Source: Escherichia coli phage Wa28
Sequence record: LC788710.1
DNA length: 64,000 nucleotides
Strand: one strand, 5' to 3'
Shown: positions 1 to 64,000 of the stretch, piece after piece
How the letters are laid out: the number at the start of each line of letters is the position of its first letter
How positions within the stretch are numbered: the first letter of the stretch is position 1
The notes under the pieces: model-generated
Database searches by the model: none
What the model saw: the letters and a program-made list of their open reading frames with translations, nothing else
What the model was told of the DNA's origin: nothing
Program-made: the position numbers and the translations under genes

Positions 1-25
1 TTTTTTTTTTTTTTTTTTTTTTTTT
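1..25. repeat. poly(dT) homopolymer tract, 25 nt, at window edge
   Basis: 25 consecutive T read directly; followed by stem AGAGG...CCTCT. Confidence 0.9.
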
Positions 26-45
26 GAGAGGGTGCAAAACGAACC

Positions 46-73
46 TCTTGCATTTTGCATTTTGCATTTTGCG
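46..73. repeat. tandem heptamer GCATTTT x3 plus GCGTTTT
   Basis: direct reading of gcattttgcattttgcattttgcgtttt. Confidence 0.8.
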
Positions 74-213
74 TTTTCATATTGTACATAAGAACAGCCT
101 AAGAATCAGCGAACTGTTAACATAGCAGAACACGCGTTGCGTTGCTAGGATAATCAATGTTCAGGCTTGTTTCGCAGCAATATTTTTCAGTGACAGATTG
201 CACTCCACTTATA

Positions 214-2829
214 TTACGGTAGTTCTGTAATTGTTGGAGCATTTCCGTTAAGCATTGATTTTACAAGGTTTTTCAGTTCATATAACTCATTGCGTAATAC
301 GTTAATTTCCTCCTGTTGATTATCAATCTTTGCTTTTTGCTCTTTGAATGCGTTAACAAGAAGTGCGACAACACCATTATAGTTAATGCCTTTGATTGCC
401 TCGCCTTTTGGGTCTAGCTGACCATCGTTATTCAAAGAATGAACCGCTTCCGGCAAAACCCTTTCAACATCTTGTGCGATCAATCCAGCCTCAATACTAT
501 AAACGCTGTTTTCATCTTCAATTAGATTGTTGCGCTTGTAGTAAGTATAACCAGTTAGATAATCAATTTTGTCGGATGCCGTTTCGATCTCTTTTAGATG
601 TGTTTTTAATCTAATGTCAGACCTGCTAACCCAATTTGATGCGCTACCATTTCCAGCACTATCAAAAATAAATTCAGCGCCCTTAACATAAAGATGTGTT
701 TCAGCGCCGCCAGAAGTCCACGGAACAACATCCATGCCAGCTACCCAAACTTTCCCCCAATAAACAGATTTAAATATGGCAACCGCAGAATCAAATCCAG
801 TGTGCTCAACAAGCAATCCAGACGCACGACTACGCCAGTCGGCAAATGAACCACCCTCAACTTGACCAGCAATAAGAGCGTTTGGATCACCGCGCCTAAC
901 TCCATTTACATACATACCCCTTGCGTTATCATCAACATAAGATGATATGACCCTGTAAGTGTTTATTCCTAATGGAGTCCATGCAAATATTCTCGCTGAA
1001 TCAGCAAACGCGCTTATGTGACCATCACGATCCCATTTAAGACCTGAATCATGATCCCCAATTGCTATAGAGTAATCACCAAGAGCCGATTGAGCATCCG
1101 GACTTAATAACATCAATTGCCTATCAGATCTTGCTATCCTGTACCATCCACCCCAAGAGCCAGCACTGCAAATGATACCCCATTTATTACCGTTCATTGC
1201 GGTTGCAACAATATTTCCATACTCAACATGACCGTTTGCATTTTTACCGTGAACATGCAATTCATACATCCACCAACCAGAGGCTTCAGGTGGTTGATAT
1301 GTAACAAGTTCTCCGCTTGAGTAATAACCGCTTTCTGCGTATGTTGACATAAACCCAAGAATGTTTGAATTATTAGGAATAATAATTGCTTGACCACCAA
1401 CAGGAGTATTTAAGTTCTTTCTTGCTCCAACTTCAGTATTAGATCCAGTGCCGCCAGCATCAATTGAAAGAGGAATCCATCTTCCAGTTTCATCAGTCCA
1501 AACACCCCACGCCGCATCAGGTCTAATTGTGATTCGATAAGGTGAGTTACTCCCTGGTGCATACATCATAGTTTCTGTTTCTGTTTGCTTTAAACGATCA
1601 ATGCCAAAGTTTATTTTTGCGCCCTCAACGTTTTCAGCACCAGTACCGCCAGCACCAATAGAAAGCGCAGATGTGCTGTTATTGTCATTACGCGCAACGC
1701 GCCATTCCCCATTGTTAGCGATCCGTAATTCATAAGTCCATGCAGGATTACGAAAAGAATTATAAGCGCCAGCATATTGATCTTTTACAGAATTAACAGC
1801 CTCAACTTTTAGCGCCTCCCTTGCAAGGTCTTTGTTTGCAAGATCATTAAGGTTCTGATCCTTCTTTAACGACGCTTGCATAACCTGTTCTGCTGATGCA
1901 GCCGCTGTCTCCGCTCTATCTGCTGCACTGGTGGCATTAGTAGCTTTCTCTCCTGCTATTGTAGCGCTACCAGCGGCCTCCAGGGCCTTGTCTGTTGCTG
2001 TCGTTGCAGCAGTAGTGGCGGTATTTTTAAATACCTCTGCTTCGTCTCTGTAGCCTTTGGTTGTGGTCATCGCTTGCGTAGCTGTATTCGCACTACCTGA
2101 TGCACTTTGCTGAGCTAGCTTAGCAGCGTCTTCACTAGCTTTTGAGTTAATTTCACTAGTCTTTGTATTAGTTTCTGAGTTTTTTGCTGCTAATGCTGAT
2201 GTGGAGGCTTGTGCAGCGAATGCTTCTGCTTCATCCCTGAATCCTTTGGAGTCAGAAGCAGAGGCAGCGGAATCAGCAGCATTAGTCTCACTAGTTTTTG
2301 CTGCTGCTGCATATGCTGCTGCATTAGTCTCACTAGTTTTTGCATTAGTCTCACTAGTTTTTGCATTAATCTCACTAGTTTTTGCTGCAGCTGATGATTC
2401 TATAGCAGTAGTTTCACTAATTTTTGCTGCAGCTGATGATTCTGCAGCTTTAGTAGCGGATGCAGCAGATTGAGAAGCAGAAATAGCAGACTGAGAAGCA
2501 GAAGCTTCAGAAGCTTCAGCAGAAATAGCAGATTCATTCTCAGAATTCTTAGCATTAAGTTCTGAAGTCTTAGCAGCTATCTCGGAGTCTTTTGCAGTAG
2601 TAGCGTATTCTCCCGCCTCTGTAGCAGAACCAGCAGCAGCAATAGCCTGATTGGTAGACTCAGTAGCAGAAGCAGCAGAGGCCTCAACAGCCCCTGTTAG
2701 TTCACTAGCAGTAATAGAACTAATAGAAGTACCTAAAACTACCGTATACTTAGGGTATTTACTAGCAGTAGTTGTAGTGTCATCTATGTTCAGAATCTGC
2801 TGTACAATAATTTTAGTTTTAAGTGCCAT
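214..2829 (-). CDS. ltf: L-shaped tail fiber protein (pb1-like) with Ala/Ser/Thr-rich repeat shaft and C-terminal intramolecular chaperone (S74-type autoprocessing) domain
   Basis: 871 aa ORF; repeated AKTSETN-like units; C-terminal SDIRLK motif followed by coiled-coil typical of self-cleaving fiber chaperone domains; position at end of tail module. Confidence 0.75.
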   Translation of the reverse strand: MALKTKIIVQQILNIDDTTTTASKYPKYTVVLGTSISSITASELTGAVEASAASATESTNQAIAAAGSATEAGEYATTAKDSEIAAKTSELNAKNSENESAISAEASEASASQSAISASQSAASATKAAESSAAAKISETTAIESSAAAKTSEINAKTSETNAKTSETNAAAYAAAAKTSETNAADSAASASDSKGFRDEAEAFAAQASTSALAAKNSETNTKTSEINSKASEDAAKLAQQSASGSANTATQAMTTTKGYRDEAEVFKNTATTAATTATDKALEAAGSATIAGEKATNATSAADRAETAAASAEQVMQASLKKDQNLNDLANKDLAREALKVEAVNSVKDQYAGAYNSFRNPAWTYELRIANNGEWRVARNDNNSTSALSIGAGGTGAENVEGAKINFGIDRLKQTETETMMYAPGSNSPYRITIRPDAAWGVWTDETGRWIPLSIDAGGTGSNTEVGARKNLNTPVGGQAIIIPNNSNILGFMSTYAESGYYSSGELVTYQPPEASGWWMYELHVHGKNANGHVEYGNIVATAMNGNKWGIICSAGSWGGWYRIARSDRQLMLLSPDAQSALGDYSIAIGDHDSGLKWDRDGHISAFADSARIFAWTPLGINTYRVISSYVDDNARGMYVNGVRRGDPNALIAGQVEGGSFADWRSRASGLLVEHTGFDSAVAIFKSVYWGKVWVAGMDVVPWTSGGAETHLYVKGAEFIFDSAGNGSASNWVSRSDIRLKTHLKEIETASDKIDYLTGYTYYKRNNLIEDENSVYSIEAGLIAQDVERVLPEAVHSLNNDGQLDPKGEAIKGINYNGVVALLVNAFKEQKAKIDNQQEEINVLRNELYELKNLVKSMLNGNAPTITELP
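2270..2440. repeat. tandem ~21-bp DNA repeats (gcattagtctcactagttttt x4 and gctgcagctgatgattct x2) inside tail fiber gene
   Basis: direct reading; units are in frame and encode the repeated ETNAKTS-type peptide. Confidence 0.8.
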
Positions 2830-3251
2830 TATTGAGTTACTCCATCGCTGATGTATACTTTACCTTCCATAATACGGAAAGAATTGACTTCAGAGCCAAT
2901 TACATCACGAGTCATTAGGATATCATAATAACCAGCAAAACGTTGTCTTGGGTTATACTTATCACGTTCTTTAGATGCTTTTTCACCAATATTAGTAGTG
3001 TCTGCAATGGAAAGACTAATTGCAGCAGCACCTTGAGCAGCATCAATAACATGAGTTTTAAAATTAGCTAGAACCTCGGCGTTCTCATCTAAACTAGATT
3101 TAATAGTTCCTCTGAGTGAATACCCTGTCAAGTTAACAGGAAATTCTGTTGGCGGATATACGCTATCATCAACATCCATAAATTGCATGATAAGACTATA
3201 AGGCACTTTCTCATCAACAACAATATCAATAACTCGGTTTTCTGTACTCAT
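2829..3251 (-). CDS. tail fiber-associated collar protein (p132-like)
   Basis: 140 aa ORF; stop overlaps ltf start (TAATG); synteny between pb4-like and ltf. Confidence 0.45.
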
Positions 3252-3256
3252 TATAA

Positions 3257-5314
3257 TTACCTTATATGGATATACCCACTATTTAGGTCTATCTTCATCT
3301 TGTAGTATGCTTCAGGGTTTCCTGATAACGCAGCATTTCTATCGTAGATTATATTAACACCTATTTGTGATAAGAAGGCATTTCCTGCCACAATCTTATC
3401 AGCAGTTACAGTTCCATTAACAATCATGTTGCCATGAAGAACCATTGCAGGGTTAATCCATCCAGCCCCGTTCCATTGACGGGTAAATGCTGTTTGTGGA
3501 GCATTACTGTTAAATTGTGTTAGAACATCGTATTTAACCGGAGGTTTTCCAAAGTTATTTTGAAAGAATGCGTTAGCTTGTCCATCATCCCAACCGCCTA
3601 ATCCAGGAATACCCATGGAGTACATCCCAGGACCACGCTGTCCATCATGTCCTATAGTACCTTCAGTACCACTCCATTGAACTACATCAGACCAGCTAGT
3701 ACCTTCAAGAAGTTTGTTAGTAACTGGATCAAGTGTACCTGTAGTCGCATAGATATTTTGTGTCATATCTGTACGATTAGGTGGAGTTTTTGACCAACCA
3801 GGAGGTGGATAATCTTGTTCTAACGGTTTGGCCGGTAAAGATGTTGCTAACTTATAAACAAATACTGTTTGCTTACCTTGTAAACCAGTTCCAATATCTA
3901 CGTCACCATTTGGTGTTCCAATTACTACACCACTAGAAATACGCAGAGTAGTACCATCATAACGTATCCATTGTGTAGCATTACCAATGTCTAACTTAGC
4001 TTTGGCAGAGGTATTATCCATACCCATCCAAATACCAGAGTTATTATCTCCCCAAGATTTACCTTGAGTATAAATTGCTGGATTATCTTTACCAGATAAG
4101 TTAGTCATGATAAAGTTCGCAGCATTAATATCTCTAGTAATTACTTTACCATCGACGTTAACAACACGATTTATAGGGTCGAAAGAAATAGGTGCTTTTC
4201 CTTCTTCATCTAGCAGACCAATGTTAATAGCACCAGTAGCTGCATCAATTAAGAATGTCTGTCTCCAGATTTCTCCATCTTTCATACTACCCTTAATAAA
4301 GGCATAGTTAACATCAATACCAGTCTCATTGACAAAACTATTATCTAGAGGAGTATCTTCATTCAATATAAATGTTACAGGAGCTGATTCTGTTATATCT
4401 TGCTTATTTGGTCCCCAGGCAATTGATGAAACCTTAAAGGTATGTTCAACTTTCCATGGGAATGATATAATCGTTGCAGCTCTAGCAGCACCCACGTTTA
4501 TCTTTTGAGCTTTAGCCCATCCGGTTTTAGCGTATTCCTCGGAGTTTATATAAGTAACCAAGAACTCACGAACGTTAGCACCAGCACCACGTTCCCATTC
4601 CCACTCAATTCTAACATCATATCGTTCTTTACCATCAGCAATTCGTGCAGCTTTAAAAACAATATCGATAGGTGCAGTAGGTGGAACAAAGTTATAAGCT
4701 ACAGTTAGAATATTAGGAAACTCGTAGTATCCTGAAGAATCAACTGTAACACCATCAGGCATAGTTACTTGACCAGATATTCTGATCTTATAGTCTCCGA
4801 TAGGAACTCCACCAAATTTAATAGTAGAACCTAAAGCCCCAATATAATATTTAGTCCAAGGACTGTCTTCAGTGGCTGTACTTTTTAACTCAATAGTACA
4901 GTAACTTGCTTCACCAGTTGTTTCCACAACAACTATCGGTGCGCCCACCCCAACATCCGCAGGTTCTGACTCAGATCTTGCTGCGACAATTATTGGCTTC
5001 TCTTTTGTTTTAAAGTTAGTTTCATTAGAGAGGTTAATACCAATTTTTGCATTTAAAAGTTCTGAGTCAATAATCGAGTCATAAAAAGCTCCCTGAACCT
5101 GATAGGTAGTTGAGGGAGTTAAATTATTGATCATAACAAAGAAAGTGTCGATTCCAGTGAAATCTCTTCTATCCACTTCTTCGCCAAGTTTAAGCCAGAA
5201 TGATCTACCGATAACATCGTAGTCGGTATAGATAGAATGCTGGATATACGCCATCGTATACCCAGTCATAATACTATTTAAGACCATCTTGGCTGGTGCA
5301 TTATTCGAAATCAT
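3257..5314 (-). CDS. baseplate / tail tip protein (pb4-like)
   Basis: 685 aa ORF; synteny downstream of hub protein. Confidence 0.55.
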
Positions 5315-8164
5315 TTAAATAGATGCCCAATCCACAGATTGCTCGCCATTATCACCTTCTGCTCTTATACGGAAGCGTAACTTCCTATTAATACCCAGAG
5401 CATCCTCATTATGAAGAGCATAGTCTGCCTTATTGTATATCAGTAGATAATCGTAGACATACTGATCTTCAATTCGTACACTTCTTAATAAACGATCTAG
5501 GTTATCGTAGATTTCGAGAGTGTAGAAGATTCCATCAATGATATCTTCTTCTGGAATTCTATCCCAGGCCAATTTAACGTCTGGTCCTACAAACTCCGAA
5601 GCATCTCCTGAAGCTGTATTAGTAACCCTGAAGTTACTAACGACGCTTAAGTTTTTAGCAGAGTTAAGTTCTACCGATAGTGTTACAGGAGAACTTCGTC
5701 TACCATTAATATCTACAGCTCTAATCTCAAAGACTGCTAAACCAGCAGGTTCTCCAATAATTTCTTGGATCATTCGTAGATTTGGATTAGTTTCTAGTTG
5801 CTGTACTATATAAGGATCAGCATGCCCAGAGTGAACGATGGAGTAATAAACAACGTTATTAGTTAAGCTAGGAAGCCAAGATAGCTCACCATTCTTACCA
5901 ATAGATCCTACTTGTCCACCCGGTGTTGGTGTATACATAAAGTCTCTAGGAGGCAGTACGTTATTACTAACATCAGGGATATCGTTACCACTATTATCAA
6001 CCTGCTCGGAGTTAATGAATACATCCTCACCGTACTCTTGCAGTGTAATATTAATCTTACCTTCTCTAGAGTTTTCAACTTCATCAACTAGGAAGTATTT
6101 CTTGTCCCAACCATAACGACCGTATGTAAAAGCAATCGGATCGTTAGGCTCAATGCCTATGAAATGATATGGTAATGAGAATGTGAGAGTTCGTGAGTAA
6201 CGAGACTTTTTCAGTTCTCTATCTGCAAAGCTACGCGCAGTATAGTAGTTAGTGATGTTTGCAAAAGAAAGCTGAAGTTTTTTATCTAACCCTTTATCTT
6301 GCTCCTTAAATATAGAGTTAAAGAATGTAATGGAGTTAGTTTTCCAGCTTAATGCGGGATCTAATATAGAGGCCTGTACTGAGTTAAACTTATTTCTACC
6401 AGTAGTATCTGATAGCTCCAGATCACCATAGGTATCTAAGAAGTCAATCTCCAGTGGAGTATTCGAGAACTTCTCAACAGTTATTCTATACTGACCAGAT
6501 AAGTTGTTGATAGCACCTCCATAAGACTCTATTAATCCCTGCACGTTTTTAAATACTGACTCAGAGGTATCGAGAATAGTATTCATTTGAACTATTTGTC
6601 TATTCTCTCCTACAGCATCAGTCCATCCAACATATCTCCAGTAGGGTTGCCAAGAAACCTGATAGGATTCATCAATGATATCCAGGATAGCTGCTTCTTG
6701 AATAAGTTGCTGGAGAGGGAACTGATCAATAGTAATATTAGCACCGTAGCGGTCAGAGGTTAGGTAGTCCAGAGTTTGCCAGATACCATTTAAGCTAGTC
6801 TTATCAGCAGTTACTCTACCATCTGAATGATAGATCTTAATCTTCTTACCTTGAACTTCAGCGCTAACTTCTGGAATTTCTGTTCTGTTTTCATTAATAG
6901 TAAAGCGAACAATAGCATAAGCAGTATCTAACAGTTTATAACGAGAGTCCCAGTATTCCGGTCCATTCTCATTCATGTTCTGTAGATAGAAACCTTTCTC
7001 TTTTGCAATGTTAACTAGAACATCAGCAGCAGATTGATCAGCCTTACCATGATAAGTCCAGATACGGATATCGCCATTACCATCATTATACTTATATTCC
7101 TGTCCATGAACAGAAGGTTCAGAGCTTGGTTGACCAGAAGCAATACGTTTCATGGTATCACCAGCTACTTTCTTAGTACCAAAGCAAGTACGAGACTTAC
7201 TATCATTAGGATCAATACAGATCATTGGTACATCACCAAAGTAAAAATCTAGGAACCCATCAATCTCACCTTCACAGAAAGCGTATACTATATATACGAT
7301 ATTAGGATTATGCAGTTCAGTATCTGCAAATACTGGGATTCCAGGAATTTTCTGAACTCCATATACTACTGGCAGGAATTTAGCAGCTAAGTTAAAATCA
7401 AGATCTACTTCCTTAGTTACAGTCTCATAATATTTCTTTAGACTATAGCTTCTAGAAAGACCAAATAATTTTTTCTTAGATTGTAACTTATAACGTTCTT
7501 CCTGAACCTGATACTTAGCAAGAATAGAGATACTCTTGTTAGCGTGGAAGAACCCGTAGTCTTCTTGATATTCAGGTCGCTTAGCACCATTAGACGGAAC
7601 TAATTGGCCGGCAACAATCTCAAGCCCTCTATGGTCAGCATCATCTGTGAAACGTCCATTTACTCTATCAAAGTCATAGAATTGGTTTGAACAGTTCCAT
7701 GTAATAACGGATGTACTAACTCCAGAAGTACCAATGTTATCCTTAATACCACCACCAGTAATTTTACCACGGAAGTAAAGTAAAGGACCATTAGTGTCTG
7801 GATCTACAGGAAGAATATTACCTTCTTCATCAATAACCGCTTGATGGATTGAAATAGATCTATCTAGGAAGGATACACCATTTTGGACTAGTTTTAATAC
7901 TTCATCCTCAGCAGTACCTGTGATAGTAAAAGAAAGGCTACCAATGGAAAGTTTTCTATTTTGTTTATGTGTTGTTATAGACTTAACTTTACCGGATGTG
8001 TAAAGAATACCATTATAAATTACATCCCTAAAATAGTCTGTAAGATAAATGTACGCAGAACTTGATCCGGTAGAGCTTGGCAATTCAAGAGTAATAAGGC
8101 ATGCAGTTTTTATTTTATTATTGGTTCTTAAATACTCTCTTGCACTGTCAAGAATTTTCTTCAT
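5315..8164 (-). CDS. baseplate hub protein (pb3-like)
   Basis: 949 aa ORF immediately after distal tail protein; size and position as recalled for T5 pb3. Confidence 0.6.
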   Translation of the reverse strand: MKKILDSAREYLRTNNKIKTACLITLELPSSTGSSSAYIYLTDYFRDVIYNGILYTSGKVKSITTHKQNRKLSIGSLSFTITGTAEDEVLKLVQNGVSFLDRSISIHQAVIDEEGNILPVDPDTNGPLLYFRGKITGGGIKDNIGTSGVSTSVITWNCSNQFYDFDRVNGRFTDDADHRGLEIVAGQLVPSNGAKRPEYQEDYGFFHANKSISILAKYQVQEERYKLQSKKKLFGLSRSYSLKKYYETVTKEVDLDFNLAAKFLPVVYGVQKIPGIPVFADTELHNPNIVYIVYAFCEGEIDGFLDFYFGDVPMICIDPNDSKSRTCFGTKKVAGDTMKRIASGQPSSEPSVHGQEYKYNDGNGDIRIWTYHGKADQSAADVLVNIAKEKGFYLQNMNENGPEYWDSRYKLLDTAYAIVRFTINENRTEIPEVSAEVQGKKIKIYHSDGRVTADKTSLNGIWQTLDYLTSDRYGANITIDQFPLQQLIQEAAILDIIDESYQVSWQPYWRYVGWTDAVGENRQIVQMNTILDTSESVFKNVQGLIESYGGAINNLSGQYRITVEKFSNTPLEIDFLDTYGDLELSDTTGRNKFNSVQASILDPALSWKTNSITFFNSIFKEQDKGLDKKLQLSFANITNYYTARSFADRELKKSRYSRTLTFSLPYHFIGIEPNDPIAFTYGRYGWDKKYFLVDEVENSREGKINITLQEYGEDVFINSEQVDNSGNDIPDVSNNVLPPRDFMYTPTPGGQVGSIGKNGELSWLPSLTNNVVYYSIVHSGHADPYIVQQLETNPNLRMIQEIIGEPAGLAVFEIRAVDINGRRSSPVTLSVELNSAKNLSVVSNFRVTNTASGDASEFVGPDVKLAWDRIPEEDIIDGIFYTLEIYDNLDRLLRSVRIEDQYVYDYLLIYNKADYALHNEDALGINRKLRFRIRAEGDNGEQSVDWASI

Positions 8165-8775
8165 AGACTTTCCCTCAAGGAAAGTGAAATACCAGTATAT
8201 GTACCATTACTATTTAACGTAGAGCCAAAACTGTCTCCGTTCATTAATTTAGTTCTAAACAGAATACCATTAAATACCGGTTTCTCACTACCCGTAGTAG
8301 TAATGAATAGATCAGGATAAACACTTATATTCCAAGTATTTCCTGCTGTGTTGATAGAAGTGATTTTGTACACTTTTGGATGGTTGGACAATTTAAATAA
8401 ATCGCCTGGTTTAGGCAGTCCACGAAGTGTACCTTTAGTGTCCATAATAACTATTGAACCTTTTTGTCCGGCAGGAATATTTACAGCACTAGTATCACCA
8501 CGAACTCGGAAAGCCTCATATTGTGGTAATAACACATCAATATAGCTACCTGTTCTTTTATAATCTAGAATGAATGAGTCTAATTTAGCAAATTCATCTG
8601 GGAATAATTCTGGATAAGAGATATTAATACCCCAATATTGAGCAGACACCTTAACCTCCCTAACTTTACCATTAGGTAATTCATCACGAATCATAGGGTC
8701 ATTGTCTACTAAGTTAACGCTTTCAAAACCTAACCCTGATAGCTCTGGGTTCGTGTATGGGTCTGGTAGTCTCAT
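8161..8775 (-). CDS. distal tail protein (pb9-like)
   Basis: 204 aa ORF directly downstream of tape measure gene. Confidence 0.55.
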   Translation of the reverse strand: MRLPDPYTNPELSGLGFESVNLVDNDPMIRDELPNGKVREVKVSAQYWGINISYPELFPDEFAKLDSFILDYKRTGSYIDVLLPQYEAFRVRGDTSAVNIPAGQKGSIVIMDTKGTLRGLPKPGDLFKLSNHPKVYKITSINTAGNTWNISVYPDLFITTTGSEKPVFNGILFRTKLMNGDSFGSTLNSNGTYTGISLSLRESL

Positions 8776-8883
8776 AGTTAATTTCTCCTCTTAATAACAA
8801 TATTATAATAGGATTGGAAAATTTTATCAAGAAATTTTTATTTTTCCATAAAGAAAAGGAGGACATAAAGTCCTCCTCCAGTA

Positions 8884-11800
8884 TTAAGAATTACCAAGTG
8901 ATTTCAGGGTGGTTCCATTCTCATTAAGAGCCTGTTCTACGGCATCCCTGAAAGCAGCACTGTTGCTCGAAGCAAAGTCTCGGAAGCTAGCCGCATCCAT
9001 CGTACTGATGTTCAGCACAATAGGTCTACCCGATGTACCCTTTGAAGATCCTTTGAGTTCATCAGTAGGAGTAGCCTTCATCGGAACCATAGGAGTGATT
9101 ACTTCGGTACCATGCTCACCCATCTGGTAACTAACTCCAGGATACATATTACCACCTTCTGCACGAGGTACGAAAGAGTTAGCATTACCAATCCCTTGAT
9201 CCCCTCGAATATAAGAAAGTTCTCCTGCGTTAGCCGACATAGAAACGTCTACGTTCTTCTGGCGCTCTCCAAGAGTTAAGTAACCAGCTGTCTCAGCACC
9301 AGAGTCCCCAATAGAAGACATACCAGATGCAGAGGATGCTTGAGCAAGAGCCATAGCACCTGCTAAACCAGCCGCAACCATCAGAGGAATAGAAAATGGG
9401 TATGGAACAGCTGTTGCTGCTTGCATCACCGCTACTGCCGTCTGGATAATGATTTGCTTCTTAGCTGCATCTTGCTGGATCTTGAGCTTTTCAGCCTCTA
9501 ACTTCTTGATCTTAGCTTTGGATTGCTCAGATTTACCATCACGTTTCTGTTCTGCTGCAATAGCTGCATCAATAGCACTTACCTGTTGACCAACACTATA
9601 CTGAATCATTGAAGACACAGTTTGCATACCAGCAGCAACTAAAGATGTAGTATCCAGAGATCCCTGAGAGAACTGAATCATAGCATTAGTTAGGTTACCC
9701 ATACTTTGTGCCACTGCAGTTGCTTCAGAGTTCAGCTCGGATAGTTTAGAGATAGCCTGGTCATAGGATGCCATTCTATTCTGCATATCCGCGAAAGCTT
9801 TGTCATCTCCAGATAGTCCAGTTGTAGGTGTATATGTAGCTCCTACAGATGAACCTACTTGTTGTTGCATTTGAGCATTTCTTTGGGCTGCTAATGCGGA
9901 CATTTGTGCTTGAGTTTTTGATATCTCAGAATTCCATCGCATCTGTTCATCCGCATTACCTTTAGTAAACTCTTTCATTTGTTTATAGAATTCTAACTGC
10001 ATTTCCATCTTTTGCATTTCCCCTGCTAGAGGGTACATGCCAGTTAATGTATTCTCAAATGCTTCCTGTCTTTTTGCTGCAACTCTGGATATATTATCTA
10101 ACCTAGCTTTCCAGATTTCACGCTCAATCTGTGCCTGAGCACGTCTTGATTGTTCAGCTTCCTTCTGCTTATCAATCTGCTTGGAGTACCACACATACTT
10201 CTCTTTCTCGATAGTCAGTTCAAGGTTCAACTGAGCTAAACGATATTGAGTATCTGTCATAGTACGGTTATTCAGGAGAGCTATTTCACGATCAACACCA
10301 AGAATCTTATCCGTATAGTCCTTAACTTTCTTCTGAGCTTCCATGTCCTGGTTAGTAATTTTTATACGTTCTAACTGAACCTTAGCTATTTCATTCTCAA
10401 TTGCCTTGTTACCCTTGTTAGTTTCTAGGACACGCTTAAGAGCTGCTTCCTGTTCTTCTAACTGTTGGATTTCTAGACGTCTACCCGCTTCCTGTGCTTT
10501 CTCTTTATCCTTGGTCTGGTTGTACACTTCGGCAATCTTCTGCTGAACTTCTAACTGATTCTTAGTCTCATTACCAGTTAATTTTACGTAACCAGCAAGA
10601 GCTTGTGAAGCAGTCTTCATCTCACTAAGAGTATTATACCCTAAGTTCAGGCTCTTAACATACTCATCAGCATTTTTACCAGTACCCGCAGAAAGAGACT
10701 CAATAGTCTTAATCGTATCTGATAGGGATGCACTAGTTTTAGCCGCAGTATTAGTATTCTGAGCGATGTTCTGGATATCGTTAGCTAAGTCACTGGCAGT
10801 TTTCTTAGCTTGGTCATACGCTTTCTGCTGTTCTGTCAATCCTTTCAGAGTTGCAGAGTTAAAGTCATAAACCGCATCCGGGTCATTTGCATCTTTCTGT
10901 AGGTTAATTTGCTTCTGGAATGCTGTATTAGATTTGGCTGCGGCAGCACCAGCAGCTTGGTATGCCGATTTCCATGCATTAAGATTGCCAGTTGAATCCT
11001 CTACTTCCTTATCAAGACGCTCTACCTGGAGAGCTAATGCAGCAGTATCTGCAATGAATTTCTGGTTTTCTTCAGAAGATCCTATGCGAACTCCTCCTAC
11101 TTCAAAACCTCCTGCAGCTAACCCTACCGGTGCACCTTGAGCAACTAAACGAATAGCCCCTGCTGTAGATGCATCTGCTTGCTGCATACGCTTGTCTAGA
11201 TCAGCTTTTAACTTATTACGCTTTTCTAGAGATTCTTTGTACATATCAAGAGCTTTATTATATCCTTCCTCAGAAGCGGAAAGACTTAAAGCTACAGCAC
11301 CAACGTTAGCTGGGTCAATCTGGCGGTTAGTTTCTTCCTGTGCTCTAGCAGCAGAGGCCGAGATAGATGCTTGAGAAGTATAGAACACTGCGTTGATAGA
11401 ATCAATTACTGGCCCTAAATACTTAGCAGCAGCCTGTTGAACCTTTCTCAGTGCAGCATCAGCATTAGCAGCAAACTGTTCCCAGGGGGTTGCACGAAGT
11501 ACATCATCAAGATAGCCGAAACGTTTAGTAGATTCAGCGATAACTGCGTTAGCATATGCTTGTTGCTTCTGGAAAGTAGAGAGACTATTAACGTTATATG
11601 TAATACCTGTGTTAGCAGCATTTAACTGTTTAACGTAGTCTGCGTAAGCATCGTTAAGACGAATAGTAACACCAAGTTCGTCCAGAAGTTCGATTTCTTG
11701 TTTAGATACACCCTTGATTACACGGTTAAGTGCATCAGTCATATCAACACCAAGAACAGCAGCAGCACGACGAGCTACTAGACCAAATTTATTAAGTTGT

Positions 11801-12594
11801 TCAGCATCGAATCCATATGCAGAAGCAGAGGATGCCTGTCTCATTGCTTCTTCGAAGGAGATTGCATAACCAGCAGCCTCTTGTAGAGATCTAGCTAGAG
11901 TTTGTACAGGAGTACCTGTTTGAGTACCAACAATAGTACCAAACTTCTCAAGACGGTTTAACTGGTCACCCATCTTAAGCTGTTCGAATGCAGATTGTAG
12001 AACGAACACGTTAGACGCGATAGCAGCATACATAAGAGGTAAACTACCACCCACTTTAGCCATTGCTGCGAAGTCACGAGTAGCACCACGTGCTGAACCA
12101 GAAGTATTACCAATTGCACGACTAGCACGTCCTGCGGAGGTAGTTGTATCGTTAAAGCCTCTAGCAGTATTGCCTAGTGCTCGGTTAGTATCATATAATC
12201 TATCTTGAACTTTTTCGGTTGCAGCAGCTACATCATTACCCATAGCCTTAACAGATTTACCCACATGTGTAAATCCAGACTCTAGCTTCTCAGATACTTC
12301 GATCATAGCAAGGGCAAGATCATCTAGCTTATCACCAATACCTTCAATGGATTTAGTGATACCAGCCATACCTCTACTAGCCTGCATTTTAGTTAGACTT
12401 TTAGCTGCTCTATCCGCCGCCCTCTCAATGGAGTAAAGAGTTTTGGGCATTTTTCCTAACTGCTCATTAGTCAGTTCGGAAGCGGCAGCAGCATTTTCTA
12501 ACGCATCGGAAACGTTCTCAATAGATTTTGCAGTACGGGTTGCCCCTTTCTGCTTTACATCTATAAGTAGTTCTCGTATTAGCTTATCAGTCAT
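8884..12594 (-). CDS. tail tape measure protein (pb2-like)
   Basis: 1236 aa, long coiled-coil-rich Ala/Gln/Glu/Lys central region, hydrophobic C-terminal segment; largest ORF in tail module. Confidence 0.85.
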   Translation of the reverse strand: MTDKLIRELLIDVKQKGATRTAKSIENVSDALENAAAASELTNEQLGKMPKTLYSIERAADRAAKSLTKMQASRGMAGITKSIEGIGDKLDDLALAMIEVSEKLESGFTHVGKSVKAMGNDVAAATEKVQDRLYDTNRALGNTARGFNDTTTSAGRASRAIGNTSGSARGATRDFAAMAKVGGSLPLMYAAIASNVFVLQSAFEQLKMGDQLNRLEKFGTIVGTQTGTPVQTLARSLQEAAGYAISFEEAMRQASSASAYGFDAEQLNKFGLVARRAAAVLGVDMTDALNRVIKGVSKQEIELLDELGVTIRLNDAYADYVKQLNAANTGITYNVNSLSTFQKQQAYANAVIAESTKRFGYLDDVLRATPWEQFAANADAALRKVQQAAAKYLGPVIDSINAVFYTSQASISASAARAQEETNRQIDPANVGAVALSLSASEEGYNKALDMYKESLEKRNKLKADLDKRMQQADASTAGAIRLVAQGAPVGLAAGGFEVGGVRIGSSEENQKFIADTAALALQVERLDKEVEDSTGNLNAWKSAYQAAGAAAAKSNTAFQKQINLQKDANDPDAVYDFNSATLKGLTEQQKAYDQAKKTASDLANDIQNIAQNTNTAAKTSASLSDTIKTIESLSAGTGKNADEYVKSLNLGYNTLSEMKTASQALAGYVKLTGNETKNQLEVQQKIAEVYNQTKDKEKAQEAGRRLEIQQLEEQEAALKRVLETNKGNKAIENEIAKVQLERIKITNQDMEAQKKVKDYTDKILGVDREIALLNNRTMTDTQYRLAQLNLELTIEKEKYVWYSKQIDKQKEAEQSRRAQAQIEREIWKARLDNISRVAAKRQEAFENTLTGMYPLAGEMQKMEMQLEFYKQMKEFTKGNADEQMRWNSEISKTQAQMSALAAQRNAQMQQQVGSSVGATYTPTTGLSGDDKAFADMQNRMASYDQAISKLSELNSEATAVAQSMGNLTNAMIQFSQGSLDTTSLVAAGMQTVSSMIQYSVGQQVSAIDAAIAAEQKRDGKSEQSKAKIKKLEAEKLKIQQDAAKKQIIIQTAVAVMQAATAVPYPFSIPLMVAAGLAGAMALAQASSASGMSSIGDSGAETAGYLTLGERQKNVDVSMSANAGELSYIRGDQGIGNANSFVPRAEGGNMYPGVSYQMGEHGTEVITPMVPMKATPTDELKGSSKGTSGRPIVLNISTMDAASFRDFASSNSAAFRDAVEQALNENGTTLKSLGNS

Positions 12595-12608
12595 TTATTT
12601 TTCCCAAT

Positions 12609-12639
12609 AAAAAAGGCTCTGGGCAAATCACCCAGAGCC
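12609..12639 (-). terminator. rho-independent terminator/attenuator just upstream of tape measure start
   Basis: hairpin GGCTCTGGG-caaatca-CCCAGAGCC followed on minus strand by U6; shares TTTTTTATTGGGAAAAATAAATG leader with the site at 17629. Confidence 0.6.
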
Positions 12640-12674
12640 AAGCCTCATCGTGGAACGCCCATTGGAGGAAACTT

Positions 12675-13043
12675 TTACTGAGCTCGAGATCTAGCATGCG
12701 GTTTAATGTTCGGAGTACGACCATTAGGTTTACTATGCTTCTCGGCTCTCTTACGAGCTGCATCTACAGCTTTCGAATCAAATATATTGATGATGTGTAG
12801 AACAAACTCTTTCTCTATAGGATCAGTAATCCCATAGATATCAAATAAAACACCTAGTGCACTTTTGTCTTTTCCTATAAAGATAGGAAAGTCACCTGGT
12901 ATGAAACAGTCAATAAGACTGTTATAAATATTCATACTAGTAGATACAATAGGTGGAAAATCTTCGAGTTCAACAGGCATTGCCTTAGGATCAGGTTCAA
13001 TACCTAGTGACTCACAAAGCATTAAATATTGTTGTTTTGTCAT
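12675..13043 (-). CDS. putative tail assembly chaperone
   Basis: 122 aa ORF immediately upstream of tape measure gene; position only. Confidence 0.35.
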   Translation of the reverse strand: MTKQQYLMLCESLGIEPDPKAMPVELEDFPPIVSTSMNIYNSLIDCFIPGDFPIFIGKDKSALGVLFDIYGITDPIEKEFVLHIINIFDSKAVDAARKRAEKHSKPNGRTPNIKPHARSRAQ

Positions 13044-13104
13044 TTTAGATGCTGAGGATTTAATGCATTTATCTGCAAAATCGGCAACAGCATCTAGTAA
13101 CTGC

Positions 13105-13509
13105 TTACGCTTTTGAGCTACGAAAAGTGTCTAAGTGGAACACTGTCTGGTTGATCCAAGAATCAAACGCAGCAGAGTTCTGCATAAGCATGATAGCATT
13201 ATCGCGGCTAAATGGAACTTCAGTAGTAGGATCAGCTTCAGTTTCGATAAGCATCAGCTTCTCAACATCTCCAATCGTCAAGCCAGTCCAGCCAGCAATT
13301 GCAGTATCAACGAAAGCTTCAATAAACTTATCATCATCCTGAACCTGAATCATAGTACCGTTAACCCACTCATCACGCTTAGCGGAAGAGATAACACGCT
13401 TAGATGCAGCACGAGACATGTAGTTCAGTTGCAGCTTGAAGTTAGGCATACCTGGATAAGCCAGCTCAATAGTACGAGTTTCAAGGGTAATATCTTTTAA
13501 ATTGATCAT
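13105..13509 (-). CDS. putative tail assembly chaperone
   Basis: 134 aa ORF upstream of tape measure gene; position only. Confidence 0.35.
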   Translation of the reverse strand: MINLKDITLETRTIELAYPGMPNFKLQLNYMSRAASKRVISSAKRDEWVNGTMIQVQDDDKFIEAFVDTAIAGWTGLTIGDVEKLMLIETEADPTTEVPFSRDNAIMLMQNSAAFDSWINQTVFHLDTFRSSKA

Positions 13510-14405
13510 TTCTTTATTTCTCCAAAGAAGTCGATTCTTACCGGATCAGAGTCTGCAGTAGGGATTACATCCCATTCAACTCTGTATATATCCGAGAATT
13601 GTAGGCGTTTTGTTATACGTGCTGAAGGAAAGTCAATCGAAATATGTTCATTTCGGATGGTTAATGGTATGTCAGTTTCGGGTTCAATATTATAAAACAT
13701 ATCACCAGCAAATCGCTTAGTGTAGTAAAATGCAATTGTTGCCGAAGCATTCATCTCATTAACATAAGCTCTCTTATTATTATATATTTTGTTTATGTCA
13801 AATACGCTTTTATCTTCTCTCCAAGAACATTGTTGCTGGAATGACATAGAAGCGGATAAAAGAGCCGGTAAAACGTTACTGTTAGTAGATACTCTAGGAG
13901 GACTATATGACATAACTTCACCCTGAACAATAGAACCAGCAGGAGTAAAAGTAGACACCTCAGAGAACTTACCAGATTCAATTCCTACGTTTAGAATAGG
14001 AACGCTTTTATCTAGAGAAAAGTCTACAGTAGATACATAGCAATTCTCAAAATACACACAGTTATTATCTTTATTAACTATGTATATATTAAACATTGTT
14101 GGCTCAATATTTGTACTATAAAGTGGTAGTAGGAATGTGTTACCCTCTCGGTCAAAGCCCATCCATTCAAAGAAGTTAGCTTCAGTAAGGGTATTACTAA
14201 AATTTATAGCCAGCGATATTGAAGATGGAGTTTGTGCATTAATAATAGAGTCAGCATAGTTGGTTCTACGATGGATAGTCCTACGAAGAGTTTTAAATTC
14301 CTCATAGGACGTATTGATATCGTAATTTGACAGGGCATCAAAATGATAAGCCCTGCCATCATACTCAACTATAACTTTTGACTCCCTCATTAGAGAGTAG
14401 TACAT
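13506..14405 (-). CDS. tail protein of unknown function
   Basis: 299 aa ORF between tail tube and chaperone genes. Confidence 0.4.
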   Translation of the reverse strand: MYYSLMRESKVIVEYDGRAYHFDALSNYDINTSYEEFKTLRRTIHRRTNYADSIINAQTPSSISLAINFSNTLTEANFFEWMGFDREGNTFLLPLYSTNIEPTMFNIYIVNKDNNCVYFENCYVSTVDFSLDKSVPILNVGIESGKFSEVSTFTPAGSIVQGEVMSYSPPRVSTNSNVLPALLSASMSFQQQCSWREDKSVFDINKIYNNKRAYVNEMNASATIAFYYTKRFAGDMFYNIEPETDIPLTIRNEHISIDFPSARITKRLQFSDIYRVEWDVIPTADSDPVRIDFFGEIKK

Positions 14406-14409
14406 TTAA

Positions 14410-15819
14410 TTAGCCACCAGAAGCAGTAACTGTAATGCTCTTAGTACCTTCTACACCAGAACCATCTTTAGCTACGGCTTTCACAGTAACTGCACCAGTC
14501 TTAGAAGCATCAGCGGTCAGTAAACCAGAAGTTGCATCAATAGTAGCAGCAGTACCGGAGGAAATAGACCAAGTTACTTCCTTATTAGTAGCTTCAGCAG
14601 GCAAAATATCTACAGTCATCTGAAGAGTTGCACTATTATCAACGGAAGCTGCATCACCAGCGGATTTAACAGTAATACCTGTTACCTTAACCGGAGCTGC
14701 TTTACCACCGTCACCAGTTGCAATCAGATTTGCAATAGTAGTTTTGGTGTACTTATTAGAGAAACCAAGATAACCTTCATCACCAGTATCCAGATCAGTA
14801 GGAATTGCTTTGAACTCTACAGAAGTACCAAGTACATCGTCAGTCTCAATAGTTGGGATGTTTACGTGAGCTTGCTTAGCAACCAGAACAGCAGCAGGGC
14901 GCTCATCGTCATATTCACCACCAAGTACTAGAGCGATTTCGAAACGGTTAACTACTTTCAGGGTCTTAATTAGATCTTTGTACAGATCCATAGAACCTAG
15001 AGCTTTATCGTTAAGATAAGCAGTTAGAGAACCAGTTAATTCGAATGCACCAGTAAATGAACCGATTGGGATGTTAACACGGGACATGACGTTCGGAGTC
15101 AGATAGGTGATGTTGTTGTTGATTGTAAAGCTACCACCAGTGATCGGAATGTCATACGCCTTACCAGTATCCATATCCTTAATTTTGAGGATAGTCAGTT
15201 TGTTCTTGATGTAAGAACCCTGGATAGTCATGTAAGTTTCATCATCAATACCTACAGTATCAGGATCAAATGGGGCAGCATCCAGAGGGATTAGCTGGTT
15301 ACCATTACCTGACCAAGTTACACGACCGATATCTTCGATATCAACGTTTACTTCAGCCTGGTTGATCTGACAGGAATCGATATAACTCCATGCTTTATCA
15401 GTAAGGATGTAAATGTGCAGCATTGCCAGTTCGTGGTATGCGTTATCCTTAAAGTTAACCATGAAGTTAGTTTCGTTAGTGTGAGCACCTGTATCGCCAT
15501 CTAGGTTGATAGGCTTACCACTAGAAAGAGCATGCCACAGCATGTAGTCCGGAACGATCTGCTTACTAGTAGTCTTATCTAAGTAAGGCAGGATGTAAGT
15601 AGAGAAACTCCACTCAGCTGCGTTCAGGGAGTCGTTGAAACGTTTTGAACCACGAGTTGGACGCGGACCAGCTTCGTTAACAGTAATATCGGTTGAGTTA
15701 CTGTCCTGACCCCAAGAAATATCATCTTGAACTAGAATCTCTTGCGTGTTGGTCTTATCGTGACCAGTCTTAACCGTAGACACGAAGATTCGAGTATTAC
15801 GTAATAGTTGTAAAGACAT
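14410..15819 (-). CDS. major tail tube protein (pb6-like) with C-terminal Ig-like domain
   Basis: 469 aa; C-terminal ~90 aa has Big_2-like Ig repeat features (VTGITV...TVKAVAKDGSG...TVTASGG); synteny. Confidence 0.75.
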   Translation of the reverse strand: MSLQLLRNTRIFVSTVKTGHDKTNTQEILVQDDISWGQDSNSTDITVNEAGPRPTRGSKRFNDSLNAAEWSFSTYILPYLDKTTSKQIVPDYMLWHALSSGKPINLDGDTGAHTNETNFMVNFKDNAYHELAMLHIYILTDKAWSYIDSCQINQAEVNVDIEDIGRVTWSGNGNQLIPLDAAPFDPDTVGIDDETYMTIQGSYIKNKLTILKIKDMDTGKAYDIPITGGSFTINNNITYLTPNVMSRVNIPIGSFTGAFELTGSLTAYLNDKALGSMDLYKDLIKTLKVVNRFEIALVLGGEYDDERPAAVLVAKQAHVNIPTIETDDVLGTSVEFKAIPTDLDTGDEGYLGFSNKYTKTTIANLIATGDGGKAAPVKVTGITVKSAGDAASVDNSATLQMTVDILPAEATNKEVTWSISSGTAATIDATSGLLTADASKTGAVTVKAVAKDGSGVEGTKSITVTASGG

Positions 15820-15845
15820 TTATTTATATTCTCCTAATCTGTAAC

Positions 15846-16331
15846 TTATCTGCGAAGTGCCCTACGAGGTGGCTGATACCTCACTGTTACATTTATTTCC
15901 GCTAAACCATATGGGGCCAGTAGACCCTCATCTGTAGCTACTGAGGTGATGCTCATATCAGTTGCCTCACATGGGAAGGTCGATCCATTAGGTTTACTAA
16001 CAGTATATTCTAAATTTCCACCTGTGTCAATGACGGTTTTTATGTCAGCTACGAGTTTTTCAAGTTGCTCTTGAATATCTGTTTTCTCTTTGTCATACAC
16101 GAGGATTGGAAGTTCTAAAAACATCCACTGTTGGCCTGAGGGAAGATACTGCCCAGTTTCAGTTCCGATATGGACTGCCACATAAGGAAATTCTCGGATT
16201 TCCTCGAATTTATAAGTTTGACGAGAAACGTTTCCATAAAGGTTATTGAAATACTCGTCAGGTTGTGAACCATCCATTTGTGTGGCGATTCGGTCAACCA
16301 CTGCTTGTGCAATACTTGTTCTGTGATCCAT
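15846..16331 (-). CDS. putative tail terminator / tail completion protein
   Basis: 161 aa ORF immediately upstream of tail tube gene. Confidence 0.4.
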   Translation of the reverse strand: MDHRTSIAQAVVDRIATQMDGSQPDEYFNNLYGNVSRQTYKFEEIREFPYVAVHIGTETGQYLPSGQQWMFLELPILVYDKEKTDIQEQLEKLVADIKTVIDTGGNLEYTVSKPNGSTFPCEATDMSITSVATDEGLLAPYGLAEINVTVRYQPPRRALRR

Positions 16332-16334
16332 TTA

Positions 16335-17102
16335 CTAGGTTCCTTGATTAACCTTGATTTTATATCTAGAGTGAATCAGGTCTCTTGCAGCTTTTGCGAT
16401 TGCTTCCCCAATAAGTTTTTGAGGGTTTCGAGCGCCAGGGTAAGGTCGTAGAGAAAGTCTTCGATATGTAGAAACTGCGGGGTTGAACACAGAGTAAGGA
16501 CGAACCATATAGTTATACGTCACATTCAGCTCTGGAGCACCTTTACTAGTTTCTGCATCACGTAGCATAACGTCTTTAATCTTTAAGGAGTTAGCAAAGC
16601 GACCAGTTCTGAACTTCAATGGTGCCCCTGCTTTTTTCATATCCTTGATTAAGTATTCCTTAGCTACTATCTCAAGAATAGCACGCATGTTACTATTCGA
16701 TACGAAACGACCGGAAGTACCTGTTACTGCACCAGAATAGCCATCTTCAGTATCTCTAGGATCTCCAAAGTTTACCTGAACTCTACCGGTAGAACGTTTT
16801 TTACCAACGGCGGAACGTTTACCTGCGGTTGCTTGAATTAGATTCTCTAGAGCACCTAAATCACCAGAAAGATCTAAGTTAGAAGAAACAGCCTTCAGTA
16901 TAGATGCTGTCCTAACATTTAATAAGTCTTGTGATACTGGTTTCGAGAATTTGAAAGATACCTGTGCAACTGTACCATCTCTTGTAGGATCTTTCAAACC
17001 TGTCTCAACTGTATACACAACAGTATTCTTATTATTCTCAGATCGTCCTGCAGTATCTAGCTGCTCTTTAATAATTTGTCTAGCTAGGTCAGAAAGAGCC
17101 AT
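16335..17102 (-). CDS. putative head-tail connector / head completion protein
   Basis: 255 aa ORF between capsid and tail genes. Confidence 0.35.
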   Translation of the reverse strand: MALSDLARQIIKEQLDTAGRSENNKNTVVYTVETGLKDPTRDGTVAQVSFKFSKPVSQDLLNVRTASILKAVSSNLDLSGDLGALENLIQATAGKRSAVGKKRSTGRVQVNFGDPRDTEDGYSGAVTGTSGRFVSNSNMRAILEIVAKEYLIKDMKKAGAPLKFRTGRFANSLKIKDVMLRDAETSKGAPELNVTYNYMVRPYSVFNPAVSTYRRLSLRPYPGARNPQKLIGEAIAKAARDLIHSRYKIKVNQGT

Positions 17103-17614
17103 TATACTCTCCTGTAGACTTCGATGATTGTACGAATATGCTCTGGAATACCAGACTTAGTATTGTTAAACGTAACTGTCTCACCACCAATAGTCTTGGC
17201 TTGACGATAATCTTGCTTATGCCAGTGATCTACTAACAGACATGCTGCCAGTTTAAGATCTTCAGGCATTGGATTGAAACCACCTTGAGTATACTCTACA
17301 TCCATATATCCTTCAGGAGGATTAAACTTAAGGAGAATAACACCATCAGGATACAGTTTAAACTGTTCCGGGTCTATTTCATTCTCGTTAATAGTCATCT
17401 TTGTAATAGATGTGGCTGAGGGAGAACTCAGGAAATATTTCCTACGGCTAGGTTTTGTAGTGATTAATTGATCTACCGCATCTGCATCATCCATACCTAG
17501 AAGGCTTGTAATCAGCGTATTGGCAGCTTTAATCATCATCTCAACCTGAGTTTCCATATCAGGTCGCTTTGCATTAGCATATAGTCTGTAGTCTTCAACA
17601 GTGATGATTTGCAT
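17102..17614 (-). CDS. putative head completion / adaptor protein
   Basis: 170 aa ORF downstream of major capsid gene. Confidence 0.35.
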   Translation of the reverse strand: MQIITVEDYRLYANAKRPDMETQVEMMIKAANTLITSLLGMDDADAVDQLITTKPSRRKYFLSSPSATSITKMTINENEIDPEQFKLYPDGVILLKFNPPEGYMDVEYTQGGFNPMPEDLKLAACLLVDHWHKQDYRQAKTIGGETVTFNNTKSGIPEHIRTIIEVYRRV

Positions 17615-17628
17615 TTATTTTTCCCAAT

Positions 17629-17652
17629 AAAAAAGGAGAGCCGAAGCTCTCC
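17629..17652 (-). terminator. rho-independent terminator after major capsid gene
   Basis: hairpin GGAGAGC-cgaa-GCTCTCC (UUCG tetraloop on the transcript) followed by U6 on minus strand. Confidence 0.65.
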
Positions 17653-17673
17653 TTATCGGCTGAAAAGCCTGTA

Positions 17674-19050
17674 TTAAGATGCAGCGTAAGCACCAGATAC
17701 AACGCCGTTTTCGAAGTAACGTTGCAGGTTAACACGCTGGGTAACGTAGTATGCGTCACGCTGTTTGCCAGCTTGGCGCTCACGTTCAACAGTAACGGCA
17801 CGCTGACGCGGCATTACGAAGTTATCTTTATAAACAATAACTGCGAATTCAGCGGAAGCAGCTTTAGCTGGGAAGTACTCAGAAACTACAACCGGCAGAC
17901 CGTAAATACGACCAACCTGACCCTGCAGTTTAACAGCATCGTTACCAACCTGGGCAACATCCTGCCATTCTTCATCTTCCAGCAGATCGTAGTAAGCATC
18001 CATAGATACGATCAGTACCAGTTTGCTCAGTTTCAGACCGTGACGGCCCAGTTTACGACGCAGCTTGGAGATAGTCTTAGCAGTTACCAGAACAGAACCG
18101 TCAGCTTTAGCTTCGGTAACAACCTTAGCACCATCATCAGCAGCCAGTTTCAGCAGACCCTTAGGCTGACCAGTACCATTACCGGACATGAAAGCTTCTT
18201 CGATAGAAACAGCGTGTGCTTCGATCAGACGCTTACGCAGCAGAGGCAGTAGGGAGAAGATTGCATCTTCTTCAGTTTCATCAGTGATGAAGGACTTAGC
18301 AGCCAGCTTGTAAGTTTTGAAGCTGATTTCAGTCAGTTGACCTTTAACTTCGTCACCAACAGTTTCGTCAGTACCGAATTTGGAAGCATCTACCCAAGTA
18401 GCACGACCAGCTTCTGGTTCAACGAGCATAGTAAGGATTTTGCTGGACATTGGCAGTTCATCGAACAGTGCACCAACTACCAGTTCCTTCTGCAGGTCAC
18501 GGATAATACGGGTAGAGAAGATAGTTTCGTATGCTTCGCTAGACATGGAAACGGAAGAAGAACCGTTAACAGCTTTAACGTGAGCCTTACCATGTTCAGT
18601 TTCGAATACGTCTTTCTCCATCATATAAGACAGAAGAACCAGTTTCTCAACTTCATCTTCGAAAGCATCCTGAGTGCCATAAAGAGCTTTAGCTACGCTA
18701 TCACCAACGAAGGAACGACCTTCACGAGCTGCCAACAGAGACTTGATTTCGTCCTGAAGACCAACGATGGTTTCCTGTTGCTTTTCTACAGTCTGTGCAA
18801 ACAGTTCTGCGCTCTTCTTAGACTTCTCATCCAGGTTCTTAACCAGATCCAGAGCTTCTTCCAGACGCTTACGGTCTTCACCAACAGCTTTAGATACTAG
18901 GTCGTTCATACGAGCCAGTTCTTTTTCTTCCTGCTCTTCACGCAGACGCTTAGCTTCCGCAGCTTTCTGAGCAGCAGTCAGACCTTCCAGAGATTTAGCC
19001 AGATCACCCAGACCAAGTTCTTCCTTCAGCTTATTAATATCAATAGTCAT
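17674..19050 (-). CDS. major capsid protein precursor (pb8-like, HK97 fold) with N-terminal scaffolding delta domain
   Basis: 458 aa; N-terminal ~150 aa charged coiled coil then capsid-like body; higher GC and codon bias typical of a highly expressed gene; terminator follows. Confidence 0.8.
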   Translation of the reverse strand: MTIDINKLKEELGLGDLAKSLEGLTAAQKAAEAKRLREEQEEKELARMNDLVSKAVGEDRKRLEEALDLVKNLDEKSKKSAELFAQTVEKQQETIVGLQDEIKSLLAAREGRSFVGDSVAKALYGTQDAFEDEVEKLVLLSYMMEKDVFETEHGKAHVKAVNGSSSVSMSSEAYETIFSTRIIRDLQKELVVGALFDELPMSSKILTMLVEPEAGRATWVDASKFGTDETVGDEVKGQLTEISFKTYKLAAKSFITDETEEDAIFSLLPLLRKRLIEAHAVSIEEAFMSGNGTGQPKGLLKLAADDGAKVVTEAKADGSVLVTAKTISKLRRKLGRHGLKLSKLVLIVSMDAYYDLLEDEEWQDVAQVGNDAVKLQGQVGRIYGLPVVVSEYFPAKAASAEFAVIVYKDNFVMPRQRAVTVERERQAGKQRDAYYVTQRVNLQRYFENGVVSGAYAAS

Positions 19051-19067
19051 TTTTAAATAATTCTCCG

Positions 19068-19700
19068 TTATTCTTTAACGTAGCCTAAAGCTATCGCAAG
19101 TTTTTCTAGTTCAGAAAGATTACGTTCTTGAGCTGGGACAGCCTTAGAACTTGTTGCAGTAAAAGATTTGCGCCATTCAGTGTAATCGTGGCCATTCATA
19201 CTCTTAGCGAGGTTGAACGTTGAGTCCTGATTACAGGGTACAGAAACTACCGAAACTTCGTATAGTTCTAAATCTTTAATAATAAATATGTCAGTAGCTT
19301 CATCCCATTCTGCGTCTAGGCAGCGGAATCCGATACTGAAGGTTTTCAGTACACCGTTTTTAATTAGTGAGAAGATAGCTGGATCAGAACTTTCATAAAT
19401 CTCGCATTCAATTTCGAGACCCATTTCAGTAGGGTTAAGATCAATACACTTGCCGATTGGACGACGATGGTCGTGGCCGAAAAGAATAATCGGGTTTTTC
19501 ATGTAGTTAGCAAGTGCATTAGACGTTTTCCATGCCGAAGCAGGAATTACGTCACCAGCGCGATCTTTACTAATTGTATTAGCGAATCCACGGATTTTTA
19601 CAACACCCTCTTTGGATTCGCTATCAATAGACTTAATGTAAGCGTCTAAATGAACCGGTGCTGATTTTAACTTGTTATAGTCAATAGCAGCATTTGTCAT
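19068..19700 (-). CDS. prohead maturation protease
   Basis: 210 aa ORF directly upstream of capsid gene; synteny. Confidence 0.6.
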   Translation of the reverse strand: MTNAAIDYNKLKSAPVHLDAYIKSIDSESKEGVVKIRGFANTISKDRAGDVIPASAWKTSNALANYMKNPIILFGHDHRRPIGKCIDLNPTEMGLEIECEIYESSDPAIFSLIKNGVLKTFSIGFRCLDAEWDEATDIFIIKDLELYEVSVVSVPCNQDSTFNLAKSMNGHDYTEWRKSFTATSSKAVPAQERNLSELEKLAIALGYVKE

Positions 19701-19703
19701 TTA

Positions 19704-20186
19704 TTAAGCCTCCGGCGCAGGGTTGATAGTTGTTACACACTCATTAGAAGTAATGGAAGTAGATTTACTATCCGTTACAACAACTTTGTAAGTACCAGCA
19801 TCTTCTGCAGCAGCTGTAGCTTTGTTGAAGTTAGGGCCAGTAACACCACTAAGTGGAGAACCGTCTTTAGTCCAAGCATAAGTATATGGTGCAGTACCAC
19901 CAGTAACTGTTACGCCCAGATTAATTGCTGCACCAGTATCAACAGCTAGAGTTTTAGCCAGATTCTTCGTGAAAGCTAGAGCCGGAACAACCGGAGCAGT
20001 AACTTCGTATTCTTCTTTGAACTTATTCCAAACCTTGCGGTTGGTATGTGCAGTGGTCATTCCAAACTCTTTACGTAGAGTAGCGTAGTTTGGAACGAAC
20101 TTGTGTGCTGCAACCGTAGCAAAGAAGATATGAGATTCTGGCAGCTTTTCACCAAAAATGGCCTTTAGACCATCATAATCAATCAT
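19704..20186 (-). CDS. Ig-like domain capsid decoration protein (pb10-like)
   Basis: 160 aa; C-terminal Ig-like motif TVTGGTAPYTYAWTKDGSPL...AGTYKVVVTD. Confidence 0.55.
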   Translation of the reverse strand: MIDYDGLKAIFGEKLPESHIFFATVAAHKFVPNYATLRKEFGMTTAHTNRKVWNKFKEEYEVTAPVVPALAFTKNLAKTLAVDTGAAINLGVTVTGGTAPYTYAWTKDGSPLSGVTGPNFNKATAAAEDAGTYKVVVTDSKSTSITSNECVTTINPAPEA

Positions 20187-21400
20187 TCTTTATCCCCATC
20201 GGCAGTGCCTTGCGGTCTACCACCTTCTTGACCAGATACACCTGTTGCAGAACCAGCAACGTTAGCAGGAATACGAATCTTATTCATCTGCTCATCATCT
20301 AAAGGTTCAAGGTTAAGCTCTTCACGAGCCTCGTTACCAGTCATGATACCGTTATTAACCAAAGAGGTTAAATGTTTAGCCTCAGCTTCTTTATCTGGCG
20401 TCAGTGCAGCTACTTCCTTAGTATTAGGAGTAACCTTGTAGCCAAAGAAGAAAGTAAGAGAACTAGTCAGCTTGTTCAGCATAGGAATGATAGTCATGTA
20501 ATAGAACAATTCGATGTTTGGTCGAATGTTAGCATTATTACCGCCATCAAGTAACACTTGCGGAACACCAAAGGCAAGACAGATGGATTTATTAAATCCT
20601 TCGATATCTTCCTTGAAGTCTAGATCTTTAAAAGAGGATATTTGGGAGTACGGTTTTGCTTTCATACCACCATCTAGAATCAGGACAGTAGACTGACCTG
20701 TACTAGGATTATAATCGAGTTGTAATTCTTCTTGTTTACGCTCACGCAATTTCTTGTTCAGGATTTCATCCGTCTCAAGAATAAGACCAATCACAGTGCC
20801 GTTATCGAGGAACTTCTCTTTAAAGTTAAGCATTTTAGAACGCTTCTCAAGAGAGTCAATAACTGTAGCAACACGAGATTGTCCAGAAATTTGGGAGTTT
20901 GTGCCACACACGTAACTGTTATCCTTTATAAAGATAATCTCATCTACGCGATAGTCTATCTGGTTATTAAATATGAATTTTTTGATAAACTTATTGGCAT
21001 CTGCCTCTACTTGCATTAGTGCAGCAGGGACATGGTAAAGTGCTGTGCCATCCCAATAGATGTATGCACAACCCTCAAAAAGTAGGTCAGTGACTACAAG
21101 TCTACGGAATGTGCTTATATCCATGAATGGATTAGGTCGTACATTTAAGAGAGTGTCTAGAGTCTTTGCCTTGACGCCATTAGCGTACGTGACAATATTA
21201 TATTTATCTCCGACAGTATAAGAACACTCCGCCGCACTATCGATAACCATGTTAGCAGTTCGGTTGAGAATCTCAATCTTACTGTAGGCTTGTCCAGTGG
21301 TAAATGGCTTACGGTTAGTGCGATGACTAACTGGTTCCATGTCTCTTATAATACGTTGACCCGGATTTAGCTTTTCAGTAATCCAGCTTTTTAAACCCAT
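20183..21400 (-). CDS. portal protein
   Basis: 405 aa ORF between terminase/HNH and protease; synteny and size. Confidence 0.7.
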   Translation of the reverse strand: MGLKSWITEKLNPGQRIIRDMEPVSHRTNRKPFTTGQAYSKIEILNRTANMVIDSAAECSYTVGDKYNIVTYANGVKAKTLDTLLNVRPNPFMDISTFRRLVVTDLLFEGCAYIYWDGTALYHVPAALMQVEADANKFIKKFIFNNQIDYRVDEIIFIKDNSYVCGTNSQISGQSRVATVIDSLEKRSKMLNFKEKFLDNGTVIGLILETDEILNKKLRERKQEELQLDYNPSTGQSTVLILDGGMKAKPYSQISSFKDLDFKEDIEGFNKSICLAFGVPQVLLDGGNNANIRPNIELFYYMTIIPMLNKLTSSLTFFFGYKVTPNTKEVAALTPDKEAEAKHLTSLVNNGIMTGNEAREELNLEPLDDEQMNKIRIPANVAGSATGVSGQEGGRPQGTADGDKE

Positions 21401-21924
21401 TATAAGAACCTTGCGAATCCTGATTTAGTTTCAGTCTTGACTTGTGTCTTTTCTTGAGGATTCTGTAGCTTTTCCTTTTGTTTAAGAACCCATGCCTTCT
21501 GCTTATTAGCAGAGAAAAGGGGAGGTTCCTTAGTGTACACCTTATGTAATAGTTGGTGATGGTGGACACAAAGGGTAACAGTGTCATCTACTAGCTCATG
21601 CCTATATCTTTCATAGAATGCCGTCCTATTTGAGAGGACTGTTTCTTCGTCAGTGAAATCCAATTGGAGTTCTTTAGCAAATTTTTTAACTAGTAGAGAC
21701 ACTGTATGGTAATGATGAAGCTCTAATTCTTCACCACAACCACAGATTTCGCAGCGATCGGCTTTTTTATATTGACTTTTTATACCGTCTCGCATGAGTG
21801 ATATAGCATCACGTTTATATTTTACATTTCCTGCCACAGTATTCTCCTCAACTGTATGAATATAGTATACATAATCATGTCGAATTTGTAAAGGGGATTT
21901 TAAAATGCAGGAATGGGATACCAA
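21400..21924 (-). CDS. HNH endonuclease
   Basis: 174 aa; CEICGC...ELHHYH...CVHHHQLLH zinc-binding HNH-type motifs; next to terminase. Confidence 0.65.
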   Translation of the reverse strand: MVSHSCILKSPLQIRHDYVYYIHTVEENTVAGNVKYKRDAISLMRDGIKSQYKKADRCEICGCGEELELHHYHTVSLLVKKFAKELQLDFTDEETVLSNRTAFYERYRHELVDDTVTLCVHHHQLLHKVYTKEPPLFSANKQKAWVLKQKEKLQNPQEKTQVKTETKSGFARFL

Positions 21925-21951
21925 CTGAGTAGTATCCCATCCTATACTTAT

Positions 21952-23268
21952 TTATTTCCCACGGGAAATTGAGTAAATTCCATAACGCAGTGCGTCACAA
22001 AGGTGAGAGTTCGCATCATGACGTGGTTTTTCACGTGATAATTTCTCTTCGCCCTCCTGGAAGTCCCACTTGTAGTTCGCTAGGGCGTGGATCAATGAGG
22101 TACATGAAGCATCTACGATGATCTTACCTTGCTGGAACAGTGCTTGTAGGCATGCCAGACCATCTAGGACAGATTTCTTAGCAGGAGCAGAAGCGATTTC
22201 ATGTTCATATGCTAAGTCCTGACGGAACTGAGCAGCAGCGGAGTCTACAAATATACGATCAACATTATAACGATCTATGCAGTGTTGGATATAAGCAGCG
22301 TGTTGAGCTGTAGTCTTTTCAGCTTGCTGATATTCTTCCAGTACGTAATAAACATCAGTATCATAGTGATACTTGATAGTAAGAACTGCTGTAGGGTCAC
22401 GATAACCAACGTCGATACCAAGTAATGTTTCGAAAGCCTCATCATCTTTAAAGAAGTGGCGCATACCTTTGAGGTCTTTAACATGTTCGATAGCATTGAA
22501 GGTGTCAAAGATCTGACCTTCGAATACAGAGAAGTCAGCCTCATATTCTTGACGGAAGTAGTTTTTACTAACAGTACGACGCGCTTCTTCGATATCGTTC
22601 AGATCAGCACGTGGGTTATCACGATATGTACCATGAATAGATACCCAGTTAGGTAGAGTTTCGTTAAATCCTTTCTCATAGAACTCTTTAAACCAGTTAC
22701 CACCACGAGGTGTGGAAATAAACAGAGCTTTAGAGTTTGGCTTATCTAGAGTAGGACGTAACTGAATATCGAAAGCTGCACCACCAACGTCGGAAATCGC
22801 TGCTTCGTCAAAAATGATGAAGTCATATGAACGACCAACCGCGGAGTCAGCCTGCGCCGCAGAAGCCAGCTTAAAGAGAGAACCATTCGCTAGTTCAATC
22901 TCTTTATCTTTTGCGTTCTCACGTTCAGTCTGTAATCCATACTTCTTAATAAGACCACGAATCTGTGACCAACCTATGTTAGCCAGTGAGTAGTTAGGTG
23001 CAACTACCAGCACCTTCACATTGGGTTCCAGAAGTTTTAGGAACCCAAGTGTATATGCGATGAATGACTTACCTACACGACGTGATACACATGCAGTCAC
23101 GAAGCGGTGTCTTGGGTCTTCCAGCGCATTAATGATTGCAATCTGAGGGGCATTAGGTGTAATTCCCTCTTGAGCTAGAATGCTAGAGACTGGCAGACGG
23201 AAGAATCGTTTGTCAATACCAAAGTCAATAACATCTGTGGTGTTAATATAGTCTCTAGAGACTTTCAT
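21952..23268 (-). CDS. terminase large subunit
   Basis: 438 aa; Walker A-like VSRRVGKS, Walker B IIFDEAA, C-terminal nuclease-like acidic motifs. Confidence 0.8.
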   Translation of the reverse strand: MKVSRDYINTTDVIDFGIDKRFFRLPVSSILAQEGITPNAPQIAIINALEDPRHRFVTACVSRRVGKSFIAYTLGFLKLLEPNVKVLVVAPNYSLANIGWSQIRGLIKKYGLQTERENAKDKEIELANGSLFKLASAAQADSAVGRSYDFIIFDEAAISDVGGAAFDIQLRPTLDKPNSKALFISTPRGGNWFKEFYEKGFNETLPNWVSIHGTYRDNPRADLNDIEEARRTVSKNYFRQEYEADFSVFEGQIFDTFNAIEHVKDLKGMRHFFKDDEAFETLLGIDVGYRDPTAVLTIKYHYDTDVYYVLEEYQQAEKTTAQHAAYIQHCIDRYNVDRIFVDSAAAQFRQDLAYEHEIASAPAKKSVLDGLACLQALFQQGKIIVDASCTSLIHALANYKWDFQEGEEKLSREKPRHDANSHLCDALRYGIYSISRGK

Positions 23269-23750
23269 TATCTCTTACCTCCTCCTGCTAGAGCGGTAAT
23301 AAGATTCATATAGTTTTCGTCACCACTTCCAGCAATAATATTATTCTGAATATTAGTCTGGTTAGCCGGAGTACGGGCTGCTGCCTTCACTTTCTCCAGT
23401 TCTACCATCATTTTCATTTCTTCCATCTTCATCTTGTGCGCCTTCCAGAGAATATCCATGATATCCTGGTCAGAACCCATGCCAGTTTCTTCGAGTTCTT
23501 CCAACTTGCGCTTGATAACTTCATCAAGAACTCCGAATAAGCGGTCACGATTACGGAAGCCGCTTTCCATAAAGATATCGTTAAGATAGTTTTTAACTTC
23601 CCCACGATTCATTATATCACGGAATGCAATCTCGGACATTCCAAGACTACGAGCGGCGGCAGGAACATCACTACCGCACTGTAAATAGGCTTCAATAACA
23701 TCCATGCCTTCGGGAGACATGAGATCGGGAACTAATACATCATTTGCCAT
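23268..23750 (-). CDS. putative DNA-binding protein / small terminase candidate
   Basis: 160 aa; N-terminal HTH-like segment; adjacent to large terminase. Confidence 0.4.
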
Positions 23751-23760
23751 ATATCCTCCT

Positions 23761-25542
23761 TTAGGTTAGGCGTTGAACTGTTACACGTAGTCTTGGCAAG
23801 AAAACAGCTGCCGCTTCTGCAGCGTGAATGATAACACCCAACTCAACGTTGCCATTACCAAGGTTTTTAATAGTATAAATATATCCGTTCCTACGGAAAG
23901 CAAACTCATCAGGCCTACTAGCCCAAGTTTGTGTATAACTATAGGAAGTTGTACTGTGATAAGGTACTAGATATCCAGGTGGCAGAGTAAGAATCTGGTG
24001 GAATACACCATCACCAGCTGTATAACTTTGTTGACGTCTACCCTGTACCTGCCAAGCGCTACCGCCGTAAGTACGTACAGGCATTCCAGCAGTATTAAGA
24101 TTACCCATAATAACTTCAGTAGTTAATATAACAGTAGAGTGAGCATTTGGTAATCCCAACCAAACTGTGGCCAAAGGTGTGTAGAAGTCACCAGCACCAG
24201 GGTAGGATGGAGTTATATCGTCCCCTACATAAGTACTTGCAACGTTGCCTGGGAATAACCTGAGGGGTACAGTACTAGGACTCCACACAGGTCCATGTTC
24301 ATTACCAATGGAGTTGGTATTAGTATCTACATACCATTGTTTACCTACACCAAATTTATATAAGCTAATTTGAGAAGCTGCACCACCATAGTTAACAGGA
24401 GACCACAACCCGCCATTACTAGAGCCGATAAATTCACATCGTGCAGTATTATCACCAAAAACTCCGGTATACGCAGCGTTATTACCAACATACTCCATAT
24501 CAGGGCGATAGCCTAAGTTTCCGAAAGCATTCTGGTTAATAAATTTATAGCCTGTATTTGGTAGGCTAACACCTTTAATAGTAAAATTAGACGGAGATAT
24601 TAGGATATCTGAACCGGTAAATGGATTACCAGAAACTCCCATACTACCATTAGAATAGCGCAGATTTAGCACATACCAAATAACCTTAGTTGGCGTAACG
24701 TTATACCAGTCCTGTACATATACCTTTCTAGCAGACTGAGCAGCCATATTAGAAGTAGAACCTCTACAAACATATATTTTTTCTGGGTATGCAGGAGATT
24801 GGTAAAGAACGTTTACGTTATCTGGTAGTACGCCTTTTTTACCTGCGAAGCCACGAATATTAGAACTACAAACATAAAACCAATCATGGCCTCTACCAGC
24901 AGAACCAATAGGCGCCTGCCAGTTAGGTTCCCAATAATCTGCGTTACCACCATCTAAAGGAACAGTAGAGACACCAGTTGGAAAACCCATAAGACTCCAG
25001 GCTCTGGCAATGGCTTCACCAGCAGAAACACCACCAGGTCTAAAGATCTGGAAACCAGAGGACTGTAGTAAACTGCCTCCAGAACCTTGCCTAGCAATAG
25101 ATTCCTCATGACCAAGACCACCATTATAGATATAAGTACCATGAGCTAAACTATCACCGATCGCAAAAGCAGATGTTACAGATAATTCAGCACCAGCACG
25201 TGGTGGGTCTTCAAAGAATGATAAGAACTGGCCAACCTGAGATTGAGTACCATTCAGAAATCCACGATGAGTACCGTTTATCTCAATAGCAGTTAATATA
25301 ACTCTACCCGGATCATTGGATTTAATATTTATAATATCCCAAGGCATCTGAGTAACAAAGTATCCATTACCTGCATTACCTAGGGCTGCTTCATAAGTCC
25401 CATCAACTAGGACAAATGGCATATCTGAGTGGAAGATACTATTAGTATTTGGAGAGTAGTGCTGATTTATATCACCACCATTAGCAGCGTTTAGAGATAA
25501 TACAGTTTTACCATCACTAAATTTTCCTGCGAAAAAACTCAT
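23761..25542 (-). CDS. receptor-binding protein (pb5/Oad-like)
   Basis: 593 aa Gly/Asn/Ser-rich ORF located between terminase and a divergent llp-like lipoprotein gene. Confidence 0.55.
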
Positions 25543-25625
25543 ACAATCTCCTTCTTTAAAAATGTATTTGCTTAGATCCCTCTATTTTGCTATAATATAT
25601 TTATAAATTAAACAGAGGAACGATT

Positions 25626-25892
25626 ATGAAAAAGTTACTAGCCATCGTAGTTGCAGCAGTAGTGTTGACGGGTTGTGTGCCAGCTCCCGAGCCATTTTGT
25701 AAGGCATATGTGAAGTCTTATGGTCATGTTGGTGAAGAACACTACGCTTTAGATATTCGAGAAGCACGTACTGTGGGCTACCGATTCCCTAAAACTCAGT
25801 TACGCACTAAGTTTGGGTGGTGGGATTTGTCACAGTTTGATCTCAAATATGGTGATTGCAAATTTAAACTAGAACAATCTGGTCACTTGTAA
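25626..25892 (+). CDS. llp: Llp-like lytic-conversion lipoprotein (receptor-blocking superinfection exclusion)
   Basis: 88 aa; signal peptide with lipobox LTGC; divergent and adjacent to the RBP gene. Confidence 0.6.
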   Translation: MKKLLAIVVAAVVLTGCVPAPEPFCKAYVKSYGHVGEEHYALDIREARTVGYRFPKTQLRTKFGWWDLSQFDLKYGDCKFKLEQSGHL

Positions 25893-26170
25893 TTAGTATA
25901 AAGTAAAAAGATCTCGAAGTAAACAAAAATTTTTATTTCTGGGATGAGGTACAGGTAGCAAACACAATGCAAGATGAAGAAAAGTCCTTTCAGGAACCTG
26001 TTAACTTTGAAATAAATCCCAGGAATAAAAAGCAATACATGATGCAATTGATGAAATCATTCAAGACGTCATAGAAGATACAATAGAAGACGTGATGGGA
26101 ACATCCTTCTTACTAGAAGAATCCGGCTTCGACGAAGTAATGGATCTAATCGGGACAGTCGTAATGGTTC

Positions 26171-26356
26171 GTGCAATTGCTAGGGTATTCCAAATACCAA
26201 GACTATAGGAGAAGCAAAGAGATGTCAGACGACAACAGAAGAAAGAACAGACGCGGGGAAGTGTACGAAAGTTGGATAAATAGTTTCGGATTCGGGACTG
26301 TGTTATTCTTTATCTTTGTACTCTTTTGGTTAGCAGCTATGGCGGGGTGGTTATAA
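26171..26356 (+). CDS. small membrane protein
   Basis: 61 aa; C-terminal hydrophobic helix VLFFIFVLFWLAAMAGWL. Confidence 0.3.
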   Translation: MQLLGYSKYQDYRRSKEMSDDNRRKNRRGEVYESWINSFGFGTVLFFIFVLFWLAAMAGWL

Positions 26357-26459
26357 TGGAAGTAGTAATTATTACTTTACTAGTTGTGGTAATTATAGGG
26401 CAGTGTATTTTAGATAACCACTTAGCTCGTATTGAACGTAAGCTGCGGGGAGATAAATA

Positions 26460-26654
26460 ATGGATTGGTTAGGACTTATTACACTTGTAGTATGGATTGT
26501 CTGGATTGTTGGATACATGACGTCACATCGTAATCGTATACAGAAGCTAGAGGATAAAGTCACCCAACTAAACATTAATATGGATAAGTTACTGGACTCC
26601 CAACGTAATGATCGGGCGCGTATTCACCAACTTGAGAGGGAATTAGATGTTTAG
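26460..26654 (+). CDS. small membrane protein
   Basis: 64 aa; N-terminal TM helix then charged tail. Confidence 0.3.
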   Translation: MDWLGLITLVVWIVWIVGYMTSHRNRIQKLEDKVTQLNINMDKLLDSQRNDRARIHQLERELDV

Positions 26655-26892
26655 CTTTGTAGCTATCTTCATTATCGGAGTGCTTGCGGGGATCTTCGGA
26701 ACACTCGGGGCGATTAACAAGCATCGTGAATACGTTGCGGGAATATCGCGGGAGCTTTCGGAAAGGGAGCGGAGGTTTGCGGAGAAACGTGCGGAGTTTG
26801 AGCGGGAGTGGTCGGATGGATCTCGGGCGTCGCGGAGGAGATTTCGTATGTCAGAATCAGGAGACAAGCCGGTAGACCGGTGTTCCTCCTAA
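26647..26892 (+). CDS. small membrane-anchored Arg/Glu-rich protein (GC-rich ORF)
   Basis: 81 aa; N-terminal TM helix; DNA has GCGGAG hexamer repeats and locally elevated GC. Confidence 0.35.
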   Translation: MFSFVAIFIIGVLAGIFGTLGAINKHREYVAGISRELSERERRFAEKRAEFEREWSDGSRASRRRFRMSESGDKPVDRCSS

Positions 26893-27055
26893 GTTAGCGC
26901 TAATTACCAATTCTCGAAATCTCATAAGATTACACATGAAGGTGTGCCCAGAGGTTACCTAGATGAGAATGAGTCTCATTACCGCCCCGGTACTTAGCAA
27001 GCTAATAGTCACACTATGTGATGATAACATAGTGTGACTATTTTATTTTTAATTG

Positions 27056-27790
27056 TTAGGCGACTTTTAATTTATCAATGAATTGTTGCGGGCTGCAACT
27101 ATATTCTGCGCGTTCTTCCTCGGTCATACCTTCCCAACACATTTTTAAACGGTCGGCTAGGAATTGATAATCATTATCATCATCTAATGATTCATCAATA
27201 AAGGTTTCACCGATCAATGTTACGCCGATTGATAGGATATCATTAACGGCTTGAGCGTCCAGCGTTTTAAATCCAGCACTTGCCGCCGCCGATAATACGC
27301 CTTTATGATCATCAATCATCGTAAAATCAGCGTTCGGATATAACTGTTTAAACAGTTCAAAGTAATAGCTTTTGTATACAGCGTCTTTACTATGATATAT
27401 TTCGCTAACCTTATCCGCTTCAAAGTATTTGTGTAATGTATCGCGAGAGAATACGCGGATATTGCTATTTCCGCGCCCTCGCAAGCCTTGTTTACGCAAA
27501 TAAAAGTAATCGCTTTTAGACATAAGGCGCGCGGTACAAATAATATTTAAAGTATTTGCATCATTCATACATTGGCGCATATATTCAACCAATGGCAATA
27601 AAGAATCCTGCATAATTAAATCATGTTTACAGGCTTCGCGTGAATACTTATTTAAATTTAAATTCCCGTTATCATCAAAGCAAGGCGCTACACGGTGGAA
27701 AGAATTAATGATAGTTCCGTCTAAGTCCCAAATCATAACGCGGGAAATATGCGGGAAAGCGCGGGCAATATTCAAGGTTACTTGATTCAT
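27056..27790 (-). CDS. dmp: 5-prime deoxyribonucleotidase (Dmp-like, HAD superfamily)
   Basis: 244 aa; HAD motif I DLDGT near N-terminus; first gene of a pre-early-like block. Confidence 0.65.
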   Translation of the reverse strand: MNQVTLNIARAFPHISRVMIWDLDGTIINSFHRVAPCFDDNGNLNLNKYSREACKHDLIMQDSLLPLVEYMRQCMNDANTLNIICTARLMSKSDYFYLRKQGLRGRGNSNIRVFSRDTLHKYFEADKVSEIYHSKDAVYKSYYFELFKQLYPNADFTMIDDHKGVLSAAASAGFKTLDAQAVNDILSIGVTLIGETFIDESLDDDNDYQFLADRLKMCWEGMTEEERAEYSCSPQQFIDKLKVA

Positions 27791-27877
27791 TTGTTACATT
27801 CTCCATTTAAGGGATTTAGGTTAATTCAATCTTGCCAGCTAATTATATTGGATTAGCTGGCAATGTTCAATTAACTA

Positions 27878-28270
27878 TTAATTAGTGAGGCCATACGCTA
27901 GCGCGTCACCAATAAAGCTAATATCCTCACCATGTACGCTAGAACGAATCCCCGCGCAAGTGTAAACCATCGCGCTAGCTTCTGGATTGCAGACCGGACA
28001 CGGCTTAACAACTGCAAACGCTAGACCGGATTTAAGCGCATCAATAATAATTGTTTGCACTGTCAAAGTATCAGCGTAAACGCCTTTTGCTTTCGTATGG
28101 CTTGCCACTTTGCCGGTATCATAAGCAAAGGTAGTAACCTGCAAAGCGTCGTTATAATTCAGCAAATCAAAATTAACTTGCCCCGCCTCGACGTGATAAC
28201 GTTCACCATTAGAATAAACTAGAACGATGGAAGAAGTAGCACGATCAAAAGGAATGTTTTGGTTTTTCAT
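27878..28270 (-). CDS. hypothetical protein
   Basis: 130 aa ORF. Confidence 0.4.
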   Translation of the reverse strand: MKNQNIPFDRATSSIVLVYSNGERYHVEAGQVNFDLLNYNDALQVTTFAYDTGKVASHTKAKGVYADTLTVQTIIIDALKSGLAFAVVKPCPVCNPEASAMVYTCAGIRSSVHGEDISFIGDALAYGLTN

Positions 28271-28302
28271 GTTTATGACTCCAGATTATTTAATTACGGG
28301 AT

Positions 28303-28581
28303 TTATTGAAAAAATACATTTAAAGATAAATCAGTTTTACGAAAATATGTTTCGTCGCCGTCTTTCCTTTCTTGATTAAGGTAATCGCCTGTCATTACCT
28401 GAATATGATCTTTTTCGAAAAAGATCATATTTTCGCCAATATTACTATCCCATACGGCATACATTCCCGCGTACATTCCACGGGTAACTAAATAAACGCA
28501 ACTATCAAAAGACATTTCAGACCATGCAATATCTTCTAAACAATTGCTATCAGGGATAGATATATTAATTTTACTAGCCAT
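28303..28581 (-). CDS. hypothetical protein
   Basis: 92 aa ORF. Confidence 0.4.
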   Translation of the reverse strand: MASKINISIPDSNCLEDIAWSEMSFDSCVYLVTRGMYAGMYAVWDSNIGENMIFFEKDHIQVMTGDYLNQERKDGDETYFRKTDLSLNVFFQ

Positions 28582-28633
28582 TTAATAAACCTTTTATTAA
28601 TGGCGGTATATTTCAACCGCCGATTAAATTTAA

Positions 28634-30298
28634 TTATGCAAAGAATTTACCGTTTTTGAAATCAATCAAAGTACGTTGCCCGTTTGCATAGGTAATTAAA
28701 TGCGTTTGCGTCCAGCTTGACGCGCCCACGTTGTAGCCCATATCAAGGGAACCAGCAACGCCAGCGGTATAAACGCCGCCGTAAATGCTAGCCGTGTGAG
28801 TGTGACCAGTGTTAAGGCGTCCCAACTTTTTAAACTGCTTAGGATTGCCCCGACTGCCGTTAATGCCATTGTGACCATGTACGCCGCATTCAATGCCAGC
28901 GATTTTAAAGGACTGGTCAGTAGTCAAAAAAATGGCGTTAAATTCGCATCCTGCAACGTTTCTAAGCGCATAATCTAACACGTTAAAGGTATCATCCTTT
29001 TCAGCAATAGCGGCGTAAATCGCAGCGTTTAGACGGTGATACAGTTCCGCGTTTGCGGGATCATCTTTAATGTTTGCGTTACGATCATCTAACCAGCGGG
29101 ATAATGCTAAATCATGGTTAGATTCCACAATGATTGTTTGACTAAAATCACGTTCCATAGATTCTAATACGCGTCCAGTATCGATAAGATCATCAATAAC
29201 TTTATCACGTCCGGCGGCGTATTGTTTCGCAAGGAATACACCACTAGCGCGGTTATGATGGTTACGCGATGTAAAATCATGCACGTCATGAATAAATTGA
29301 TATTTCGGTTTAAGAATATCAAGCAAGCTGTTTTCACTAGCCCATGAAGCGACGGCGCAATCATCATCTAATTTTTCGGCGTGAATATCGCCATATTGCA
29401 AGCCTAGAACATGATCGGACGTTTCAAAACATCCGGTAGGCATAGCGCAAACATTCAAATCATAGAACATTCCGCTTTCATCCATTGTTTCAATCTGGCG
29501 AGCATAAAATTCGCCGTCGTCGTCGAACTCTACCAGCAAAGCGCCATAATTATGTAAAGCCTCAGCTTTTTGACCTGCTTTCTGCTGAATGTAGTTTTTA
29601 AGCGTAGCCGTTCCGGTTGAATACATACGGCACACTACTTCACCTTTTAACGCTGGCACACTTTCAGCGGTAATTTTAGCGTGACCAATTGCCAGACCTT
29701 CAATATTTAAAGCCGTGGCGGTTTCTGCGAATCCTGAAAGCGGGTAATCTGCCGTTGGTAAAACGTTAATTTCAGCCATGAAAGCAAAGCGGCGGTTATT
29801 TAAAAATACGTTTTTATCACAAACATATTTATCAAATGCGGGATCGTATTTAATACCGTTTGCCCCTTCCCCGTTCTGAAATCCGTTTTTGTTGTAAATG
29901 AATTTGCTAACAAGTAATTCAGCGCCGCAATATTCAGCGAATTTTTCCAGACTTGCTAAAAAGTTTTTATGCGGGAAAGTATTATTTTGAATCGACGTTA
30001 GAATAAAACGGCGACCGGACTTAACTTCCCATTGCTCAACGGTGCTAGAAACAATTCCCGCCGCCTCTGGGCGATCATCGTTTTTAATCGCCTTTTCGGC
30101 TTTTGCCGCTTTCGGTTTCGCTGGTTTATTTGCTTCCAGCCAGTCACAAATTGCGGTCGAATGTTTCGGCGTACCATAAACAGCTTTTGAAATATCGTCG
30201 CAAACTTCCAATTTAGTAGCGCGTAAACGCTTACCGTAGAAGTTAAAATCTGCGGCCATTTTCAAAATTTGAGCTTGTTTTTCTGCGGAAATATTCAT
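28634..30298 (-). CDS. A1: A1-like pre-early protein with metallophosphoesterase motifs
   Basis: 554 aa; GDIH and GHTH metallophosphatase-like motifs; synteny with dmp and A2-like gene. Confidence 0.6.
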   Translation of the reverse strand: MNISAEKQAQILKMAADFNFYGKRLRATKLEVCDDISKAVYGTPKHSTAICDWLEANKPAKPKAAKAEKAIKNDDRPEAAGIVSSTVEQWEVKSGRRFILTSIQNNTFPHKNFLASLEKFAEYCGAELLVSKFIYNKNGFQNGEGANGIKYDPAFDKYVCDKNVFLNNRRFAFMAEINVLPTADYPLSGFAETATALNIEGLAIGHAKITAESVPALKGEVVCRMYSTGTATLKNYIQQKAGQKAEALHNYGALLVEFDDDGEFYARQIETMDESGMFYDLNVCAMPTGCFETSDHVLGLQYGDIHAEKLDDDCAVASWASENSLLDILKPKYQFIHDVHDFTSRNHHNRASGVFLAKQYAAGRDKVIDDLIDTGRVLESMERDFSQTIIVESNHDLALSRWLDDRNANIKDDPANAELYHRLNAAIYAAIAEKDDTFNVLDYALRNVAGCEFNAIFLTTDQSFKIAGIECGVHGHNGINGSRGNPKQFKKLGRLNTGHTHTASIYGGVYTAGVAGSLDMGYNVGASSWTQTHLITYANGQRTLIDFKNGKFFA

Positions 30299-30406
30299 AA
30301 CTAAATCAACTCCTATAAAGGGATAAATATTAATACTGGCAATATTGCCAAATATAACGCCTTGCCTGAAGTGAGGACAATTTAAAAGGCGTTATAATTT
30401 GCAATA

Positions 30407-30652
30407 TTATTCTAGAATTGGCATAAGACTAGAACTAAAACCGCAACTAATAGCCAGCGTTAAAAATATAATCGCTAGATATTTTTGTTTATTAGCTTGA
30501 CGTTTAAACATATCAGCGGCATAAGCTGAATTAATGCCGATAATAGAGATTATATATTTGCCGTAATTAAATATAAATATAGCGGCAACTATAAATAAAC
30601 CTAAAATAAACGCTTCACTAGGGAAGAAAATCATTTTAATAACTCCGGTCAA
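30407..30652 (-). CDS. small integral membrane protein
   Basis: 81 aa, three hydrophobic segments. Confidence 0.4.
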   Translation of the reverse strand: MTGVIKMIFFPSEAFILGLFIVAAIFIFNYGKYIISIIGINSAYAADMFKRQANKQKYLAIIFLTLAISCGFSSSLMPILE

Positions 30653-30664
30653 AGGGAAATTATA

Positions 30665-30682
30665 GCGGGGAATATTCCCCGC
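30665..30682. terminator. perfect 18-bp palindrome GCGGGGAATATTCCCCGC, likely bidirectional terminator
   Basis: read directly, just downstream of A2-like stop. Confidence 0.5.
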
Positions 30683-30692
30683 TAATTAGAAT

Positions 30693-31109
30693 TTATTCAC
30701 CTGCGGCCTGTTTTACTTCCTCCGCTACGCCTAACAATTGCGCTACGGCGTCCAGCGTTTCCAGTTTAGCACTTTCAAGGCTTGCCAGATCGTCGGCATC
30801 TTTTACGATACCTGAATCAATGGCGTGTTTAGCGATGACGCGCACATAGTGAGCTTTACGAATTGAGCTACCGCCGCCAACTTTACGCGGTTTATCGCTT
30901 TTCTGGTATGCTTTTGCGCTTGTCAGTTTAGAACGTACAGAAACAGGACTTGCAGCGCCAACGGCGGCGGCAATTTCTTTCAGGCCGTCACTGTTAGCAA
31001 ATTCAATTCCGCTTTTAGCGACCATTTCAGAATACATAGAAACAGCTTTTTCGGTGTTTTCTTCGTTCCAAGAGAATTTTGCTGTTTTTTCGGTTTTAAC
31101 GTTAGACAT
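30693..31109 (-). CDS. A2: A2-like pre-early DNA-binding protein
   Basis: 138 aa; position upstream of A1-like gene. Confidence 0.45.
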   Translation of the reverse strand: MSNVKTEKTAKFSWNEENTEKAVSMYSEMVAKSGIEFANSDGLKEIAAAVGAASPVSVRSKLTSAKAYQKSDKPRKVGGGSSIRKAHYVRVIAKHAIDSGIVKDADDLASLESAKLETLDAVAQLLGVAEEVKQAAGE

Positions 31110-32099
31110 AATTTAATACTCCATTCAATTATTAATTAAGGGATTATGATTAACTAATGTTAATCCATATATTCCCCATATTTCAGGGGAATATAAAGTT
31201 AGCACTAATTAGCTAATAGCTTGCCATTTATCATCTTTCTGAATGATCTTTACAACGTCGCCGGATTTAACGCGAACATTATAAATTGGCTTGCCGTGGT
31301 TACTGCGTTCCGTTTCCGCAAAGACCGCTTCAATTTTATCGAAAGGATCTAGCGCCGCACCTTTAATACGTTCGGCTTTTCCAGTTAATTCATCCGTTTT
31401 AGTAACGAAAGGAATAAATACAGATTGACCTACTTTCGGCGCGGTAAACTTCCCCGCCGTTGTAGTCTGGCCTTTCGTTTCCGTCTTGCCGTCCTACGAG
31501 ATAAATAATAGGTTATTCCCGAAAATGGCGCAAGCGTATTTTTGTAAAGAAACGTAAAGACAAACGCCACCGCACCACGTCCAGCGGCGCACTAAATTTA
31601 ATGAAACGGGCGCGCGAATAACACCAAAACAACCATTTTAGCAAGTAATTTTTTCATTTATATCTGCTCTAGGGTACTTGACAAAATCTAAAATCCTCGT
31701 GGTGAGGTTTTCTCGGTGTACCCCTTATGATTGCCTATCTTTTCCTTTGAGGCGCTTAGAATCGCTTACAGAGCGTTTTAGACCCTGTTAATAACTTATA
31801 CAAAAAGCAAAAATGAAATTTAATGAGTTATCCACTTGATTTTTCAAAAAAGTATTTTCTGCTGTTATTTTTCATTGACAAATAAGTTTAGACGTGCATT
31901 GATTGGTTAGCAGACTAACAATCGCTAGGATGATAATCACGCTGGTGGATTGTAGCAGCCGAAACAGTTAGCAGACTATTAATCATGGAAAATCTCATTA
32001 GCCAACTAACTATTTCATATTATATAATATACTTATAAATTAAAGAGAAATAATAACTATAAGAAACTATCGGCTAAGTGAGAACCACTATCATTTAAC

Positions 32100-32220
32100 T
32101 TATGCACAAAGTTATCCACAGCACTTTTTGACTTGACACAATAAGCAACATTTTGGCGACTTATCCACAGACTTATATACAGGTTATCCTACTGTATAAA
32201 TATACAGGGTAGAATGGTAG
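32100..32220. repeat. left copy of ~110-bp imperfect inverted repeat with DnaA boxes and LexA-box-like palindrome
   Basis: TTATCCACA at ~32111 and ~32161; CTGTATAAATATACAG at ~32200; reverse complement matches 36180-36320. Confidence 0.7.
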
Positions 32221-32456
32221 CAGTAACAACCGCAATCAAATTTAAGCGGTCTAAAACGCGCTACACGGCGTTTTCTCACTGCTGCCCTTATTATAATAAA
32301 GCCTTGTGTACGCTTACAGAGAGCTAGAAATAGAAAACGCGCGGTTATCATAAAAACAGGCAGTAAGCAAGAAATAAAAAACCTTTTCTTTTTTCTTGCC
32401 CCTAGCGAACAATTATATATATCATTCACTCACCGATTAACGAGGGAGACAAAGAA

Positions 32457-33458
32457 ATGTCTACTGTAAGAATTGCAGTACCAGCAAACGCCACTATTAT
32501 TAATGGTAGTTTGCGCAACCTGCTAGATGGTAGTAGTGCGGCAAGCGTACAACATACCGCTACTATTGTAGAAAAGATTCACGATGAAATTTTAGACAAT
32601 AATGATACTCATTATTCAGTTGATGATTTCACGCTATTACTAGACCAGACAAGGGCGCTAGTAATTTTCAACCGTGATTATCACATTTTCCGTAATAGTC
32701 GGGGAACTGATATTGATTTTATCATTGTTGGTTATAGTGAGTCTCATAGTGGTTACATTGCGCGATTATATAACGTGCAAGAAAAAGAGCAGGTAACAGC
32801 AACAAAAGTAAATAATATCAGACTGGATAGTGTCGGATCGTTATTAAATAGTATCTGGCGTGAATTATCATCCAGTTATAAAGGTGCTGATAGTGACGCA
32901 ATCGAAACAACTGGCGTATTGTGTTTTGAACGCGCTACGGGTAACATGTTGATTCCTAATGATTATTTAGAGTATGGGAATGAATCAAACGTTGCAAACG
33001 CTGGATTTACACTTCTCCCGCTTGACAATGTAGCAAAACAGGCTGTACAATCTCAAACTTCAAGCGCAAATGCGCAAACTACTGAAAATAAAGGAAATAT
33101 TATGTCTAAAGTATCTTCTATCGTTGCCGCTAATAAATCCGCCGTTATTAACGCTGCTAAACTGGAAGCGGGTAAAATTGCACTGACTCAAATCACAAAA
33201 GTAGCGGCGAAAAAAGCGCCGTTTATGATTAAAGGGTATATTGATACGCCGATTGGTCGTGTAGTGATCGCTAACCTGCTGAGTGTAGCGGTTGACCAGT
33301 ACGCCCCGACTAACCAGAAAGCGAAAGCGGTAGCAGGCGCGGCAATGGAAGCGGCAATGTTGGAAATGGTACAGAGTTTCAATATTGCTGAAATGATCGA
33401 TGAAATGGTAAAAGGCATTGACATTTCTACCTTTACCCAAAACACCGAAACAGAATAA
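32457..33458 (+). CDS. hypothetical protein (first gene of opposite-strand block)
   Basis: 333 aa ORF with Shine-Dalgarno GAGGGAG upstream. Confidence 0.5.
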   Translation: MSTVRIAVPANATIINGSLRNLLDGSSAASVQHTATIVEKIHDEILDNNDTHYSVDDFTLLLDQTRALVIFNRDYHIFRNSRGTDIDFIIVGYSESHSGYIARLYNVQEKEQVTATKVNNIRLDSVGSLLNSIWRELSSSYKGADSDAIETTGVLCFERATGNMLIPNDYLEYGNESNVANAGFTLLPLDNVAKQAVQSQTSSANAQTTENKGNIMSKVSSIVAANKSAVINAAKLEAGKIALTQITKVAAKKAPFMIKGYIDTPIGRVVIANLLSVAVDQYAPTNQKAKAVAGAAMEAAMLEMVQSFNIAEMIDEMVKGIDISTFTQNTETE

Positions 33459-33467
33459 TAATTACTA

Positions 33468-33497
33468 GCGGGGATTATTCCCCGCTTTACTATTTCC
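33468..33497 (+). terminator. rho-independent terminator
   Basis: palindrome GCGGGGATTATTCCCCGC followed by T-rich tract. Confidence 0.55.
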
Positions 33498-33524
33498 CTG
33501 TTAATTGTTAGGAGACTAATTATT

Positions 33525-33836
33525 ATGCAACTGAACCAAACCATGTTGGCGCAATTAGCCGAAAAAATGCCGAATAGCCCACACGTTAATTATTCAGATG
33601 ATAAAAGCAATATTCCTGTATGGGAAAAGCAAGGGCGTCCCTTTTTATGGGAACATGTAGAAAGCGCTAATAATTATCATGCTTTCTTTGATCGTGGTTA
33701 TGGCTGGCTATGTATTTTTGTAGGTGAAACTTTGCTGGATTATGGAATGGATGAAATAGTCCGTGATGACGTAATTTTCTTGAATAAAGGATTTTACGAT
33801 GTAGCAAATTCTCTTTATTTCCCTGTTAATTGTTAG
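33525..33836 (+). CDS. hypothetical protein
   Basis: 103 aa; preceded by conserved leader TTTCCCTGTTAATTGTTAGGAGACTAATTA. Confidence 0.45.
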   Translation: MQLNQTMLAQLAEKMPNSPHVNYSDDKSNIPVWEKQGRPFLWEHVESANNYHAFFDRGYGWLCIFVGETLLDYGMDEIVRDDVIFLNKGFYDVANSLYFPVNC

Positions 33837-33846
33837 GAGACTAATT

Positions 33847-34341
33847 ATGTCAGAAGAAAAATATGGCTTTTCGCTAGAAAGTGTGAATGAAGCTAAACAC
33901 GATATGATCGTTTTAGTTGATTGTCATACTGGCTATTGCGGGGAGGGCTGGACGGAGGAACATTTTGTTCCCGCTGGCTGTGATCTGGACGCTTTCGCAA
34001 ACGAACACGCATATGATAATGCTTCTCGTTTCGGTAGCGATGGGGAAGAAGATGAAGAAACAGGGGAATGGATTGAAAATGATAATGTTTATGCGAGTAT
34101 TTATCATTATCAATTGAGTAAATCCGGTATTTATGTAAATGGCGGCGATCCTATTAATACCGTTATGAAACTAATTATTAAACACGGTGGCGCGGAAATA
34201 ATTGGTAACAAGGCGTTATTATATGCAAATCGATTAAAACAGCTTGTTTATATTCCTGATAATTCCCGTTGGGATGAATATGCCGTTTTACAGAAAGAAC
34301 TAAAACGCTGTTTCGGTGTGGAAGCATTAGAAATAGTCTAA
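33847..34341 (+). CDS. hypothetical acidic protein
   Basis: 164 aa; same conserved leader/RBS as previous gene. Confidence 0.5.
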   Translation: MSEEKYGFSLESVNEAKHDMIVLVDCHTGYCGEGWTEEHFVPAGCDLDAFANEHAYDNASRFGSDGEEDEETGEWIENDNVYASIYHYQLSKSGIYVNGGDPINTVMKLIIKHGGAEIIGNKALLYANRLKQLVYIPDNSRWDEYAVLQKELKRCFGVEALEIV

Positions 34342-34355
34342 TGTAAAGTTTTGTA

Positions 34356-34383
34356 AAGGTCGCCTATTATGGCGACCTTTTTT
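34356..34383 (+). terminator. rho-independent terminator
   Basis: 10-bp stem AAAGGTCGCC/GGCGACCTTT then T-run. Confidence 0.7.
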
Positions 34384-34448
34384 GTTATAATGCCTTTACA
34401 CCGAAACGGTGGGTTGAAAATTTTCCCTGATTTCTAGGAGGCGTTAAA

Positions 34449-34676
34449 ATGGTACATTCATCATCTTCTGCAATTTTTAACGGTATGGAATGGGTATCCG
34501 TTCCCGCTATTGTCAGCGTTATGGTTTCTGAGTTCGGCATAGGTAAAACTTATGTTACCATTCAGGGGCTTTACGACAATGACAAGATTGACCAGCAAAC
34601 CGCCGGATTTTTGCTGGATGAATTGAAAGCTAACCATTGCACTAAAAAGCAAGCGGCAAAAATTGTTTTAATGTAA
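34449..34676 (+). CDS. hypothetical protein
   Basis: 75 aa; RBS TCTAGGAGG. Confidence 0.4.
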   Translation: MVHSSSSAIFNGMEWVSVPAIVSVMVSEFGIGKTYVTIQGLYDNDKIDQQTAGFLLDELKANHCTKKQAAKIVLM

Positions 34677-34874
34677 TTATTAAAGGGGGTATATTATCCC
34701 CTAATTTCTAGGAGCTAATAAAATGGTTATTTTTCGATCTATTCTGGCTAGTATCTTGGGCGCTATTTTATCGCTGTTTGTAATAGCTTTCGGCGTTCAC
34801 GTGGTTATTATTGGAGCAGGTATCGCGGGGTTTTCTTACTTGTTAGGCTGTATGACTGGTAAAGGGGAATAAAA

Positions 34875-35087
34875 ATGTTAAAGAATGTTTCCCTTGCCCG
34901 TTCCAAAGGTTTTAAGCTGGTGGATGTTAACACGTTCGAGCGTCCAGATTGTAAAATTGAATATGTAGCACGCAACAAAAATGCTTTCCGTGTTACAGAA
35001 AAGAAGTTTGACAAGCGCGGCAATTTGGTAGCCGAAACGATTAAACACTTTGCCACCTTTTACGCTGCATTTCGTGGGGTATTATAA
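34875..35087 (+). CDS. hypothetical protein
   Basis: 70 aa ORF. Confidence 0.4.
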   Translation: MLKNVSLARSKGFKLVDVNTFERPDCKIEYVARNKNAFRVTEKKFDKRGNLVAETIKHFATFYAAFRGVL

Positions 35088-35193
35088 TGGAAAGGGCAAT
35101 TGTTAAAATGTTAACTTTTGTTTGTGGCGTGTCTAGTGCTGCAATGTTGATCACGCTAGTGATTATGATTATCCGTGACGCGAGGATCTTTTA

Positions 35194-35538
35194 ATGGTAA
35201 TTTATGAGGGCAATCGCTTTATTACTAATTGCCGTCCGGCATTATTAGCAAACTATTTAAATCAGCTTTCACCAGTTTATAAAGGCGTAGTTAATATCTA
35301 TGAGGGCAAAGCACATTATAAAATTTCTGCCGTTGTCGCCCGTGAACTAGCGTTTCAATTTTTAACTTTTGGGTCTTGTGACGTTCAGGTTATGGGGGAA
35401 GCGTTAATAGCGGAAAATGAAAATGAATTTATTGACATTTTCCGCAAAGTATGTACGGAGCGCCTGATTATGAAAGGCGCATATATTCAATCAACCGCTG
35501 AAAGTATTGAAACAGCGTTTCGAAAGGTGGCGCAATGA
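35194..35538 (+). CDS. hypothetical protein
   Basis: 114 aa ORF. Confidence 0.45.
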   Translation: MVIYEGNRFITNCRPALLANYLNQLSPVYKGVVNIYEGKAHYKISAVVARELAFQFLTFGSCDVQVMGEALIAENENEFIDIFRKVCTERLIMKGAYIQSTAESIETAFRKVAQ

Positions 35539-35735
35539 CTAAAGATGAAGCACTAGAAAAAATGAAACAAGGTTTCAAAGTTAGTAATCAATATTTTACT
35601 AGCGATGAATTTTTGTACATGAAAGAAAACGGCGTGATCATGTCAGAAGATGGTTACAATTTTAATGATTGGTTTTTCAATATTCGCAAGGGGGAGGAAT
35701 GGAAGCTAGACGGTTGGAGCGTTTACCGTGAATAG
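35535..35735 (+). CDS. hypothetical protein
   Basis: 66 aa; start overlaps previous stop (ATGA). Confidence 0.4.
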   Translation: MTKDEALEKMKQGFKVSNQYFTSDEFLYMKENGVIMSEDGYNFNDWFFNIRKGEEWKLDGWSVYRE

Positions 35736-35861
35736 CTGGTGGCGAAAAACACAAAGCCATAAATCTAATAATACCGCTGGGAAACATTCCCAGCGTTTAC
35801 GATTTGGTAATGGCTTTACAATGATATTGATAATCATTCTCATTCTAGGAGCGATGGCGTT

Positions 35862-36056
35862 ATGAGTGATAAAATTGTTGTAACTAAAACTACTGTTACC
35901 GTTGATACTTTCTTTGTGCCTGATACGCTGGAAAATCGGCAAGCGGTGGAGCGTGGCGATTATGATAAAGTGATTTATGATAACGATGGTTACTACCAAC
36001 ATTTGGTAGACTCCTACGGCGAAAGCGAAAAGATCACACATCGACTACCAGACTAA
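35862..36056 (+). CDS. hypothetical protein
   Basis: 64 aa; RBS TCTAGGAGCG. Confidence 0.4.
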   Translation: MSDKIVVTKTTVTVDTFFVPDTLENRQAVERGDYDKVIYDNDGYYQHLVDSYGESEKITHRLPD

Positions 36057-36179
36057 TAATAACGGGGCGCAACTATCTGCCCCCTTTTCTGGCCTCCTCC
36101 AATTTTGCCCTTATTAAAATACCTCCTCCAAAAATAAACGCGTTAGAATGCGTTACAGAGCGTTTAAAGGCTATATTAG

Positions 36180-36320
36180 ATTATTCTCCTACTGGAATAT
36201 ACTGTATATTTATACAGTAGAATAACCTGTTAATAAGTCTGTTGATAACGCCTCAAAATCGCTAGGATTTTGTCAAGTCAAATCATGCTGTTAATAAACC
36301 TGTGGATAACTTAAATAGCA
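36180..36320. repeat. right copy of inverted repeat with near-consensus LexA-box-like palindrome and DnaA boxes
   Basis: TACTGTATATTTATACAGTA at ~36196; TGTGGATAA at ~36301; reverse complement aligns to 32100-32220. Confidence 0.7.
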
Positions 36321-36480
36321 GTGTTTCTCACTTCCCTTTCTAAATGCGAATCATTATCATTATGCAACTCATTCGCATTCAATTCTGTAAATGATAACCA
36401 TTCTCATTCCACTTTCTAAACGCGAATCATTATCATTCGCATTCAACTTTTTAAATGAGAATCAATCTCATTATCATTCG
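36300..36480. repeat. AT-rich imperfect palindrome repeats (GCGAATCATTATCATTCGC family, about 4 copies)
   Basis: direct reading. Confidence 0.7.
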
Positions 36481-36521
36481 CATTTCGGCAGGCAGGGCAT
36501 TTTCATTTTGCCCTGCGCTTT

Positions 36522-37123
36522 TGTGCAAATCCGACATTGCTCCACGGGTGTTACGTGCGGGCGTGTATGTGCGAATCCGACAATTTTTGGTAGTGTGCAA
36601 ATCCGATGGGAAATATTTTTATAGTGTGCGAATCCGACAATGAATTTTCCTAAAAACTCCAGCAATCCGCAACTGCGATGCAATCCAGCTGGATTTACTA
36701 GAGTATGTGCAAATCCGACAAGTGTTAAGGTGTGCGAATCCGATAAGATTTTTGTGATTTCGATTGGAGGGTGTGTGATTGTGTGGGTTTGGGGAGAAGT
36801 TGAGAGAGTGAGAGAAAATAAGGGTAGAAACTGGAGTGGGCAGCATGGGTGGCGTGAAACGCCTGGTTTGCTGCGTTTTTGGGGATAATGCGGGATGTTT
36901 TGGCTAGAATTGAGATTAGGGGAGATAAAGCGAAATTTTATTAGCAAAATGGGGCAAAATCGCTTGACAAGTGAAAATTCCTGTGGCTCTAAAAAACTCA
37001 GGCAAATATGGGCCTTCGGCCCGAAATAATGCTGCTATTTTCAGTGTTCCTAAAAACTTTGGAGACTCCTATCAATGTGCAAATCCGACCATAAATTTCT
37101 AGAAACACAGTGTGCAAATCCGA
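36522..37123. repeat. direct repeat array of 14-15-mer GTGCRAATCCGAYA (about 9 copies, irregular 30-45 bp spacing); candidate injection-stop-signal-like region
   Basis: copies near 36522, 36568, 36595, 36626, 36706, 36731, 37077, 37110 plus a degenerate one near 36666. Confidence 0.75.
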
Positions 37124-37285
37124 TAGCAATTTCCAGAAATGTGTTTTGGAAAAATGTCTCCTAGAAATAACCGCCCTCCCTATAACCGCCCTGTATTAAA
37201 CCGCCTATTGCTGGAGTTTCTAGGAACATGAAAACCGCCTGAGTTGGCGAGAGTTTTCCTAGAAACTTAGGAGTCTACTAGAAAG
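37085..37285. repeat. palindromic TTYCTAGRAA motif, about 6 copies
   Basis: direct reading (tttctagaaac, ttccagaaatg, ctcctagaaat, tttctaggaac, ttcctagaaac, tactagaaag). Confidence 0.6.
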
Positions 37286-37587
37286 TGTTGTGCTATCCTA
37301 GCAGATGAGCGGCAACAGGTGTATCATCTTGAACATTAATTTATCTATTCAACAGTATTAGTTTTTATATAAGTATAAGATCCCCAGGGGATTGTGAGAG
37401 ATGCTCCACCCCTGGGATACGAATTGCGTGAGATGGTACAAAACTTCTGAAGATTTCCCTAGCCCTCCGACAAGCTACGGGGAAATAGAAGTTTCCCATC
37501 CACCATCCGTATCCGGGTGGATCTCTTTATTCTATGTTATTTCATAGAGTTATTATAACATGCAGAAATCATAACGTCAAGTAGAGT

Positions 37588-38478
37588 TTATTCATCGAAC
37601 ATGAGATTTCCTTTCATCCCCATCTCCGCATACTCCATGAGTTCTCCTAGGGATCTCACAGGGTAATCTACTTTACTGAAGTTATCATAGATCTTACATG
37701 AACTCTCGTACAACTCGTTAGGTATCTGCAATTTGTTATCAGTTAGCTTCTCATAACGTGTAGAAGATTTTGTACCTTCAAACAGAACTGCAATAACTGC
37801 GGCGATTTGTTTGGTAAGATCATCTGCTCCTAGAATTATTCTATTAATAGCAATCGTTACTTCATGCTTAGGTTTCACAGGTGGAAGGATAGGCTTGAGA
37901 TCCTTAGGTAAAGGTTCTGTTCCTAGGAATCCTTCTTTTGTGCGGAACCAATAATTATCTAGATCAGATATTGTCTTAGACTTATTCCATATAGTGAAGC
38001 AAGGTTTATTTCCTTCACGATCTCTGTATTCACGAACTGGAAGATAATGATCAGGGAATGAGTTGAGTGCATCATGCATTGGTGAGCCTGTCTTTTTAAA
38101 TGACAAACCGTACAACTCATTATAATTCATAACTTCATCTTCATAAACATGGAAATCTTTATATGCTGGAAGATTAAACCATTCCTGAAGTGAATGAACT
38201 GCAAAACGTTGTGCCCAAGCATGCATCACAAGAACTCTGTACTCTTTTACTTCATCTTTTGGAGAAGTACCTCTAACTGTTCTAGCTGACCGAATACAGA
38301 ACATCTCAACAACACGTCTCTCGTTTAAAGAAAGCTCAGAGTAACAACGTTCATGGCAACCTTCTAGCATTTCTAGAAGTTCACGTAGTTTCTCTACATC
38401 GACCGGTGGAAAAGGTCTCTCTTCCACCGCGAATTTACCAACTACACCTTTCGGCTTTCTATTACTATAAAATCCCAT
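37588..38478 (-). CDS. hypothetical protein
   Basis: 296 aa ORF. Confidence 0.45.
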   Translation of the reverse strand: MGFYSNRKPKGVVGKFAVEERPFPPVDVEKLRELLEMLEGCHERCYSELSLNERRVVEMFCIRSARTVRGTSPKDEVKEYRVLVMHAWAQRFAVHSLQEWFNLPAYKDFHVYEDEVMNYNELYGLSFKKTGSPMHDALNSFPDHYLPVREYRDREGNKPCFTIWNKSKTISDLDNYWFRTKEGFLGTEPLPKDLKPILPPVKPKHEVTIAINRIILGADDLTKQIAAVIAVLFEGTKSSTRYEKLTDNKLQIPNELYESSCKIYDNFSKVDYPVRSLGELMEYAEMGMKGNLMFDE

Positions 38479-39089
38479 TAACGACCTCTAGCCTTATCTG
38501 CATCAATAGCTTCGAATACTTTCGTTAACATTTCTTCAAGCTCACCTTCTTTGCTAGGATTGCTCAAACGAATAGTATATGAGTTCCTAGAAACTCCTGA
38601 GTCTTCTTGTGCTCCGCGATCTTTTGCAAAGCCCATCATTGCAACGCCAGCTTTATTCCACTCGTCTACGCTAGATGCTTCCCCAAATTTATATGATTGC
38701 GTATTGCTTACCACGCCACCACAAGGAACATTGTGCATATCCGACATTAATCTTTTATCGGAATTATTCAGCATTGCGATTGGTCCCGACTGCCACGGAT
38801 CTCGAATAGTCACTGGAGTACTCGGGCGGTTCACTTCAGTCTTCACGAGTTTGTATCCAGCATCGATTAGTGCATTAATCAGATTATCAGCCGGGATACG
38901 AGCCGTGCCAAAGATAGCACGAGCATTCATAAGCTTAGCCTGAAATTCCTTGCAACCTTGAAGATCAGTGTGCAAAAACGACAGTTGCATAGATTTAAAC
39001 TGTACTGTAGCAGTCAGATCTTTAAAGCTGTAATCCCATGTGTCGAGTTCATGATCTGCAACTACTTTAATGGTTTGTTGTGTAAACAT
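38478..39089 (-). CDS. hypothetical protein
   Basis: 203 aa ORF. Confidence 0.45.
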   Translation of the reverse strand: MFTQQTIKVVADHELDTWDYSFKDLTATVQFKSMQLSFLHTDLQGCKEFQAKLMNARAIFGTARIPADNLINALIDAGYKLVKTEVNRPSTPVTIRDPWQSGPIAMLNNSDKRLMSDMHNVPCGGVVSNTQSYKFGEASSVDEWNKAGVAMMGFAKDRGAQEDSGVSRNSYTIRLSNPSKEGELEEMLTKVFEAIDADKARGR

Positions 39090-39273
39090 TATTTATTCTC
39101 CAGTTTATCTAACAGCTTACGAGCTGCGATATTGTGTTGTTTAATTTCTCTGTTAAGAATCTCGTTCTCACAGTTTAACTCTAGATTCTTAGTATTAAGA
39201 CGACTGCAAATCAGTATCAAGCCTAGAATAGTTAAGAGTGAACCGCCCAGTAATATAAGAAGTAATGTTTCCA

Positions 39274-39507
39274 TTATTTGATTCCCATGTAACGTTTAAG
39301 ATAAACAATGAAGTCTTCCGGTGCATGCTCTAGGCTACCTTGAGCCACGAATAACTTCAGAGCTTCACGTTGTAGTTTAAGAGTCGCCACCTCGCCACGT
39401 AACTTTGTTAGATCCTCTGCTAATTCTCTGGCTCTACGCATAATAACGAAAGATACAAGTATTACTATGAATAACATAACTACTAAGACGCTTGCTACAA
39501 TTTCCAT
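39274..39507 (-). CDS. small membrane protein
   Basis: 77 aa; N-terminal TM helix then coiled coil. Confidence 0.35.
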   Translation of the reverse strand: MEIVASVLVVMLFIVILVSFVIMRRARELAEDLTKLRGEVATLKLQREALKLFVAQGSLEHAPEDFIVYLKRYMGIK

Positions 39508-39717
39508 TAGTTACCCCAAATTAACATCCAACTCTTATCAAAGTTAGATACTCTATTAATTAATTCGCCCATAGAAATGTTATTGTTGTCTATGGCTTCT
39601 TGTACAAACTCTTTACCGAAATCATCTACTAGGTATTCTGTACCATTTATAATAATCTTGTAGAGAGCTGGGACTAAAGGATGTTGATGATTAAGAGGAC
39701 TCTCGTTAACAATTATC

Positions 39718-40260
39718 TCATTCTTTCCCCACGTCGTCTTGAACAGTTTGTGAGAGAGTAGAGCTAAGGGGTTTGACCAGACTACGTACTCCATCTTTCT
39801 TTAACTCCTGTTTTAACTTTTGATCTTTATTATACCAAATTATGTGCTCACCGTCAACTACAAATTTGTGGAAAGGTGCTGGTACGGTGTACACTCCATA
39901 TTCTGTTAAGCGTGTCACAACTTTATGTGCACATAATCGGCAACCATGTCCTTCTAAGTGAGACCGTGCAGTTTGCAAGAAGTAACCATCATGATCTGGA
40001 CAATAGATCTCAACTTGCTGTTGCATAGTTCTATACTTAACTCTCTCGTATCCAAAGAACTTACCATGTGCTTCTACAGCTCTCCTGATAAAGATTAGAT
40101 TAAGTGCATCTTGCTGGAAGTCTGGATGAAGTTGTTTGAGTTTAATTCTATTAATAGATCCATCTGATTTAGTGAATCTATTTATGGGAAACTGTAATGC
40201 TTCCTCATAAAGTAATTCGTTTATTTTATCTCTCATAGTATACACGAAAGGCCAGAACAA
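39718..40260 (-). CDS. hypothetical protein
   Basis: 180 aa ORF. Confidence 0.4.
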   Translation of the reverse strand: MFWPFVYTMRDKINELLYEEALQFPINRFTKSDGSINRIKLKQLHPDFQQDALNLIFIRRAVEAHGKFFGYERVKYRTMQQQVEIYCPDHDGYFLQTARSHLEGHGCRLCAHKVVTRLTEYGVYTVPAPFHKFVVDGEHIIWYNKDQKLKQELKKDGVRSLVKPLSSTLSQTVQDDVGKE

Positions 40261-40281
40261 TTAAGTCCTGGCCTCTAGAAA

Positions 40282-40734
40282 TTAGGTAGCGTCAATGCTC
40301 ACTAAATCCGTTATAAATTCACCTGATTCCATAGGGATAGAGATCGCAGGGTCACATTCACAGGAGGTTATCCATTCGTCCCATTTACTATCAAGTAAAG
40401 AGATAAAGCTATCAGGACTTCCTCTTTCTTTATACCTAGCTAAATATTCTTCTTTTAGCTCTCGTTCTGGATAAAGCAAAATAAAATCTATTCCAGCAGC
40501 ATGAAGAGCATCTCGTACTTCTTTATGGCTAGAAACTAAGATCAGTTTACCTTCTTCTATAGCTTGTGAAATGTGCTCAATATAGTTTGCTGGAAAGTTA
40601 TCCTTCGGGAACTTAGAAGAATCCGAATCTAGTACACGTGGAAAACACTTAGTGAAGTAAGTCTTACCGCACCCTGGAAAAGCAGATATAACATTAAATT
40701 GCATAATTATTTCCTTAATGAAGTTGCTTGCCAT
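40282..40734 (-). CDS. P-loop NTPase-like protein
   Basis: 150 aa; Walker A-like AFPGCGKT. Confidence 0.4.
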   Translation of the reverse strand: MASNFIKEIIMQFNVISAFPGCGKTYFTKCFPRVLDSDSSKFPKDNFPANYIEHISQAIEEGKLILVSSHKEVRDALHAAGIDFILLYPERELKEEYLARYKERGSPDSFISLLDSKWDEWITSCECDPAISIPMESGEFITDLVSIDAT

Positions 40735-41164
40735 TTAAGGCCATATCAGCGGTTTCCAGAAGAGATTCAGTAATCTCACGAGAAACTAGATATTCATCAA
40801 TTGAGTGGCGGCGTTTGCAGGCATAAGCATTAACAATCAGATCTAGAGCACCAAGAACATCATGAATAGTTACTTCTTCATCCTTGTCTAACTCTTCTTT
40901 GGTAATCTCAATTAACTGGCCAACTGCCATTAAAAGCCCAAGAATATCTGCTGTTTCGCCTGCCACCAGCGGATTAGCACATCCTACTGTAAGATCGAAA
41001 GCATGATTGACAATTGACTGCCCATCAACGCTTCCTTCCTCAATCTGCTTCTCCAACTGCTTCATCTGCTCTAGCACTGGATTTTTCTTTTGTGTCATGG
41101 TAAAGATTTCCTGTATCAGTTGGAAGGAATGCCGATTGTGCCTTCGGCGGATGTTGTTTAGCAA
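40715..41164 (-). CDS. hypothetical protein
   Basis: 149 aa ORF; true start may be internal Met. Confidence 0.35.
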   Translation of the reverse strand: MLNNIRRRHNRHSFQLIQEIFTMTQKKNPVLEQMKQLEKQIEEGSVDGQSIVNHAFDLTVGCANPLVAGETADILGLLMAVGQLIEITKEELDKDEEVTIHDVLGALDLIVNAYACKRRHSIDEYLVSREITESLLETADMALNGKQLH

Positions 41165-41507
41165 TCCAGTTGAGGATCAGTACACGGCTAGGAACGATAT
41201 CGGTATTATACCAGAAATCATGAACCCAATGTCGTGCATTTTCAAACTTACCGAACTTATACGCTTTCTTGAACAGCTCAAAACCAAAACAGTCAGGTGC
41301 AAAATCTACATCACGATAAGGAATTACCTTAGATCCGGTGAGATCTTGAATCGCTGCGTTAATCTCTGTATGCGAGAACTTCGTTTCATGGAAAGTATTA
41401 AAGAAGCGGTAATTAAAACGTCCGTTCGTTTCGACAAACAACTGGATGAATAAATCATTAAATTGGCCATCAAACCAGTAATTCTGTAATCTTTGCAGTG
41501 CTGTCAT
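41040..41507 (-). CDS. hypothetical protein
   Basis: 155 aa ORF. Confidence 0.35.
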   Translation of the reverse strand: MTALQRLQNYWFDGQFNDLFIQLFVETNGRFNYRFFNTFHETKFSHTEINAAIQDLTGSKVIPYRDVDFAPDCFGFELFKKAYKFGKFENARHWVHDFWYNTDIVPSRVLILNWIAKQHPPKAQSAFLPTDTGNLYHDTKEKSSARADEAVGEAD

Positions 41508-41804
41508 TTACGAACCCCATTTATTGCTGCGATAACGCCTTCATACATGAAAGGAAGAACTTGTGAAATGTGGAAATCTTGGACTGTCCAACCAGCTTCT
41601 TGATACATAATGTTAATGATTGCACAACTTAACATAAAAGCTGGTAGAATTATAAAGTAATCCCACGTTGCTTTCTGCAAGTTAGGGTTATAAAAATTAA
41701 TCATCTGTTTTTAAGTCTCCGTATTACTTTGGCCTGCTCAACGATTATGAAAGCGGCAACCACTAAACCGAAGATTAGGATTGCCGTAACAGTTGTTAAA
41801 TCAA

Positions 41805-42137
41805 TCAAGGCAGACGCCAAATATAATGGGCTGTCCAAAGTGTTTCTGGTTCATCGTCATGATGCATCACTAGGGACTCTGGAGAATAACTATTAGCCAG
41901 TTCTTTACGAACCATCTCACGTTCTTCGCCAGTTTCAATATTTTTAACAATCACTTTCATATTAAGAGGAGTTAGCTCAGAAAGTGGTCGCCATAAGTCT
42001 TCCAGATCTGTTTTAGTTTTATTCTGGATGGATTGCAAGACTTCTAGTGTCTGAGGATCTACATTAATAAACCCACGTTCAGTAACAAAACCTAGAAACT
42101 CGTCCAGCAGGGTTAATTCACTAAAATTAAGCTTCAT
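41805..42137 (-). CDS. hypothetical protein
   Basis: 110 aa ORF. Confidence 0.4.
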   Translation of the reverse strand: MKLNFSELTLLDEFLGFVTERGFINVDPQTLEVLQSIQNKTKTDLEDLWRPLSELTPLNMKVIVKNIETGEEREMVRKELANSYSPESLVMHHDDEPETLWTAHYIWRLP

Positions 42138-42372
42138 CTTTCAGAATATCCTCGATCATGTCAGAAGATTGCTGTAGTTCGTCTACAATGCGTTTAACGT
42201 CAGTTTTTGTCACTTTACAGGCCAACATCGTGAACAGCATTGCAACGATGATGATAGGAACTGGCAGAACAAACAGTGCTACTTTAGCAACGTTCTTCGG
42301 GGTCCAGGTATGATACTTAGTAACCAGAACACCAACAATAACCAGATAAAAAGCTAAGATAATTAACATCAT
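42127..42372 (-). CDS. small membrane protein
   Basis: 81 aa, two TM helices. Confidence 0.35.
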   Translation of the reverse strand: MMLIILAFYLVIVGVLVTKYHTWTPKNVAKVALFVLPVPIIIVAMLFTMLACKVTKTDVKRIVDELQQSSDMIEDILKDEA

Positions 42373-42650
42373 TTCTTAATCTCCGTGATTACCTGAGCGC
42401 GCAGGACTTTAATAGGAAGTTTAGTGTTACCAACAAGAGTTTCAATATTCGTTAGCTTTTCTTTAAGAAGATCTGAGCGTCTTTGTGCTAATTCGATATC
42501 TTCTTCCTGTTCAACGAGACGTTTAACTAGCCCATCATTGGTGAGGCGCATCCTATCCATATTTTTATTAGCATTAATAATGCCAATGATTCCACCAATT
42601 GCTGCTAAAGTCGTGAGAACCAGTAATCCAATTAAAATTTCTGTTATCAT
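42369..42650 (-). CDS. small membrane protein with coiled coil
   Basis: 93 aa; N-terminal TM helix. Confidence 0.35.
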   Translation of the reverse strand: MITEILIGLLVLTTLAAIGGIIGIINANKNMDRMRLTNDGLVKRLVEQEEDIELAQRRSDLLKEKLTNIETLVGNTKLPIKVLRAQVITEIKK

Positions 42651-43054
42651 TTAAATACTCCATTAGCACACCACATGGATGGTGGGACTTCTTCTACATT
42701 TCCATAAAATTTGATCTTAAATAAGACACTACCTTTATTTTGGCAGAAAATCTTTCCTTCCTCTACCATAATTTTTGCTTGATTTGTGTCACCAGATCTT
42801 AAAACATCTATTACTGTAACCCCTGTAAATCTGGAGAATTGTTCATCAGCATATTCACCTTGTTGACGGTGTCTCTGCTCCATTTCCATGGCTGCTTTCT
42901 TTGCCTCTTCCCATTTATCCTTATGCTGGGTTGGGGCTTCCTTAACTTCTACTTTATCACGCTGGTTAAGCATGAAATCGGTAACACCGAGTGTGATAGC
43001 TAGAGAGACTAGGGCATTCAGCCCTAGTACAAGTAAGAATTTTCCATTAGTCAT
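42647..43054 (-). CDS. membrane-anchored protein
   Basis: 135 aa; N-terminal TM helix. Confidence 0.4.
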   Translation of the reverse strand: MTNGKFLLVLGLNALVSLAITLGVTDFMLNQRDKVEVKEAPTQHKDKWEEAKKAAMEMEQRHRQQGEYADEQFSRFTGVTVIDVLRSGDTNQAKIMVEEGKIFCQNKGSVLFKIKFYGNVEEVPPSMWCANGVFK

Positions 43055-43305
43055 TATTTCTTACCTTTCAGTTGCTTAACTTCACGCTCAAAAGATGCTG
43101 CACGACGTTCGGCAGTTGCCTGATGCTCTTTCGCAAAACGTGCTTCTTGTTTCGCAAGGTTGAATGCCATAGCATTCTTGTTCAGAGAATCATACATCTT
43201 TTTCATTGCCGGAATAGACATCTTCATGAGCTGACCTTCAAACCCTTGCATGTCCAACAGGATAGCCAATACGTTTGCCATTTCAGTTTTAGTCATGTTT
43301 TCCAT
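43054..43305 (-). CDS. hypothetical protein (start moved to Met7, downstream of promoter and RBS)
   Basis: the track ORF start at 43323 overlaps the -10 box; AGAGAGGAAG RBS precedes the ATG at 43305. Confidence 0.4.
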   Translation of the reverse strand: MENMTKTEMANVLAILLDMQGFEGQLMKMSIPAMKKMYDSLNKNAMAFNLAKQEARFAKEHQATAERRAASFEREVKQLKGKK

Positions 43306-43337
43306 TTGAACTTCCTCTCTCATTAATTTATAAATAT

Positions 43338-43366
43338 ATTATATAAGATTTCTGGACATTTAGCAA
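43338..43366 (-). promoter_or_regulatory. T5-type sigma70 promoter (TTGCTA-17-TATAAT)
   Basis: reverse complement reads TTGCTA, 17-bp spacer, TATAAT, with AT-rich upstream tract. Confidence 0.6.
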
Positions 43367-43371
43367 GTAAA

Positions 43372-43902
43372 TTATTTATTTAATTCTTCTAATGCTGGAA
43401 GCAACCCGCGAAAGACTTCCTTAACTGCTAGCTCTCCGTGAAGCTCTTCCCTTAGTATATTAGCTGCTTCAACAGCTAAATTTAGATCTTGGTATCTAAA
43501 GTAGCCACCATGTACTGGAGTACTTTCAGAATTTCTGGCTTGGACTCTCCATTGCTGGAGATCTTTCTTCCAGCTAACCCCTAGATATCCAGAATTAGAT
43601 TGTGCGACTTTATTACGATTATTTTCCTGAGATGTGGCATCCTTTAGATTACACCATCTGTTATCTTTTCTTATATTATTTAAGTGATGAACTAAACCTG
43701 GGATATAACCCTCCATATACAGGAAAGCTAATCTATGGGCTGCATATCTTTTTCTGTTTATCCCGATAAATATATAACCATCTTTATCGGGACTGCCAGC
43801 GATAGCTCCAGCTTTAGCTCTACCCTTACTGACTTTCCTTATAAAGTCTCCTGTATCGGGATTATATTCAAATAGTTCTTTTAGTAGTTCTTGTGTTATC
43901 AT
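43372..43902 (-). CDS. HNH homing endonuclease
   Basis: 176 aa; AHRLAF...VHHLNNIRKDNRWCNL HNH motif. Confidence 0.6.
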   Translation of the reverse strand: MITQELLKELFEYNPDTGDFIRKVSKGRAKAGAIAGSPDKDGYIFIGINRKRYAAHRLAFLYMEGYIPGLVHHLNNIRKDNRWCNLKDATSQENNRNKVAQSNSGYLGVSWKKDLQQWRVQARNSESTPVHGGYFRYQDLNLAVEAANILREELHGELAVKEVFRGLLPALEELNK

Positions 43903-44334
43903 TTACCAATCGTTAACGAAACCTGAGAACTCAGAAGCAAAGACTAACTCAAATTTCTCAGCAATTTCAGGATGATCTTTACAGATCAGTTCAATGCACT
44001 TCTCAGGTTCCATACCATCTTCTTCAGGATCACCGTAATACTTGTCCCAAAGATCATCAGGAATAACTTGCTCAGCTAGATCTTGGAAGTTCACTAACTG
44101 ATAGCGTGGAGTATCCTCATTAATAAAGATCTCATGCAATTCCTCAGATACTTCTCCCTTATAATCGGAAATTAGCAGAGCATTGCAAGCAAAACATTCC
44201 CACATCATCAAACGCTCAGAAATCGGGTTCGATTTGTCTTGAACATAGGACTGAAAGACTGCCTTAAAAGTAGCTTTAACTTGCTCAAACTTATCTGCTG
44301 TTGCGATTAAAAGTGCTTTATCAATCTTTTGCAT
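43903..44334 (-). CDS. hypothetical protein
   Basis: 143 aa; promoter and RBS directly upstream. Confidence 0.45.
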   Translation of the reverse strand: MQKIDKALLIATADKFEQVKATFKAVFQSYVQDKSNPISERLMMWECFACNALLISDYKGEVSEELHEIFINEDTPRYQLVNFQDLAEQVIPDDLWDKYYGDPEEDGMEPEKCIELICKDHPEIAEKFELVFASEFSGFVNDW

Positions 44335-44363
44335 TTTGATTCCTTCTCATCAATTTATAAAGT

Positions 44364-44392
44364 AATTATACAGAAAACTAAGCATTTTAGCA
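44364..44392 (-). promoter_or_regulatory. T5-type sigma70 promoter (TTGCTA-17-TATAAT)
   Basis: same conserved architecture, followed by ATAAATTGATGAG leader. Confidence 0.6.
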
Positions 44393-44495
44393 AATGAAGT
44401 TTTAAAATAAAAGGCCTAAGCCTAGGCCCGTAAAGAAAGAGATAAGAACTACTATCCCTATTGCTATAAATATCTCACGAGCCATGCCATCAAAA

Positions 44496-45086
44496 TCAAA
44501 CATTGATATCTCCCCTCAATACCGCTGCCACATCTTCATCGATTTGGAGTATTTCACCAGTAGTGCAGTTAACCACTTTATCATAGCTTGTGAACTTGCC
44601 AGACACAATATCCTCTAGAGGAATAGGAGTCTTGCTCATCTCAAAAGAGACGTTGATATAACGTGGGTCACGCACAGAATTGGTGTGCACATGTCCGTGA
44701 ATGTTTAGCTTACCACGAAGTTCTGCTTCGTGCAATGGACAATGTGACAGCCAAAACTTCTTGCCACCACCTGTTTGCTTACCTAGAGCCTGAATATCAT
44801 CATAAACGTCTACAAGATCTTTAATACGCAGACCCTGACGTTCAGCATCGTGGTTGCCCATGATTAATTGGTTAGGCACATTGTAGATAACCGACTTCAA
44901 TTTAGCCAACCCTTCACGCCCCACGGCAATATCTCCTAGCAATACAAGTTTTGTACGCTTGCCAATGTGCTTGGACAAAGTATCTAGGATATATTCATCG
45001 TGCTCTTTCCTGTTCTTAAACCACGGACGGAAGCGAAGAGTTCCAGGATGGTCTAGGTGCAAATCCGACCAGAATTTAACTTTCAT
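44496..45086 (-). CDS. calcineurin-like metallophosphoesterase
   Basis: 196 aa; DLHLDH, GDIAVGREG, GNHD motifs. Confidence 0.55.
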   Translation of the reverse strand: MKVKFWSDLHLDHPGTLRFRPWFKNRKEHDEYILDTLSKHIGKRTKLVLLGDIAVGREGLAKLKSVIYNVPNQLIMGNHDAERQGLRIKDLVDVYDDIQALGKQTGGGKKFWLSHCPLHEAELRGKLNIHGHVHTNSVRDPRYINVSFEMSKTPIPLEDIVSGKFTSYDKVVNCTTGEILQIDEDVAAVLRGDINV

Positions 45087-45292
45087 TACTTATTCCTTAC
45101 ACAAGTTGAGGTAATAGTATAACTATCGTAGAATATACCTTTTGTGAGTCCAATTTGGATGCTGGAATTATCCAGCTTACCTCCAGCTACGTCACACAAG
45201 TGTCTAGTATCTTCTGCGGTGAATCTCATACTATTATCATAAGGATCACATCCAGCTAGTATTAGTACTGATACTAGTAGTAATCTCTTCAT
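45086..45292 (-). CDS. putative lipoprotein
   Basis: 68 aa; signal peptide with lipobox LAGC. Confidence 0.4.
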   Translation of the reverse strand: MKRLLLVSVLILAGCDPYDNSMRFTAEDTRHLCDVAGGKLDNSSIQIGLTKGIFYDSYTITSTCVRNK

Positions 45293-45660
45293 TACAGAAC
45301 TTCCTCCGCATATTTATTCCAACCCTGACAATAACTACTAATACCACGAAGTTTGAATATTTCATCATAAACCTCATGGTGCTCTTTTGCTTCTTGATAT
45401 CCTTTGTCAAGTTCTTCTTGTCGTGCTTGCTCAAAATCAACACGATTCTCTAGCATTTTCCAGACTTTTTCATACTCTGGCCAGTCATGCTCTACCACAA
45501 CGGTTTTGAGATCCTCTTTTCCACGTTGTGCTCGACTATACCACAGTTTGGATAAGATATGTTCCAAAGTGGTAAAGTTGCTTTGAGTGATATGCCCTAA
45601 TTCTAGGGCTTTCTCAATATCAGACAACTTTATAACTACATAACGTTCTTCACGTTCCAT
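45292..45660 (-). CDS. hypothetical protein
   Basis: 122 aa ORF. Confidence 0.4.
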   Translation of the reverse strand: MEREERYVVIKLSDIEKALELGHITQSNFTTLEHILSKLWYSRAQRGKEDLKTVVVEHDWPEYEKVWKMLENRVDFEQARQEELDKGYQEAKEHHEVYDEIFKLRGISSYCQGWNKYAEEVL

Positions 45661-46523
45661 TATAGAATCCTCTGTACACCACAGCTATCATTTTTATCTG
45701 TGGTAAATGTCAAGATCTTACCAGCTTCATCATTAACTTGCGCAACCGTCAACTGCCCGTTGAAAACACCGCCAGTATCGAGATAAACACGGTTCTTGTA
45801 CAGAATTGGGTAAGGAACACCAGTGTGGCCATGGAATACGAAATCTACACTTTCAACTTCTGGCACTTCCACAGTCAGTTCATCTTTAAATCCTGCATAA
45901 CGCTGGAAATAGGGGTGCTCTGCACCTTGCTTAGACAGATGAAAACCAATTTCCTGAATTACATCACGATCCCATAGATATGGCTCAATGTAATAACTAG
46001 GATGATCATTAGGATCATTTTCACTTGCAGCGATATGATCAATAATATCATCCCAATTAGGTGTATGTACATCGAATCCCGCATCTTTATACTGGAATGG
46101 TATTCCACCATGAACAACACCATATTTCTTGCCACGATGGAGTACAGTCATGAATACTGGCATTTTAACTGCCATATCTTCTGCGATACCTTTAATTGTA
46201 TCGGTATCTAGATCATTCATTGCCCACATTCCACCATTATACATCCAGTTGGCGTAGTCACCAGCAATCATAAACTGATCATGGTTGCCACGAACGCTGC
46301 GGAAGCGTGGGTTATATAAGAATTTGGCTAGAACCTGTAAGTTCTGCGGGCCACGGTCAATTAAGTCGCCAACACAGACAACATAGTCACGCTTCTCTTT
46401 ATATCCTGCTAGTTTAAGAGCATCTTCCAGCATATCATTACAGCCGTGAATATCTCCTACGAAGAACAGGTTAACATCGTCTGGTACTACTAACATTTCA
46501 TGCAGGTTAAATTCTTTTTTCAT
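45660..46523 (-). CDS. Ser/Thr protein phosphatase (PPP family)
   Basis: 287 aa; GDIHG, GDLIDRG, GNHD motifs in canonical order. Confidence 0.7.
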   Translation of the reverse strand: MKKEFNLHEMLVVPDDVNLFFVGDIHGCNDMLEDALKLAGYKEKRDYVVCVGDLIDRGPQNLQVLAKFLYNPRFRSVRGNHDQFMIAGDYANWMYNGGMWAMNDLDTDTIKGIAEDMAVKMPVFMTVLHRGKKYGVVHGGIPFQYKDAGFDVHTPNWDDIIDHIAASENDPNDHPSYYIEPYLWDRDVIQEIGFHLSKQGAEHPYFQRYAGFKDELTVEVPEVESVDFVFHGHTGVPYPILYKNRVYLDTGGVFNGQLTVAQVNDEAGKILTFTTDKNDSCGVQRIL

Positions 46524-46554
46524 TATCTGGTTCCTTTCTCAAGTTTATAGGTAT

Positions 46555-46583
46555 ATTATATCAAAATTTTAAGCGTTTAGCAA
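46555..46583 (-). promoter_or_regulatory. T5-type sigma70 promoter (TTGCTA-17-TATAAT)
   Basis: conserved architecture upstream of the phosphatase gene. Confidence 0.6.
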
Positions 46584-46625
46584 ATAAAGAAAAACCCAGA
46601 TCAGCTAAGATCTGGGTTGGATTTA

Positions 46626-46916
46626 TTAATCTTCTGGATTATCTTCCAGGAAGTTTTTGATTGCATCGTGCATAGTTTCCTTACGAAGCTGACGACCAAT
46701 CAGAATGTGGTTGGCTTCCACACGACCATTCGGTAGACGATCTGCTAGAACTACTACAGGAACTTGTCTAACACCGAACTTCTGCATAAGTTCTGTATTA
46801 TCAGTCTCTTTATGAACTTCTAGACTGTAGCCCTGTACTACTTTATCGAATACAGGCTCGAAAAGTTTACATGGGTTGCAAGTGGAACCTTTTAATAGAT
46901 ATATTAATTTACTCAT
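46626..46916 (-). CDS. thioredoxin/glutaredoxin-like protein
   Basis: 96 aa; CNPC redox motif near N-terminus. Confidence 0.5.
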   Translation of the reverse strand: MSKLIYLLKGSTCNPCKLFEPVFDKVVQGYSLEVHKETDNTELMQKFGVRQVPVVVLADRLPNGRVEANHILIGRQLRKETMHDAIKNFLEDNPED

Positions 46917-47319
46917 GTTTATTAATGGCCTCCAAAAAGCCTTTCATTACCTTGACAGTTGCAGTGCTAAGATCTAAGGTAGCACCTAAGCACTCGGATA
47001 CAGCAGCTTGATAAGGGGCTTTTAGCCTGCCTTCCGGTACTTGTACTTTCTTATAGGTTTTCTTCTTGACTTTATCCAGCATCGTTTCAAGAACATTGAG
47101 AGGCAACTTCTGACCTTCAATATTCACGCCAAGCTCTTCCATTAGCATGGTATTTAAGTCAATACGAGTAAGTTTCTTGCCCTTGCTAGACATACGAATT
47201 CCCGCCTTTTTCTCAAGTTTTGCACGCTCTGGTGAATCGAGGTCACGTAATGCGATGTTCAATTCATACGGAGCCATATTGTAATGGTTAGCCATCTGAG
47301 TATAGTAACGATCTGACAT
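46909..47319 (-). CDS. hypothetical protein
   Basis: 136 aa; GAGGAG RBS. Confidence 0.4.
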   Translation of the reverse strand: MSDRYYTQMANHYNMAPYELNIALRDLDSPERAKLEKKAGIRMSSKGKKLTRIDLNTMLMEELGVNIEGQKLPLNVLETMLDKVKKKTYKKVQVPEGRLKAPYQAAVSECLGATLDLSTATVKVMKGFLEAINKHE

Positions 47320-47352
47320 TTGTGAAACTCCTCTGATTCAATTTATATAAAT

Positions 47353-47381
47353 ATTATATAAAAATTTCAGCGGAAAGTCAA
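47353..47381 (-). promoter_or_regulatory. T5-type sigma70 promoter (TTGACT-17-TATAAT)
   Basis: conserved architecture. Confidence 0.6.
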
Positions 47382-47394
47382 CTACTTTTTTATA

Positions 47395-47811
47395 TTAGTG
47401 TGCTTGATGTGGGAATCTCTTCCTAACTAAGTACATAGTTATTGGATATATTGAATACATAAGTATAGGGGAGAAAAGGGTGAAATAAGCCGTGACTCCC
47501 CCAGCTAACATTAGTGGTATCAATGCTAGAGTAAGGGCCATAAGAATCATACCGAATGAGACAGCCAGGGCTACTGTGATGCAGTTCTCTAACTCCATCC
47601 AAAGCCAACAATATTTCGTATTCCTCTGGCAGTTGCATTTGCAAACGCCGAATGTGCCCATAATTATATACTCTAGCCCATGAACGACTTTCTTTAATGT
47701 ATCATTTTGGGTAACTAGTGCGACAACAGTGAGAATTATCATTAAGATGAAAATTACTAGGCTTATTTTCCATATTCCTAGTAATATCATGGTGAATAGT
47801 TCTGCAAACAT
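47395..47811 (-). CDS. integral membrane protein
   Basis: 138 aa, multiple TM helices. Confidence 0.4.
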   Translation of the reverse strand: MFAELFTMILLGIWKISLVIFILMIILTVVALVTQNDTLKKVVHGLEYIIMGTFGVCKCNCQRNTKYCWLWMELENCITVALAVSFGMILMALTLALIPLMLAGGVTAYFTLFSPILMYSIYPITMYLVRKRFPHQAH

Positions 47812-47886
47812 GGCTTTCTCCTATCATTAAGTTTTTAAAGCCCCCTTTGCTTTAAAAGGCGGGAATTACCCCGCCTTGATTTATTA

Positions 47887-48300
47887 TCAGACTAATTCTA
47901 CGTGACCACCGTCGTAAGTACCACGATCGATCTCATCATGATAATCACCAGAACTATTCCAGTCGGCACCAAAACGAAGTTTGACACCAAGTTCCTTACC
48001 GGCTTGTTCAAAAGCCTTCTTAACAGCCCAAAATGCTTCCAGATCTTTCCAATCAATCTTTCCATTAATATATGGTGCAAAATCGATAGCGTCTCCAGTT
48101 ACATGCTTACTCTTGCTAGGGTCTTTCAAAAATGAAGTACCATTAGCAATGTTTTGGGCACTTTGTGCTACTGTACGAATACCCTGTACGATTGTGAAAT
48201 CATATGGAGATAATTCTAAAGCCCTACGAGCTACCTTTTGTAGCTCGGGCTTAACAGTTGCTAATTGTTTTTCGCTATTTTTACCAAATTTAAAACTCAT
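47887..48300 (-). CDS. lys: endolysin, L-alanyl-D-glutamate peptidase (M15-like)
   Basis: 137 aa; H...D...H metal-binding pattern (SKHVTGDAIDF ... DGGHVEL); adjacent to holin-like gene. Confidence 0.7.
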   Translation of the reverse strand: MSFKFGKNSEKQLATVKPELQKVARRALELSPYDFTIVQGIRTVAQSAQNIANGTSFLKDPSKSKHVTGDAIDFAPYINGKIDWKDLEAFWAVKKAFEQAGKELGVKLRFGADWNSSGDYHDEIDRGTYDGGHVELV

Positions 48301-48953
48301 ATAGATCTACCTAATGATCTCCGTTGTGGGGAACAGAGCTTTGCTAAGTACTCATTAAATTGTTCCGAATCAGCTGTATCTACGGGTTTATCCTTCCATG
48401 CAATACCTATGTATCCAGCATAGATATTATTTAGGTTGAAATATGGACAAGTGTAGACGTAATTAAAAGTAATGTTCTTAAATGCTGGTATATTTGACCC
48501 TGTATATTTATTTACTTTTACACTTAAATCCGCAGCGTAGTTAAAGCCTTCCAGGTGACGTCTATAAAGTTCAGACGTCTTATTTACTGCTTTATCGGCC
48601 AAGTCAGCCCTATCCAATTGCGCATTGCTTTCCCATGCAATAATGTTTGAATAATCATTTATAGCATCTGGTTTATACTTTACTACAAAAACGGCATCCG
48701 CACCAGTCTGGGAGAAAAGAACCATACTCTTTTCTCGTGCTACATTAGGAAAGTTATCTATCCTTTGGGTTTGAACATCCTGTAAAACCGAAGACGTGGA
48801 GAAAGTCTTTAAAAATGACATCACCTCGCTAGTGTTACTTACAAACAAGAAAATAATGACAGCAACTAAGATAGTTAGCAGACGTTTTAGTAGTGAAGCT
48901 GGATCTTTCGCTTCTTGTAGCAGTATCGTTAATAGTTGTATAAACTTTTCCAC
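48297..48953 (-). CDS. putative holin
   Basis: 218 aa; N-terminal TM helix; immediately upstream of and overlapping endolysin start. Confidence 0.5.
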   Translation of the reverse strand: MEKFIQLLTILLQEAKDPASLLKRLLTILVAVIIFLFVSNTSEVMSFLKTFSTSSVLQDVQTQRIDNFPNVAREKSMVLFSQTGADAVFVVKYKPDAINDYSNIIAWESNAQLDRADLADKAVNKTSELYRRHLEGFNYAADLSVKVNKYTGSNIPAFKNITFNYVYTCPYFNLNNIYAGYIGIAWKDKPVDTADSEQFNEYLAKLCSPQRRSLGRSI

Positions 48954-49063
48954 TTGTAACCTCCTCTAACCACTACCATTATACTAATTCTAGAGTAAAA
49001 TTACAATGTGTTTTTTAAGATCACTTCTGGAGCACAATTTTTTGTCGTTGTCAAGAAGAATTT

Positions 49064-49099
49064 TAGGCAAAAGAAAAGCCAGAGTCGTTAAACTCTGGC
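49064..49099 (-). terminator. rho-independent (bidirectional) terminator
   Basis: 9-bp stem AGCCAGAGT/ACTCTGGCT flanked by A/T runs on both sides. Confidence 0.6.
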
Positions 49100-49109
49100 T
49101 TAAAACTAC

Positions 49110-49709
49110 TTACACTTCTCCATGTTCTTCTGGATGCGGGGCTTGAGCTTTACTACACTGCTCTTTACGATAATTCGCCAAAATTTCAATACGCTTATTG
49201 ATTTCTTTGCTGTTGAGATAGATATTCTTATTCTCTTTTACCATGTCCTCGATTTCGTCGACAGAGAAGAACGGAAAGTAAATATCTAGCATCATATCTT
49301 CTACAAACTGGTTGTAGGATTCATATGCTTTCTTGATTTCTTGACCTTTCTCGCAGAATCCGCCAGAGAACGTATGTCCCATAAGCGTAGCATGTGGATG
49401 TACAACCCAACCGTGGCAAGATAGGAAGATTGTGCAGTAAGCAGAAGCACTAGGACCGAGTAGGTGTCCAATAACAGTTCCACGACAGTTAGCGATTAGG
49501 TTAGATAGTTGTGCAGCAGTATCAACGTAACCACCCGGCCCATTAATCATCAGATTAATTTCATCATCTTCACCAGCCTGCATCAGTATCATGGATAGGT
49601 CACGATACTCATCCGGTGAGCCTAATTCTTCATCAAAGAAAAAGGTATATTCGTTAGATTGGCGAACAGTGTGAAACAGGTTAGTCTTTTCTTCTTTCTT
49701 GTTAGTCAT
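49110..49709 (-). CDS. ClpP-like serine protease
   Basis: 199 aa; INGPGGYV and catalytic-region-like segments. Confidence 0.5.
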   Translation of the reverse strand: MTNKKEEKTNLFHTVRQSNEYTFFFDEELGSPDEYRDLSMILMQAGEDDEINLMINGPGGYVDTAAQLSNLIANCRGTVIGHLLGPSASAYCTIFLSCHGWVVHPHATLMGHTFSGGFCEKGQEIKKAYESYNQFVEDMMLDIYFPFFSVDEIEDMVKENKNIYLNSKEINKRIEILANYRKEQCSKAQAPHPEEHGEV

Positions 49710-49721
49710 AGTGATCCTTAA

Positions 49722-50474
49722 TTATCCAACTAGTGGTTCTAGCTCTAAGTCACAGAAGTGGTACACATCGGTACGAAGTGCATCAAGTCCGTTGAAGGTA
49801 TTCTCAAATTTATGAGAAATATATTTTTCAGGAATACCGCTTTCAGACGGATGATCTGTCTCGATGCGATACTTATTAGTAATACCAGATTCAACCTTAA
49901 TAAGCATGGAATCCATATCTAGAGTATTGGTTTCCATGATTAGTTCTCCCTCATTGGGGAAACGCACATCGGTAACGATTGCGACGTCTGGGTCGTCTTT
50001 ATCGATGGATTGCTCCAGAATTATGAGCCAAATGCGTTCATGCACCAGCTGCCTTCCTAACTCAGTACCTACAAGCTGTAGCATTTTTCTTGGGGAGATA
50101 AATACGCTATACAGCGCATCATCAGCTTGCCCAATTAACTGCTGAGGATCAAGGTATTTTCCTTCAAATATCGGCCAAACGTACGAGAAGTCCTCAAACT
50201 TATCGATACCATACTTAAACCATACGTCTCTAGCTCGCTCCAATTGAGATTGTGTGACTGTAAACCATTGGTCAATCTCTTTTCCCCTGCGCTCTCCCAG
50301 AAACTCTGGAGTTACCCCGAGGATTACGGATGCAAGTTCGTAAACGGGTTTAGCAAAACTGTAACGACGGGATAAACACGTTGGGAACGTGTCATTACAC
50401 CAGTCAATCATTAATTCTGCAACGGTATCTTTTCCCGCACCAGCCTCACCATGTAAACCGACTAATACTGACAT
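49722..50474 (-). CDS. dnk: deoxynucleoside monophosphate kinase
   Basis: 250 aa; P-loop GEAGAGKDT at N-terminus. Confidence 0.6.
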   Translation of the reverse strand: MSVLVGLHGEAGAGKDTVAELMIDWCNDTFPTCLSRRYSFAKPVYELASVILGVTPEFLGERRGKEIDQWFTVTQSQLERARDVWFKYGIDKFEDFSYVWPIFEGKYLDPQQLIGQADDALYSVFISPRKMLQLVGTELGRQLVHERIWLIILEQSIDKDDPDVAIVTDVRFPNEGELIMETNTLDMDSMLIKVESGITNKYRIETDHPSESGIPEKYISHKFENTFNGLDALRTDVYHFCDLELEPLVG

Positions 50475-50827
50475 TAATCTTTCCTATTTGTAATGGGTGG
50501 ATAGTAAACTAAGCAACGTTTTTCTTGTAAATCTTGACGATAGAAGCAAACCATACCAGTCAGTCGTGAAATGTAAGAGTAAACTGCTTCCTCGCATTTT
50601 GCTTTTGCATTCCAATCTTTGTAAGGTACAACAACTACTACGCCATCTTCGCCATTCGTAGCTAATTTCTTTTCGAATTTGAAATCAAAGCTACACGGCT
50701 GAAGTCCTTTAGGCCAGTCAACATGGGCTTGCTTTAACTCATGTGAAGGCTCTGGTTTTATTTCTTCTGCACAGCCTGTGATTGTGATTGCGGCTGCGAG
50801 CAGTACTCCAAGTTTCCAGTTAAGCAT
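50474..50827 (-). CDS. lipoprotein (o-spanin candidate)
   Basis: 117 aa; lipobox ITGC; start embedded in 3-prime end of the upstream TM/coiled-coil ORF. Confidence 0.35.
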   Translation of the reverse strand: MLNWKLGVLLAAAITITGCAEEIKPEPSHELKQAHVDWPKGLQPCSFDFKFEKKLATNGEDGVVVVVPYKDWNAKAKCEEAVYSYISRLTGMVCFYRQDLQEKRCLVYYPPITNRKD

Positions 50828-51207
50828 GCTAATCTTTCCTCGAACTCCTTACTCTGCTTTTTAGCAATTAATGTAACCAATCCAGGCTTTGCAGCTATAA
50901 TGTCTTGACGACTAAGTGCTTTATCAAGCTGACTAATTTTCTTGTCTAGATCTGCTTGGGAAACATTATTCATTGTGAAATACTGATTCATACGAGTTTC
51001 ACGAAGTTCACTTTCAGCTTTCACATTATTAAGGGAAGTCTCTAGGGACGTAATCTTTTTAGTAGCTACTGCAAGATCACCTGCTAGAGTCTCAACCTTA
51101 TTTACTAAGTGATAAGCACCGAATCCGATACCTATCGCAAGACCAGCTCCCAGGATATACCACTTACCTTGCCATATTCCTGAAAGAAGTTTTTGTATCA
51201 AATCCAT
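50758..51207 (-). CDS. membrane-anchored coiled-coil protein (i-spanin candidate)
   Basis: 149 aa; N-terminal TM helix then coiled coil; 70-nt overlap with downstream lipoprotein ORF. Confidence 0.35.
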   Translation of the reverse strand: MDLIQKLLSGIWQGKWYILGAGLAIGIGFGAYHLVNKVETLAGDLAVATKKITSLETSLNNVKAESELRETRMNQYFTMNNVSQADLDKKISQLDKALSRQDIIAAKPGLVTLIAKKQSKEFEERLACLTGNLEYCSQPQSQSQAVQKK

Positions 51208-51862
51208 GTGCTGCTAACCTGTCTTTATCTGATACGGTAATCATATCAGGCTCACCAGTTCCTAGTACACCGAAGATATACTGTTCGAGAACTTGGTGTA
51301 AACGGTATAAGTTACTTTCAATTTCCTGCCACGGAATACCTGACTGGTGGAAACGAATGTTTGTCTGAATTACGAAGTTACGAACATCATCGTTATCGTT
51401 CTTCTTAATACCTTTCACATATGCAATTGGTACGCGCAGTTCAGATAAGATACGTTCTGCTTTAGGTTTTGCTTCAACCAACATATCTCGCATGGTTTCA
51501 CGAACATCACCACGATTCTTGTCTAGTAAGTAAGAACGGGCATGTAATCCCATTTCTTCCATTTTATCAAATACAGCATCGATGTTGAACGTTTTGAAAC
51601 TGAATGCCGGATGCCAGCAGGACAGCTCATGTAACCAGTAAACTTCACCTGCAATAAACAGCGGATTTACTGAGTATTCGAAATCACCACGGAAGGATAA
51701 GGAACCTTCACGAAACACCTGACGATTATGAACAATATTCTTTTCTACATCGTCGGTTACTTTTACTCGCAGCTCTTCAGTTTTACGCTCCCAGACACGA
51801 TCTGGATCAAATAAACTATTCTGCAAATCGTATACATCATTGAACTTTGAAATGATTCTCAT
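51164..51862 (-). CDS. hypothetical protein
   Basis: 232 aa; promoter upstream. Confidence 0.45.
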   Translation of the reverse strand: MRIISKFNDVYDLQNSLFDPDRVWERKTEELRVKVTDDVEKNIVHNRQVFREGSLSFRGDFEYSVNPLFIAGEVYWLHELSCWHPAFSFKTFNIDAVFDKMEEMGLHARSYLLDKNRGDVRETMRDMLVEAKPKAERILSELRVPIAYVKGIKKNDNDDVRNFVIQTNIRFHQSGIPWQEIESNLYRLHQVLEQYIFGVLGTGEPDMITVSDKDRLAAHGFDTKTSFRNMAR

Positions 51863-51893
51863 AAATTATCCTTTTGCCTCAATCTATAAACAT

Positions 51894-51922
51894 ATTATAC
51901 AATACTTGTGGCATCTGAGCAA
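51894..51922 (-). promoter_or_regulatory. T5-type sigma70 promoter (TTGCTC-17-TATAAT)
   Basis: conserved architecture. Confidence 0.55.
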
Positions 51923-52007
51923 CTGAAATTTTATTACAAAAATAGCCCAGTCGCAAAATTGCAGGCTGGGCTTTGTCATTATTATTCTTGCTAGGAGGTG
52001 ATTATCA

Positions 52008-52397
52008 TCACTCTTGTTTACTTAATTCTCTAGCACGACGTAGCGATCCAGCGGTTCTCCATAGTTTAATGTCGTCAACAACTTCTTTGTAGGGAGCAAT
52101 AGTAAGACCTAGCGGCCCCGCTACCAACAGTCCAAAGAAACCAATTACACGCATGTAAAGCAAGCATTCTTTGGGAGTCATTGACTGGACAGCCTGTCTT
52201 TCCTCAGCACTGTCGAACTCGTGTTCTCGATCGTCTAAACGTAGGTACTTAATAAACCATTCAGCAGAATATTCATCCAGATGACGAATAACTGCAATAG
52301 CATAGCCTAAACCAATAATAAACCATGCTGCTACAATGAATAAAATAAAGCTCATGATATCTCCAGTTAAAGTTGAGGTCAGCGACCAACTCACCAC
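52008..52397 (-). CDS. membrane protein
   Basis: 129 aa, two TM helices. Confidence 0.4.
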   Translation of the reverse strand: MVSWSLTSTLTGDIMSFILFIVAAWFIIGLGYAIAVIRHLDEYSAEWFIKYLRLDDREHEFDSAEERQAVQSMTPKECLLYMRVIGFFGLLVAGPLGLTIAPYKEVVDDIKLWRTAGSLRRARELSKQE

Positions 52398-52472
52398 TTA
52401 CCGCACTAAAGGGGCACGACTCCCTTATCCGTAACAGTTGCAGGTGACGCAACTCGGTCCTACGCGAGTTCT

Positions 52473-52757
52473 TTACTTGCTCTGCATTTCAGCGCGAAAC
52501 TTTTTCATCTTACGAGTTTTACGGAAGAAGAAGTAAGTAGCTACTGGCCCGAACAAGGTGTCCATGATAAGCATACCTGACATAATGAATTTGAACATCT
52601 TTTCATCGTCAAATTCTGCTAATTCTGGTGGACGATATTTGTTTATAACATAAAGAATAACATCTTTATTTTTAGAGATATACAGATCATCAATCAGGCT
52701 GTAAATCGCGACAACTGCACCAATAACAAACCACAAAGCAAATGGAGAGATAATCAT
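52473..52757 (-). CDS. membrane protein
   Basis: 94 aa. Confidence 0.35.
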   Translation of the reverse strand: MIISPFALWFVIGAVVAIYSLIDDLYISKNKDVILYVINKYRPPELAEFDDEKMFKFIMSGMLIMDTLFGPVATYFFFRKTRKMKKFRAEMQSK

Positions 52758-53047
52758 TTAAGATCCTTTTCATCAATTAGAATAGTAACAAACAATGGTA
52801 CACAACCTGGGCACAAATCTTTACCAAACTTTTCCATCACATCCCAAAGTGGTAAAGTAATCACACCATTCTTAACTCTAGAATCTGTATACTCAGCTAT
52901 TCGTTTATTTGCAAAATCAGTAGCTAAATCTGAGTTATGCTCGTAGCTATAATCAGTCCAGAATTTAACATGATCCTTTCTAAGATATTCTAGCACAGCA
53001 TCAGTTGCTGGAATCTGTACTAGACTGTTGAGATTTAGCTCTTTCAC
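52754..53047 (-). CDS. hypothetical protein
   Basis: 97 aa. Confidence 0.35.
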   Translation of the reverse strand: MKELNLNSLVQIPATDAVLEYLRKDHVKFWTDYSYEHNSDLATDFANKRIAEYTDSRVKNGVITLPLWDVMEKFGKDLCPGCVPLFVTILIDEKDLK

Positions 53048-53498
53048 GTTCTTCTCTCCGACGTTTGCGTTCTTTCATCATGTAAGCTGCTACAACTTCA
53101 TGGTAGTAGTCGTTAATGTTACCTTCAGGCAAGAAATGCTTAATCGTTTCTAGCTGGCAGACAACACGGTAAAGATGTTTATTTGGTAAACATAATTTCA
53201 TGCCCATAACAAATCCAGAGAAGCCTGGAACACTGAACATGGGTTGGGCTTCTACGTTGCCCTCTGGATTGATACTAAGTTCAATCGAGATGCCCATTTT
53301 CATGCTATAAAGCTGACAGCCTTCACCATTGCCAAATCTTGACCAAACAGTGAAGTCCTCATCTATCTGATCTTGGATTTCTTCGACTGCATGTTTAATT
53401 CTAGGGTCTAAATTACTCATCTTCACCTTCAAAGCCGCAGTCATAACGGCAAGTAAAAGAATCAGAACTATTAGTACGTTGAGTAGTGATTTCACCAC
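53001..53498 (-). CDS. hypothetical protein
   Basis: 165 aa. Confidence 0.35.
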   Translation of the reverse strand: MVKSLLNVLIVLILLLAVMTAALKVKMSNLDPRIKHAVEEIQDQIDEDFTVWSRFGNGEGCQLYSMKMGISIELSINPEGNVEAQPMFSVPGFSGFVMGMKLCLPNKHLYRVVCQLETIKHFLPEGNINDYYHEVVAAYMMKERKRRREERERAKSQQSSTDSSN

Positions 53499-53823
53499 GT
53501 TTACTAACAGTAATAGCCGGAGTAGAGAAGTTTTTATTAGTATAGATTTCTACTTTGCCATTACGTTCTTTAACATCACGTACTTTACCATATTCGGTGG
53601 TAATGCCGTTCTGCTGAACTTTAACATTACCATTTTTCATAGAAACTTTGGTAGATGCCAGAGAACCGAAACTAACTGCTGAAATTACCAGAGCAATAAT
53701 AAACTTATTCATCAGGATCTTCCTCATTACAGTCACGGCATACATCATAATCGTTGTAAGAATGTTCGTGCGCTTCACACCACCAGCCACATTCGTCACA
53801 CAGAAAGATTTCGGTCTTTTCAA
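53413..53823 (-). CDS. secreted/periplasmic protein
   Basis: 136 aa; internal signal-peptide-like segment, so true start is probably downstream. Confidence 0.3.
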   Translation of the reverse strand: MKRPKSFCVTNVAGGVKRTNILTTIMMYAVTVMRKILMNKFIIALVISAVSFGSLASTKVSMKNGNVKVQQNGITTEYGKVRDVKERNGKVEIYTNKNFSTPAITVSKRGEITTQRTNSSDSFTCRYDCGFEGEDE

Positions 53824-53986
53824 TGGCTTGGCCTAGTAATTCGTAGGCTTCATCATGTGTAATCTTCAGGCTACAAACATCAGCTACTTGTTGAACAATC
53901 AGACTCCCTACTTTGTGGTAGGACATGCAGGTTCCTTGTGCATCATGCTCAAGGACGTGGATAGCACAGTCTAAGCGATTTTTCAT
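53705..53986 (-). CDS. Cys-rich zinc-ribbon protein
   Basis: 93 aa; CDECGWWC...CRDC. Confidence 0.35.
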   Translation of the reverse strand: MKNRLDCAIHVLEHDAQGTCMSYHKVGSLIVQQVADVCSLKITHDEAYELLGQAIEKTEIFLCDECGWWCEAHEHSYNDYDVCRDCNEEDPDE

Positions 53987-54016
53987 TTCAAAGCCCTCTC
54001 ATCAATTTATATAAAT

Positions 54017-54045
54017 ATTATATCAAAAGGAGAGGGTTTTAGCAA
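54017..54045 (-). promoter_or_regulatory. T5-type sigma70 promoter (TTGCTA-17-TATAAT)
   Basis: conserved architecture. Confidence 0.6.
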
Positions 54046-54062
54046 ATGAATTATTTACGAAA

Positions 54063-54458
54063 TTAGTCGTAAACCCACCATAACCCACGCTTACGCAGGT
54101 CATGATCACGGTTATAGTCATAATTTTCTGGATCTTTCAGTACACGGTGAAGTTCGCGACGGCTTCCCTGACGAACCATTTTGTTAGAATGCCACTTAAC
54201 ACTTCTGCTAATAGAATCCCACCAGTGTCCATCTTTCTTCTCGTTACGGATGATATTTTCCTGAATCTCCTTCTCAATTTCATCCCAAGTTTTAGCCCAT
54301 GCTTCATTGGAGCGAACTTGATAATATTTCCACTGCTTACCATCCCTATCCGTGTAGATATACGGAATACGGATATTAGTGCTATGAAAATTATAAGTAG
54401 AACGATGTGCAGCACGCCAGTGACGATCACCAGATTGTTTACGGTATGTACGGCTCAT
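54063..54458 (-). CDS. hypothetical basic protein
   Basis: 131 aa. Confidence 0.4.
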   Translation of the reverse strand: MSRTYRKQSGDRHWRAAHRSTYNFHSTNIRIPYIYTDRDGKQWKYYQVRSNEAWAKTWDEIEKEIQENIIRNEKKDGHWWDSISRSVKWHSNKMVRQGSRRELHRVLKDPENYDYNRDHDLRKRGLWWVYD

Positions 54459-54766
54459 ATTACCTCCATTAAGTCTTTTAAATTAACTTAATGTGGGCGA
54501 ACTTCAAAATATAACATCAGTAATCTCCGTTGTCGTTGTATACTACCCCACTGCTGGGGAGTTCTTCTACTGTCACATTTTCGAATTCTATAGAACTTCT
54601 ATGGTTTCTAGCCAGTTCGATTGCTTCTTCCGCAGTTTCTGCAACGACAATAGCTGTACCACCTAACCACAGACCTCTATAGCTCACTTTAAAAATTTTC
54701 ATTTCGAAAATCCTATATACAAGAAAACCCCAGACTACTTATTCAATAGCTGGGGTTTGTTATTAA

Positions 54767-55066
54767 TTAGATAATTTCTACAATATCCTGAGTTACAAAA
54801 CCGTCGAATTCATCAGAGATACCACCTGTAAAGGTGATGCCCATAATCATTGCATCCATCTTTTTAATCTCCGAGATTTTCATGCCTGCTTTACTATTCT
54901 TATAGTATTTGCGAGGATTCCCACACATCCAACAAGAACAGATGCAAGGAGTGGTAGTGATAATGCCTAACCGCTTAGGACTTTCTTCATGTGGGAAGAC
55001 TGTCCAATACTTTTTGCGATTGTTTTTCACACGTTGCCGGTGATGGCGTCTTAATGCTCGATCCAC
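54767..55066 (-). CDS. Cys-rich protein
   Basis: 99 aa; CICSCWMC. Confidence 0.35.
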   Translation of the reverse strand: MDRALRRHHRQRVKNNRKKYWTVFPHEESPKRLGIITTTPCICSCWMCGNPRKYYKNSKAGMKISEIKKMDAMIMGITFTGGISDEFDGFVTQDIVEII

Positions 55067-55147
55067 ACATTTCTCCTAAAACTTGGGAGATAAATGGAGT
55101 TTGCTCGACTACCTTGCGTAGTTGGTAGAAATCGTACCCAAACCCCA

Positions 55148-55516
55148 TTACATCGCCTGAGTAAATGTACGACTAATAACGTCGTTCTGTTGTTCACGCG
55201 TCAATGCGTTAAATCGAACAGCATAGCCAGAGACACGGATGGTCAACTGAGGATATTTTTCAGGATGTTTCTGTGCATCCAAAAGCTGATCACGGCTTAA
55301 CACATTGACATTTAGGTGCTGACCACCCTCGACTTGAGGAACCACTTCCACATCTACAATGCGAAAGGCCTCAGGGTCAAAGTGAGGTGTGATACCTTCT
55401 AGATCTTCGACTAGAACTTTCTGTTTAAGTTCACCATCTTTAGAATATAGTTGAATGATCTGATTGTTATGAACAATGTTAATTACGCCAGACTTAAGAC
55501 TTTGATATGCTTTCAT
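55148..55516 (-). CDS. autonomous glycyl radical cofactor (GrcA/YfiD-like)
   Basis: 122 aa; C-terminal glycyl-radical fingerprint [17 protein letters not shown]. Confidence 0.65.
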
Positions 55517-55881
55517 TAGATCTCCCTGATGTTAGAATTTGGCTCAGCTTTTTGTTAACCCAGAAGCAAGATAAAAACTGGAAGGCAGGCTTGCTTATTA
55601 AGTGAATACCCGATAATCGCTCGTAGTCCGGCTTGTGGATTGATAGTCCCATTCAGTTTAATAAGCACAGGAGCTTTGATTTTAACGTTGCGATCTTCCA
55701 GGTCTGTTGCAACTACGTGATTGCTCACGCTAAGACAATGGCTATCTAAAGTCTTAGCTTCTACATTTATACTCCTGGATAGCATGGAGTTGCAGTCTAC
55801 TTCCTGCTGTCACGCCCGGCCATTTATAGAATGTGGACTCTCTTCTCAGCAGGATCTGGTACAATGACCTGATCCTCTGTT

Positions 55882-55957
55882 TGGTAGTTAGTAGTGGATT
55901 TGAACCACTGTAGTCGCTCCGTATGAAGGAGGTGCATAACCACTCTGCCAACTAACT
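55882..55957 (-). tRNA. tRNA-Met/Ile2 (anticodon CAT)
   Basis: hand-folded cloverleaf; T-loop TTCAAAT; anticodon loop TTCATAC; CCA encoded. Confidence 0.6.
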
Positions 55958-55963
55958 ATAATT

Positions 55964-56039
55964 TGGTACTCCGACTTGGGATCGAACCAAGATTTGACGA
56001 TTATCGGTCGCCTGTTCTAACCGTTTGAACTATCGGAGC
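55964..56039 (-). tRNA. tRNA-Ile (anticodon GAT)
   Basis: cloverleaf; anticodon loop CCGATAA (C at position 33). Confidence 0.55.
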
Positions 56040-56040
56040 A

Positions 56041-56334
56041 TTACATCATTTCGTCTAAGTAAGAAGTATACTGGTATTTAGCTTCTCCAGTTTTATCTAC
56101 TTCGACTTCTGTTCTAGGTACTTTTCGTACCAGACCGTGAATCATCTTGTACTGAATAGACTTAGATGGTTCGTGATCTTTTGGAAATACTTGTTTAACC
56201 GTTACTACTTTGAAGCCTTCACGAGGTGTTAGCACAACAACTTGATCACCTTCTTTTATTTTCCAAGACTCAGGAAATTCGTAAGTGTAGCGTTGACCAC
56301 CCGTTTGGAACACGACAGAAAGATAACGTTTCAT
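56041..56334 (-). CDS. hypothetical protein
   Basis: 97 aa; promoter upstream. Confidence 0.4.
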   Translation of the reverse strand: MKRYLSVVFQTGGQRYTYEFPESWKIKEGDQVVVLTPREGFKVVTVKQVFPKDHEPSKSIQYKMIHGLVRKVPRTEVEVDKTGEAKYQYTSYLDEMM

Positions 56335-56363
56335 TTGGTTTCCCTCTCATTAATTTATGTAAA

Positions 56364-56392
56364 TATTATAACAAGAAATAAGAGAGAAGGCA
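56364..56392 (-). promoter_or_regulatory. T5-type sigma70 promoter (TTGCCT-17-TATAAT)
   Basis: conserved architecture. Confidence 0.55.
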
Positions 56393-56408
56393 AATGAATT
56401 TTTAAATT

Positions 56409-56483
56409 TGGTGCTCCCACCAGGAATCGAACCCGGTTCAGATGCTTACAAGGCAACTGCATCGCCAGCAATGCTTTAGGAGC
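56409..56483 (-). tRNA. tRNA-Thr (anticodon TGT)
   Basis: cloverleaf; anticodon loop CTTGTAA. Confidence 0.6.
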
Positions 56484-56650
56484 AATAAACCCGTTATTTC
56501 AACGGAATTTCTTTTTCAAATACAGGAGACTTATCAGACATTACTGTCATAGCCAACTGCTGTAGAAATTCGAATGAGAGTTTTAAACGTTCTTCACCCA
56601 ACTCAACCTCAACACACTTCATTTGCTTATCAACCTTTAGCTTTAGATTA

Positions 56651-56872
56651 TCAGCCCTCTTCGGGTTCTCTTTGCTCAGCTATTGCTAGCCAGTCTGGTA
56701 AAAGAAACTTAGTACGAAATTCTTCATATGTTTCTTCTGGATGAAAGCTATAGCCTTGCTTTTCATCATTTAATAAAACCGAACCGTCTTCCTGTTCATA
56801 AGCTCGGTATGTTTCACCAATAATTAAAACTCGTCTATTGGGGTTTTTATTACGAAACTCAAAAACGTCCAT
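56651..56872 (-). CDS. hypothetical protein
   Basis: 73 aa. Confidence 0.35.
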   Translation of the reverse strand: MDVFEFRNKNPNRRVLIIGETYRAYEQEDGSVLLNDEKQGYSFHPEETYEEFRTKFLLPDWLAIAEQREPEEG

Positions 56873-56887
56873 AACGTTTCCTTAAGT

Positions 56888-56962
56888 TGGTGCGGGATAC
56901 GAGAGTCGAACTCGTGTCTACTGGTTGGAAGCCAGTTATTCTAGCCACTGAACTAATCACGC
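56888..56962 (-). tRNA. tRNA-Gly (anticodon TCC)
   Basis: cloverleaf; anticodon loop CTTCCAA. Confidence 0.55.
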
Positions 56963-56968
56963 ATAAAT

Positions 56969-57044
56969 TGGCTGGAGAAGGAGGAATCGAACCTACCATT
57001 AACGGAGTCAAAGGCCGTTGTGCTAACCGTTACACTACTCTCCA
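56969..57044 (-). tRNA. tRNA-Gln (anticodon TTG)
   Basis: cloverleaf; anticodon loop CTTTGAC. Confidence 0.55.
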
Positions 57045-57050
57045 AGTATT

Positions 57051-57126
57051 TGGCTGGGATGCCACGGATCGAACGTGGAACCTTCGGAGTCAGAGGCCGA
57101 CGATCTGCCAATTGATCTACATCCCA
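57051..57126 (-). tRNA. tRNA-Gln (anticodon CTG)
   Basis: cloverleaf with perfect acceptor stem; anticodon loop CTCTGAC. Confidence 0.6.
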
Positions 57127-57133
57127 ATAATTT

Positions 57134-57334
57134 TTATTCTACAGGAACCGTGGCAATTGGATCTGGTTCTTCTAGACGTTTACCATTATGGTCAACACGA
57201 ATAATACCACAACCTTCACAGATTACAACAGCACCATAGCCTTCTTTAACTTCGGCTTCTGTAATCAGACCAGAAAGATCACCAGTATCTTTGCCCCACA
57301 TATCGATAGAGCATTCTTTGCAGAAATCAGCCAT
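57134..57334 (-). CDS. zinc-ribbon protein
   Basis: 66 aa; CKEC...CEGC. Confidence 0.35.
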   Translation of the reverse strand: MADFCKECSIDMWGKDTGDLSGLITEAEVKEGYGAVVICEGCGIIRVDHNGKRLEEPDPIATVPVE

Positions 57335-57358
57335 ATTTTAGTTCCTGTATAAGTTAAT

Positions 57359-57433
57359 TGGTGCATCCTCAGGGAATCGAACCCCGATCGTAAAGTTCGT
57401 AGCTTTACATTCTTTCCGTTGAAATAAGGACGC
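57359..57433 (-). tRNA. tRNA-Arg (anticodon ACG)
   Basis: cloverleaf; anticodon loop CTACGAA. Confidence 0.55.
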
Positions 57434-57438
57434 ATATT

Positions 57439-57515
57439 TGGGGTGGCTAGTGGAATTCGAATCCACATAGGCCTGATTCACAATCAGGATCATTAACCAA
57501 TTATGATATAGCCAC
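57439..57515 (-). tRNA. tRNA-His (anticodon GTG)
   Basis: cloverleaf; anticodon loop TTGTGAA; perfect acceptor. Confidence 0.65.
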
Positions 57516-57896
57516 AATTGAATACTATTAGGGGATGATCAGTCCTCCATTTGGCCGTCTAAGGTACCAAAGTTAGTCATTCTGCGCACAGGTTTTTCTC
57601 CTGATTCTTTATTGCGAATGCTCTCTAATAATACTCAATTGTGGCGGCTCTCCGAAACTCTTCTACTCTAGCCTTAGCAGCTTACTCCCGAACGCATGTC
57701 GGGAAAGTCTTACTAAGAACATCAAATAGCACCGTTACACTTTGAGCCATTAATGTATCAAGAAGCAGAAGGACTTGAACCTTCACGAGATAGACCATTT
57801 ATCTCAGCCTCGTTTTCGGGTATCTTATGAGGAGTGGATGTTCCCCTTACGCCCTTTAGGAAGCCCCGTCTACCGATTCCGGCATACTTCAAGATT

Positions 57897-57986
57897 TGGC
57901 AGAAGATAATGGAGTCGAACCATCACCGTATCACTACAGCGGGCCGGTTTTCAAGACCGGTTACGTACCACTACGTCCTATCTTCT
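57897..57986 (-). tRNA. tRNA-Ser (anticodon TGA), class II
   Basis: 90 nt; anticodon arm CCGGT-CTTGAAA-ACCGG; long variable arm. Confidence 0.6.
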
Positions 57987-58213
57987 AGTATTTGTTCTAC
58001 TTCTTTTCGAAGATCTTCTGGATTATCATGATAGGTTGTTTGCCATACATAAATAACTCCAGTATCACATGCTTTATCAAATATTTCTCGCTCAGGAAGT
58101 TTCATGCCCATTGCGTACTTGATATGAAACTCTAAAGCTTGCTTACTAGGGAATGTATGACGCAAGAAAAACTTATCATTAACTAAATCCAACATCATAA
58201 TCTTGACTTTCAT
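57971..58213 (-). CDS. hypothetical protein
   Basis: 80 aa; 3-prime end overlaps tRNA-Ser. Confidence 0.35.
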   Translation of the reverse strand: MKVKIMMLDLVNDKFFLRHTFPSKQALEFHIKYAMGMKLPEREIFDKACDTGVIYVWQTTYHDNPEDLRKEVEQILEDRT

Positions 58214-58233
58214 TTATATTCCCTATTAGTTGT

Positions 58234-58326
58234 TTGGCGGAAGAAGAGAGATTCGAACTCTCAAGCCTGCTTTAACAAGTCAGCCACTTTCCAAGCGGTT
58301 TTCGTCACCTAATCGATTTGCTCTTC
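58234..58326 (-). tRNA. tRNA-Ser (anticodon GGA), class II
   Basis: 93 nt; T-arm GAGAG-TTCGAAT-CTCTC; anticodon loop TTGGAAA; fold less certain. Confidence 0.45.
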
Positions 58327-58501
58327 CGTAGATCTCAGGATTAAATCATAAACTTCATTAGCAGATACTGGAAGTATGAGATTATACATCTTTTGGTCAT
58401 ACCTCTGACCATACTCTATAAACACATACTCTTTAGTTAATGTATTAACAGCTAACCAGATATCAGTTATAGGAGTTTTCATCATGAGTTAATCCAATGT
58501 T

Positions 58502-58582
58502 TGGTAGGGATGGAGGGACTCGAACCCACACCCGAAGACTAGAACCTAAATCTAGCGCGTCTGCCAATTTCGCCACATCCCC
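58502..58582 (-). tRNA. tRNA-Leu (anticodon TAG), class II
   Basis: 81 nt; anticodon arm CTAGA-TTTAGGT-TCTAG. Confidence 0.55.
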
Positions 58583-58589
58583 ATTTTAT

Positions 58590-58808
58590 TTAGTTAGAAA
58601 TAAATAGTAACCCTGCAACAATGGAACCTATGCCACTGAATACCATTATCAGCATAGCTTCTAAGCTGATAAAGCGGACGTTATATGGAGCGCCCCAAGA
58701 ATAATCAGTAAAGAAAGTTTTCTTTTCTTTAGCTAAATCTTTAATAGTTCTAAAATAGATAGCTAGTGCTAAAGCTACAAGAACTACAGAGGCTGCTAAG
58801 AATACCAT
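58590..58808 (-). CDS. small membrane protein
   Basis: 72 aa, two TM helices. Confidence 0.35.
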   Translation of the reverse strand: MVFLAASVVLVALALAIYFRTIKDLAKEKKTFFTDYSWGAPYNVRFISLEAMLIMVFSGIGSIVAGLLFISN

Positions 58809-58827
58809 ATTATTTCCTTAATTTGTT

Positions 58828-58903
58828 TGGTGGAGTCACTCAGAATTGAACTGAGTTCCACTGCTTGCAAGGCAGTAAGTTTAACCAAATAACCTATGAC
58901 CCC
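58828..58903 (-). tRNA. tRNA-Ala (anticodon TGC)
   Basis: cloverleaf; G3:U70 wobble; anticodon loop CTTGCAA. Confidence 0.65.
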
Positions 58904-58908
58904 GAATT

Positions 58909-58987
58909 TGGTGGAGAATAAGAGATTCGAACTCTTCTGATATCCTCGGTGCAAGCGAGGTGTCCACTCCAAGCAGACCCATTCCCC
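58909..58987 (-). tRNA. tRNA-Ala-like (anticodon TGC), atypical
   Basis: 79 nt; G3:U70; anticodon loop CTTGCAC; G8G9 and 7-nt variable loop are non-canonical. Confidence 0.45.
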
Positions 58988-58996
58988 AAAATCTTT

Positions 58997-59225
58997 AAGT
59001 TTACTAAGGCTATTAGCTCGGTGTGCGTATTACCCTCAGACATTAGCCAGTAGAGGATAACCGCTCTTCACAAACCCGATACACTATTCAGTTGCCGCTG
59101 AATCTAGTGGACTAATCTAGAACTTATTGCAAAGTATCCCCCGCCATTAAGGGTCTACTTGCAATTGTGCTTTTTGGCAGCCAGTCCTAGGTCGAGCTAA
59201 TACCTTAGTGAACTTTGATGAGGAT
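58997..59225 (-). ncRNA. candidate structured RNA (~230 nt) closed by a ~24-bp terminal helix
   Basis: 58997-59022 pairs with 59200-59225 (2 mismatches); no ORF; promoter at 59250-59278 fires into it; leader hairpin GATGAGGA-gaaa-TCCTCATC. Confidence 0.35.
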
Positions 59226-59249
59226 TTCTCCTCATCAATTTATATAAAT

Positions 59250-59278
59250 ATTATAACAAGAAATTAAGCATCAAGCAA
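59250..59278 (-). promoter_or_regulatory. T5-type sigma70 promoter (TTGCTT-17-TATAAT) driving structured RNA and downstream tRNAs
   Basis: conserved architecture; -35 overlaps stop of upstream ORF. Confidence 0.6.
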
Positions 59279-59630
59279 GTACATTTTTAGCGATTTCTTG
59301 TATTTCCTTAACGTCACTAACGAAAAGGTAATCAGAGCTTCCAGAGTGCATACTCTGCATAACCACACCATCCTCTGGTGCATCTTCTTTCAAAGTAATA
59401 CCTAACCAGAACTCGGCAAAACTAGGTGTTACCTCACCTTGACTTGCCTTGAATACATCGGCTTCTGTGATCTCCTGACCAGTAGAGAGTCCCATGTACG
59501 GTACGTTCAGATCAATATCTTTGTAAAACTCAGCTAGATCTTGTTCGAAGTCCCAACCTTTAGAGATAGCGAACTCCATTGTTACATGACCGAAATAGCC
59601 TTGAACCTTGCTTGATAATTGCATTTGCAA
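59271..59630 (-). CDS. hypothetical acidic protein
   Basis: 119 aa. Confidence 0.4.
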   Translation of the reverse strand: MQMQLSSKVQGYFGHVTMEFAISKGWDFEQDLAEFYKDIDLNVPYMGLSTGQEITEADVFKASQGEVTPSFAEFWLGITLKEDAPEDGVVMQSMHSGSSDYLFVSDVKEIQEIAKNVLA

Positions 59631-59648
59631 TTCCTTATTTTGAGTTAA

Positions 59649-59722
59649 TTGGTACTCGGTGATAGAATCGAACTATCGCAACCGCCGTGTAAAGACGGGG
59701 TTCTCCCATTAAACTAACCGAG
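59649..59722 (-). tRNA. tRNA-Val (anticodon TAC)
   Basis: cloverleaf; anticodon loop TTTACAC. Confidence 0.55.
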
Positions 59723-59726
59723 CAAT

Positions 59727-59804
59727 TTGGTGGATTGCCTGGGATTCGAACCCAGAACTGACGGATTAAAGGTCCGCTACTCTTATCCGGTTGAGCTAGC
59801 AATC
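59727..59804 (-). tRNA. tRNA-Lys (anticodon TTT), C33 variant
   Basis: cloverleaf with perfect acceptor; anticodon loop CCTTTAA. Confidence 0.5.
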
Positions 59805-60269
59805 CAATTTTTCTACTAATAATTTAAAAGCATCTAGTACAGGTACTTCAAACCATTCCCCGGATACTCTGTAGTCTTTGAGAAGATTATGTAACTCTTT
59901 CTCCGTACGTCTTTTATCTGACGAAAATCTGAAATGGTGTAGCTTGTAGTCTCTATTAGGTGAATAGGTTTGATAACTTGCTAACCTCTCATTTACATCT
60001 ATAGTCATACCTATTTTATACATGCCTGGCCATGCGGGATTACCGATTACATATACAAAACCTTCCGTTATAGGTATTTTATGTTCTCTTTTGTATTTTA
60101 AGAGATTTAAAGCTGCCATTCGATAACAGAATTTAAATTCTGAAGTTTTTAACTTACCCTCTTTACCAGAAATTTCATTATATTTGCTCATATAAGCTCT
60201 TATAAGCTTATCATCTATAATAAAATTATCAGGAAGGTTTAAGGCAGCTAAAACTTTATTAATTAGCAT
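59796..60269 (-). CDS. T5orf172-domain (GIY-YIG-like) putative homing endonuclease
   Basis: 157 aa; VYVIGNPAWPGMYKIGMT...YQTYSP motif; paralog of 63369-63860. Confidence 0.55.
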   Translation of the reverse strand: MLINKVLAALNLPDNFIIDDKLIRAYMSKYNEISGKEGKLKTSEFKFCYRMAALNLLKYKREHKIPITEGFVYVIGNPAWPGMYKIGMTIDVNERLASYQTYSPNRDYKLHHFRFSSDKRRTEKELHNLLKDYRVSGEWFEVPVLDAFKLLVEKLDC

Positions 60270-60444
60270 AAACTTCCTTAATAGAGTAGACTTTCAAGTA
60301 AGGATGATTAATACCAAATTCCGCCATTACTTCATTTTCATCTTTACCATAATGGGCTAGTGGATACTTCTTACGATCTTTACTAGAACGTAAATCACTT
60401 ACTTTTAAACGAAATAATTTCATTTCGAAATCCTTCTATTAAAT

Positions 60445-60522
60445 TGGAAGCGGGTGCAGGAATCGAACCTACCTCTTTCTAGCTTATGAGACTAGCGATC
60501 TCTACCAGAGATCTAACCCGCA
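60445..60522 (-). tRNA. tRNA with CAT anticodon (Met/fMet/Ile2), 1:72 mismatch
   Basis: cloverleaf; anticodon loop CTCATAA; unpaired first acceptor pair. Confidence 0.5.
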
Positions 60523-60528
60523 ATTGTT

Positions 60529-60606
60529 TGGTCTCCGTGGGAGGATTTGAACCCCCGACCCTATCGCCCCAAACGAAACGCTCTAGCCAAACTGAGCTAC
60601 ACGGAG
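60529..60606 (-). tRNA. tRNA-Pro (anticodon TGG)
   Basis: cloverleaf; perfect acceptor; anticodon loop TTTGGGG (G37). Confidence 0.6.
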
Positions 60607-60638
60607 AATATTCTTTGTTAACTCACTTTATAAAATAT

Positions 60639-60667
60639 ATTATACAGAGAATTAAGCTAAATAGCAA
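60639..60667 (-). promoter_or_regulatory. T5-type sigma70 promoter (TTGCTA-17-TATAAT) upstream of tRNA-Pro
   Basis: conserved architecture. Confidence 0.6.
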
Positions 60668-60921
60668 CTACATTTTTTAATAAATTTACTTATTGCGTAG
60701 GCCACCTGGAGGGTTCAAGCCCCACGGCTGACAAAGAAGTTTGCGAGACTTCTCTTAAACGCCAGAATAGACCCGCCGATCTATCGGAACCTACTCAATA
60801 AGTAAACTTTCGTTTACCTACACCTACCTGGTCGGGAGGATTTTCAGCGACTAGAACCGGCCGGAAACTCATCGCCTTGTTTATCTAGGAGTCCGTTCTC
60901 TAGGAAGCAGAAACCTAAATT

Positions 60922-60995
60922 TGGTGCGGTCGGAGGGAATCGAACCCTCAACTTCTGGTTGGCAACCAAAAATTATACCTTTTAACTACGAACGC
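60922..60995 (-). tRNA. tRNA-Gly (anticodon GCC)
   Basis: cloverleaf; anticodon loop TTGCCAA. Confidence 0.55.
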
Positions 60996-61005
60996 ATAAT
61001 AAGTC

Positions 61006-61126
61006 AATCTAGGCAGGACTTGAACCTGCTATCACTTGTGCGGATTTACGAGAACCATTCTTTCACTCGAATCGAACGAGCTTCTACCCTCGGCAAGCTG
61101 GTGTCCCCTCTCCACCACGCTAGAAT
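61006..61126 (-). other. tRNA-like element (~121 nt) with perfect T-arm but no standard cloverleaf
   Basis: T-arm GCAGG-TTCAAGT-CCTGC at 61013-61029; acceptor-like pairing only to 61120-61126. Confidence 0.25.
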
Positions 61127-61208
61127 GATAATTAGTGCCTGCTCCTTTGAATCAAGAAGTCCACCCCGGACTTTGGGTCTTTGCAGTACATCACGCTGCT
61201 CTGATGTT

Positions 61209-61285
61209 TGGTACACCCACTAGGACTTGAACCTAGAACCTACCGCTTAAGAGGCGGTAGCTCTAACCAATTGAGCTATGGATGT
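61209..61285 (-). tRNA. tRNA-Lys (anticodon CTT)
   Basis: cloverleaf; D-arm GCTCAATTGGTTAGAGC; anticodon arm ACCGC-CTCTTAA-GCGGT. Confidence 0.65.
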
Positions 61286-61291
61286 ATAATT

Positions 61292-61366
61292 TGGCGGTAC
61301 TAAGGGTAATCGAAACCCTACCTCTCCCGTGACAGGGGAGTATCCTAACCGTTAGACTATAGTACC
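61292..61366 (-). tRNA. tRNA-Asp (anticodon GTC)
   Basis: cloverleaf; anticodon arm CTCCC-CTGTCAC-GGGAG; perfect acceptor. Confidence 0.65.
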
Positions 61367-61938
61367 TTTAACTTTTTAAGTTCTTTAGGATTGCCTCCTA
61401 AAGAAGTGTATCTTTTACGCAACCCATTATCTGAATAACTTAACTTTCTCCCTGCACCTGACCAGCCTAGCTCTCTTACTGTAACCTCGATTATTTCTTT
61501 AGTTATAGAGATATCTTTTGGTTTATGTGAAGAGCACTCCTGACATTTTTCAGCTTTTAAAGAAATAGCTTTACCACAATCCTTACAACAATTATCATGG
61601 TTTAGTTTACTAAATCCTTTATCTTTTAAAGTCTTTTCTAGATGCTGCTCTTTTGTGAGCACTTGTAAGTTATTAAGACCCCAATAAGTAATGTCTGTGT
61701 TAATATGGTCAACTTCTAGTTCAGAGTCTAGACTTGGTAATTTCTTAAATGCACATGCTAAAATCCTATGTACACCGGTATTTCTCTGTTGACCATTTTT
61801 ATGGAGACGTATAGATAAGTATCCGTAATTACTGGTTATTTGGGTTAGTATTTTGTTTGATTTGATACTAAATACTAACCCATCCAAACTTACTAAGTAC
61901 TCCTCAAACCCTGGAATGGGTAAGGATATTCCGTGCAT
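61357..61938 (-). CDS. HNH homing endonuclease
   Basis: 193 aa; GVHRILA...EVDHIN...NNLQVLTKEQH HNH motif plus C-terminal Cys cluster. Confidence 0.6.
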   Translation of the reverse strand: MHGISLPIPGFEEYLVSLDGLVFSIKSNKILTQITSNYGYLSIRLHKNGQQRNTGVHRILACAFKKLPSLDSELEVDHINTDITYWGLNNLQVLTKEQHLEKTLKDKGFSKLNHDNCCKDCGKAISLKAEKCQECSSHKPKDISITKEIIEVTVRELGWSGAGRKLSYSDNGLRKRYTSLGGNPKELKKLKVL

Positions 61939-61941
61939 AAT

Positions 61942-62127
61942 TTACTCAGTTTTGAGTTTTTCGATAGCTTCCTCAACCTCTTTTAGAGCTTCACGACGCT
62001 CTACTTGACCTTGAAGTTCTTCAAGAAGTTCAGCTTTCAGAGCCTTAATAATATTACCACGAACCTTAATATTATTAATCAGATTATCACGATCAGCTTC
62101 TAGTCGAGCAATTGCACGAGTTGTCAT
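61942..62127 (-). CDS. small coiled-coil protein
   Basis: 61 aa. Confidence 0.3.
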   Translation of the reverse strand: MTTRAIARLEADRDNLINNIKVRGNIIKALKAELLEELQGQVERREALKEVEEAIEKLKTE

Positions 62128-62230
62128 ATCTATTTCCTCAGTTGTTAATGAAAAATGGTATCTGTGACTGAATTCGATATCAGCAATGATAGCTGGTTGG
62201 CTACCGGTTTACTTAACTCTACACAGAATA

Positions 62231-62313
62231 TGGCGGGCCGTGTAGGATTCGAACCTACGTTGTCTTTCGACATGGATTAACAGTCCACCGCCAAACCGCT
62301 TGGCTAACGACCC
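62231..62313 (-). tRNA. tRNA-Asn (anticodon GTT) with unusually long 13-nt variable arm
   Basis: 83 nt; anticodon arm GGACTGTTAATCC; extra arm GTC-gaaa-GAC. Confidence 0.55.
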
Positions 62314-62320
62314 TAAAATT

Positions 62321-62396
62321 TGGACGACCGCATGAGATTCGAACTCACATAAGGAGGTTTTGCAGGCCTCCGCCTAAGCCATTCAGCCAACGGTCG
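62321..62396 (-). tRNA. tRNA-Cys (anticodon GCA)
   Basis: cloverleaf; anticodon loop CTGCAAA. Confidence 0.6.
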
Positions 62397-62574
62397 ATTT
62401 ATCTTGCTTTTCGAGATTAGTAAACTCTAGATCTTTAGAATGTCCTATAGATCTAGCATAATAGCCATCTCCAGCATCGTAGCCTGATTTACCGCACTCA
62501 CACATCTTAAACTCTCTATAATGAGTGAAAATATGTTCAGAACCACAACACTTAAATTTAACTAACATTTTCAT
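62383..62574 (-). CDS. small zinc-ribbon protein
   Basis: 63 aa; CCGSEH...CECGKS. Confidence 0.3.
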   Translation of the reverse strand: MKMLVKFKCCGSEHIFTHYREFKMCECGKSGYDAGDGYYARSIGHSKDLEFTNLEKQDKSTVG

Positions 62575-62813
62575 TTAACACGCTCCGGTAAATCTTCGAG
62601 TTTATATTGAGTAGCCACATTAGCAGCATCTAGTAACAAACCCATATGTTTAAGAATCCTAGTGATAGCCTCGCCTTCTGCTTCTTCTACAAAAGTGCGT
62701 AGTTGAATGAAGTCAATACCCCCATCCATACCAGAGAAAATGTTTAGTAAGCGAAGCATTACCAGCTTACGTTCTTTCAATTCTTGTTCTGTCATGTTGC
62801 TTCTCCAGTTCAA
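62571..62813 (-). CDS. hypothetical protein
   Basis: 80 aa; promoter upstream. Confidence 0.35.
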   Translation of the reverse strand: MNWRSNMTEQELKERKLVMLRLLNIFSGMDGGIDFIQLRTFVEEAEGEAITRILKHMGLLLDAANVATQYKLEDLPERVK

Positions 62814-62824
62814 TTTATGTAATA

Positions 62825-62853
62825 ATTATACAGAACTTTAAGCGGTTAAGCAA
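62825..62853 (-). promoter_or_regulatory. T5-type sigma70 promoter (TTGCTT-17-TATAAT)
   Basis: conserved architecture. Confidence 0.6.
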
Positions 62854-63124
62854 CTACATTTTTTAAGAATTTGATGCCTTTCTTTTTCTTCTTATATTTC
62901 CACGTTAACGGGTTCTGTCGATTATGAACGCTTGAGATCTTTGTCTCGTCAAAGTTCTTCAAAACCATGTAATCACAGGCCAACTGTTCTAGTGGGATGT
63001 GATCTCCATCAAAAGCATAAACATAAGGCTGTTGACTAGCACGATAATGATAGACTTTGTTAATTCTGCGTTTCAGTGACTTATCCGCACAGTAAATAAA
63101 GAAGTTTTCAGGATGCATCAGCAT
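62846..63124 (-). CDS. hypothetical protein
   Basis: 92 aa. Confidence 0.35.
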   Translation of the reverse strand: MLMHPENFFIYCADKSLKRRINKVYHYRASQQPYVYAFDGDHIPLEQLACDYMVLKNFDETKISSVHNRQNPLTWKYKKKKKGIKFLKNVVA

Positions 63125-63135
63125 CTCCTTAAAAT

Positions 63136-63210
63136 TGGTGCACCCTGTTCGTATCGAACGAACCTCTCAAGCTCTTCAGGCAAGCGCTAATCCATCTCAG
63201 CTAAAGGTGC
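63136..63210 (-). tRNA. tRNA-Phe (anticodon GAA), weak anticodon stem
   Basis: cloverleaf; anticodon loop CTGAAGA; two U-U mismatches in anticodon stem. Confidence 0.45.
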
Positions 63211-63216
63211 AAATAT

Positions 63217-63293
63217 TGGCAAACCTACTAGGACTCGAACCTAGACCGTACGGTTTTGGAGACCGACATGCTGTCCAGTAACACTCTAGGAAT
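63217..63293 (-). tRNA. tRNA-Trp (anticodon CCA), mismatched acceptor
   Basis: anticodon loop CTCCAAA and T-loop TTCGAGT as in enterobacterial tRNA-Trp; two U-U mismatches in acceptor. Confidence 0.45.
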
Positions 63294-63301
63294 GCAGAAA
63301 T

Positions 63302-63378
63302 TGGCGTCCTGTGCGGGGATCGAACCCGCAAACCCCACCTTGAAAGGGTGGTGACTTTACCAGTTTGTCTAACAGGAC
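63302..63378 (-). tRNA. tRNA-Glu (anticodon TTC)
   Basis: perfect acceptor; anticodon arm CCACC-CTTTCAA-GGTGG. Confidence 0.65.
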
Positions 63379-63860
63379 TTAAATTGTTTATTGGATAGAT
63401 TGTTAAACTCGGAAAGTATGTCGTCTACACTTCTGTCTAACACTACCCATTCATTAAGCCGTTCAGGAAAGCTATTATGAAGCATTTTCTCCGCTTCTCT
63501 AGCATTAAACCAAAATGACCAATGTATTAACTTATAATCACGTAAGGGAGAATAAGTTTGGTAATTTCCTAATCTTGTTTTAGGATCAGAAGACATACCA
63601 ATTTTTACATAGTTATCCCACGCTGGGTTAGTTATTGCATAAATAAAACCACAGCTGGATTTTTCTCCAATACTTTTGTTATACTTGATAAAAGATAGGG
63701 CAGATAACTTCAAGCTATATCGACGATTACTATCGCGACCAAAGTTAGCTGTACCAAATGTGAGGCTTTCTAATATTAGATCTTTGTTTATATCGGCGGG
63801 TGAACCCAACTGTATAATACCTCTATTTGCAGCTTCTTGAATTATCCGATCAATATACAT
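63369..63860 (-). CDS. T5orf172-domain (GIY-YIG-like) putative homing endonuclease
   Basis: 163 aa; FIYAITNPAWDNYVKIGMS...YQTYSP motif; paralog of 59796-60269. Confidence 0.55.
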   Translation of the reverse strand: MYIDRIIQEAANRGIIQLGSPADINKDLILESLTFGTANFGRDSNRRYSLKLSALSFIKYNKSIGEKSSCGFIYAITNPAWDNYVKIGMSSDPKTRLGNYQTYSPLRDYKLIHWSFWFNAREAEKMLHNSFPERLNEWVVLDRSVDDILSEFNNLSNKQFKSC

Positions 63861-63877
63861 ATCCTTTACCTTTAATT

Positions 63878-63965
63878 TGGTGGGCGTTAATGGAGTCGAA
63901 CCACTCGAGTCGCAATGACCAGGGATTTACAATCCCCTCCGCTACCACTTACGGAATAAACGCCC
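63878..63965 (-). tRNA. tRNA-Tyr (anticodon GTA), class II
   Basis: 88 nt; perfect acceptor; anticodon loop TTGTAAA. Confidence 0.6.
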
Positions 63966-64000
63966 ATATTTAGAAGTATTCAAATACTTGTTTAAACACT

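Follow-up and report, generated by a model that had tools for sequence, protein, structure and literature searches.

Promoter copies and the features that they precede

The window analyzed here is a 64,000-nucleotide stretch of Escherichia coli phage Wa28 DNA (LC788710.1), which comes from a T5-like phage (Epseptimavirus) and shows 99.6% identity to E. coli phage Shin27 (Demerecviridae, Epseptimavirus). On its minus strand, between positions 43338 and 62853, there are ten promoter copies. All share a spacer of exactly 17 bp, with an A-rich block farther upstream (near -43) and, downstream, a transcribed block beginning with ATAAATTGA. Each copy is oriented toward the downstream gene, and those that precede protein-coding genes stand at a fixed distance from the start codon. 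All ten align one-to-one with T5 features annotated as "promoter" or "putative early promoter T5P8-T5P18" (AY543070, AY587007). Below, each copy is given with its full extent, its boxes (from -35 to -10), its predicted +1 and its T5 orthologue.

Eight copies precede protein-coding genes. Copy 1 (43306-43381; boxes TTGCTA to TATAAT, 43366-43338; +1 at 43331) has the leader ATAAATTAATGAGAGAGG, followed by the ATG of an 83-aa ORF at 43305, and corresponds to the T5 promoter at 16245-16319 of AY543070, named T5P8 in AY587007. Copy 2 (44335-44408; boxes 44393-44365; +1 at 44358; P-F30/T5P9 in T5), with a terminator hairpin at 44429-44412 directly upstream, precedes a 143-aa ORF (ATG at 44334). Copy 3 (46524-46598; boxes 46583-46555; +1 at 46548; T5 promoter 18550-18624/T5P10) adjoins a terminator (46618-46593) on its -35 side and precedes the gene of a 287-aa Ser/Thr phosphatase (ATG at 46523). 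Copy 4 (47320-47396; boxes 47381-47353, with TTGACT at -35; +1 at 47346; T5 promoter 19368-19442/T5P11) is followed by a 136-aa ORF with its ATG at 47319. Copy 5 (51863-51937; boxes 51922-51894, with TTGCTC at -35; +1 at 51887; 232-aa ORF, ATG at 51862) is immediately preceded by a terminator-like hairpin and T-run, and its T5 counterpart (promoter 24443-24517/T5P13) likewise overlaps an annotated terminator. Copy 6 (53987-54060; boxes 54045-54017; +1 at 54010; T5 promoter 26722-26796/T5P14) has the leader ATAAATTGATGAGAGGG and a 93-aa ORF (ATG at 53986). Copy 7 (56335-56408; boxes 56393-56365, with TTGCCT at -35; +1 at 56358; T5 P11/T5P16) precedes a 97-aa ORF (ATG at 56334), and its upstream A-block adjoins the 3' end of a tRNA-Thr gene (56409-56483). 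Copy 10 (62796-62868; boxes 62853-62825; +1 at 62818; T5 P14b/T5P18) precedes a 74-aa ORF (ATG at 62795).

The two remaining copies drive RNA rather than protein, as the first-pass annotation had proposed. Copy 8 (59216-59293; boxes 59278-59250; +1 at 59243; T5 P13b) has no ORF downstream and is followed by a structured non-coding RNA of 256 nt (58988-59243, minus strand), which is by alignment a homologue of the T5 stable RNA "RNA2H" and has a minimum free energy of -93.8 kcal/mol (z -6.5), and then by two tRNA-Ala genes (58909-58987 and 58828-58903). An Rfam search of positions 55500-64000 returned tRNAs and sub-threshold noise only, with no family covering the RNA2H-like RNA. Copy 9 (60607-60682; boxes 60667-60639; +1 near 60631-60632; T5 P13a/T5P17) has the leader (T)ATAAAGTGAGTTAAC, which carries no Shine-Dalgarno sequence, and tRNA-Pro (60529-60606) is reached after ~25 nt, followed by tRNA-Met (60445-60522). 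In T5 and in phage Ace, a small ORF separates this leader from tRNA-Pro; it is absent from the Wa28 window.

One full family member lies outside this span, on the plus strand (25553-25625; boxes 25568-25596; predicted +1 at 25603). It drives the gene of an 88-aa llp-like, receptor-blocking lipoprotein (25626-25892), so that an early-type promoter stands within the late region; in related phages, the product carries the name receptor-blocking protein, llp or Cor superinfection exclusion protein. In T5, Llp is expressed early. Conversely, one minus-strand match inside the span does not belong to the family: the promoter at 48954-49028, located ahead of the genes for holin and endolysin, is a sigma-70 promoter of another kind (TTGTAA, 17 bp, TATAAT, 48978-49006, then GGTAGTGGTTAGAGGAGG) that lacks the ATAAATT block and the leader, and its orthologue is T5 promoter 20998-21071/T5P12. 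The start-site block is likewise absent from the window's other sigma-70 promoters that are not family members (8802, 27842, 37552 and 39829).

Shared architecture of the copies

The pattern TTG-N20-TATAAT occurs 16 times in the window versus 1.35 times expected (the maximum in any shuffle was 7), and 11 of these matches fall within 43338-62853 on the minus strand and coincide exactly with the positions reported in the first-pass annotation; the repeated family that it described is real. When the start block is added (TTG-N20-TATAAT-N6-ATAAA, ≤1 mismatch), there are 12 matches versus 0.16 expected. Repeat detection run without any input pattern recovered the early-promoter sites, and theirs was the largest repeat family in the window (repeats D1, D4 and D5); a weight matrix built from the ten copies scored the plus-strand copy at 25568, on which it had not been trained, at 62 bits, with shuffles never exceeding -17. 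A search with a degenerate -10 (TANNNT-N6-ATAAAYT, ≤1 mismatch) gave 30 matches in the window versus 27 expected, and every convincing one had a perfect TATAAT; there are no further members of the family within the 64 kb.

The -10 box is TATAAT and the spacer is exactly 17 bp in 10/10 copies. The -35 box is TTGCTW in seven and TTGCTC, TTGCCT or TTGACT in the other three, so that the original wording (TTGCTW or TTGACT) is overstated. Upstream of -35, there is an A-rich (UP-like) block around -43 (AAAAATT in the published T5-like consensus), with the alignment consensus TTTAAAAATTTAnTTGCT, in agreement with the AT-rich tract originally noted. At positions 44365, 46555 and 51894, where a terminator abuts the promoter, the T-run of the terminator takes the place of part of this block. 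It can be added that an early operon often begins immediately behind the terminator that closes the previous one. The discriminator is exactly ATATT in three of the ten copies, the others being ATTTAT, ATTTAC, TACTTT, ATACCT, ATGTTT and TATTAC, all A/T-rich; a literal ATATT motif is not general among them. Downstream, ATAAATT or a one-mismatch variant begins 6 nt past TATAAT in 9/10 copies and 7 nt past it in copy 9, and the family has an AT-rich transcribed block at +1 (TAAATT/ATAAATTTGAGAG).

The leader core common to the copies is ATAAATTGA (+1 to +9), after which comes a Shine-Dalgarno sequence rich in purines. The exact form ATAAATTGATGAG is found in only three copies, with a one-mismatch form in two more. 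Between paralogues, identity is 100% at -10, 80% at -35 and 74% at +1 to +9, compared to 42-56% elsewhere; the description of the copies as near-identical is too strong. In the eight protein-coding copies, the leader does supply the ribosome-binding site, with GAGG, AGGA or GGAG at ~+14 to +20 and the start codon at +24 to +28.

The hedged suggestion that the leader may form a stabilizing 5' hairpin was not borne out: the leaders share no stable stem-loop near the 5' end, of the kind exemplified by ompA-type 5' stem-loops. The protein-coding leaders have folding energies of -0.5 to -5.6 kcal/mol and z values of -0.9 to +1.6 relative to shuffled controls (i.e., around zero), and the only leader with a hairpin is that of copy 8 (-14.7 kcal/mol, z -4.4). 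There, ATAAATTGATGAGGAG is followed by its own complement, so that positions +7 to +28 form a 9-bp hairpin around a GAAA loop; this requires an extra downstream complement that is absent from the other copies. If the basal T-A pair is included, the hairpin has 10 bp.

Comparison with T5, N25 and other phages

Compared to the T5 orthologues, the window copies show 100% identity at -10, 92% at -35 and 92% at +1 to +9, whereas the spacer (74%), the discriminator (78%) and the +10 to +21 segment (78%) have diverged. The T5 early promoters (AY543070/AY587007; P-F30, P11, P13b, P13a and P14b) have the same -35, 17-bp spacer, TATAAT and ATAAATT start block, and the same genes or RNAs lie downstream. 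T5 differs in having ORFs after the leader at the sites corresponding to 46555 and 60639, both of which are missing from the window, and in having extra HNH endonuclease genes in the region. Outside the genus, the early region of Klebsiella phage Sugarland, which has almost no DNA similarity to the window, contains 12 minus-strand copies of TTG-N20-TATAAT-N6-ATAAA versus 0.02 expected.

A further point of reference is T5 PN25, a member of the same family and the model strong promoter, which serves both in expression vectors of the pQE type and in work on promoter escape. Its sequence maps at 100% identity to an annotated promoter with the same blocks in the T5 early region (AY543070, 63048-63117), i.e., elsewhere in that region and outside the window. 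N25 has been described as combining TTGctt at -35 with TATAAT across a 17-bp spacer, and as having both an UP element and a native initial transcribed sequence rich in A and T (PMC12464699); the window copies have the same TTGCTT-type box, spacer, -10 and upstream A-block. The -12/+2 oligonucleotide TATAATAGATTCAT defines where N25 transcription begins (PMC7472727): PN25 starts at the A of ATAAATTTGAGAGAGGAG, and its +1 to +11 segment contains 9 A/T and 2 G/C, as does ATAAATTGATG of the window. The discriminators differ. That of PN25 is AGATTC, with a G at -5, whereas those of the window are all or nearly all A/T (ATATTT, ATTTAT, etc.); since the G at -5 is lacking, the kinetics may differ from those of N25.

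In the T5-like phage AKFV33, 32 promoters have been reported with TTGCTw, a spacer of 17-18 bp, TATAATA, AAAAATT at -43 and TAAATT at +1 (PMC3326045). This consensus is identical to that of the window family, although the AKFV33 set was compiled by inspection over the whole genome with all classes pooled, whereas the window family comes from 64 kb and is set apart from other sigma-70 promoters. Among the papers searched, there was no genome-wide start-site map of a T5-like phage.

Interpretation of the promoter family

We conclude, with a probability of roughly 0.93, that the ten copies are T5-like (Epseptimavirus) early-class promoters transcribed by the sigma-70 RNA polymerase of the host, each opening a short early operon. 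The T5 early-promoter architecture recognized in the first-pass annotation is thus upheld: the window is T5-like, and every copy aligns to an annotated T5 promoter. Early timing and start sites in Wa28 are predicted by homology with T5, and the strength of the promoters would be that known from the T5-family literature. For T5 family members such as N25, it is known that sigma-70 holoenzyme initiates at this +1, early in infection and at high strength. Under this interpretation, the A-rich block at ~-43 would act as an UP element contacted by the C-terminal domains of the alpha subunits, and a perfect TATAAT, separated from TTGCTW by exactly 17 AT-rich base pairs, would allow very fast polymerase binding. 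By homology with N25, the first transcribed base would be the A of ATAAATT, 7 nt past the -10 box, and the AT-rich initial transcribed sequence ATAAATTGA would speed up promoter escape. The same short unstructured leader carries the Shine-Dalgarno sequence in eight copies, with the start codon at +24 to +28, whereas in the other two the transcript would be a stable RNA and a tRNA precursor instead of an mRNA.

The +1 to +9 block could instead be conserved mainly for the mRNA, as an unstructured A/U-rich translation-initiation region serving ribosomal protein S1 together with the Shine-Dalgarno sequence. We regard this as possible, although doubtful. It agrees with the lack of structure in the family leaders and with the positions of the Shine-Dalgarno sequence and the start codon in the gene-preceding copies; in copy 9, where the downstream ORF has been lost, the GAGG part has been lost as well. 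However, conservation relative to T5 peaks at +1 to +9 and not in the Shine-Dalgarno region, and the start block is retained where there is no translation, being ATAAATTGA in the non-coding-RNA copy at 59250 and, largely kept, ATAAAGTGA in the tRNA copy at 60639. This retention in the untranslated copies points to a role of +1 to +9 in transcription. The RNA-driving copies split the leader in two: the +1 to +9 part stays without translation, whereas the Shine-Dalgarno part goes with the ORF. In addition, replacement of the N25 initial transcribed sequence (+3 to +20) lowered productive RNA ~10-fold in purified transcription assays (PMC12464699). It should be noted that sequence alone cannot separate an effect of +1 to +9 on the mRNA from an effect on promoter escape.

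A role in timing appears unlikely. The start-site block, consisting of the A/T discriminator and ATAAATT and partly palindromic (ATTTATATAAAT), would in this case be the element through which gp026 or another phage DNA-binding factor silences early promoters at late onset. Early promoters of T5 are reported to differ from late ones chiefly in the discriminator, for which the early consensus is ATATT, and T5 gp026, an RNA-polymerase-binding protein reported to weaken polymerase-discriminator contacts, weakens polymerase binding to the -5/+2 segment; early transcripts are up in a gp026 mutant, but the in vitro effect of the protein is small, at most two-fold (PMC7472727). The window encodes a gp026 homologue (41040-41507, minus strand; 90% identity to T5.026 over 153 aa), and the non-family sigma-70 promoters lack the block; however, only three of the ten copies have the exact ATATT, and AT-rich palindromes easily arise in AT-rich sequence.

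The promoter repeats might also double as recombination junctions for the gain and loss of gene cassettes, which we consider improbable. The model would be the promoter-early stem-loop repeats (PeSLs) of T4-like phages, which are repeated early-promoter segments bordering variable gene cassettes, similar to the window copies; unlike PeSLs, the window copies share no stem-loop, and the evidence for a recombination role is weak and mixed. The scripted genome comparisons covered T5 (AY587007) and phage Ace, so that only two comparisons bear on this point. Relative to Ace, a close relative, four of seven indel or replacement junctions have an end in a promoter zone, and a junction end falls in 5/10 promoter-bearing intergenic regions versus 1/19 others; relative to T5, with intergenic position controlled, the figures are 5/10 versus 9/19, i.e., no enrichment. 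At 46555 and 60639, the genomes differ by whole small ORFs, found or missing precisely between the leader and the gene that follows it, but homing endonuclease genes in the region are another possible cause of the mosaicism. It is similarly improbable, although conceivable, that the start-site block (the A/T discriminator with ATAAATTGA) could both serve as an early-class timing tag, through gp026 or another factor, and double as a cassette-exchange junction among T5-like genomes.

Finally, a chance origin of the matches as non-functional products of AT-rich intergenic DNA has a negligible probability and is refuted: a loose generic sigma-70 scan of the window does give 54 sites versus 52.5 in shuffles and does not distinguish the early family (it misses the TTGCTT copies because its scoring reference is TTGACA), but the specific patterns exceed expectation ~12-fold to 75-fold, the copies face genes at a fixed distance from the start codon where a gene follows, and the pattern is conserved block by block in T5 and recurs in the distant genus of Sugarland.

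Implications

The early-class promoter family of Wa28 is already known: work on T5 going back to the 1980s describes it, the GenBank records of T5 annotate it, and T5-like genome papers give the same consensus. Its recovery in a Shin27-like phage adds little in itself. The closest record, that of Shin27, lists no promoters and describes most genes as "hypothetical", and this annotation could be improved. It would be reasonable to search for the mechanism of the T5 early-to-late switch among the promoter features specific to each class.

Promoter family in the early region

Counting the pattern TTG-N20-TATAAT against shuffled sequence, we found 16 matches in the window, compared to 1.35 expected and a shuffle maximum of 7. 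Eleven of these lie on the minus strand within 43338-62853, and they fall exactly at the promoter coordinates proposed in the first-pass annotation. With one mismatch allowed, the longer pattern TTG-N20-TATAAT-N6-ATAAA gives 12 matches in the window against 0.16 expected. A repeat finder that uses no pattern returned the promoter sites as the largest repeat family of the 64 kb (families D1, D4 and D5). Aligned in register, ten copies share an A-rich block ahead of the -35 box, a spacer of exactly 17 bp, TATAAT as the -10 box, a 6-nt A/T discriminator, and a block that starts with ATAAATT (+1 to +9, ATAAATTGA) and leads into a purine-rich, Shine-Dalgarno-like run. The eleventh match within the span, 48978-49006 (TTGTAA), has no downstream block and was set aside as a different promoter.

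The copies had been described as near-identical, which is an overstatement, given that the paralogues, once the -35, -10 and +1 to +9 blocks are set aside, are only 42-56% identical. Similarly, the -35 box TTGCTW is present in seven of the ten copies but not in the other three, and the conserved leader ATAAATTGATGAG is exact in three copies and has one mismatch in two others, so that this wording is too strong for the remainder.

The family matches known promoters of T5. Promoters are annotated at the orthologous sites of the T5 record AY543070, where several bear historical names (P-F30, P11, P13b, P13a and P14b), and in the second T5 record, AY587007, the label is "putative early promoter T5P8 ... 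T5P18", with some also marked as members of a repeat family. In a 35-sequence alignment, each window copy was paired with its T5 counterpart, and the joint consensus is TTTAAAAATTTAnTTGCT...TTTTTGTATAATATnTTTATAAATTnAnGAGA. The sequence of N25, the model strong early promoter of T5, is 100% identical to the T5 early region at an annotated promoter and contains the same blocks. The consensus published for 32 promoters of the T5-like phage AKFV33, TTGCTw, 17-18 bp, TATAATA, with AAAAATT near -43 and TAAATT at +1, is the same as that of the window family (PMC3326045). The original reading as classic T5 early promoters is thus borne out by the T5 annotations and the AKFV33 consensus: this is an already known T5-type early promoter family. 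Shin27, the closest database record, carries no annotation of it.

The region 43000-63000 shares 99.6% identity with E. coli phage Shin27 (Demerecviridae, Epseptimavirus) and is also matched by hundreds of T5-like Salmonella and Escherichia phages; in 177 of the matching records a single match spans at least 80% of the query. In the early region the promoter span takes up the left part, where small early genes are followed by phosphatase, lysis, Clp-like protease and dNMP kinase genes and then by a cluster of 25 tRNAs (55882-63965). Several other repeats were recorded in the window: four direct repeats of ~40 nt close to where the first-step-transfer region ends (36322-36472, plus strand), at the place corresponding to the annotated T5 injection stop signal; two exact copies of a 33-nt repeat (33491-33523 and 33816-33848, plus strand) ahead of two small plus-strand ORFs; and repeats of 21-nt period within a large late-region ORF on the minus strand (2167-2530; repeat finder families D3, D7 and D12).

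Conservation of the promoter blocks

When the ten window copies are compared with their T5 orthologues, identity is 100% in the -10 box, 92% in the -35 box and 92% in +1 to +9, compared to 74% in the spacer, 78% in the discriminator and 78% in +10 to +21. Because of this block-wise identity, the start-site block is regarded as a third selected element. In Klebsiella phage Sugarland, which belongs to a different genus, just 1% of this 20-kb region aligns as DNA; the pattern nevertheless occurs 12 times on the minus strand of its early region, versus 0.02 expected.

Start site and leader

The N25 oligonucleotide TATAATAGATTCAT is said to cover -12 to +2 (PMC7472727), and by homology the +1 of the window copies would be the A of ATAAATT, 7 nt past the -10 box. 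The predicted start sites are thereby 43331, 44358, 46548, 47346, 51887, 54010, 56358, 59243, about 60632 and 62818 on the minus strand, and 25603 on the plus strand. N25 has a near-consensus core, a UP element and an AT-rich spacer, and its native initial transcribed sequence is AT-rich, with 9 A/T and 2 G/C from +1 to +11; replacement of this sequence slows promoter escape and thereby lowers productive RNA about 10-fold (PMC12464699). The window sequence ATAAATTGATG has the same composition as the initial transcribed sequence of N25.

The eight copies that precede protein genes carry a Shine-Dalgarno sequence around +14 to +20, and their start codons fall at +24 to +28; therefore, the claim that the leader supplies the ribosome-binding site holds. 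An ATG at +9 (AUAAAUUGAUGAG) is also found in the leader at 43323, 44350, 54002 and 56350 (minus strand); the one in copy 1 shares its frame with the true start, so that mechanical ORF calling gives 43323 rather than 43305. Several copies come directly after the terminator of the preceding operon (terminators at 44429-44412 and 46618-46593), and the 51894 copy has the same arrangement, with a hairpin and T-run seen upstream in the sequence. In T5, overlapping terminator/promoter pairs are annotated at the same places.

The conserved leader had been suggested to form a 5' stabilising hairpin. We folded each copy from +1 to +45 alongside dinucleotide-shuffled controls, and the protein-coding leaders proved to be unstructured (-0.5 to -5.6 kcal/mol, z from -0.9 to +1.6), which does not support the suggestion and suits a translation start region. 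A strong hairpin (-14.7 kcal/mol, z -4.4) is found only in the copy at 59278-59250, where a 9-bp stem (10 bp counting the T-A pair at its base) with a GAAA loop requires a complement that is present in that copy only; the T5 version has one mismatch. The low folding energy of the copy at 60667-60639 is due to the folded stretch reaching into tRNA-Pro.

RNA-driving copies

These same two copies drive RNA, as had been proposed. The copy at 59278-59250, the P13b orthologue, has no ORF downstream; alignment with T5 places there a 256-nt RNA (58988-59243, minus strand) homologous to the T5 stable RNA "RNA2H". This RNA has a minimum free energy of -93.8 kcal/mol (z -6.5), a long closing stem and a 22-nt insertion in an internal arm relative to T5; no Rfam family matched 58988-59243. 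Two tRNA-Ala genes follow. One of the pair, an additional tRNA-Ala(UGC)-like gene at 58909-58987 (minus strand), scores much lower than its neighbour, 38 versus 60 bits; one tRNA-Ala is annotated at this site in T5 and two in the related phage Ace.

At the copy at 60667-60639, the P13a orthologue, tRNA-Pro begins about 25 nt after +1. The small ORF that separates the P13a-type leader from tRNA-Pro in T5 and Ace is missing in the window, as is the Shine-Dalgarno part of the leader, whereas ATAAAGTGA is kept. Taken together, these copies point to a transcriptional role for +1 to +9, with the Shine-Dalgarno part probably a separable module for translation.

Promoter repeats as possible mosaic junctions

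Compared to Ace, a close relative, four of seven indel or replacement junctions touch a promoter zone, and a junction end occurs in 5/10 promoter-bearing intergenic regions versus 1/19 of the others. Against T5, the corresponding values are 5/10 and 9/19, so there is no enrichment in that comparison. Homology to T5 and Ace breaks at or inside promoter or leader repeats at 46526-46553, 60616-60624, 43385, 53981, 59300 and 62772, and complete small ORFs are present or absent precisely between the leader and the next gene. Two putative endonuclease ORFs lie on the minus strand of the region. A 176-aa ORF (43372-43902) directly upstream of promoter copy 1, for which phage S124 carries the annotation homing endonuclease, has no counterpart at this site in T5 or Ace; a 193-aa ORF (61357-61938), which relatives list as an HNH endonuclease, overlaps tRNA-Asp.

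Copies outside the span and timing

A weight matrix built from the ten copies picked up an eleventh copy on the plus strand (25568-25596), which had been left out of training; nothing comparable was found in shuffled sequence. It lies at the late region's far end, immediately ahead of the first-step-transfer (pre-early) region, and drives an 88-aa lipoprotein gene (25626-25892, plus strand; product beginning MKKLLAIVVAAVVLTGC) that is divergent from a 593-aa ORF (23761-25542), which, judging by its position, we take to be the receptor-binding protein. In relatives, the 88-aa protein is named receptor-blocking protein, llp or Cor superinfection exclusion protein; in Shin27, the gene is listed merely as hypothetical. 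T5 Llp has been reported to be expressed early, and an early-type promoter within the late region would fit such expression.

A partial copy, TATAAT-ATACTT-ATAAATTAAAGAG with TAGCCA in place of the -35 box, was observed at 31990-32050 (plus strand), with no ORF nearby, within a ~1-kb non-coding stretch of the first-step-transfer region. The T5 locus L005 keeps the partial element at 6050-6100 (TATAATAACTGCATAAATT), with no promoter annotation there. The same stretch (31826-32200, plus strand) contains several copies of the DnaA-box-like TTATCCAC(A) and several of TTAGCAGACT; copies of TTATCCACA are also present in its T5 counterpart (L005 6110-6215).

The start-site block is absent from the other sigma-70-like promoters of the window (8802, 27842, 37552, 39829 and 48978). 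According to Klimuk et al., the discriminator is the main difference between T5 early and late promoters, and polymerase contacts at the discriminator are weakened by gp026, the RNA-polymerase-binding protein of T5 (PMC7472727). A gp026 homologue with 90% identity is encoded in the window (41040-41507). This leaves room for a start-site block that may also have a role in the timing of expression.

What the first reader, a model, noticed from the sequence alone, without database searches (positions are those of the whole stretch)
50474..51207. Embedded spanin-like gene pair located away from the holin-endolysin cassette
A 149-aa protein with one N-terminal TM helix and coiled coil (50758-51207) overlaps by 70 nt, in another frame, a 117-aa lipoprotein with lipobox ITGC (50474-50827). 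This is the architecture of i-spanin/o-spanin pairs, but the pair lies ~2 kb from the holin (48297-48953) and endolysin (47887-48300), separated by ClpP-like and dNMP kinase genes. A further small lipoprotein (45086-45292, lipobox LAGC) exists. Together with llp this phage encodes at least three lipoproteins.
Basis: partly seen in the sequence, partly recalled or inferred. Interest (0 to 1): 0.5.

Follow-up and report, generated by a model that had tools for sequence, protein, structure and literature searches.

The report
Known T5-type overlapped spanin gene pair
This is the already catalogued two-gene "spanin" pair that T5-like phages use to break the bacterial outer membrane at the end of infection, so it is real but ordinary.

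Summary
On the minus strand, a 149-aa protein with one N-terminal transmembrane helix (50758-51207) overlaps a 117-aa lipoprotein (50474-50827, lipobox ITGC) by 70 nt in another frame. The pair lies about 1.5 kb upstream of a T4-type holin and an M15 endolysin, with dNMP kinase and a Clp-like protease between them.

The interpretation as an i-spanin/o-spanin pair is also correct, but it is not new.
- The window is 100% identical over the 1.1-kb stretch searched to E. coli phage Shin27, a T5-like phage.
- The two proteins fall in the same PHROG families as the tested T4 spanins PseT.3 and PseT.2. The two Cys essential in PseT.2 are conserved here.
- The T5 reference genome annotates the orthologues T5.045 and T5.044 as PseT-like.
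- Kongari et al. 2018 describe a "T5 family" of overlapped spanins with exactly a 70-bp overlap.
- Gene order and overlap are conserved across Demerecviridae, and both genes are under strong purifying selection (dN/dS about 0.07).

Two corrections. The architecture is "overlapped", not "embedded". The extra small lipoprotein (45086-45292) has an invariant Asp at +2, which signals inner-membrane retention, and has no i-spanin partner. Its "Rz-like spanin" database label is therefore doubtful.

Novelty: already known. Interest: low.

The parts
50758..51207 (-). i-spanin gene (149 aa). A type II inner-membrane protein with TMD at residues 17-35, a periplasmic helical domain with heptad repeats at 31-65, a conserved AAKPGLV motif, and two invariant C-terminal Cys (128, 136). 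Orthologue of T5.045 and homologue of T4 PseT.3.
   Evidence: (phrog_739, E=3e-38)
50474..50827 (-). o-spanin gene (117 aa). An outer-membrane lipoprotein precursor with lipobox ITGC, lipid-modified Cys19, Ala at +2, and invariant Cys45/78/94/105. Orthologue of T5.044 and homologue of T4 PseT.2.
   Evidence: (phrog_812, E=5e-30)
50758..50827 (-). The 70-nt out-of-frame overlap. It encodes the last 23 codons of the i-spanin (ACLTGNLEYCSQPQSQSQAVQKK) and the o-spanin signal peptide plus lipobox (MLNWKLGVLLAAAITITGCAEEI). The central part, which covers the hydrophobic core and lipobox, is nearly invariant among 27 unique relatives.
48297..48953 (-). T4 T-type holin (218 aa). It is the upstream trigger of the lysis pathway.
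   Evidence: (PF11031, E=8e-111)
47887..48300 (-). Endolysin, an M15 peptidase of the T5 Lys type (137 aa). It overlaps the holin stop by 4 nt.
49722..50474 (-). dNMP kinase gene. It is not a lysis gene. Its start overlaps the o-spanin stop (TAATG), so the two are probably translationally coupled and co-transcribed.
49110..49709 (-). Clp-like serine protease gene. It is an intervening gene and the last gene before the terminator-like hairpin.
49076..49101 (-). Terminator-like hairpin (11 bp stem plus T-run) between the protease and holin genes. T5 carries an annotated terminator at the same position. This suggests that the spanins and holin-endolysin are separate transcription units.
48978..49006 (-). 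Sigma-70-like promoter match (TTGTAA-17-TATAAT, 10 of 12) just upstream of the holin. T5 carries an annotated promoter at the same position.

Best explanation
The two overlapping genes encode the two-component spanin of a T5-like phage. They are the orthologues of T5.045 and T5.044 and distant homologues of T4 PseT.3 and PseT.2.

Inferred mechanism, by analogy with the lambda and T4 systems:
- The i-spanin inserts in the inner membrane N-in/C-out through its single TMD and extends a helical, partly coiled-coil domain into the periplasm.
- The o-spanin is lipidated at Cys19. It is sorted to the inner leaflet of the outer membrane because +2 is Ala.
- The o-spanin binds the C-terminal part of the i-spanin, forming a bridge through the peptidoglycan mesh.
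- The T-type holin permeabilises the inner membrane and the M15 endolysin degrades the murein.
- The spanin complexes are then free to rearrange and fuse the inner and outer membranes, completing lysis.
- The conserved Cys probably form the stabilising disulfides (o-spanin 94/105, as in T4 PseT.2; T5-family-specific o-spanin 45/78 and i-spanin 128/136).

What is shown: gene structure, targeting signals, homology, conservation and purifying selection. What is inferred: localisation, complex formation, disulfides and the membrane-fusion role.
For: - Features of both proteins fit the spanin definition.
- PHROG 739 and 812 'Rz-like spanin' match at E=3e-38 and 5e-30. T4 PseT.3/PseT.2 and T5.045/T5.044 hit the same two PHROGs.
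- BLASTP to T4 gives 29% identity for both partners. The motif MVCFYRQDLQEKRC aligns to the T4 M-CYYRQELKEDKC.
- Kongari 2018 (PMC6139136) shows that T4 pseT.3/pseT.2 complement lambda Rz/Rz1 amber mutants and that both PseT.2 Cys are essential.
- The same paper lists a T5 spanin family with an overlapped architecture and a 70-bp overlap.
- The T5 RefSeq record annotates T5.044 and T5.045 as PseT.2/PseT.3-like Rz-like spanins. Curated phage records such as Sepoy, Sw2 and SuperGirl call them i-spanin and o-spanin.
- 27 of 30 close relatives (plus the window itself) have the identical 70-nt overlap.
- The more distant Demerecviridae keep the overlap and the same gene order (i-spanin, o-spanin, dnk, protease, holin, endolysin) at 37-46% protein identity: 88 nt in Sugarlandvirus, 76 nt in Kamaji, 34 nt in My1.
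- The lipobox Cys, Ala at +2, all four o-spanin Cys and both i-spanin Cys are invariant.
- Median dN/dS is 0.065 for the o-spanin and 0.072 for the i-spanin outside the overlap.
Against: - No direct experiment on a T5-family spanin was found in the searchable literature. Function rests on homology to T4 at only 29% identity.
- Neither protein has a Pfam hit or a solved-structure relative.
- The single-sequence AF2 models are of low confidence (pLDDT 55 and 64), so the structural agreement with PseT.2 and PseT.3 is weak.
- The genes sit with nucleotide-metabolism genes rather than in a lysis cassette, and probably in a different transcription unit from the holin.
Confidence: 0.93

Rival explanations
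1. The pair is a membrane protein plus lipoprotein with a non-lysis role, for example superinfection exclusion or receptor masking like Llp or Cor. It resembles spanins only in its topology signals.
For: - The pair lies away from holin-endolysin, among early and metabolic genes.
- The phage encodes other lipoproteins with exclusion-type roles.
- No T5-specific lysis experiment was found.
Against: - Sequence homology of both partners to the functionally tested T4 spanin pair, including the essential Cys pair.
- In T4 the spanin genes are likewise remote from t and e.
- The two genes co-occur as a pair across the whole family.
Confidence: 0.04
2. The 117-aa lipoprotein ORF is a chance or non-expressed overlapping ORF, and only the 149-aa gene is real.
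For: Many deposited genomes annotate only one gene here, or list the genes as 'hypothetical protein'.
Against: - The ORF extends 284 nt beyond the overlap and has its own Shine-Dalgarno sequence.
- It is intact in 555 phage records, down to 26-46% identity.
- Its dN/dS is 0.065.
- It persists as a free-standing gene in relatives where an endonuclease gene separates the pair.
Confidence: 0.01
3. The small lipoprotein at 45086-45292 is part of the spanin machinery, as a second o-spanin or a u-spanin. This is what its PHROG and RefSeq label 'Rz-like spanin' implies, and it would make this a phage with redundant spanins.
For: - phrog_6073 'Rz-like spanin' matches at E=1.8e-26.
- RefSeq labels it 'Rz-like spanin' in several phages, including Stitch and My1.
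Against: - Asp at +2 after the lipid Cys is invariant even at 38% identity. This is the E. coli Lol-avoidance signal for inner-membrane retention (established knowledge).
- It has no C-terminal TMD, so it is not a u-spanin.
- Its neighbours are a soluble 122-aa protein and a phosphoesterase, so there is no i-spanin partner.
- It is absent from T5 itself, which lyses normally.
- It shows no similarity to phrog_812.
Confidence: 0.05

Closest known systems
Phage T5 spanins T5.045 (i-spanin) and T5.044 (o-spanin): the 'T5 family' of Kongari et al. 2018 (PMC6139136)
   Same: - 94% (i-spanin) and 90% (o-spanin) protein identity to T5.
- Identical 70-nt overlap.
- Identical downstream gene order: dnk, protease, holin, endolysin.
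   Different: - In T5 an HNH homing endonuclease gene (hegF) sits immediately upstream of the i-spanin. Here it is absent, and the i-spanin start overlaps the T5.047 homologue by 44 nt.
- The first ~15 cytoplasmic residues of the i-spanin differ accordingly.
Phage T4 PseT.3 / PseT.2 two-component spanin (experimentally shown to complement lambda Rz/Rz1)
   Same: - Same PHROG families (739 and 812), 29% identity each.
- Same domain order. [quoted passage not shown]
- The genes are remote from the holin and endolysin genes, and the partner holin is T-type.
   Different: - T4 genes are 'separated' (the annotated ORFs overlap by only 4 nt), whereas here the overlap is 70 nt.
- T4 PseT.3 has no periplasmic Cys and is 117 aa. 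Here the i-spanin has a ~30-aa longer C-terminal region with two invariant Cys.
- The o-spanin has two extra invariant Cys.
Lambda Rz / Rz1 (prototype embedded spanins)
   Same: Same functional logic: a type II inner-membrane protein with periplasmic coiled coil, plus an outer-membrane lipoprotein encoded in another frame at the 3' part of the same DNA.
   Different: - No detectable sequence similarity.
- Rz1 is wholly embedded in Rz and is short and Pro-rich. The o-spanin here extends 284 nt past the i-spanin stop and is 99 aa when mature, with 7% Pro and predicted beta/alpha structure.
- The lambda genes are part of the SRRzRz1 cassette, whereas these are about 1.5 kb from the holin.

Membership tests
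Two-component spanin (functional class; Summer 2007, Kongari 2018) | i-spanin: a single N-terminal TMD (type II, N-in/C-out) followed by a periplasmic alpha-helical or coiled-coil domain | tested here: met
   The only hydrophobic stretch is residues 17-35. Heptad periodicity at 31-65 exceeds the shuffles. AF2 places a helix at 25-79, with pLDDT 80-90 for residues 40-70.
Two-component spanin (functional class; Summer 2007, Kongari 2018) | o-spanin: an outer-membrane lipoprotein signal (signal peptide, lipobox Cys, no Lol-avoidance Asp at +2) | tested here: met
   MLNWKLGVLLAAAITITG|C with Ala at +2. The lipobox Cys and Ala at +2 are invariant in 23 unique homologues.
Two-component spanin (functional class; Summer 2007, Kongari 2018) | The o-spanin gene is embedded in, overlapping, or immediately downstream of the i-spanin gene | tested here: met
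   Overlapped by 70 nt in another frame. The overlap is conserved at 70, 88, 76 and 34 nt in relatives.
Two-component spanin (functional class; Summer 2007, Kongari 2018) | Periplasmic Cys available for intermolecular disulfides | tested here: met
   There are 2 Cys in the i-spanin and 4 in the mature o-spanin, all invariant. Actual disulfide formation cannot be tested here.
Two-component spanin (functional class; Summer 2007, Kongari 2018) | Required for outer-membrane disruption; complements lambda Rz/Rz1 amber mutants | not testable with these tools
   No experiment on T5-family spanins was found. Complementation has been shown only for the T4 homologues.
T4 PseT.3/PseT.2 sequence family (PHROG 739 / 812) | Significant sequence similarity of both partners | tested here: met
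   phrog_739 at E=3e-38 and phrog_812 at E=5e-30. The T4 proteins hit the same PHROGs at E=1e-37 and 5e-42. BLASTP gives E=7e-7 and 2e-7.
T4 PseT.3/PseT.2 sequence family (PHROG 739 / 812) | Conserved essential C-terminal Cys pair in the o-spanin (T4 Cys87/Cys98) | tested here: met
   Cys94 and Cys105 align to the T4 pair, with the same 10-residue spacing.
T4 PseT.3/PseT.2 sequence family (PHROG 739 / 812) | Separated gene architecture and a Cys-free i-spanin | tested here: not met
   The overlap is 70 nt and the i-spanin has Cys128 and Cys136. This places the pair in the T5 subfamily rather than the T4 subfamily proper.
T5 spanin family (Kongari 2018) | Close sequence identity to T5.045/T5.044, with a 70-bp overlap | tested here: met
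   94% and 90% identity to the T5 proteins, with a 70-nt overlap.
Lambda Rz/Rz1 (embedded spanins) | The o-spanin gene lies entirely within the i-spanin gene, and the mature o-spanin is short and Pro-rich | tested here: not met
   The o-spanin gene runs 284 nt past the i-spanin stop. The mature protein is 99 aa with 7 Pro.
o-spanin or u-spanin membership of the small lipoprotein at 45086-45292 | Outer-membrane sorting signal plus an adjacent i-spanin partner (o-spanin), or a C-terminal TMD (u-spanin) | tested here: not met
   Asp at +2 is invariant. There is no C-terminal hydrophobic segment. The flanking genes encode a soluble protein (phrog_7810) and a phosphoesterase.

The most novel reading that the evidence does not exclude
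The pair is the known T5 spanin, but two details remain open.

(a) The T5-family complex may use a disulfide topology different from both lambda and T4. The i-spanin has a conserved two-Cys C-terminal extension that T4 PseT.3 lacks, and the o-spanin has four rather than two Cys.

(b) The small conserved lipoprotein at 45086-45292 has Asp at +2 and is labelled 'Rz-like spanin' in PHROG and RefSeq. It may instead be an inner-membrane-anchored periplasmic factor of unknown role, such as exclusion or lysis timing.
Probability: 0.3. Interest if true: 0.25.

Novelty: already known. Interest (0 to 1): 0.08.

Why it matters
The result matters little beyond annotation quality. The record this window matches over the stretch searched (Shin27) and many other T5-like genomes list these genes as hypothetical proteins or omit the o-spanin altogether. 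A few even label the region 'putative terminase'. Correct labels can therefore be transferred to them. The result also shows that a spanin search restricted to the neighbourhood of holin-endolysin would miss the pair in the sampled T5-like phages (Demerecviridae), as it would in T4.

Tried and rejected
- Pfam gave no hit for either spanin or for the small lipoprotein.
- A sequence search of PDB chains gave only chance-level hits with E above 0.2.
- Single-sequence AlphaFold models were of low confidence (pLDDT 55 and 64). I used them only for secondary structure and ran no fold search on them.
- Literature searches for an experimental test of T5 spanins returned only the 2018 bioinformatic survey.
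- Two paper queries failed because a term had fewer than 3 characters.
- The phage collection, PHROGs and the literature had already settled the identity.
- Rejected: 'embedded' architecture, Rz1-like Pro-rich character, a u-spanin reading of the 68-aa lipoprotein, and a chance-ORF reading of the o-spanin.
- The promoter-like count in the region is not above the shuffle expectation (10 found against 14.7 expected). The promoter assignment therefore rests on positional agreement with the T5 annotation only.

Full report
**Identity of the window.** The 1.1-kb region around the finding is 100% identical to Escherichia coli phage Shin27 (LC788709). It is 96-99.5% identical to many Salmonella and Escherichia T5-like phages, with 446 records matching by megablast. 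The closest curated relative, Salmonella phage Sepoy, is classified in Demerecviridae, Markadamsvirinae, Epseptimavirus.

**Check of the observation.** The ORF list and sequence and a feature script confirm every stated coordinate.

- The i-spanin candidate is 50758-51207 (-), 149 aa.
  - It has a single hydrophobic segment at residues 17-35.
  - Lys residues lie on the N-terminal side, consistent with an N-in topology.
  - The only Cys are at positions 128 and 136.
- The o-spanin candidate is 50474-50827 (-), 117 aa.
  - It has its own Shine-Dalgarno sequence (GGAG 17 nt and GAGG 10 nt upstream of the start).
  - Its signal peptide ends in I-T-G-C, with Cys19 and Ala at +2.
  - Four further Cys lie at positions 45, 78, 94 and 105.
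- The two ORFs overlap by exactly 70 nt in different frames. The o-spanin stop overlaps the dNMP kinase start (TAATG).
- A heptad-register test shows strong a/d hydrophobic periodicity at residues 31-65, immediately after the TMD. Only 0-1 of 500 shuffles reach the observed value.
- A single-sequence AF2 model puts a continuous helix at 25-79 (pLDDT 80-90 for residues 40-70) and a second helix at 84-98.
- The gap from the o-spanin stop to the holin start is about 1.5 kb.
- The title word 'embedded' is wrong in spanin nomenclature. Because the o-spanin gene extends 284 nt beyond the i-spanin stop, the architecture is 'overlapped'.

**What it is.**

- The two proteins hit PHROG 739 (E=3e-38) and PHROG 812 (E=5e-30), both named 'Rz-like spanin'.
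- I retrieved the T4 pseT.3 and pseT.2 genes. The T4 proteins and the T5 reference proteins T5.045 and T5.044 fall in the same two PHROGs.
- Direct BLASTP gives 29% identity for each partner (E=7e-7 and 2e-7). It aligns the i-spanin motif AAKPGLV with T4 VAHKPGLV, and the o-spanin C-terminus MVCFYRQDLQEKRC with T4 M-CYYRQELKEDKC.
- Kongari et al. 2018 (PMC6139136) report that T4 pseT.3/pseT.2 complement the lambda Rz-am Rz1-am lysis defect. [quoted passage not shown]
- The same paper lists a 'T5 family' of i- and o-spanins: T5, EPS7, Stitch, SPC35, AKFV33, FFH1, DT57C, My1, phiR201 and Shivani. It states that the T5 spanins overlap by 70 bp. In Shivani and phiR201 they are separated by about 700 bp carrying a homing endonuclease gene.
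- The T5 RefSeq record annotates T5.044 and T5.045 as Rz-like spanins, with notes on PseT.2 and PseT.3 similarity.
- Curated genomes label the orthologues i-spanin and o-spanin.

The finding is therefore an already described system.

**Conservation.** tblastn finds the o-spanin in 555 phage records. They range from over 99% identity down to 26-46% in Klebsiella Sugarlandvirus, Serratia Kamaji and T4-like Proteus and Edwardsiella phages, where the hit is annotated pseT.2 or Rz1.

I fetched 28 IMG/VR loci plus reference loci and mapped all seven genes.

- 27 of 30 close relatives have the same 70-nt overlap.
- Three relatives (L027-L029) have the genes 666 nt apart. The gap holds a 232-aa ORF with T5orf172/MUG113 and zinc-finger domains, which is a GIY-YIG-type homing endonuclease.
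- Sugarlandvirus, Kamaji and My1 keep overlaps of 88, 76 and 34 nt.
- All of these keep the gene order T5.047-like, i-spanin, o-spanin, dnk, protease, holin, endolysin, even at 37-46% protein identity.
- The protein alignments show that the lipobox Cys, Ala at +2, all four periplasmic o-spanin Cys and both i-spanin Cys are invariant.
- Outside the overlap, median dN/dS against the window is 0.065 for the o-spanin and 0.072 for the i-spanin.
- Inside the overlap, the central ~30 nt encoding the o-spanin hydrophobic core and lipobox are almost invariant.
- In the separated relatives the i-spanin ends shortly after Cys136 (…EYCRDERKNK). The last ~13 residues of the overlapped form are therefore probably dispensable read-through over the o-spanin signal sequence.

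**Transcription context.**

- T5 carries an annotated promoter upstream of T5.047 and a terminator after the protease gene T5.042. It also has a separate promoter for the holin and a terminator after lys.
- The window has a strong terminator-like hairpin at 49101-49076 (-) and a 10-of-12 promoter match at 49006-48978 (-), in the same positions.
- The total count of promoter-like sites is not above the shuffle expectation, so the promoter assignment is only consistent with T5 and not independently shown.
- The inference is that the spanins are co-transcribed with dnk and the protease, separately from holin-endolysin. This resembles the dispersed arrangement in T4.

**Mechanism (inferred by homology).** The holin triggers and the endolysin degrades the murein. 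Spanin complexes that bridge the periplasm are then released from the peptidoglycan mesh and fuse the inner and outer membranes. Localisation, complex formation, disulfide bonding and fusion were not tested here, and I found no T5-specific experiment.

**Structure.** Neither protein has a Pfam family or a solved relative. The low-confidence o-spanin model (pLDDT 55) has an unstructured N-terminal linker followed by strand-strand-helix-strand-strand. This is compatible with the beta-alpha-beta organisation reported for PseT.2, but it is weak evidence.

**The other lipoproteins.**

- *Scan of the window.* A lipobox scan finds three convincing lipoprotein ORFs, at 25626-25892 (+), 45086-45292 (-) and 50474-50827 (-). 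It also finds a doubtful TTG-start 47-aa ORF at 37811-37954.
- *The llp/cor-like lipoprotein (25626-25892).* It matches PHROG 1119, 'Cor superinfection exclusion protein'. It lies divergently next to the receptor-binding tail protein gene (23761-25542), which is the llp position in T5.
- *The 68-aa lipoprotein (45086-45292).*
  - It matches phrog_6073, also named 'Rz-like spanin', and RefSeq propagates that name.
  - It has Asp at +2, invariant even in the 38%-identical My1 homologue, together with two conserved Cys and an AGGK-D motif.
  - It has no C-terminal TMD and no i-spanin neighbour.
  - It is absent between T5.034 and T5.035 of T5 itself, and it occurs in only 148 phage records.
  - By the established Lol-avoidance rule it should stay in the inner membrane, so the spanin label is doubtful.
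  - Its function is unknown.

**Verdict.** Novelty is 'already known' and interest is low.

Noticed in passing
window 45086-45292 (-): A 68-aa lipoprotein (lipobox LAGC, Cys15) has Asp at +2, an inner-membrane retention signal, in all four aligned homologues. It also has two conserved Cys and an AGGK-D motif. PHROG 6073 and RefSeq call it 'Rz-like spanin', but it has no i-spanin partner and no C-terminal TMD. It is absent from T5 itself and present in 148 phage records, including Pectobacterium phage My1, always between the NinI-like phosphatase and the phosphoesterase genes. This is probably a propagated misannotation, and its function is unknown.
   Followed up: partly
window 25626-25892 (+), next to 23761-25542 (-): An 88-aa lipoprotein (lipobox LTGC) matches PHROG 1119 'Cor superinfection exclusion protein'. 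It is transcribed divergently from the 593-aa receptor-binding tail protein gene. This is the llp-equivalent position of T5.
   Followed up: partly
L018:3130-3627; L027/L029:3315-4013; L028:4356-4892 (relatives; all three inserts absent from the window): The spanin locus is a hotspot for homing-endonuclease insertion in relatives. An HNH gene sits upstream of the i-spanin (T5 hegF). A T5orf172/MUG113 (GIY-YIG-type) gene sits between the i- and o-spanin and converts the overlapped architecture into a separated one. Another HNH gene sits between the o-spanin and dnk. The window carries none of them.
   Followed up: yes
window 51164-51207 (-) and alignment: The i-spanin start overlaps the upstream 232-aa gene by 44 nt. 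The first ~15 cytoplasmic residues of the i-spanin occur in three variants (MDLIQKLL..., MIKNFISS..., MRKWFVDL...). These variants track what lies upstream: the same allele of the 232-aa gene, a 55%-identical allele, or hegF.
   Followed up: partly
window 47395-47811 (-): A 138-aa protein with several hydrophobic segments lies immediately downstream of the endolysin. It is the T5.039 homologue (annotated there with 'four transmembrane domains') and matches phrog_5944 of unknown function. Its position next to holin-endolysin makes it a candidate lysis-associated membrane protein.
   Followed up: no
window 52008-52397 (-) and 52473-52757 (-): Two small predicted membrane proteins (phrog_5468 and phrog_5265, both of unknown function) lie just upstream of the spanin transcription unit. 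By position they correspond to T5.048 and T5.049.
   Followed up: no
public records seen: Several annotation errors appear in relatives. Many T5-like genomes omit the o-spanin or call both genes hypothetical. ZBSTP12 and KPP2018 list a 'putative terminase' among the features under the match to this region. T5 RefSeq labels the 81-aa T5.036 'major head protein'. DevonBitter annotates a truncated 51-aa o-spanin (L032:4175-4330) in place of the full ORF starting at 4001.
   Followed up: no
window 37811-37954 (+): A TTG-start 47-aa ORF carries a lipobox-like motif (VTSC). It is probably a chance match.
   Followed up: no

Follow-up and report, generated by a model that had tools for sequence, protein, structure and literature searches.

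Why does a T5-like phage carry, at the downstream end of its tRNA genes, a small protein that resembles the C terminus of host pyruvate formate-lyase (PFL), and what would this protein do in an infected cell? We addressed this question in a 64,000-nucleotide stretch of Escherichia coli phage Wa28 (LC788710.1), hereafter called the window. The initial annotation had claimed a 122-amino acid open reading frame without giving its strand; the list of open reading frames contains it as a complete coding sequence at 55148..55516 on the minus strand, with an ATG start and a TAA stop. A Shine-Dalgarno sequence, GGGAG, can be read at 55522..55526 (minus strand), 5 nt before the ATG, and is kept or nearly kept (GGGAG, GGAG, or AGGAG) in T5_ev219, SuperGirl, and T5 st0. 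A consensus scan for promoters and terminators gave nothing exceeding the shuffle expectation. The product is a small standalone protein of 122 residues without the catalytic barrel of PFL, and it matches the profile of the phage GrcA-like proteins, PHROG 1209, over its full length (E = 4.2e-47, with residues 1-122 aligned to all 121 profile positions, 1-121). GenBank contains a 100% identical protein (P0001, phage Wa28/NBSal002).

Similarity to known proteins is concentrated in the C-terminal half. The glycyl-radical domain comprises residues 61-122 (55151..55336, minus strand), equivalent to residues 698-759 of PflB and 66-127 of GrcA. From the translation, the glycyl-radical fingerprint occupies residues 94-110 (55187..55237, minus strand), and the radical glycine is G97 (55226..55228, minus strand). 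The earlier statement that the protein ends with this fingerprint was right about its presence but not about its position, as 12 residues come after it before the end of the protein. Pfam PF01228 (Gly_radical) matched residues 62-103 with 66.3 bits, compared with a gathering threshold of 22.2 (E = 4e-18). The best match to a solved structure was E. coli GrcA/YfiD (PDB entry 6owr, E = 2e-29, residues 50-121), and residues 61-122 aligned with residues 698-759 of the PFL structure 1h16 (E = 8e-27). Pairwise alignment with E. coli GrcA/YfiD covered about residues 50-122 at 74% identity (E = 8e-38); over the 62 residues of the radical domain, the identity is 79% to GrcA and 77% to PflB. The sequence RVSGYAV is intact and agrees exactly with the radical-glycine sites of PflB and GrcA. 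In a set of 36 homologues from phages and bacteria, V100 is the sole variable position in the segments P89-F102 and R94-N103 (at least 90% conserved), and the positions onward to F118 are mostly invariant too. In the AlphaFold2 (AF2) model, the C-terminal half superposes on PFL 2pfl with an rmsd of 2.4 Å over 50 columns and also on the NMR structure of YfiD (6owr). At the level of sequence, these data confirmed a glycyl-radical match far beyond chance. Both parts of the original proposal, a GrcA/YfiD-like protein and a PFL-like C terminus, were upheld by alignments that extend far beyond the short motif.

The phage of origin was also correctly described. Over 3 kb surrounding the gene, the sequence shares 98.7% identity with E. 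coli phage Shin27 and 96-98% with many Salmonella and Escherichia phages of the genus Epseptimavirus (Demerecviridae, Markadamsvirinae). The placement of the gene next to the tRNA cluster is shared with T5, T5_ev219, and SuperGirl, and the designation as a T5-like phage is therefore correct. According to ARAGORN, the GrcA-like gene forms the downstream end of a series of 25 co-directional tRNA genes on the minus strand, directly after tRNA-Ile and tRNA-Met, an arrangement common to T5 st0, T5_ev219, and SuperGirl. The last gene of the cluster, tRNA-Met, lies upstream of the GrcA-like gene at 55882..55957 on the minus strand (ARAGORN and Rfam), a position that marks the latter as part of the predicted early tRNA-region transcription unit. 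The spacer between this tRNA and the start codon (55517..55881) is an indel hot spot. It measures 365 nt in the window and is longer than in T5 st0 (13 nt); SuperGirl has about 180 nt, and T5_ev219 has about 275 nt of differing sequence with a small open reading frame. With Rfam, the spacer and its flanks yielded tRNAs only, and the extra ~190 nt of the spacer had no match.

The neighboring genes provided no functional linkage, as a Pfam scan of ten neighboring small open reading frames returned only DUF7295 and noise. The DUF7295 match (E = 4e-57, full length) belongs to a 131-amino acid protein encoded three genes downstream at 54063..54458 on the minus strand, a conserved phage protein of unknown function. 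Directly adjacent to the GrcA-like gene is a 53-amino acid open reading frame (54987..55148, minus strand) whose start codon overlaps the stop of the GrcA-like gene (TAATG), an arrangement suggestive of translational coupling. In SuperGirl, it is annotated as bas29_0136; Pfam gave no match for it, and it overlaps a 99-amino acid open reading frame (54767..55066) with a Cys-rich PCICSCWMCGNPRKY element. On a larger scale, the window begins with a late structural module (1..30300) of large minus-strand open reading frames, one of which, of 1,236 amino acids, was taken as the tape measure by size only; early genes follow, and then the cluster of 25 tRNAs (55882..63965). From this order, the assembly is permuted relative to the standard T5 map.

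Genes of this type are widespread. A tblastn search yielded 1,583 phage records with the protein, and the hosts of almost all these phages are facultative anaerobes such as Escherichia, Salmonella, Klebsiella, Shigella, Aeromonas, and Yersinia. About 440 T5-like records contain it at 80% identity or higher, which is almost every one of the 453 in which the region occurs. In the T5 st0 record, T5p055 is described as a "pyruvate formate-lyase related protein" with a glycine radical motif (PF01228) and as an acid-induced glycyl radical enzyme (COG3445). In Markadamsvirinae, T5p055 and its orthologues (PHROG 1209) have the same length of 122 residues and the same position directly downstream of the tRNA-Met/tRNA-Ile end; the window protein is 91% identical to that of T5 and differs by few substitutions, mostly in the N-terminal half. 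Elsewhere, depositors named the product PFL-related protein, "pyruvate formate-lyase," "glycyl radical cofactor," or "autonomous glycyl radical cofactor GrcA," and some labeled the gene "2-ketobutyrate formate-lyase"; the labels "ribonucleotide reductase subunit" and "acetyltransferase-related protein" are wrong. The gene is thus already known: its annotation dates back to the earliest T5 genomes and recurs in hundreds of relatives, and biochemical work on the T4 member has validated the family. Our literature search found no paper on the T5-like protein itself.

How closely does the protein as a whole correspond to bacterial GrcA? Like E. coli GrcA/YfiD (6OWR; TIGR04365), it is small and standalone and consists of an N-terminal half, a linker, and a radical domain. 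The two differ in the linker before EGGQHLN, which is 2 residues shorter in the phage protein, and in the tail, which reads TQAM, as in PflB, rather than TESL. With PflB it has in common the identical loop and the LLDA and TQxM elements, but it is the radical-bearing module only and lacks the catalytic barrel that carries C418/C419. The most diverged part is the phage-type N-terminal half, residues 1-60 (55337..55516, minus strand), of which the first 50 residues could not be aligned directly with GrcA. Accordingly, all three GrcA profiles scored below their cut-offs and matched the C-terminal part only: TIGR04365 (GrcA equivalog) with 119 bits compared with 170 (residues 54-122), NF038360 (GrcA3) with 116.5 bits compared with 158 (residues 63-122), and NF008341 (GrcA2) with 90.4 bits compared with 145 (residues 62-121).

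Direct hhalign comparison of the T5-like N-terminal half with bacterial GrcA N-terminal halves gave no significant match (probability 2%). The T5-like half did match those of T4 and jumbo phages (E = 2e-5 over 28 columns), which in turn matched bacterial GrcA (E = 9e-8 over 52 columns). Because the link runs through the proteins of T4-like and jumbo phages, the T5-like N-terminal half is likely homologous to that of bacterial GrcA, but by transitivity only. A search for a fold match of this half in the PDB found none. AF2 predicted four or five β-strands in it, with a pLDDT around 80. We considered whether a folded N-terminal domain sets the phage protein apart from YfiD and rejected this idea, as a control prediction for a bacterial GrcA (Pantoea, P0099) gave the same strands. 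The predicted β-rich half therefore does not distinguish the phage protein from bacterial GrcA, even though NMR shows the corresponding half of YfiD to be disordered in solution (PMC8683613). The N-terminal ~50 residues of YfiD are needed for binding of cleaved PFL and for efficient activation (PMC8683613); the β-rich model may represent a conformation taken up on binding.

A homologue in T4 had been mentioned in the initial annotation, and we could identify it as Vs.6, that is Y06I, for which PMC8683613 cites Wagner et al. 2001. It is 51% identical to the window protein over the full length. The two proteins share the MKAYQ start and a DPE.F element in the N-terminal half, the identical radical loop, and the dependence on host PflA and PflB, whereas residues 8-35 differ substantially. 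According to the account of Wagner et al. 2001 in PMC8683613, both Y06I and YfiD are radicalized by the PFL activase (PFL-AE) and restore oxygen-cleaved PFL; a 2026 review also describes this spare-part work.

The position of the gene in an indel-rich tRNA region and the resemblance of its C-terminal half to host genes raise the question of whether it is merely a captured, non-functional 3' fragment of host pflB or grcA in a dispensable region. At the nucleotide level, the radical domain shares 71-74% identity with each of E. coli grcA, pflB, and T4 vs.6, and third codon positions are 47-53% identical to grcA and pflB. With about half of the third positions matching, these values indicate an old phage lineage, and we rejected a recent capture from the host. 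The dN/dS ratio of the whole coding sequence, relative to T5 and SuperGirl, is 0.06-0.08; among T5-like phages, it is 0.06-0.10 for the N-terminal half and 0.03-0.04 for the C-terminal half, at dS values of 0.2-1.2. Both halves are under strong purifying selection, which rules out a decaying fragment. The intact reading frame with its Shine-Dalgarno site, the low dN/dS at a dS reaching 0.3-0.8, the retention of the gene in about 440 T5-like genomes, including the deletion mutant T5 st0, and the lack of recent host-identical DNA likewise speak against such a remnant, and we regard it as extremely improbable.

A functional radical module needs an activase and an enzyme to act on. A tblastn search with E. 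coli PflA, E. coli PflB, and T5-like NrdD revealed neither an activase nor a PFL body or second PFL-like sequence, whether in the window or in 50 kb of the close relative faergetype; the protein must accordingly rely on PflA and PflB of the host. Both are available, as all 5426 E. coli genomes had pflB/grcA-type matches, and pflA adjoins pflB. Related T5-like phages encode a second glycyl-radical protein, NrdD, the oxygen-sensitive class III anaerobic ribonucleotide reductase; an NrdD-like gene is present in faergetype (L007:22387-24261), and about 390 records contain it at 80% identity or higher. No NrdG/PflA-type activase was detected in the 50 kb of faergetype or in the window, and both phage glycyl-radical proteins would consequently depend on host activases. 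The presence of NrdD in relatives is consistent with a lifestyle that includes anoxic infection.

It also raises the possibility that the GrcA-like protein is a spare part for a glycyl-radical enzyme other than PflB, such as phage NrdD, which is equally oxygen-sensitive, or host TdcE. The depositor labels "ribonucleotide reductase subunit" and "2-ketobutyrate formate-lyase" would fit such targets, and spare parts for further glycyl-radical enzymes have been speculated on in the literature (PMC8683613). However, the NrdD of faergetype ends in ...CPICGN...RRVCGYLG, in a zinc-ribbon context, and gave no tblastn match to the GrcA-like gene; this unrelated radical loop argues against NrdD as the target. 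The radical domain, moreover, shares 77-79% identity with PflB and GrcA, whereas its scores against other glycyl-radical enzymes are at most 50 bits. TdcE is a close paralogue of PflB and might be rescued along with it, yet by the same mechanism. We therefore consider a target other than PflB very unlikely.

Together, these data make it likely that the protein is a spare part of the GrcA/Y06I type for host PFL, by analogy with the biochemistry of YfiD and Y06I. This reading draws on the homology, the intact RVSGYAV, the matching fold, the full-length kinship with the T4 protein, the purifying selection, the wide retention in phages of facultative anaerobes, the host-supplied PflA and PflB, and the occurrence of NrdD in relatives. 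The undetectable direct similarity of the N-terminal half, the sub-cut-off GrcA scores, and the uninformative neighbors weigh against it. By the same analogy, its most likely role would be to keep host PFL active in microaerobic infection, and we infer that T5-like phages would in this way manipulate host anaerobic metabolism, as had been suggested from the sequence at the outset.

In an E. coli or Salmonella host under the fluctuating low-oxygen conditions of the gut, the gene would be transcribed together with the early tRNA-region genes, and the C-terminal 62 residues of its product would mimic the glycyl-radical domain of host PFL. As for YfiD and Y06I, host PflA, a radical-SAM activase, would install the radical on G97, and the activated protein would dock into PflB that oxygen has cut in its own radical domain at G734 or that is inactive for another reason. 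Passage of the radical to C419 would then restore the formation of acetyl-CoA and formate, and fermentative carbon and ATP supply could persist while the host cannot replace its damaged PflB.

The same components could in principle serve the opposite purpose. A protein that soaks up PflA, or that fills the radical-domain site of intact PflB/TdcE, would lower or redirect fermentation, for example formate production. Its phage-specific N-terminal half differs from that of bacterial GrcA, its perfectly conserved RVSGYAV would compete for PflA, and GrcA also acts on full-length, uncleaved PflB in vivo (PMC12338860), so the phage protein probably reaches the intact enzyme. Such a decoy, though, would not need the whole 62-residue domain maintained at a dN/dS of ~0.03, including PFL-fitting residues beyond the activase-binding loop, and the T4 homologue with the same phage-type N terminus restores PFL activity in vitro, as described in PMC8683613. 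We consider throttling of the host enzyme quite unlikely, and repair of host PFL remains our preferred reading.

A spare part of this kind is a textbook-type auxiliary metabolic gene. Its presence suggests an adaptation of T5-like phages infecting E. coli and Salmonella to hosts that ferment at the oxic/anoxic boundary in the gut, and NrdD points in the same direction; such context is of use in phage therapy and in gut ecology. Databases and the literature already cover the gene, its family, and its likely mechanism, and our finding is a confirmation rather than a discovery. What remains of interest is the part played by the N-terminal half, which is diverged yet under constraint. We think it unlikely, but worth stating, that this half has been retuned in T5-like phages, such that the protein engages intact or inactive PflB/TdcE or monopolizes PflA; if so, host pyruvate flux would be under phage control, beyond the repair of oxygen damage.

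A hint that the N-terminal half carries a phage-specific function comes from T4, as this phage appears to have swapped the C-terminal domain alone and kept the phage N-terminal half. The last 185 nt of T4 vs.6 (L003:5558-5742, minus strand), which begin at the EGGQHLN codons and run through the stop, share 98% nucleotide identity with E. coli K-12 grcA (L002), and the similarity stops sharply at the start of the domain and at the stop codon. T4 thus seems to have undergone a recent exchange with the host gene that was confined to the radical domain and left a phage-type N-terminal half in place. The window gene shows no such exchange with host grcA, its radical domain being equidistant from grcA and pflB. 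A different type of composite was seen in six proteins of 127 amino acids (P0116, P0117, P0072, P0092, P0093, and P0107), in which a GrcA N-terminal half is combined with a PflB-type C-terminal tail (...MNREMLLDAMENPEKYPQ...KEQQQDVITRTFTQSM). All six come from short Logan/ENA contigs, and they represent either enterobacterial grcA-pflB gene conversion or assembly chimeras across the shared repeat.

What the first reader, a model, noticed from the sequence alone, without database searches (positions are those of the whole stretch)
55882..63965. About 26-gene tRNA cluster with several non-canonical members
Hand-folding finds tRNAs for Met/CAT (two), Ile, Thr, Gly (two), Gln (two), Arg, His, Ser (two), Leu, Ala (two with the same TGC anticodon), Val, Lys (two), Pro, Asp, Asn, Cys, Phe, Trp, Glu and Tyr, all on the minus strand. 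Oddities: tRNA-Asn (62231-62313) has a canonical Asn anticodon arm but a 13-nt extra arm (GTC-gaaa-GAC), giving a class-II-like length; the second tRNA-Ala (58909-58987) has G8G9 and a 7-nt variable loop; tRNA-Ile and tRNA-Lys(TTT) have C at position 33; tRNA-Phe and tRNA-Trp have U-U mismatches in stems; one CAT tRNA has an unpaired 1:72 pair (initiator-like).
Basis: seen in the sequence. Interest (0 to 1): 0.55.

Follow-up and report, generated by a model that had tools for sequence, protein, structure and literature searches.

The report
T5-like phage tRNA cluster, long-arm tRNA-Asn
This is the well-known tRNA-rich region of a T5-like phage, but its odd members are real and conserved, and one of them, a tRNA-Asn with an extra hairpin arm, belongs to a covarying tRNA form found in many unrelated phages, rare in cellular genomes, and not described in the literature I could search.

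Summary
Every listed oddity is present.

The window is an Epseptimavirus, 99.9% identical to phage Shin27. The region is syntenic with the annotated tRNA region of phage T5. The cluster itself is already known.

The anomalies are conserved alleles, not decay:
- **tRNA-Asn extra arm (GTC-GAAA-GAC).** It covaries across T5-like and T4-like phages: 4 of 4 pairs show double changes and 100% of cells are paired.
  - About 108 distinct long-arm Asn(GUU) tRNAs occur, almost all on diverse viral contigs. GNRA loops cap 69 of them, and 97% of the viral ones carry G73.
  - They make up about 12% of pattern-matched viral Asn genes. Only about 19 turned up among 185,579 cellular species, mostly inside accessory tRNA arrays.
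- **C33.** It recurs in 24% of distinct phage tRNA-Ile(GAU) sequences.

Published work shows that T5 and SP15 tRNAs (Lys, Thr, Asn, Tyr) defeat tRNA-cleaving defences. My inference is that the odd features keep synthetase identity while changing the surfaces that nucleases read. That step is untested.

The parts
55882..55957 (-). tRNA-Met(CAT), elongator type, anticodon loop TTCATAC
   Evidence: ARAGORN; Rfam 51.5 bits; identical to T5 tRNA-Met
55964..56039 (-). tRNA-Ile(GAT) with C33 (loop CCGATAA)
   Evidence: 58.9 bits; C33 shared by S114, 26175IV, X20, KpV477 and others
56409..56483 (-). tRNA-Thr(TGT); anticodon stem-loop identical to T5 tRNA-Thr
   Evidence: the T5 homolog helps neutralise PARIS (PMC12409363)
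56888..56962 (-). tRNA-Gly(TCC), U4.C69 mismatch
56969..57044 (-). tRNA-Gln(TTG)
57051..57126 (-). tRNA-Gln(CTG)
57359..57433 (-). tRNA-Arg(ACG)
57439..57515 (-). tRNA-His(GTG), identical to T5
57642..57748 (-). homolog of T5 stable RNA 'RNAI' (ends GAGCCGCCA)
   Evidence: blastn 90.7% over 107 nt to the T5 misc_RNA; fold
57749..57893 (-). homolog of T5 tRNA-like stable RNA 'RNA1'
   Evidence: 80.7% over 145 nt; T-arm-like hairpin
57897..57986 (-). tRNA-Ser(TGA), class II
   Evidence: RF00005 32.1 bits
58235..58327 (-). degenerate tRNA-Ser(GGA), the 26th gene; weak D arm; overlaps the stop of ORF 58309-58485
   Evidence: RF01852 23.8 bits, E = 0.37; ARAGORN only at -ps90; equals S114 Ser(GGA) plus 1 nt
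58502..58582 (-). tRNA-Leu(TAG)
58828..58903 (-). tRNA-Ala(TGC) copy 1, canonical
   Evidence: 59.6 bits
58909..58987 (-). tRNA-Ala(TGC) copy 2: G8 G9, large D loop, 7-nt variable loop, G3.U70 kept
   Evidence: 38.1 bits; PM135 ortholog has compensatory changes in the acceptor, D and T stems and is the only Ala gene ARAGORN finds in the 24-kb PM135 stretch examined
59068..59202 (-). partial homolog of T5 stable RNA 'RNA2H'
   Evidence: 77.8% over 135 nt; fold z = -2.5
59650..59723 (-). tRNA-Val(TAC)
59728..59805 (-). tRNA-Lys(TTT) with C33, U39, C41 and C16
   Evidence: the allele differs from T5 and SP15
59796..60269 (-). homing-endonuclease-type ORF (T5orf172/MUG113); its 3' end overlaps Lys(TTT)
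   Evidence: Pfam PF13455 1e-18, PF10544 5e-15
60445..60522 (-). initiator-like tRNA(CAT): U1.U72, G2-C71, C3-G70, U73; lacks the GGG:CCC anticodon-stem pairs
   Evidence: identical to the T5 gene annotated 'initiator tRNA fMet'
60529..60606 (-). tRNA-Pro(TGG)
60639..60667 (-). promoter-like site TTGCTA-17-TATAAT (position of T5 P13a)
   Evidence: 10/12 match; T5 annotation
60694..60794 (-). homolog of T5 stable RNA 'RNAIV'
   Evidence: 94.1% over 101 nt
60922..60995 (-). tRNA-Gly(GCC), U4.C69 mismatch
61003..61127 (-). homolog of T5 tRNA-like stable RNA 'RNA2'
   Evidence: 89.6% over 125 nt
61209..61285 (-). tRNA-Lys(CTT)
   Evidence: 69.6 bits
61292..61366 (-). tRNA-Asp(GTC)
61357..61938 (-). 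NUMOD4 / HNH-type homing endonuclease ORF; its 3' end overlaps Asp
   Evidence: PF07463 3.5e-5; PF13392 1.5e-3, below cutoff
62156..62228 (-). homolog of T5 'RNA3' (putative tRNA-like RNA, ends CACAGAUACCA)
   Evidence: 97.3% over 73 nt; fold z = -2.4
62231..62313 (-). tRNA-Asn(GTT), 83 nt, with a 13-nt variable arm GTC-GAAA-GAC+AAC, G73, and the anticodon stem-loop core GGACUGUUAAUCC
   Evidence: 59 bits; arm covaries; identical in SP15
62321..62396 (-). tRNA-Cys(GCA)
63136..63210 (-). tRNA-Phe(GAA), two U.U mismatches in the anticodon stem
   Evidence: the same mismatches occur in T5 tRNA-Phe
63217..63293 (-). tRNA-Trp(CCA), U.U at 2:71 and 3:70
   Evidence: 36.3 bits; identical mismatches in S114 and 26175IV
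63302..63378 (-). tRNA-Glu(TTC)
63369..63860 (-). T5orf172-type homing endonuclease ORF between Tyr and Glu; absent from Shin27
   Evidence: PF10544 2.6e-8; the Shin27 match ends at query 7586
63878..63965 (-). tRNA-Tyr(GTA), class II
   Evidence: T5/SP15 tRNA-Tyr counters retron-Eco7 (PMC11555353)
56365..56393 (-). promoter-like site TTGCCT-17-TG-TATAAT (position of T5 P11)
   Evidence: T5 annotation

Best explanation
This is the tRNA-rich early region of a T5-like (Epseptimavirus) phage. It holds 26 tRNA genes covering all 20 amino acids plus an initiator-like tRNA, and six tRNA-like 'stable RNAs'. All lie on one strand, with small ORFs and three homing-endonuclease genes between them.

The phage makes its own tRNAs so that translation continues when host tRNAs are depleted or cut by tRNA-targeting defences. 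Examples of such defences are PARIS AriB, PrrC, retron-Eco7 PtuAB and HepS.

The non-canonical members are conserved alleles, not decaying genes. They keep the elements that aminoacyl-tRNA synthetases read. Asn keeps GUU and G73, and Ala-2 keeps G3.U70. They differ from host tRNAs at positions that nucleases read. Ile(GAU) and Lys(UUU) carry C33 next to the wobble base, Lys carries C41 and C16, Thr has an anticodon stem-loop identical to T5's, and Asn carries an extra GNRA-capped arm. Homing endonucleases probably shuffle these alleles between phages.

Shown here:
- The genes, their folds, their conservation and the covariation.
- The enrichment of long-arm Asn and of C33-Ile in phages.

Shown by others for homologs:
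- T5 Lys, Thr and Asn neutralise PARIS.
- T5 and SP15 Tyr neutralises retron-Eco7.
- SP15 Lys neutralises PrrC170.

Inferred only:
- The extra arm and C33 are themselves what gives resistance.
- These tRNAs are charged with the cognate amino acid.
For: - **Identity and synteny.** The region is 99.9% identical to Shin27 (Epseptimavirus) and matches 675 phage records. Gene order matches the annotated T5 region, including fMet, the stable RNAs and the promoters.
- **tRNA calls.**
- **Conservation of the odd alleles.** The Ala-2 ortholog in PM135 has compensatory changes. The Trp, Phe, Gly and fMet-like oddities are identical in relatives.
- **Extra arm of Asn, covariation.** The arm reads:
  - GTC/GAC in the window and X20.
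  - GTTC/GAAC in PM135.
  - ATCC/GGAT in S114.
  - GTCA/TGAC in KpV477.
  - GTCG/CGAC in CF1.

  In a structure-blind MAFFT alignment of 22 sequences, all 4 arm pairs show double changes and 100% of cells pair.
- **Extra arm of Asn, wider sample.**
  - About 108 distinct long-arm Asn sequences were collected, and 84% form a hairpin of at least 3 bp against 27% of shuffles.
  - The difference in folding energy from shuffles has Wilcoxon p = 1e-18.
  - 69 of 108 have GNRA loops.
  - Variable-region length is bimodal, 4-6 versus 9-20 nt.
  - G73 is present in 85 of the 88 viral-locus sequences that could be parsed.
- **Phage enrichment.** 15 of 120 (12.5%) viral-contig matches are long-arm. There were only 33 pattern hits among 185,579 cellular species, about 19 of them real, and about 11 of those lie in dense tRNA arrays. 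No similar sequence exists in 5,426 E. coli genomes.
- **C33.** It occurs in 18 of 74 distinct phage Ile(GAU) sequences, against 3.6% non-U33 overall.
- **Literature.**
  - PARIS and AriB: PMC11464382 and PMC12409363.
  - Retron-Eco7 and PrrC170: PMC11555353.
  - HepS cleaves Ile(GAU): PMC13043305.
  - Asn identity is the anticodon plus G73: PMC9976931.
- **Homing endonucleases.**
Against: - There are no expression, processing or aminoacylation data for this phage.
- The long-arm Asn keeps the exact host-like AriB site U36AAUCC41. If it resists AriB, that must come from the arm or the D loop, and this is untested.
- The identical SP15 Asn has been used only as a negative control.
- Lys(UUU) in the window keeps U39, the position whose change gives full AriB resistance.
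- No nuclease is known to require U33 in tRNA-Ile.
- Codon-usage matching was not computed.
- The promoter-like sites are not more numerous than in shuffled sequence (23 versus 21.6).
Confidence: 0.75

Rival explanations
1. The cluster only compensates codon usage. It supplies tRNAs for codons the phage uses more than the host does, and the structural oddities are neutral drift tolerated because the host tRNAs do most of the work.
For: This is the classical view of phage tRNAs, summarised in PMC10264068. Several tRNAs carry stem mismatches, which would fit relaxed constraint. Ser(GGA) is degenerate.
Against: The oddities are conserved, with compensatory changes, across genera and families. C33-Ile and long-arm Asn recur on unrelated tRNA bodies, which drift does not predict. 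T5 and SP15 homologs have demonstrated anti-defence roles.
Confidence: 0.15
2. The long arm of tRNA-Asn is an inherited relic or a handle for a phage factor, not a shield. One version is that it descends from a class II scaffold such as Tyr(GUA), by an anticodon shift to GUU and A73 to G73. The other is that it is bound by a phage-encoded protein, for example the GatB/YqeY-like 'tRNA amidotransferase' encoded near the cluster in relatives.
For: Long-arm Asn tRNAs tend to have a class II-like core. A 3-bp D stem occurs in 51% against 18% of short-arm phage Asn, a D loop of 9-11 nt in 78% against 25%, and G9 in 38% against 5%. A 'tRNA amidotransferase' gene sits beside the cluster in S114, PM135 and SP15.
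Against: The window Asn is not similar to the window Tyr. The arm occurs in very diverse phages (contigs from 4.5 to 434 kb), and no common partner protein was tested. T5 has the same neighbouring genes but a short-arm Asn. Strong GNRA preference and covariation argue for selection on the arm itself.
Confidence: 0.2
3. The long-arm tRNA with anticodon GUU is charged with another amino acid (Ser, Tyr or Leu, the class II set), so that Asn codons are partly recoded.
For: SerRS recognises a long variable arm and G73 rather than the anticodon (tRNA identity rules, PMC9976931). The tRNA has G73 and an extra arm.
Against: The anticodon GUU plus G73 is the full known E. coli Asn identity set. The arm is short, 3-4 bp with a 3-4 nt 3' spacer, whereas the Ser tRNAs in the same loci have 13-23 nt arms. 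Leu and Tyr need A73. In the T5-like tRNA regions I examined (T5, S114, 26175IV, IrmaTschudi, SP15) this gene is the only Asn tRNA and sits at the same position as the short-arm T5 Asn.
Confidence: 0.04
4. The atypical genes (Ala-2, Trp, Phe, Ser-GGA, the fMet-like gene) are pseudogenes or non-translational tRNA-like RNAs.
For: Model scores are low: Trp 36.3, Ala-2 38.1, and Ser(GGA) 23.8 bits, below threshold. S114 annotators labelled the Cys gene and two Met genes 'Pseudo'. The T5 notes say several of these tRNAs do not become amber suppressors. The cluster does contain tRNA-like RNAs of unknown function.
Against: The sequences are conserved and the stems covary between genera. All encode CCA. 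T5 tRNA-Phe, which has the same U.U mismatches, is a studied substrate of E. coli PheRS (PMC9976931). A failed suppressor test is uninformative where the anticodon is itself an identity element. Ala-2 is the only Ala gene found in the PM135 stretch examined.
Confidence: 0.15

Closest known systems
tRNA gene region of bacteriophage T5 (AY543070; 'tRNA-rich region' of T5 and SP15)
   Same: The gene order and strand are the same, and the tRNA genes sit among small ORFs, homing endonucleases and early promoters. The Met, fMet-like and His genes are identical, and the Phe, Thr and Val genes are nearly identical. There are homologs of stable RNAs RNAI, RNA1, RNA2H, RNAIV, RNA2 and RNA3.
   Different: Many isoacceptors are different alleles: Ile(GAU), Lys(UUU), Asn, Ala, both Gln, Asp, Pro, Leu and Tyr. 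T5 has U33 in Ile and Lys, and a 78-nt class I Asn with a mutated anticodon stem. The window adds Gly(GCC), Lys(CTT), Arg(ACG) and a second Ala, and it has T5orf172-type endonucleases.
Class II tRNAs (bacterial Leu, Ser, Tyr, Sec)
   Same: A base-paired variable arm lies between the anticodon and T arms. Relatives of the window Asn often have the 3-bp D stem, large D loop and G9 typical of class II.
   Different: The isotype is Asn, which is class I in cellular organisms. The arm is short, 3-5 bp, usually capped by GNRA and followed by 3-4 unpaired nucleotides. The window copy itself keeps a 4-bp D stem and A9.
PARIS-resistant T5 tRNA-Lys(UUU), Thr(UGU) and Asn(GUU) (PMC11464382, PMC12409363)
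   Same: The three isoacceptors are the same and sit at the same positions in the cluster. The window Thr anticodon stem-loop equals that of T5. The window Lys shares C41 and C16 with T5.
   Different: The window Lys keeps U39 and has C33. The window Asn keeps the host AriB site UAAUCC and differs by the extra arm instead. Resistance has not been tested for these alleles.
Accessory tRNA arrays of bacteria (PMC4758250)
   Same: They are dense arrays of many tRNA genes. Most of the few cellular long-arm Asn genes lie in such arrays, for example in Micromonospora with 23-36 tRNAs per 8 kb.
   Different: Those arrays are chromosomal or on mobile elements. The paper does not mention tRNA-Asn structure.
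Bacterial initiator tRNA-fMet
   Same: The window gene has an unpaired 1:72 position, G2-C71, C3-G70 and a CAU anticodon. The T5 record names the identical gene 'initiator tRNA fMet'.
   Different: It has U1.U72 and U73 where E. coli has C1.A72 and A73 (own knowledge). It lacks the three G:C pairs at the bottom of the anticodon stem, which the T4-like phage versions keep.

Membership tests
Canonical tRNA (Rfam RF00005 / ARAGORN cloverleaf) | Cloverleaf with a 7-bp acceptor stem and D, anticodon and T arms, scoring above the family threshold | tested here: met
   25 genes by ARAGORN. 23 are at or above 29 bits. Ala-2 scores 38.1 bits. Tyr is found by ARAGORN and matches the tRNA clan. Ser(GGA) scores only 23.8 bits and needs relaxed ARAGORN.
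Canonical tRNA (Rfam RF00005 / ARAGORN cloverleaf) | Near-invariant U33 and U8 | tested here: not met
   Ile(GAT) and Lys(TTT) have C33, and Ala-2 has G8. All other genes have U33.
Class I tRNA (all isotypes except Leu, Ser, Tyr and Sec in bacteria) | Variable region of 4-5 nt without a stem | tested here: not met
   The Asn variable region is 13 nt, with a 3-bp stem and a GAAA loop. Covariation is shown.
Class II tRNA | Base-paired long variable arm | tested here: met
   The arm helix shows 4 of 4 pairs with double changes and 100% pairing. 84% of about 110 sequences form a hairpin, against 27% of shuffles.
Class II tRNA | Isotype Leu, Ser, Tyr or Sec; class II core (3-bp D stem, G9) | tested here: not met
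   The anticodon is GUU with G73, which is Asn. The window copy has a 4-bp D stem and A9. The class II-like core is present in about half of the relatives.
tRNA-Asn as substrate of E. coli-type AsnRS | Anticodon G34 U35 U36 and discriminator G73 | tested here: met
   Sequence. The identity rule is from PMC9976931. G73 is present in 85 of 88 long-arm relatives.
tRNA-Asn as substrate of E. coli-type AsnRS | Actual aminoacylation with Asn | not testable with these tools
   This needs an in vitro charging assay or charged-tRNA sequencing.
Bacterial initiator tRNA | No Watson-Crick pair at 1:72, with G2-C71 and C3-G70 | tested here: met
   The gene at 60445-60522 has U1.U72, G2-C71 and C3-G70.
Bacterial initiator tRNA | Three consecutive G:C pairs at 29-31:39-41 | tested here: not met
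   The stem is CTAGT/GCTAG, with a single G:C pair. T4-like phage versions have GGG/CCC.
T5-like phage tRNA-rich region | Synteny with the T5 tRNA region, including stable RNAs and homing endonucleases | tested here: met
Nuclease-resistant phage tRNA variants (PARIS-evading type) | Substitutions at or near the AriB site (39-41) or at D-loop position 16, relative to the host tRNA | tested here: inconclusive
   The Thr anticodon stem-loop equals the T5 variant. Lys has C41 and C16 but keeps U39. The Asn site UAAUCC equals the host site, and Asn has C16 plus the extra arm.
Nuclease-resistant phage tRNA variants (PARIS-evading type) | Demonstrated resistance to cleavage, or rescue of infection | not testable with these tools
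   Data exist only for T5 and SP15 alleles. The identical SP15 Asn was used only as a control against PrrC170.

The most novel reading that the evidence does not exclude
Long-arm tRNA-Asn(GUU) is a distinct tRNA architecture specific to phages and mobile elements. It keeps AsnRS identity (GUU and G73). Its short GNRA-capped variable arm, and often a class II-like core, was selected because it blocks a widespread class of host tRNA-targeting enzymes. An example would be the Toprim nucleases of the AriB/OLD type, which span from anticodon-stem positions 40/41 to the D loop.

The same logic would explain the sporadic long arms in phage Thr(UGU), Cys and Trp tRNAs, and the recurrent C33 in phage tRNA-Ile(GAU) and Lys(UUU).
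Probability: 0.3. Interest if true: 0.75.

Novelty: new variant of a known kind. Interest (0 to 1): 0.5.

Why it matters
Phage tRNA clusters were a puzzle for 50 years and are now being tied to evasion of tRNA-cleaving immunity. So far only anticodon stem-loop substitutions have been considered as the means of evasion.

A conserved, covarying extra arm on tRNA-Asn breaks the textbook rule that only Leu, Ser, Tyr and Sec tRNAs are class II in bacteria-type systems. It is common on viral contigs and almost absent from core cellular tRNA sets. It points to whole-body remodelling of tRNAs as a second route of evasion.

The extra arm and the recurrent C33 in tRNA-Ile(GAU) give concrete variants that can be swapped and tested against AriB, HepS, PrrC and colicin E5. 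They also suggest scaffolds for nuclease-resistant or orthogonal tRNAs. If the features prove neutral, the finding reduces to a well-known phage tRNA cluster.

Tried and rejected
- **Covariance-model search for a large structural alignment.** The model matched every tRNA (705 hits), and the stored alignment A2 mixes isotypes. I did not use it. I relied on the structure-blind MAFFT alignment A1 and my own hairpin statistics.
- **Search of 5,426 E. coli genomes with the long-arm Asn.** There was no match. This shows absence of close copies but did not give me the host Asn sequence.
- **Linking the PARIS paper's Bas33/Bas34 result to the long-arm allele.** The paper says the phage's own Asn was not enough to bypass PARIS.
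  - No supplementary files are held.
  - IrmaTschudi carries locus tags 'bas28' and encodes both Thr(UGU) and Lys(UUU), so it does not fit the description.
  - The link is unresolved.
- **Literature searches for a described long-arm tRNA-Asn in phages (papers read).** I found nothing, but the library lacks most subscription journals, including the older Russian T5 tRNA papers.
- **Descent of the window Asn from the co-resident Tyr.** By eye the two sequences are not similar.
- **Promoter and terminator scan.** Counts are no higher than in shuffled sequence. Only the two best sites, which coincide with T5 promoters, are reported.
- **Fold z-scores of the intergenic RNAs.** They are modest, from -0.3 to -2.5. 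I make no structural claim beyond homology to the T5 stable RNAs.
- **Not computed.** I did not test codon usage against the tRNA set.

Full report

Yes. The drawn folds show that every gene encodes its CCA end.

The Rfam tRNA model scores 23 of them above its gathering threshold, with E-values from 4e-13 to 8e-3. In the more permissive run, Ala-2 (58912-58987) reaches 38.1 bits, and Tyr and Ser(TGA) match best as tRNA-Sec-like class II tRNAs.

- It scores only 23.8 bits (E = 0.37).
- ARAGORN finds it only at a relaxed threshold.
- It is the S114 tRNA-Ser(GGA) with one extra T in the D region.
- It is homologous to T5 tRNA-Ser2(GGA).

The count of about 26 is therefore right.

All listed oddities are in the folds:
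- Asn is 83 nt with a 13-nt variable region, GTC-GAAA-GAC plus AAC.
- Ala-2 has G8, G9 and a 7-nt variable loop, with G3.U70 kept.
- Ile(GAT) has the loop CCGATAA and Lys(TTT) has CCTTTAA, so both carry C33.
- Phe has two U.U mismatches in the anticodon stem.
- Trp has U.U mismatches at 2:71 and 3:70.
- The CAT tRNA at 60445-60522 has U1.U72.

**2. What is the region?**

The 8.2 kb matches 675 phage records. The best is Escherichia phage Shin27 (Epseptimavirus, Demerecviridae) at 99.9% identity over 93% of the query.

The fully annotated T5 record AY543070 shows the same order of genes on the same strand. It names the identical CAT gene 'initiator tRNA fMet'. It also annotates eight 'stable RNAs with unknown functions', three of them called tRNA-like.

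Six of those stable RNAs have homologs in the gaps of this window:

| T5 RNA | Window position | Identity |
|---|---|---|
| RNAI | 57642-57748 | 91% |
| RNA1 | 57749-57893 | 81% |
| RNA2H | 59068-59202 | 78% |
| RNAIV | 60694-60794 | 94% |
| RNA2 | 61003-61127 | 90% |
| RNA3 | 62156-62228 | 97% |

Several of them fold with paired ends and a T-arm-like hairpin.

Three ORFs between the tRNA genes are of homing-endonuclease type:
- T5orf172/MUG113 at 59796-60269.
- T5orf172/MUG113 at 63369-63860.
- NUMOD4 with a weak HNH match at 61357-61938.

Each overlaps the 5' end of the next tRNA gene by about 10 nt. The ORF at 63369-63860 is absent from Shin27.

The two best promoter-like sites coincide with T5 promoters P11 and P13a, although the scan as a whole is not above chance.

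The cluster as such is a known feature of T5-like phages.

**3. Are the odd members decaying or conserved?**

Comparison with T5, PM135, S114, 26175IV, IrmaTschudi and SP15 shows a mosaic.
- Some genes are identical or nearly identical across genera: Met, fMet-like, His, Phe and Thr.
- Others exist as sharply different alleles at the same position: Ile-GAU, Lys-UUU, Asn, Ala, Gln, Asp, Pro and Tyr.

The oddities are properties of alleles, and they are conserved:
- Ala-2 in PM135 (Novosibvirus) keeps G8, G9 and the 7-nt loop. Its acceptor, D and T stems carry compensatory changes. It is the only Ala gene ARAGORN finds in the PM135 stretch I examined.
- The U.U pairs of Trp and Phe and the U4.C69 mismatch of both Gly genes are identical in relatives.
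- T5 tRNA-Phe, which has the same mismatches, is a studied substrate of E. coli PheRS (PMC9976931).

Only Ser(GGA) looks degenerate.

**4. The long-arm tRNA-Asn**

This is the feature that goes beyond what is known.

A BLAST search with the 83-nt gene finds full-length matches of 83-86 nt in T5-like phages. It also finds them in T4-like phages and related large myoviruses of Serratia, Klebsiella, Enterobacter, Cronobacter and Citrobacter.

The arm covaries:

| Phage | Arm |
|---|---|
| Window, X20 | GTC-GAAA-GAC |
| PM135 | GTTC-GAAA-GAAC |
| S114, 26175IV | ATCC-GCAA-GGAT |
| KpV477 | GTCA-GAAA-TGAC |
| CF1 | GTCG-GTAA-CGAC |
| Marfa | GTC-TTAG-GAC |

Those contigs range from 4.5 to 434 kb. 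Together with the cellular hits below, this gave about 108 distinct long-arm Asn(GUU) tRNAs with very different acceptor and D arms.

Their variable regions behave as a hairpin:
- 84% form a hairpin of at least 3 bp, against 27% of shuffles.
- Mean folding energy is -3.3 kcal/mol against -0.6 for shuffles (Wilcoxon p = 1e-18).
- The loop is GNRA in 69 of 108, and GAAA in 49.

In a structure-blind MAFFT alignment of 22 diverse members, the arm helix has 4 of 4 pairs with changes on both sides and 100% of cells paired. The slid controls give about 35-44% pairing.

Other properties:
- Variable-region length is bimodal, 4-6 nt or 9-20 nt, with nothing at 7-8.
- G73 is present in 85 of the 88 viral-locus sequences that could be parsed.
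- The core tends towards class II. A 3-bp D stem occurs in 51% against 18% of short-arm phage Asn, a D loop of 9-11 nt in 78% against 25%, and G9 in 38% against 5%.

**5. Is it a phage trait?**

When the same pattern allows normal spacing, 15 of 120 viral stretches (12.5%) are long-arm.

In one genome per species for 185,579 bacterial and archaeal species, the long-spacer pattern gave only 33 stretches.
- About 19 are real long-arm Asn genes.
- About 11 of those lie in dense tRNA arrays of 7-36 tRNA genes per 8 kb, for example in Micromonospora.
- Several others are on short MAG contigs.

No similar sequence occurs in 5,426 complete E. coli genomes.

In the same phage loci, other class I isotypes are almost always short-armed: Lys 0 of 86, Arg 0 of 94 and His 0 of 46. 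Short GNRA-capped arms do appear sporadically in Thr(UGU), Cys, Trp and Met, and longer arms in Ile(UAU).

Four literature searches and six papers read found no description of a long-arm tRNA-Asn. The library is incomplete, so I call this apparently undescribed rather than certainly new.

**6. C33**

Among distinct phage tRNAs in the fetched loci, 1890 have U33 and 70 do not. Ile(GAU) alone accounts for 18 of the 53 C33 cases. That is 18 of 74 Ile(GAU) sequences (24%), on unrelated tRNA bodies that include T4-like phages X20 and KpV477. T5 and PM135 have U33 in this tRNA.

Lys(UUU) with C33 is rarer, 3 of 77, and in T5-like phages is confined to the Epseptimavirus allele.

**7. How it most likely works**

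Established for homologs:
- T5 tRNA-Lys(UUU), Thr(UGU) and Asn(GUU) together neutralise the PARIS nuclease AriB. AriB cuts host tRNAs between positions 40 and 41 and also reads D-loop position U16 (PMC11464382 and PMC12409363).
- T5 and SP15 tRNA-Tyr defeats retron-Eco7.
- SP15 tRNA-Lys defeats PrrC170, whereas E. coli tRNA-Lys restored infection only poorly (PMC11555353).
- The Salmonella prophage nuclease HepS cleaves Thr tRNAs most strongly, and also Ile(GAU) and Ser(GCU) (PMC13043305).

In the window:
- The Thr anticodon stem-loop is identical to the T5 variant.
- Lys(UUU) shares C41 and C16 with T5 but keeps U39 and adds C33.
- Asn keeps the host AriB site UAAUCC but has C16 and the extra arm.

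Asn identity needs only the anticodon and G73, so an added arm should be tolerated by AsnRS.

My inference is that these alleles keep synthetase identity and alter the surfaces that defence nucleases read, and that homing endonucleases spread them. The specific claims are untested: that the arm or C33 confers resistance, and against which enzyme. The retained AriB site in the long-arm Asn is a point against a simple PARIS explanation.

The SP15 Asn is identical to the window gene. It has only ever been used as a negative control.

**8. Rivals**

- Pure codon compensation with neutral drift does not explain the covariation or the recurrence on unrelated tRNA bodies.
- A pseudogene reading fits only Ser(GGA).
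- Recoding through SerRS is unlikely given GUU plus G73 and the short arm.
- A relic of a class II ancestor, or a handle for a phage factor, remains possible. One candidate factor is the GatB/YqeY-like protein next to the cluster in relatives.

**9. Verdict**

The cluster is already known from T5.

The added value has three parts:
- The anomalies are conserved alleles.
- The long-arm tRNA-Asn belongs to a widespread, covarying, phage-enriched tRNA form.
- C33 recurs in phage tRNA-Ile(GAU).

I rate this as a new variant of a known kind, of moderate interest. The key experiments are straightforward.

Noticed in passing
window 57642-57893, 59068-59202, 60694-60794, 61003-61127, 62156-62228 (minus strand): The gaps between tRNA genes hold homologs of six T5 'stable RNAs with unknown functions': RNAI, RNA1, RNA2H, RNAIV, RNA2 and RNA3. 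Several have acceptor-like paired ends, T-arm-like hairpins and CCA-like 3' ends. Their function is still unknown in T5.
   Followed up: partly
window 57520-57641, 58988-59067, 60795-60921, 61128-61208 (minus strand): These non-coding stretches have no homolog among the T5 stable RNAs I tested. The first occupies the place of T5 RNAIII but does not match it. Fold z-scores are modest, from -0.5 to -1.4.
   Followed up: partly
window 59796-60269, 61357-61938, 63369-63860 (minus strand): There are three homing-endonuclease-type ORFs: two T5orf172/MUG113 and one NUMOD4/HNH. Each ORF's last ~10 nt overlap the 5' end of the downstream tRNA gene (Lys-TTT, Asp, Glu). The ORF at 63369-63860 is absent from the 99.9%-identical phage Shin27.
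   Followed up: partly
L001 10030-10106 (Shin27); L004 9273-9346 (S114); just beyond the window end: Relatives encode a short tRNA-Leu(TAA) of 74-77 nt that looks class I. This is the converse anomaly to the long-arm Asn. In the viral loci, 59 of 140 Leu calls had short variable regions.
   Followed up: no
L021 and L093 (T5-like viral contigs), and other viral loci: Some phages carry tRNA-Thr(UGU) of 85-87 nt with a short GNRA-capped variable arm. Across the loci this was 11 of 100 distinct Thr tRNAs (all anticodons counted), and all 11 long-arm cases are UGU. Similar arms occur in Cys(GCA) (9 of 59), Trp and Met, and longer arms in Ile(UAU). Thr(UGU) and Asn(GUU) are both AriB targets.
   Followed up: partly
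L002 (T5), L269 (SP15), window 59728-59805: tRNA-Lys(UUU) exists as at least three very different alleles at the same position in T5-like phages:
- T5 has U33, A39 and C41.
- SP15 has U33 and the stem TCCGA/TCGGA.
- The window, S114 and IrmaTschudi have C33, U39 and C41.
   Followed up: partly
L003 9110-9532 (PM135), L004 2972-3415 (S114), L269 20367-20810 (SP15); outside the window: A small ORF annotated 'tRNA amidotransferase' lies beside the tRNA cluster in relatives. I suspect it is GatB/YqeY-like but did not check its domains. It could interact with the phage tRNA-Asn or tRNA-Gln.
   Followed up: no
L133, L134, L138, L159 (Micromonospora / Verrucosispora genomes): These are chromosomal arrays of 23-36 tRNA genes within 8 kb. 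Each contains an 89-90 nt long-arm tRNA-Asn(GUU) whose arm is a 4-6 bp stem with a GGAA, GTAA or GCAA loop.
   Followed up: partly
hit H32 (MG065642, 'Campylobacter phage A148', 113 kb): A record labelled as a Campylobacter phage carries a tRNA-Asn 100% identical to the window gene. It has a T5-like genome size, so the host label may be wrong.
   Followed up: no
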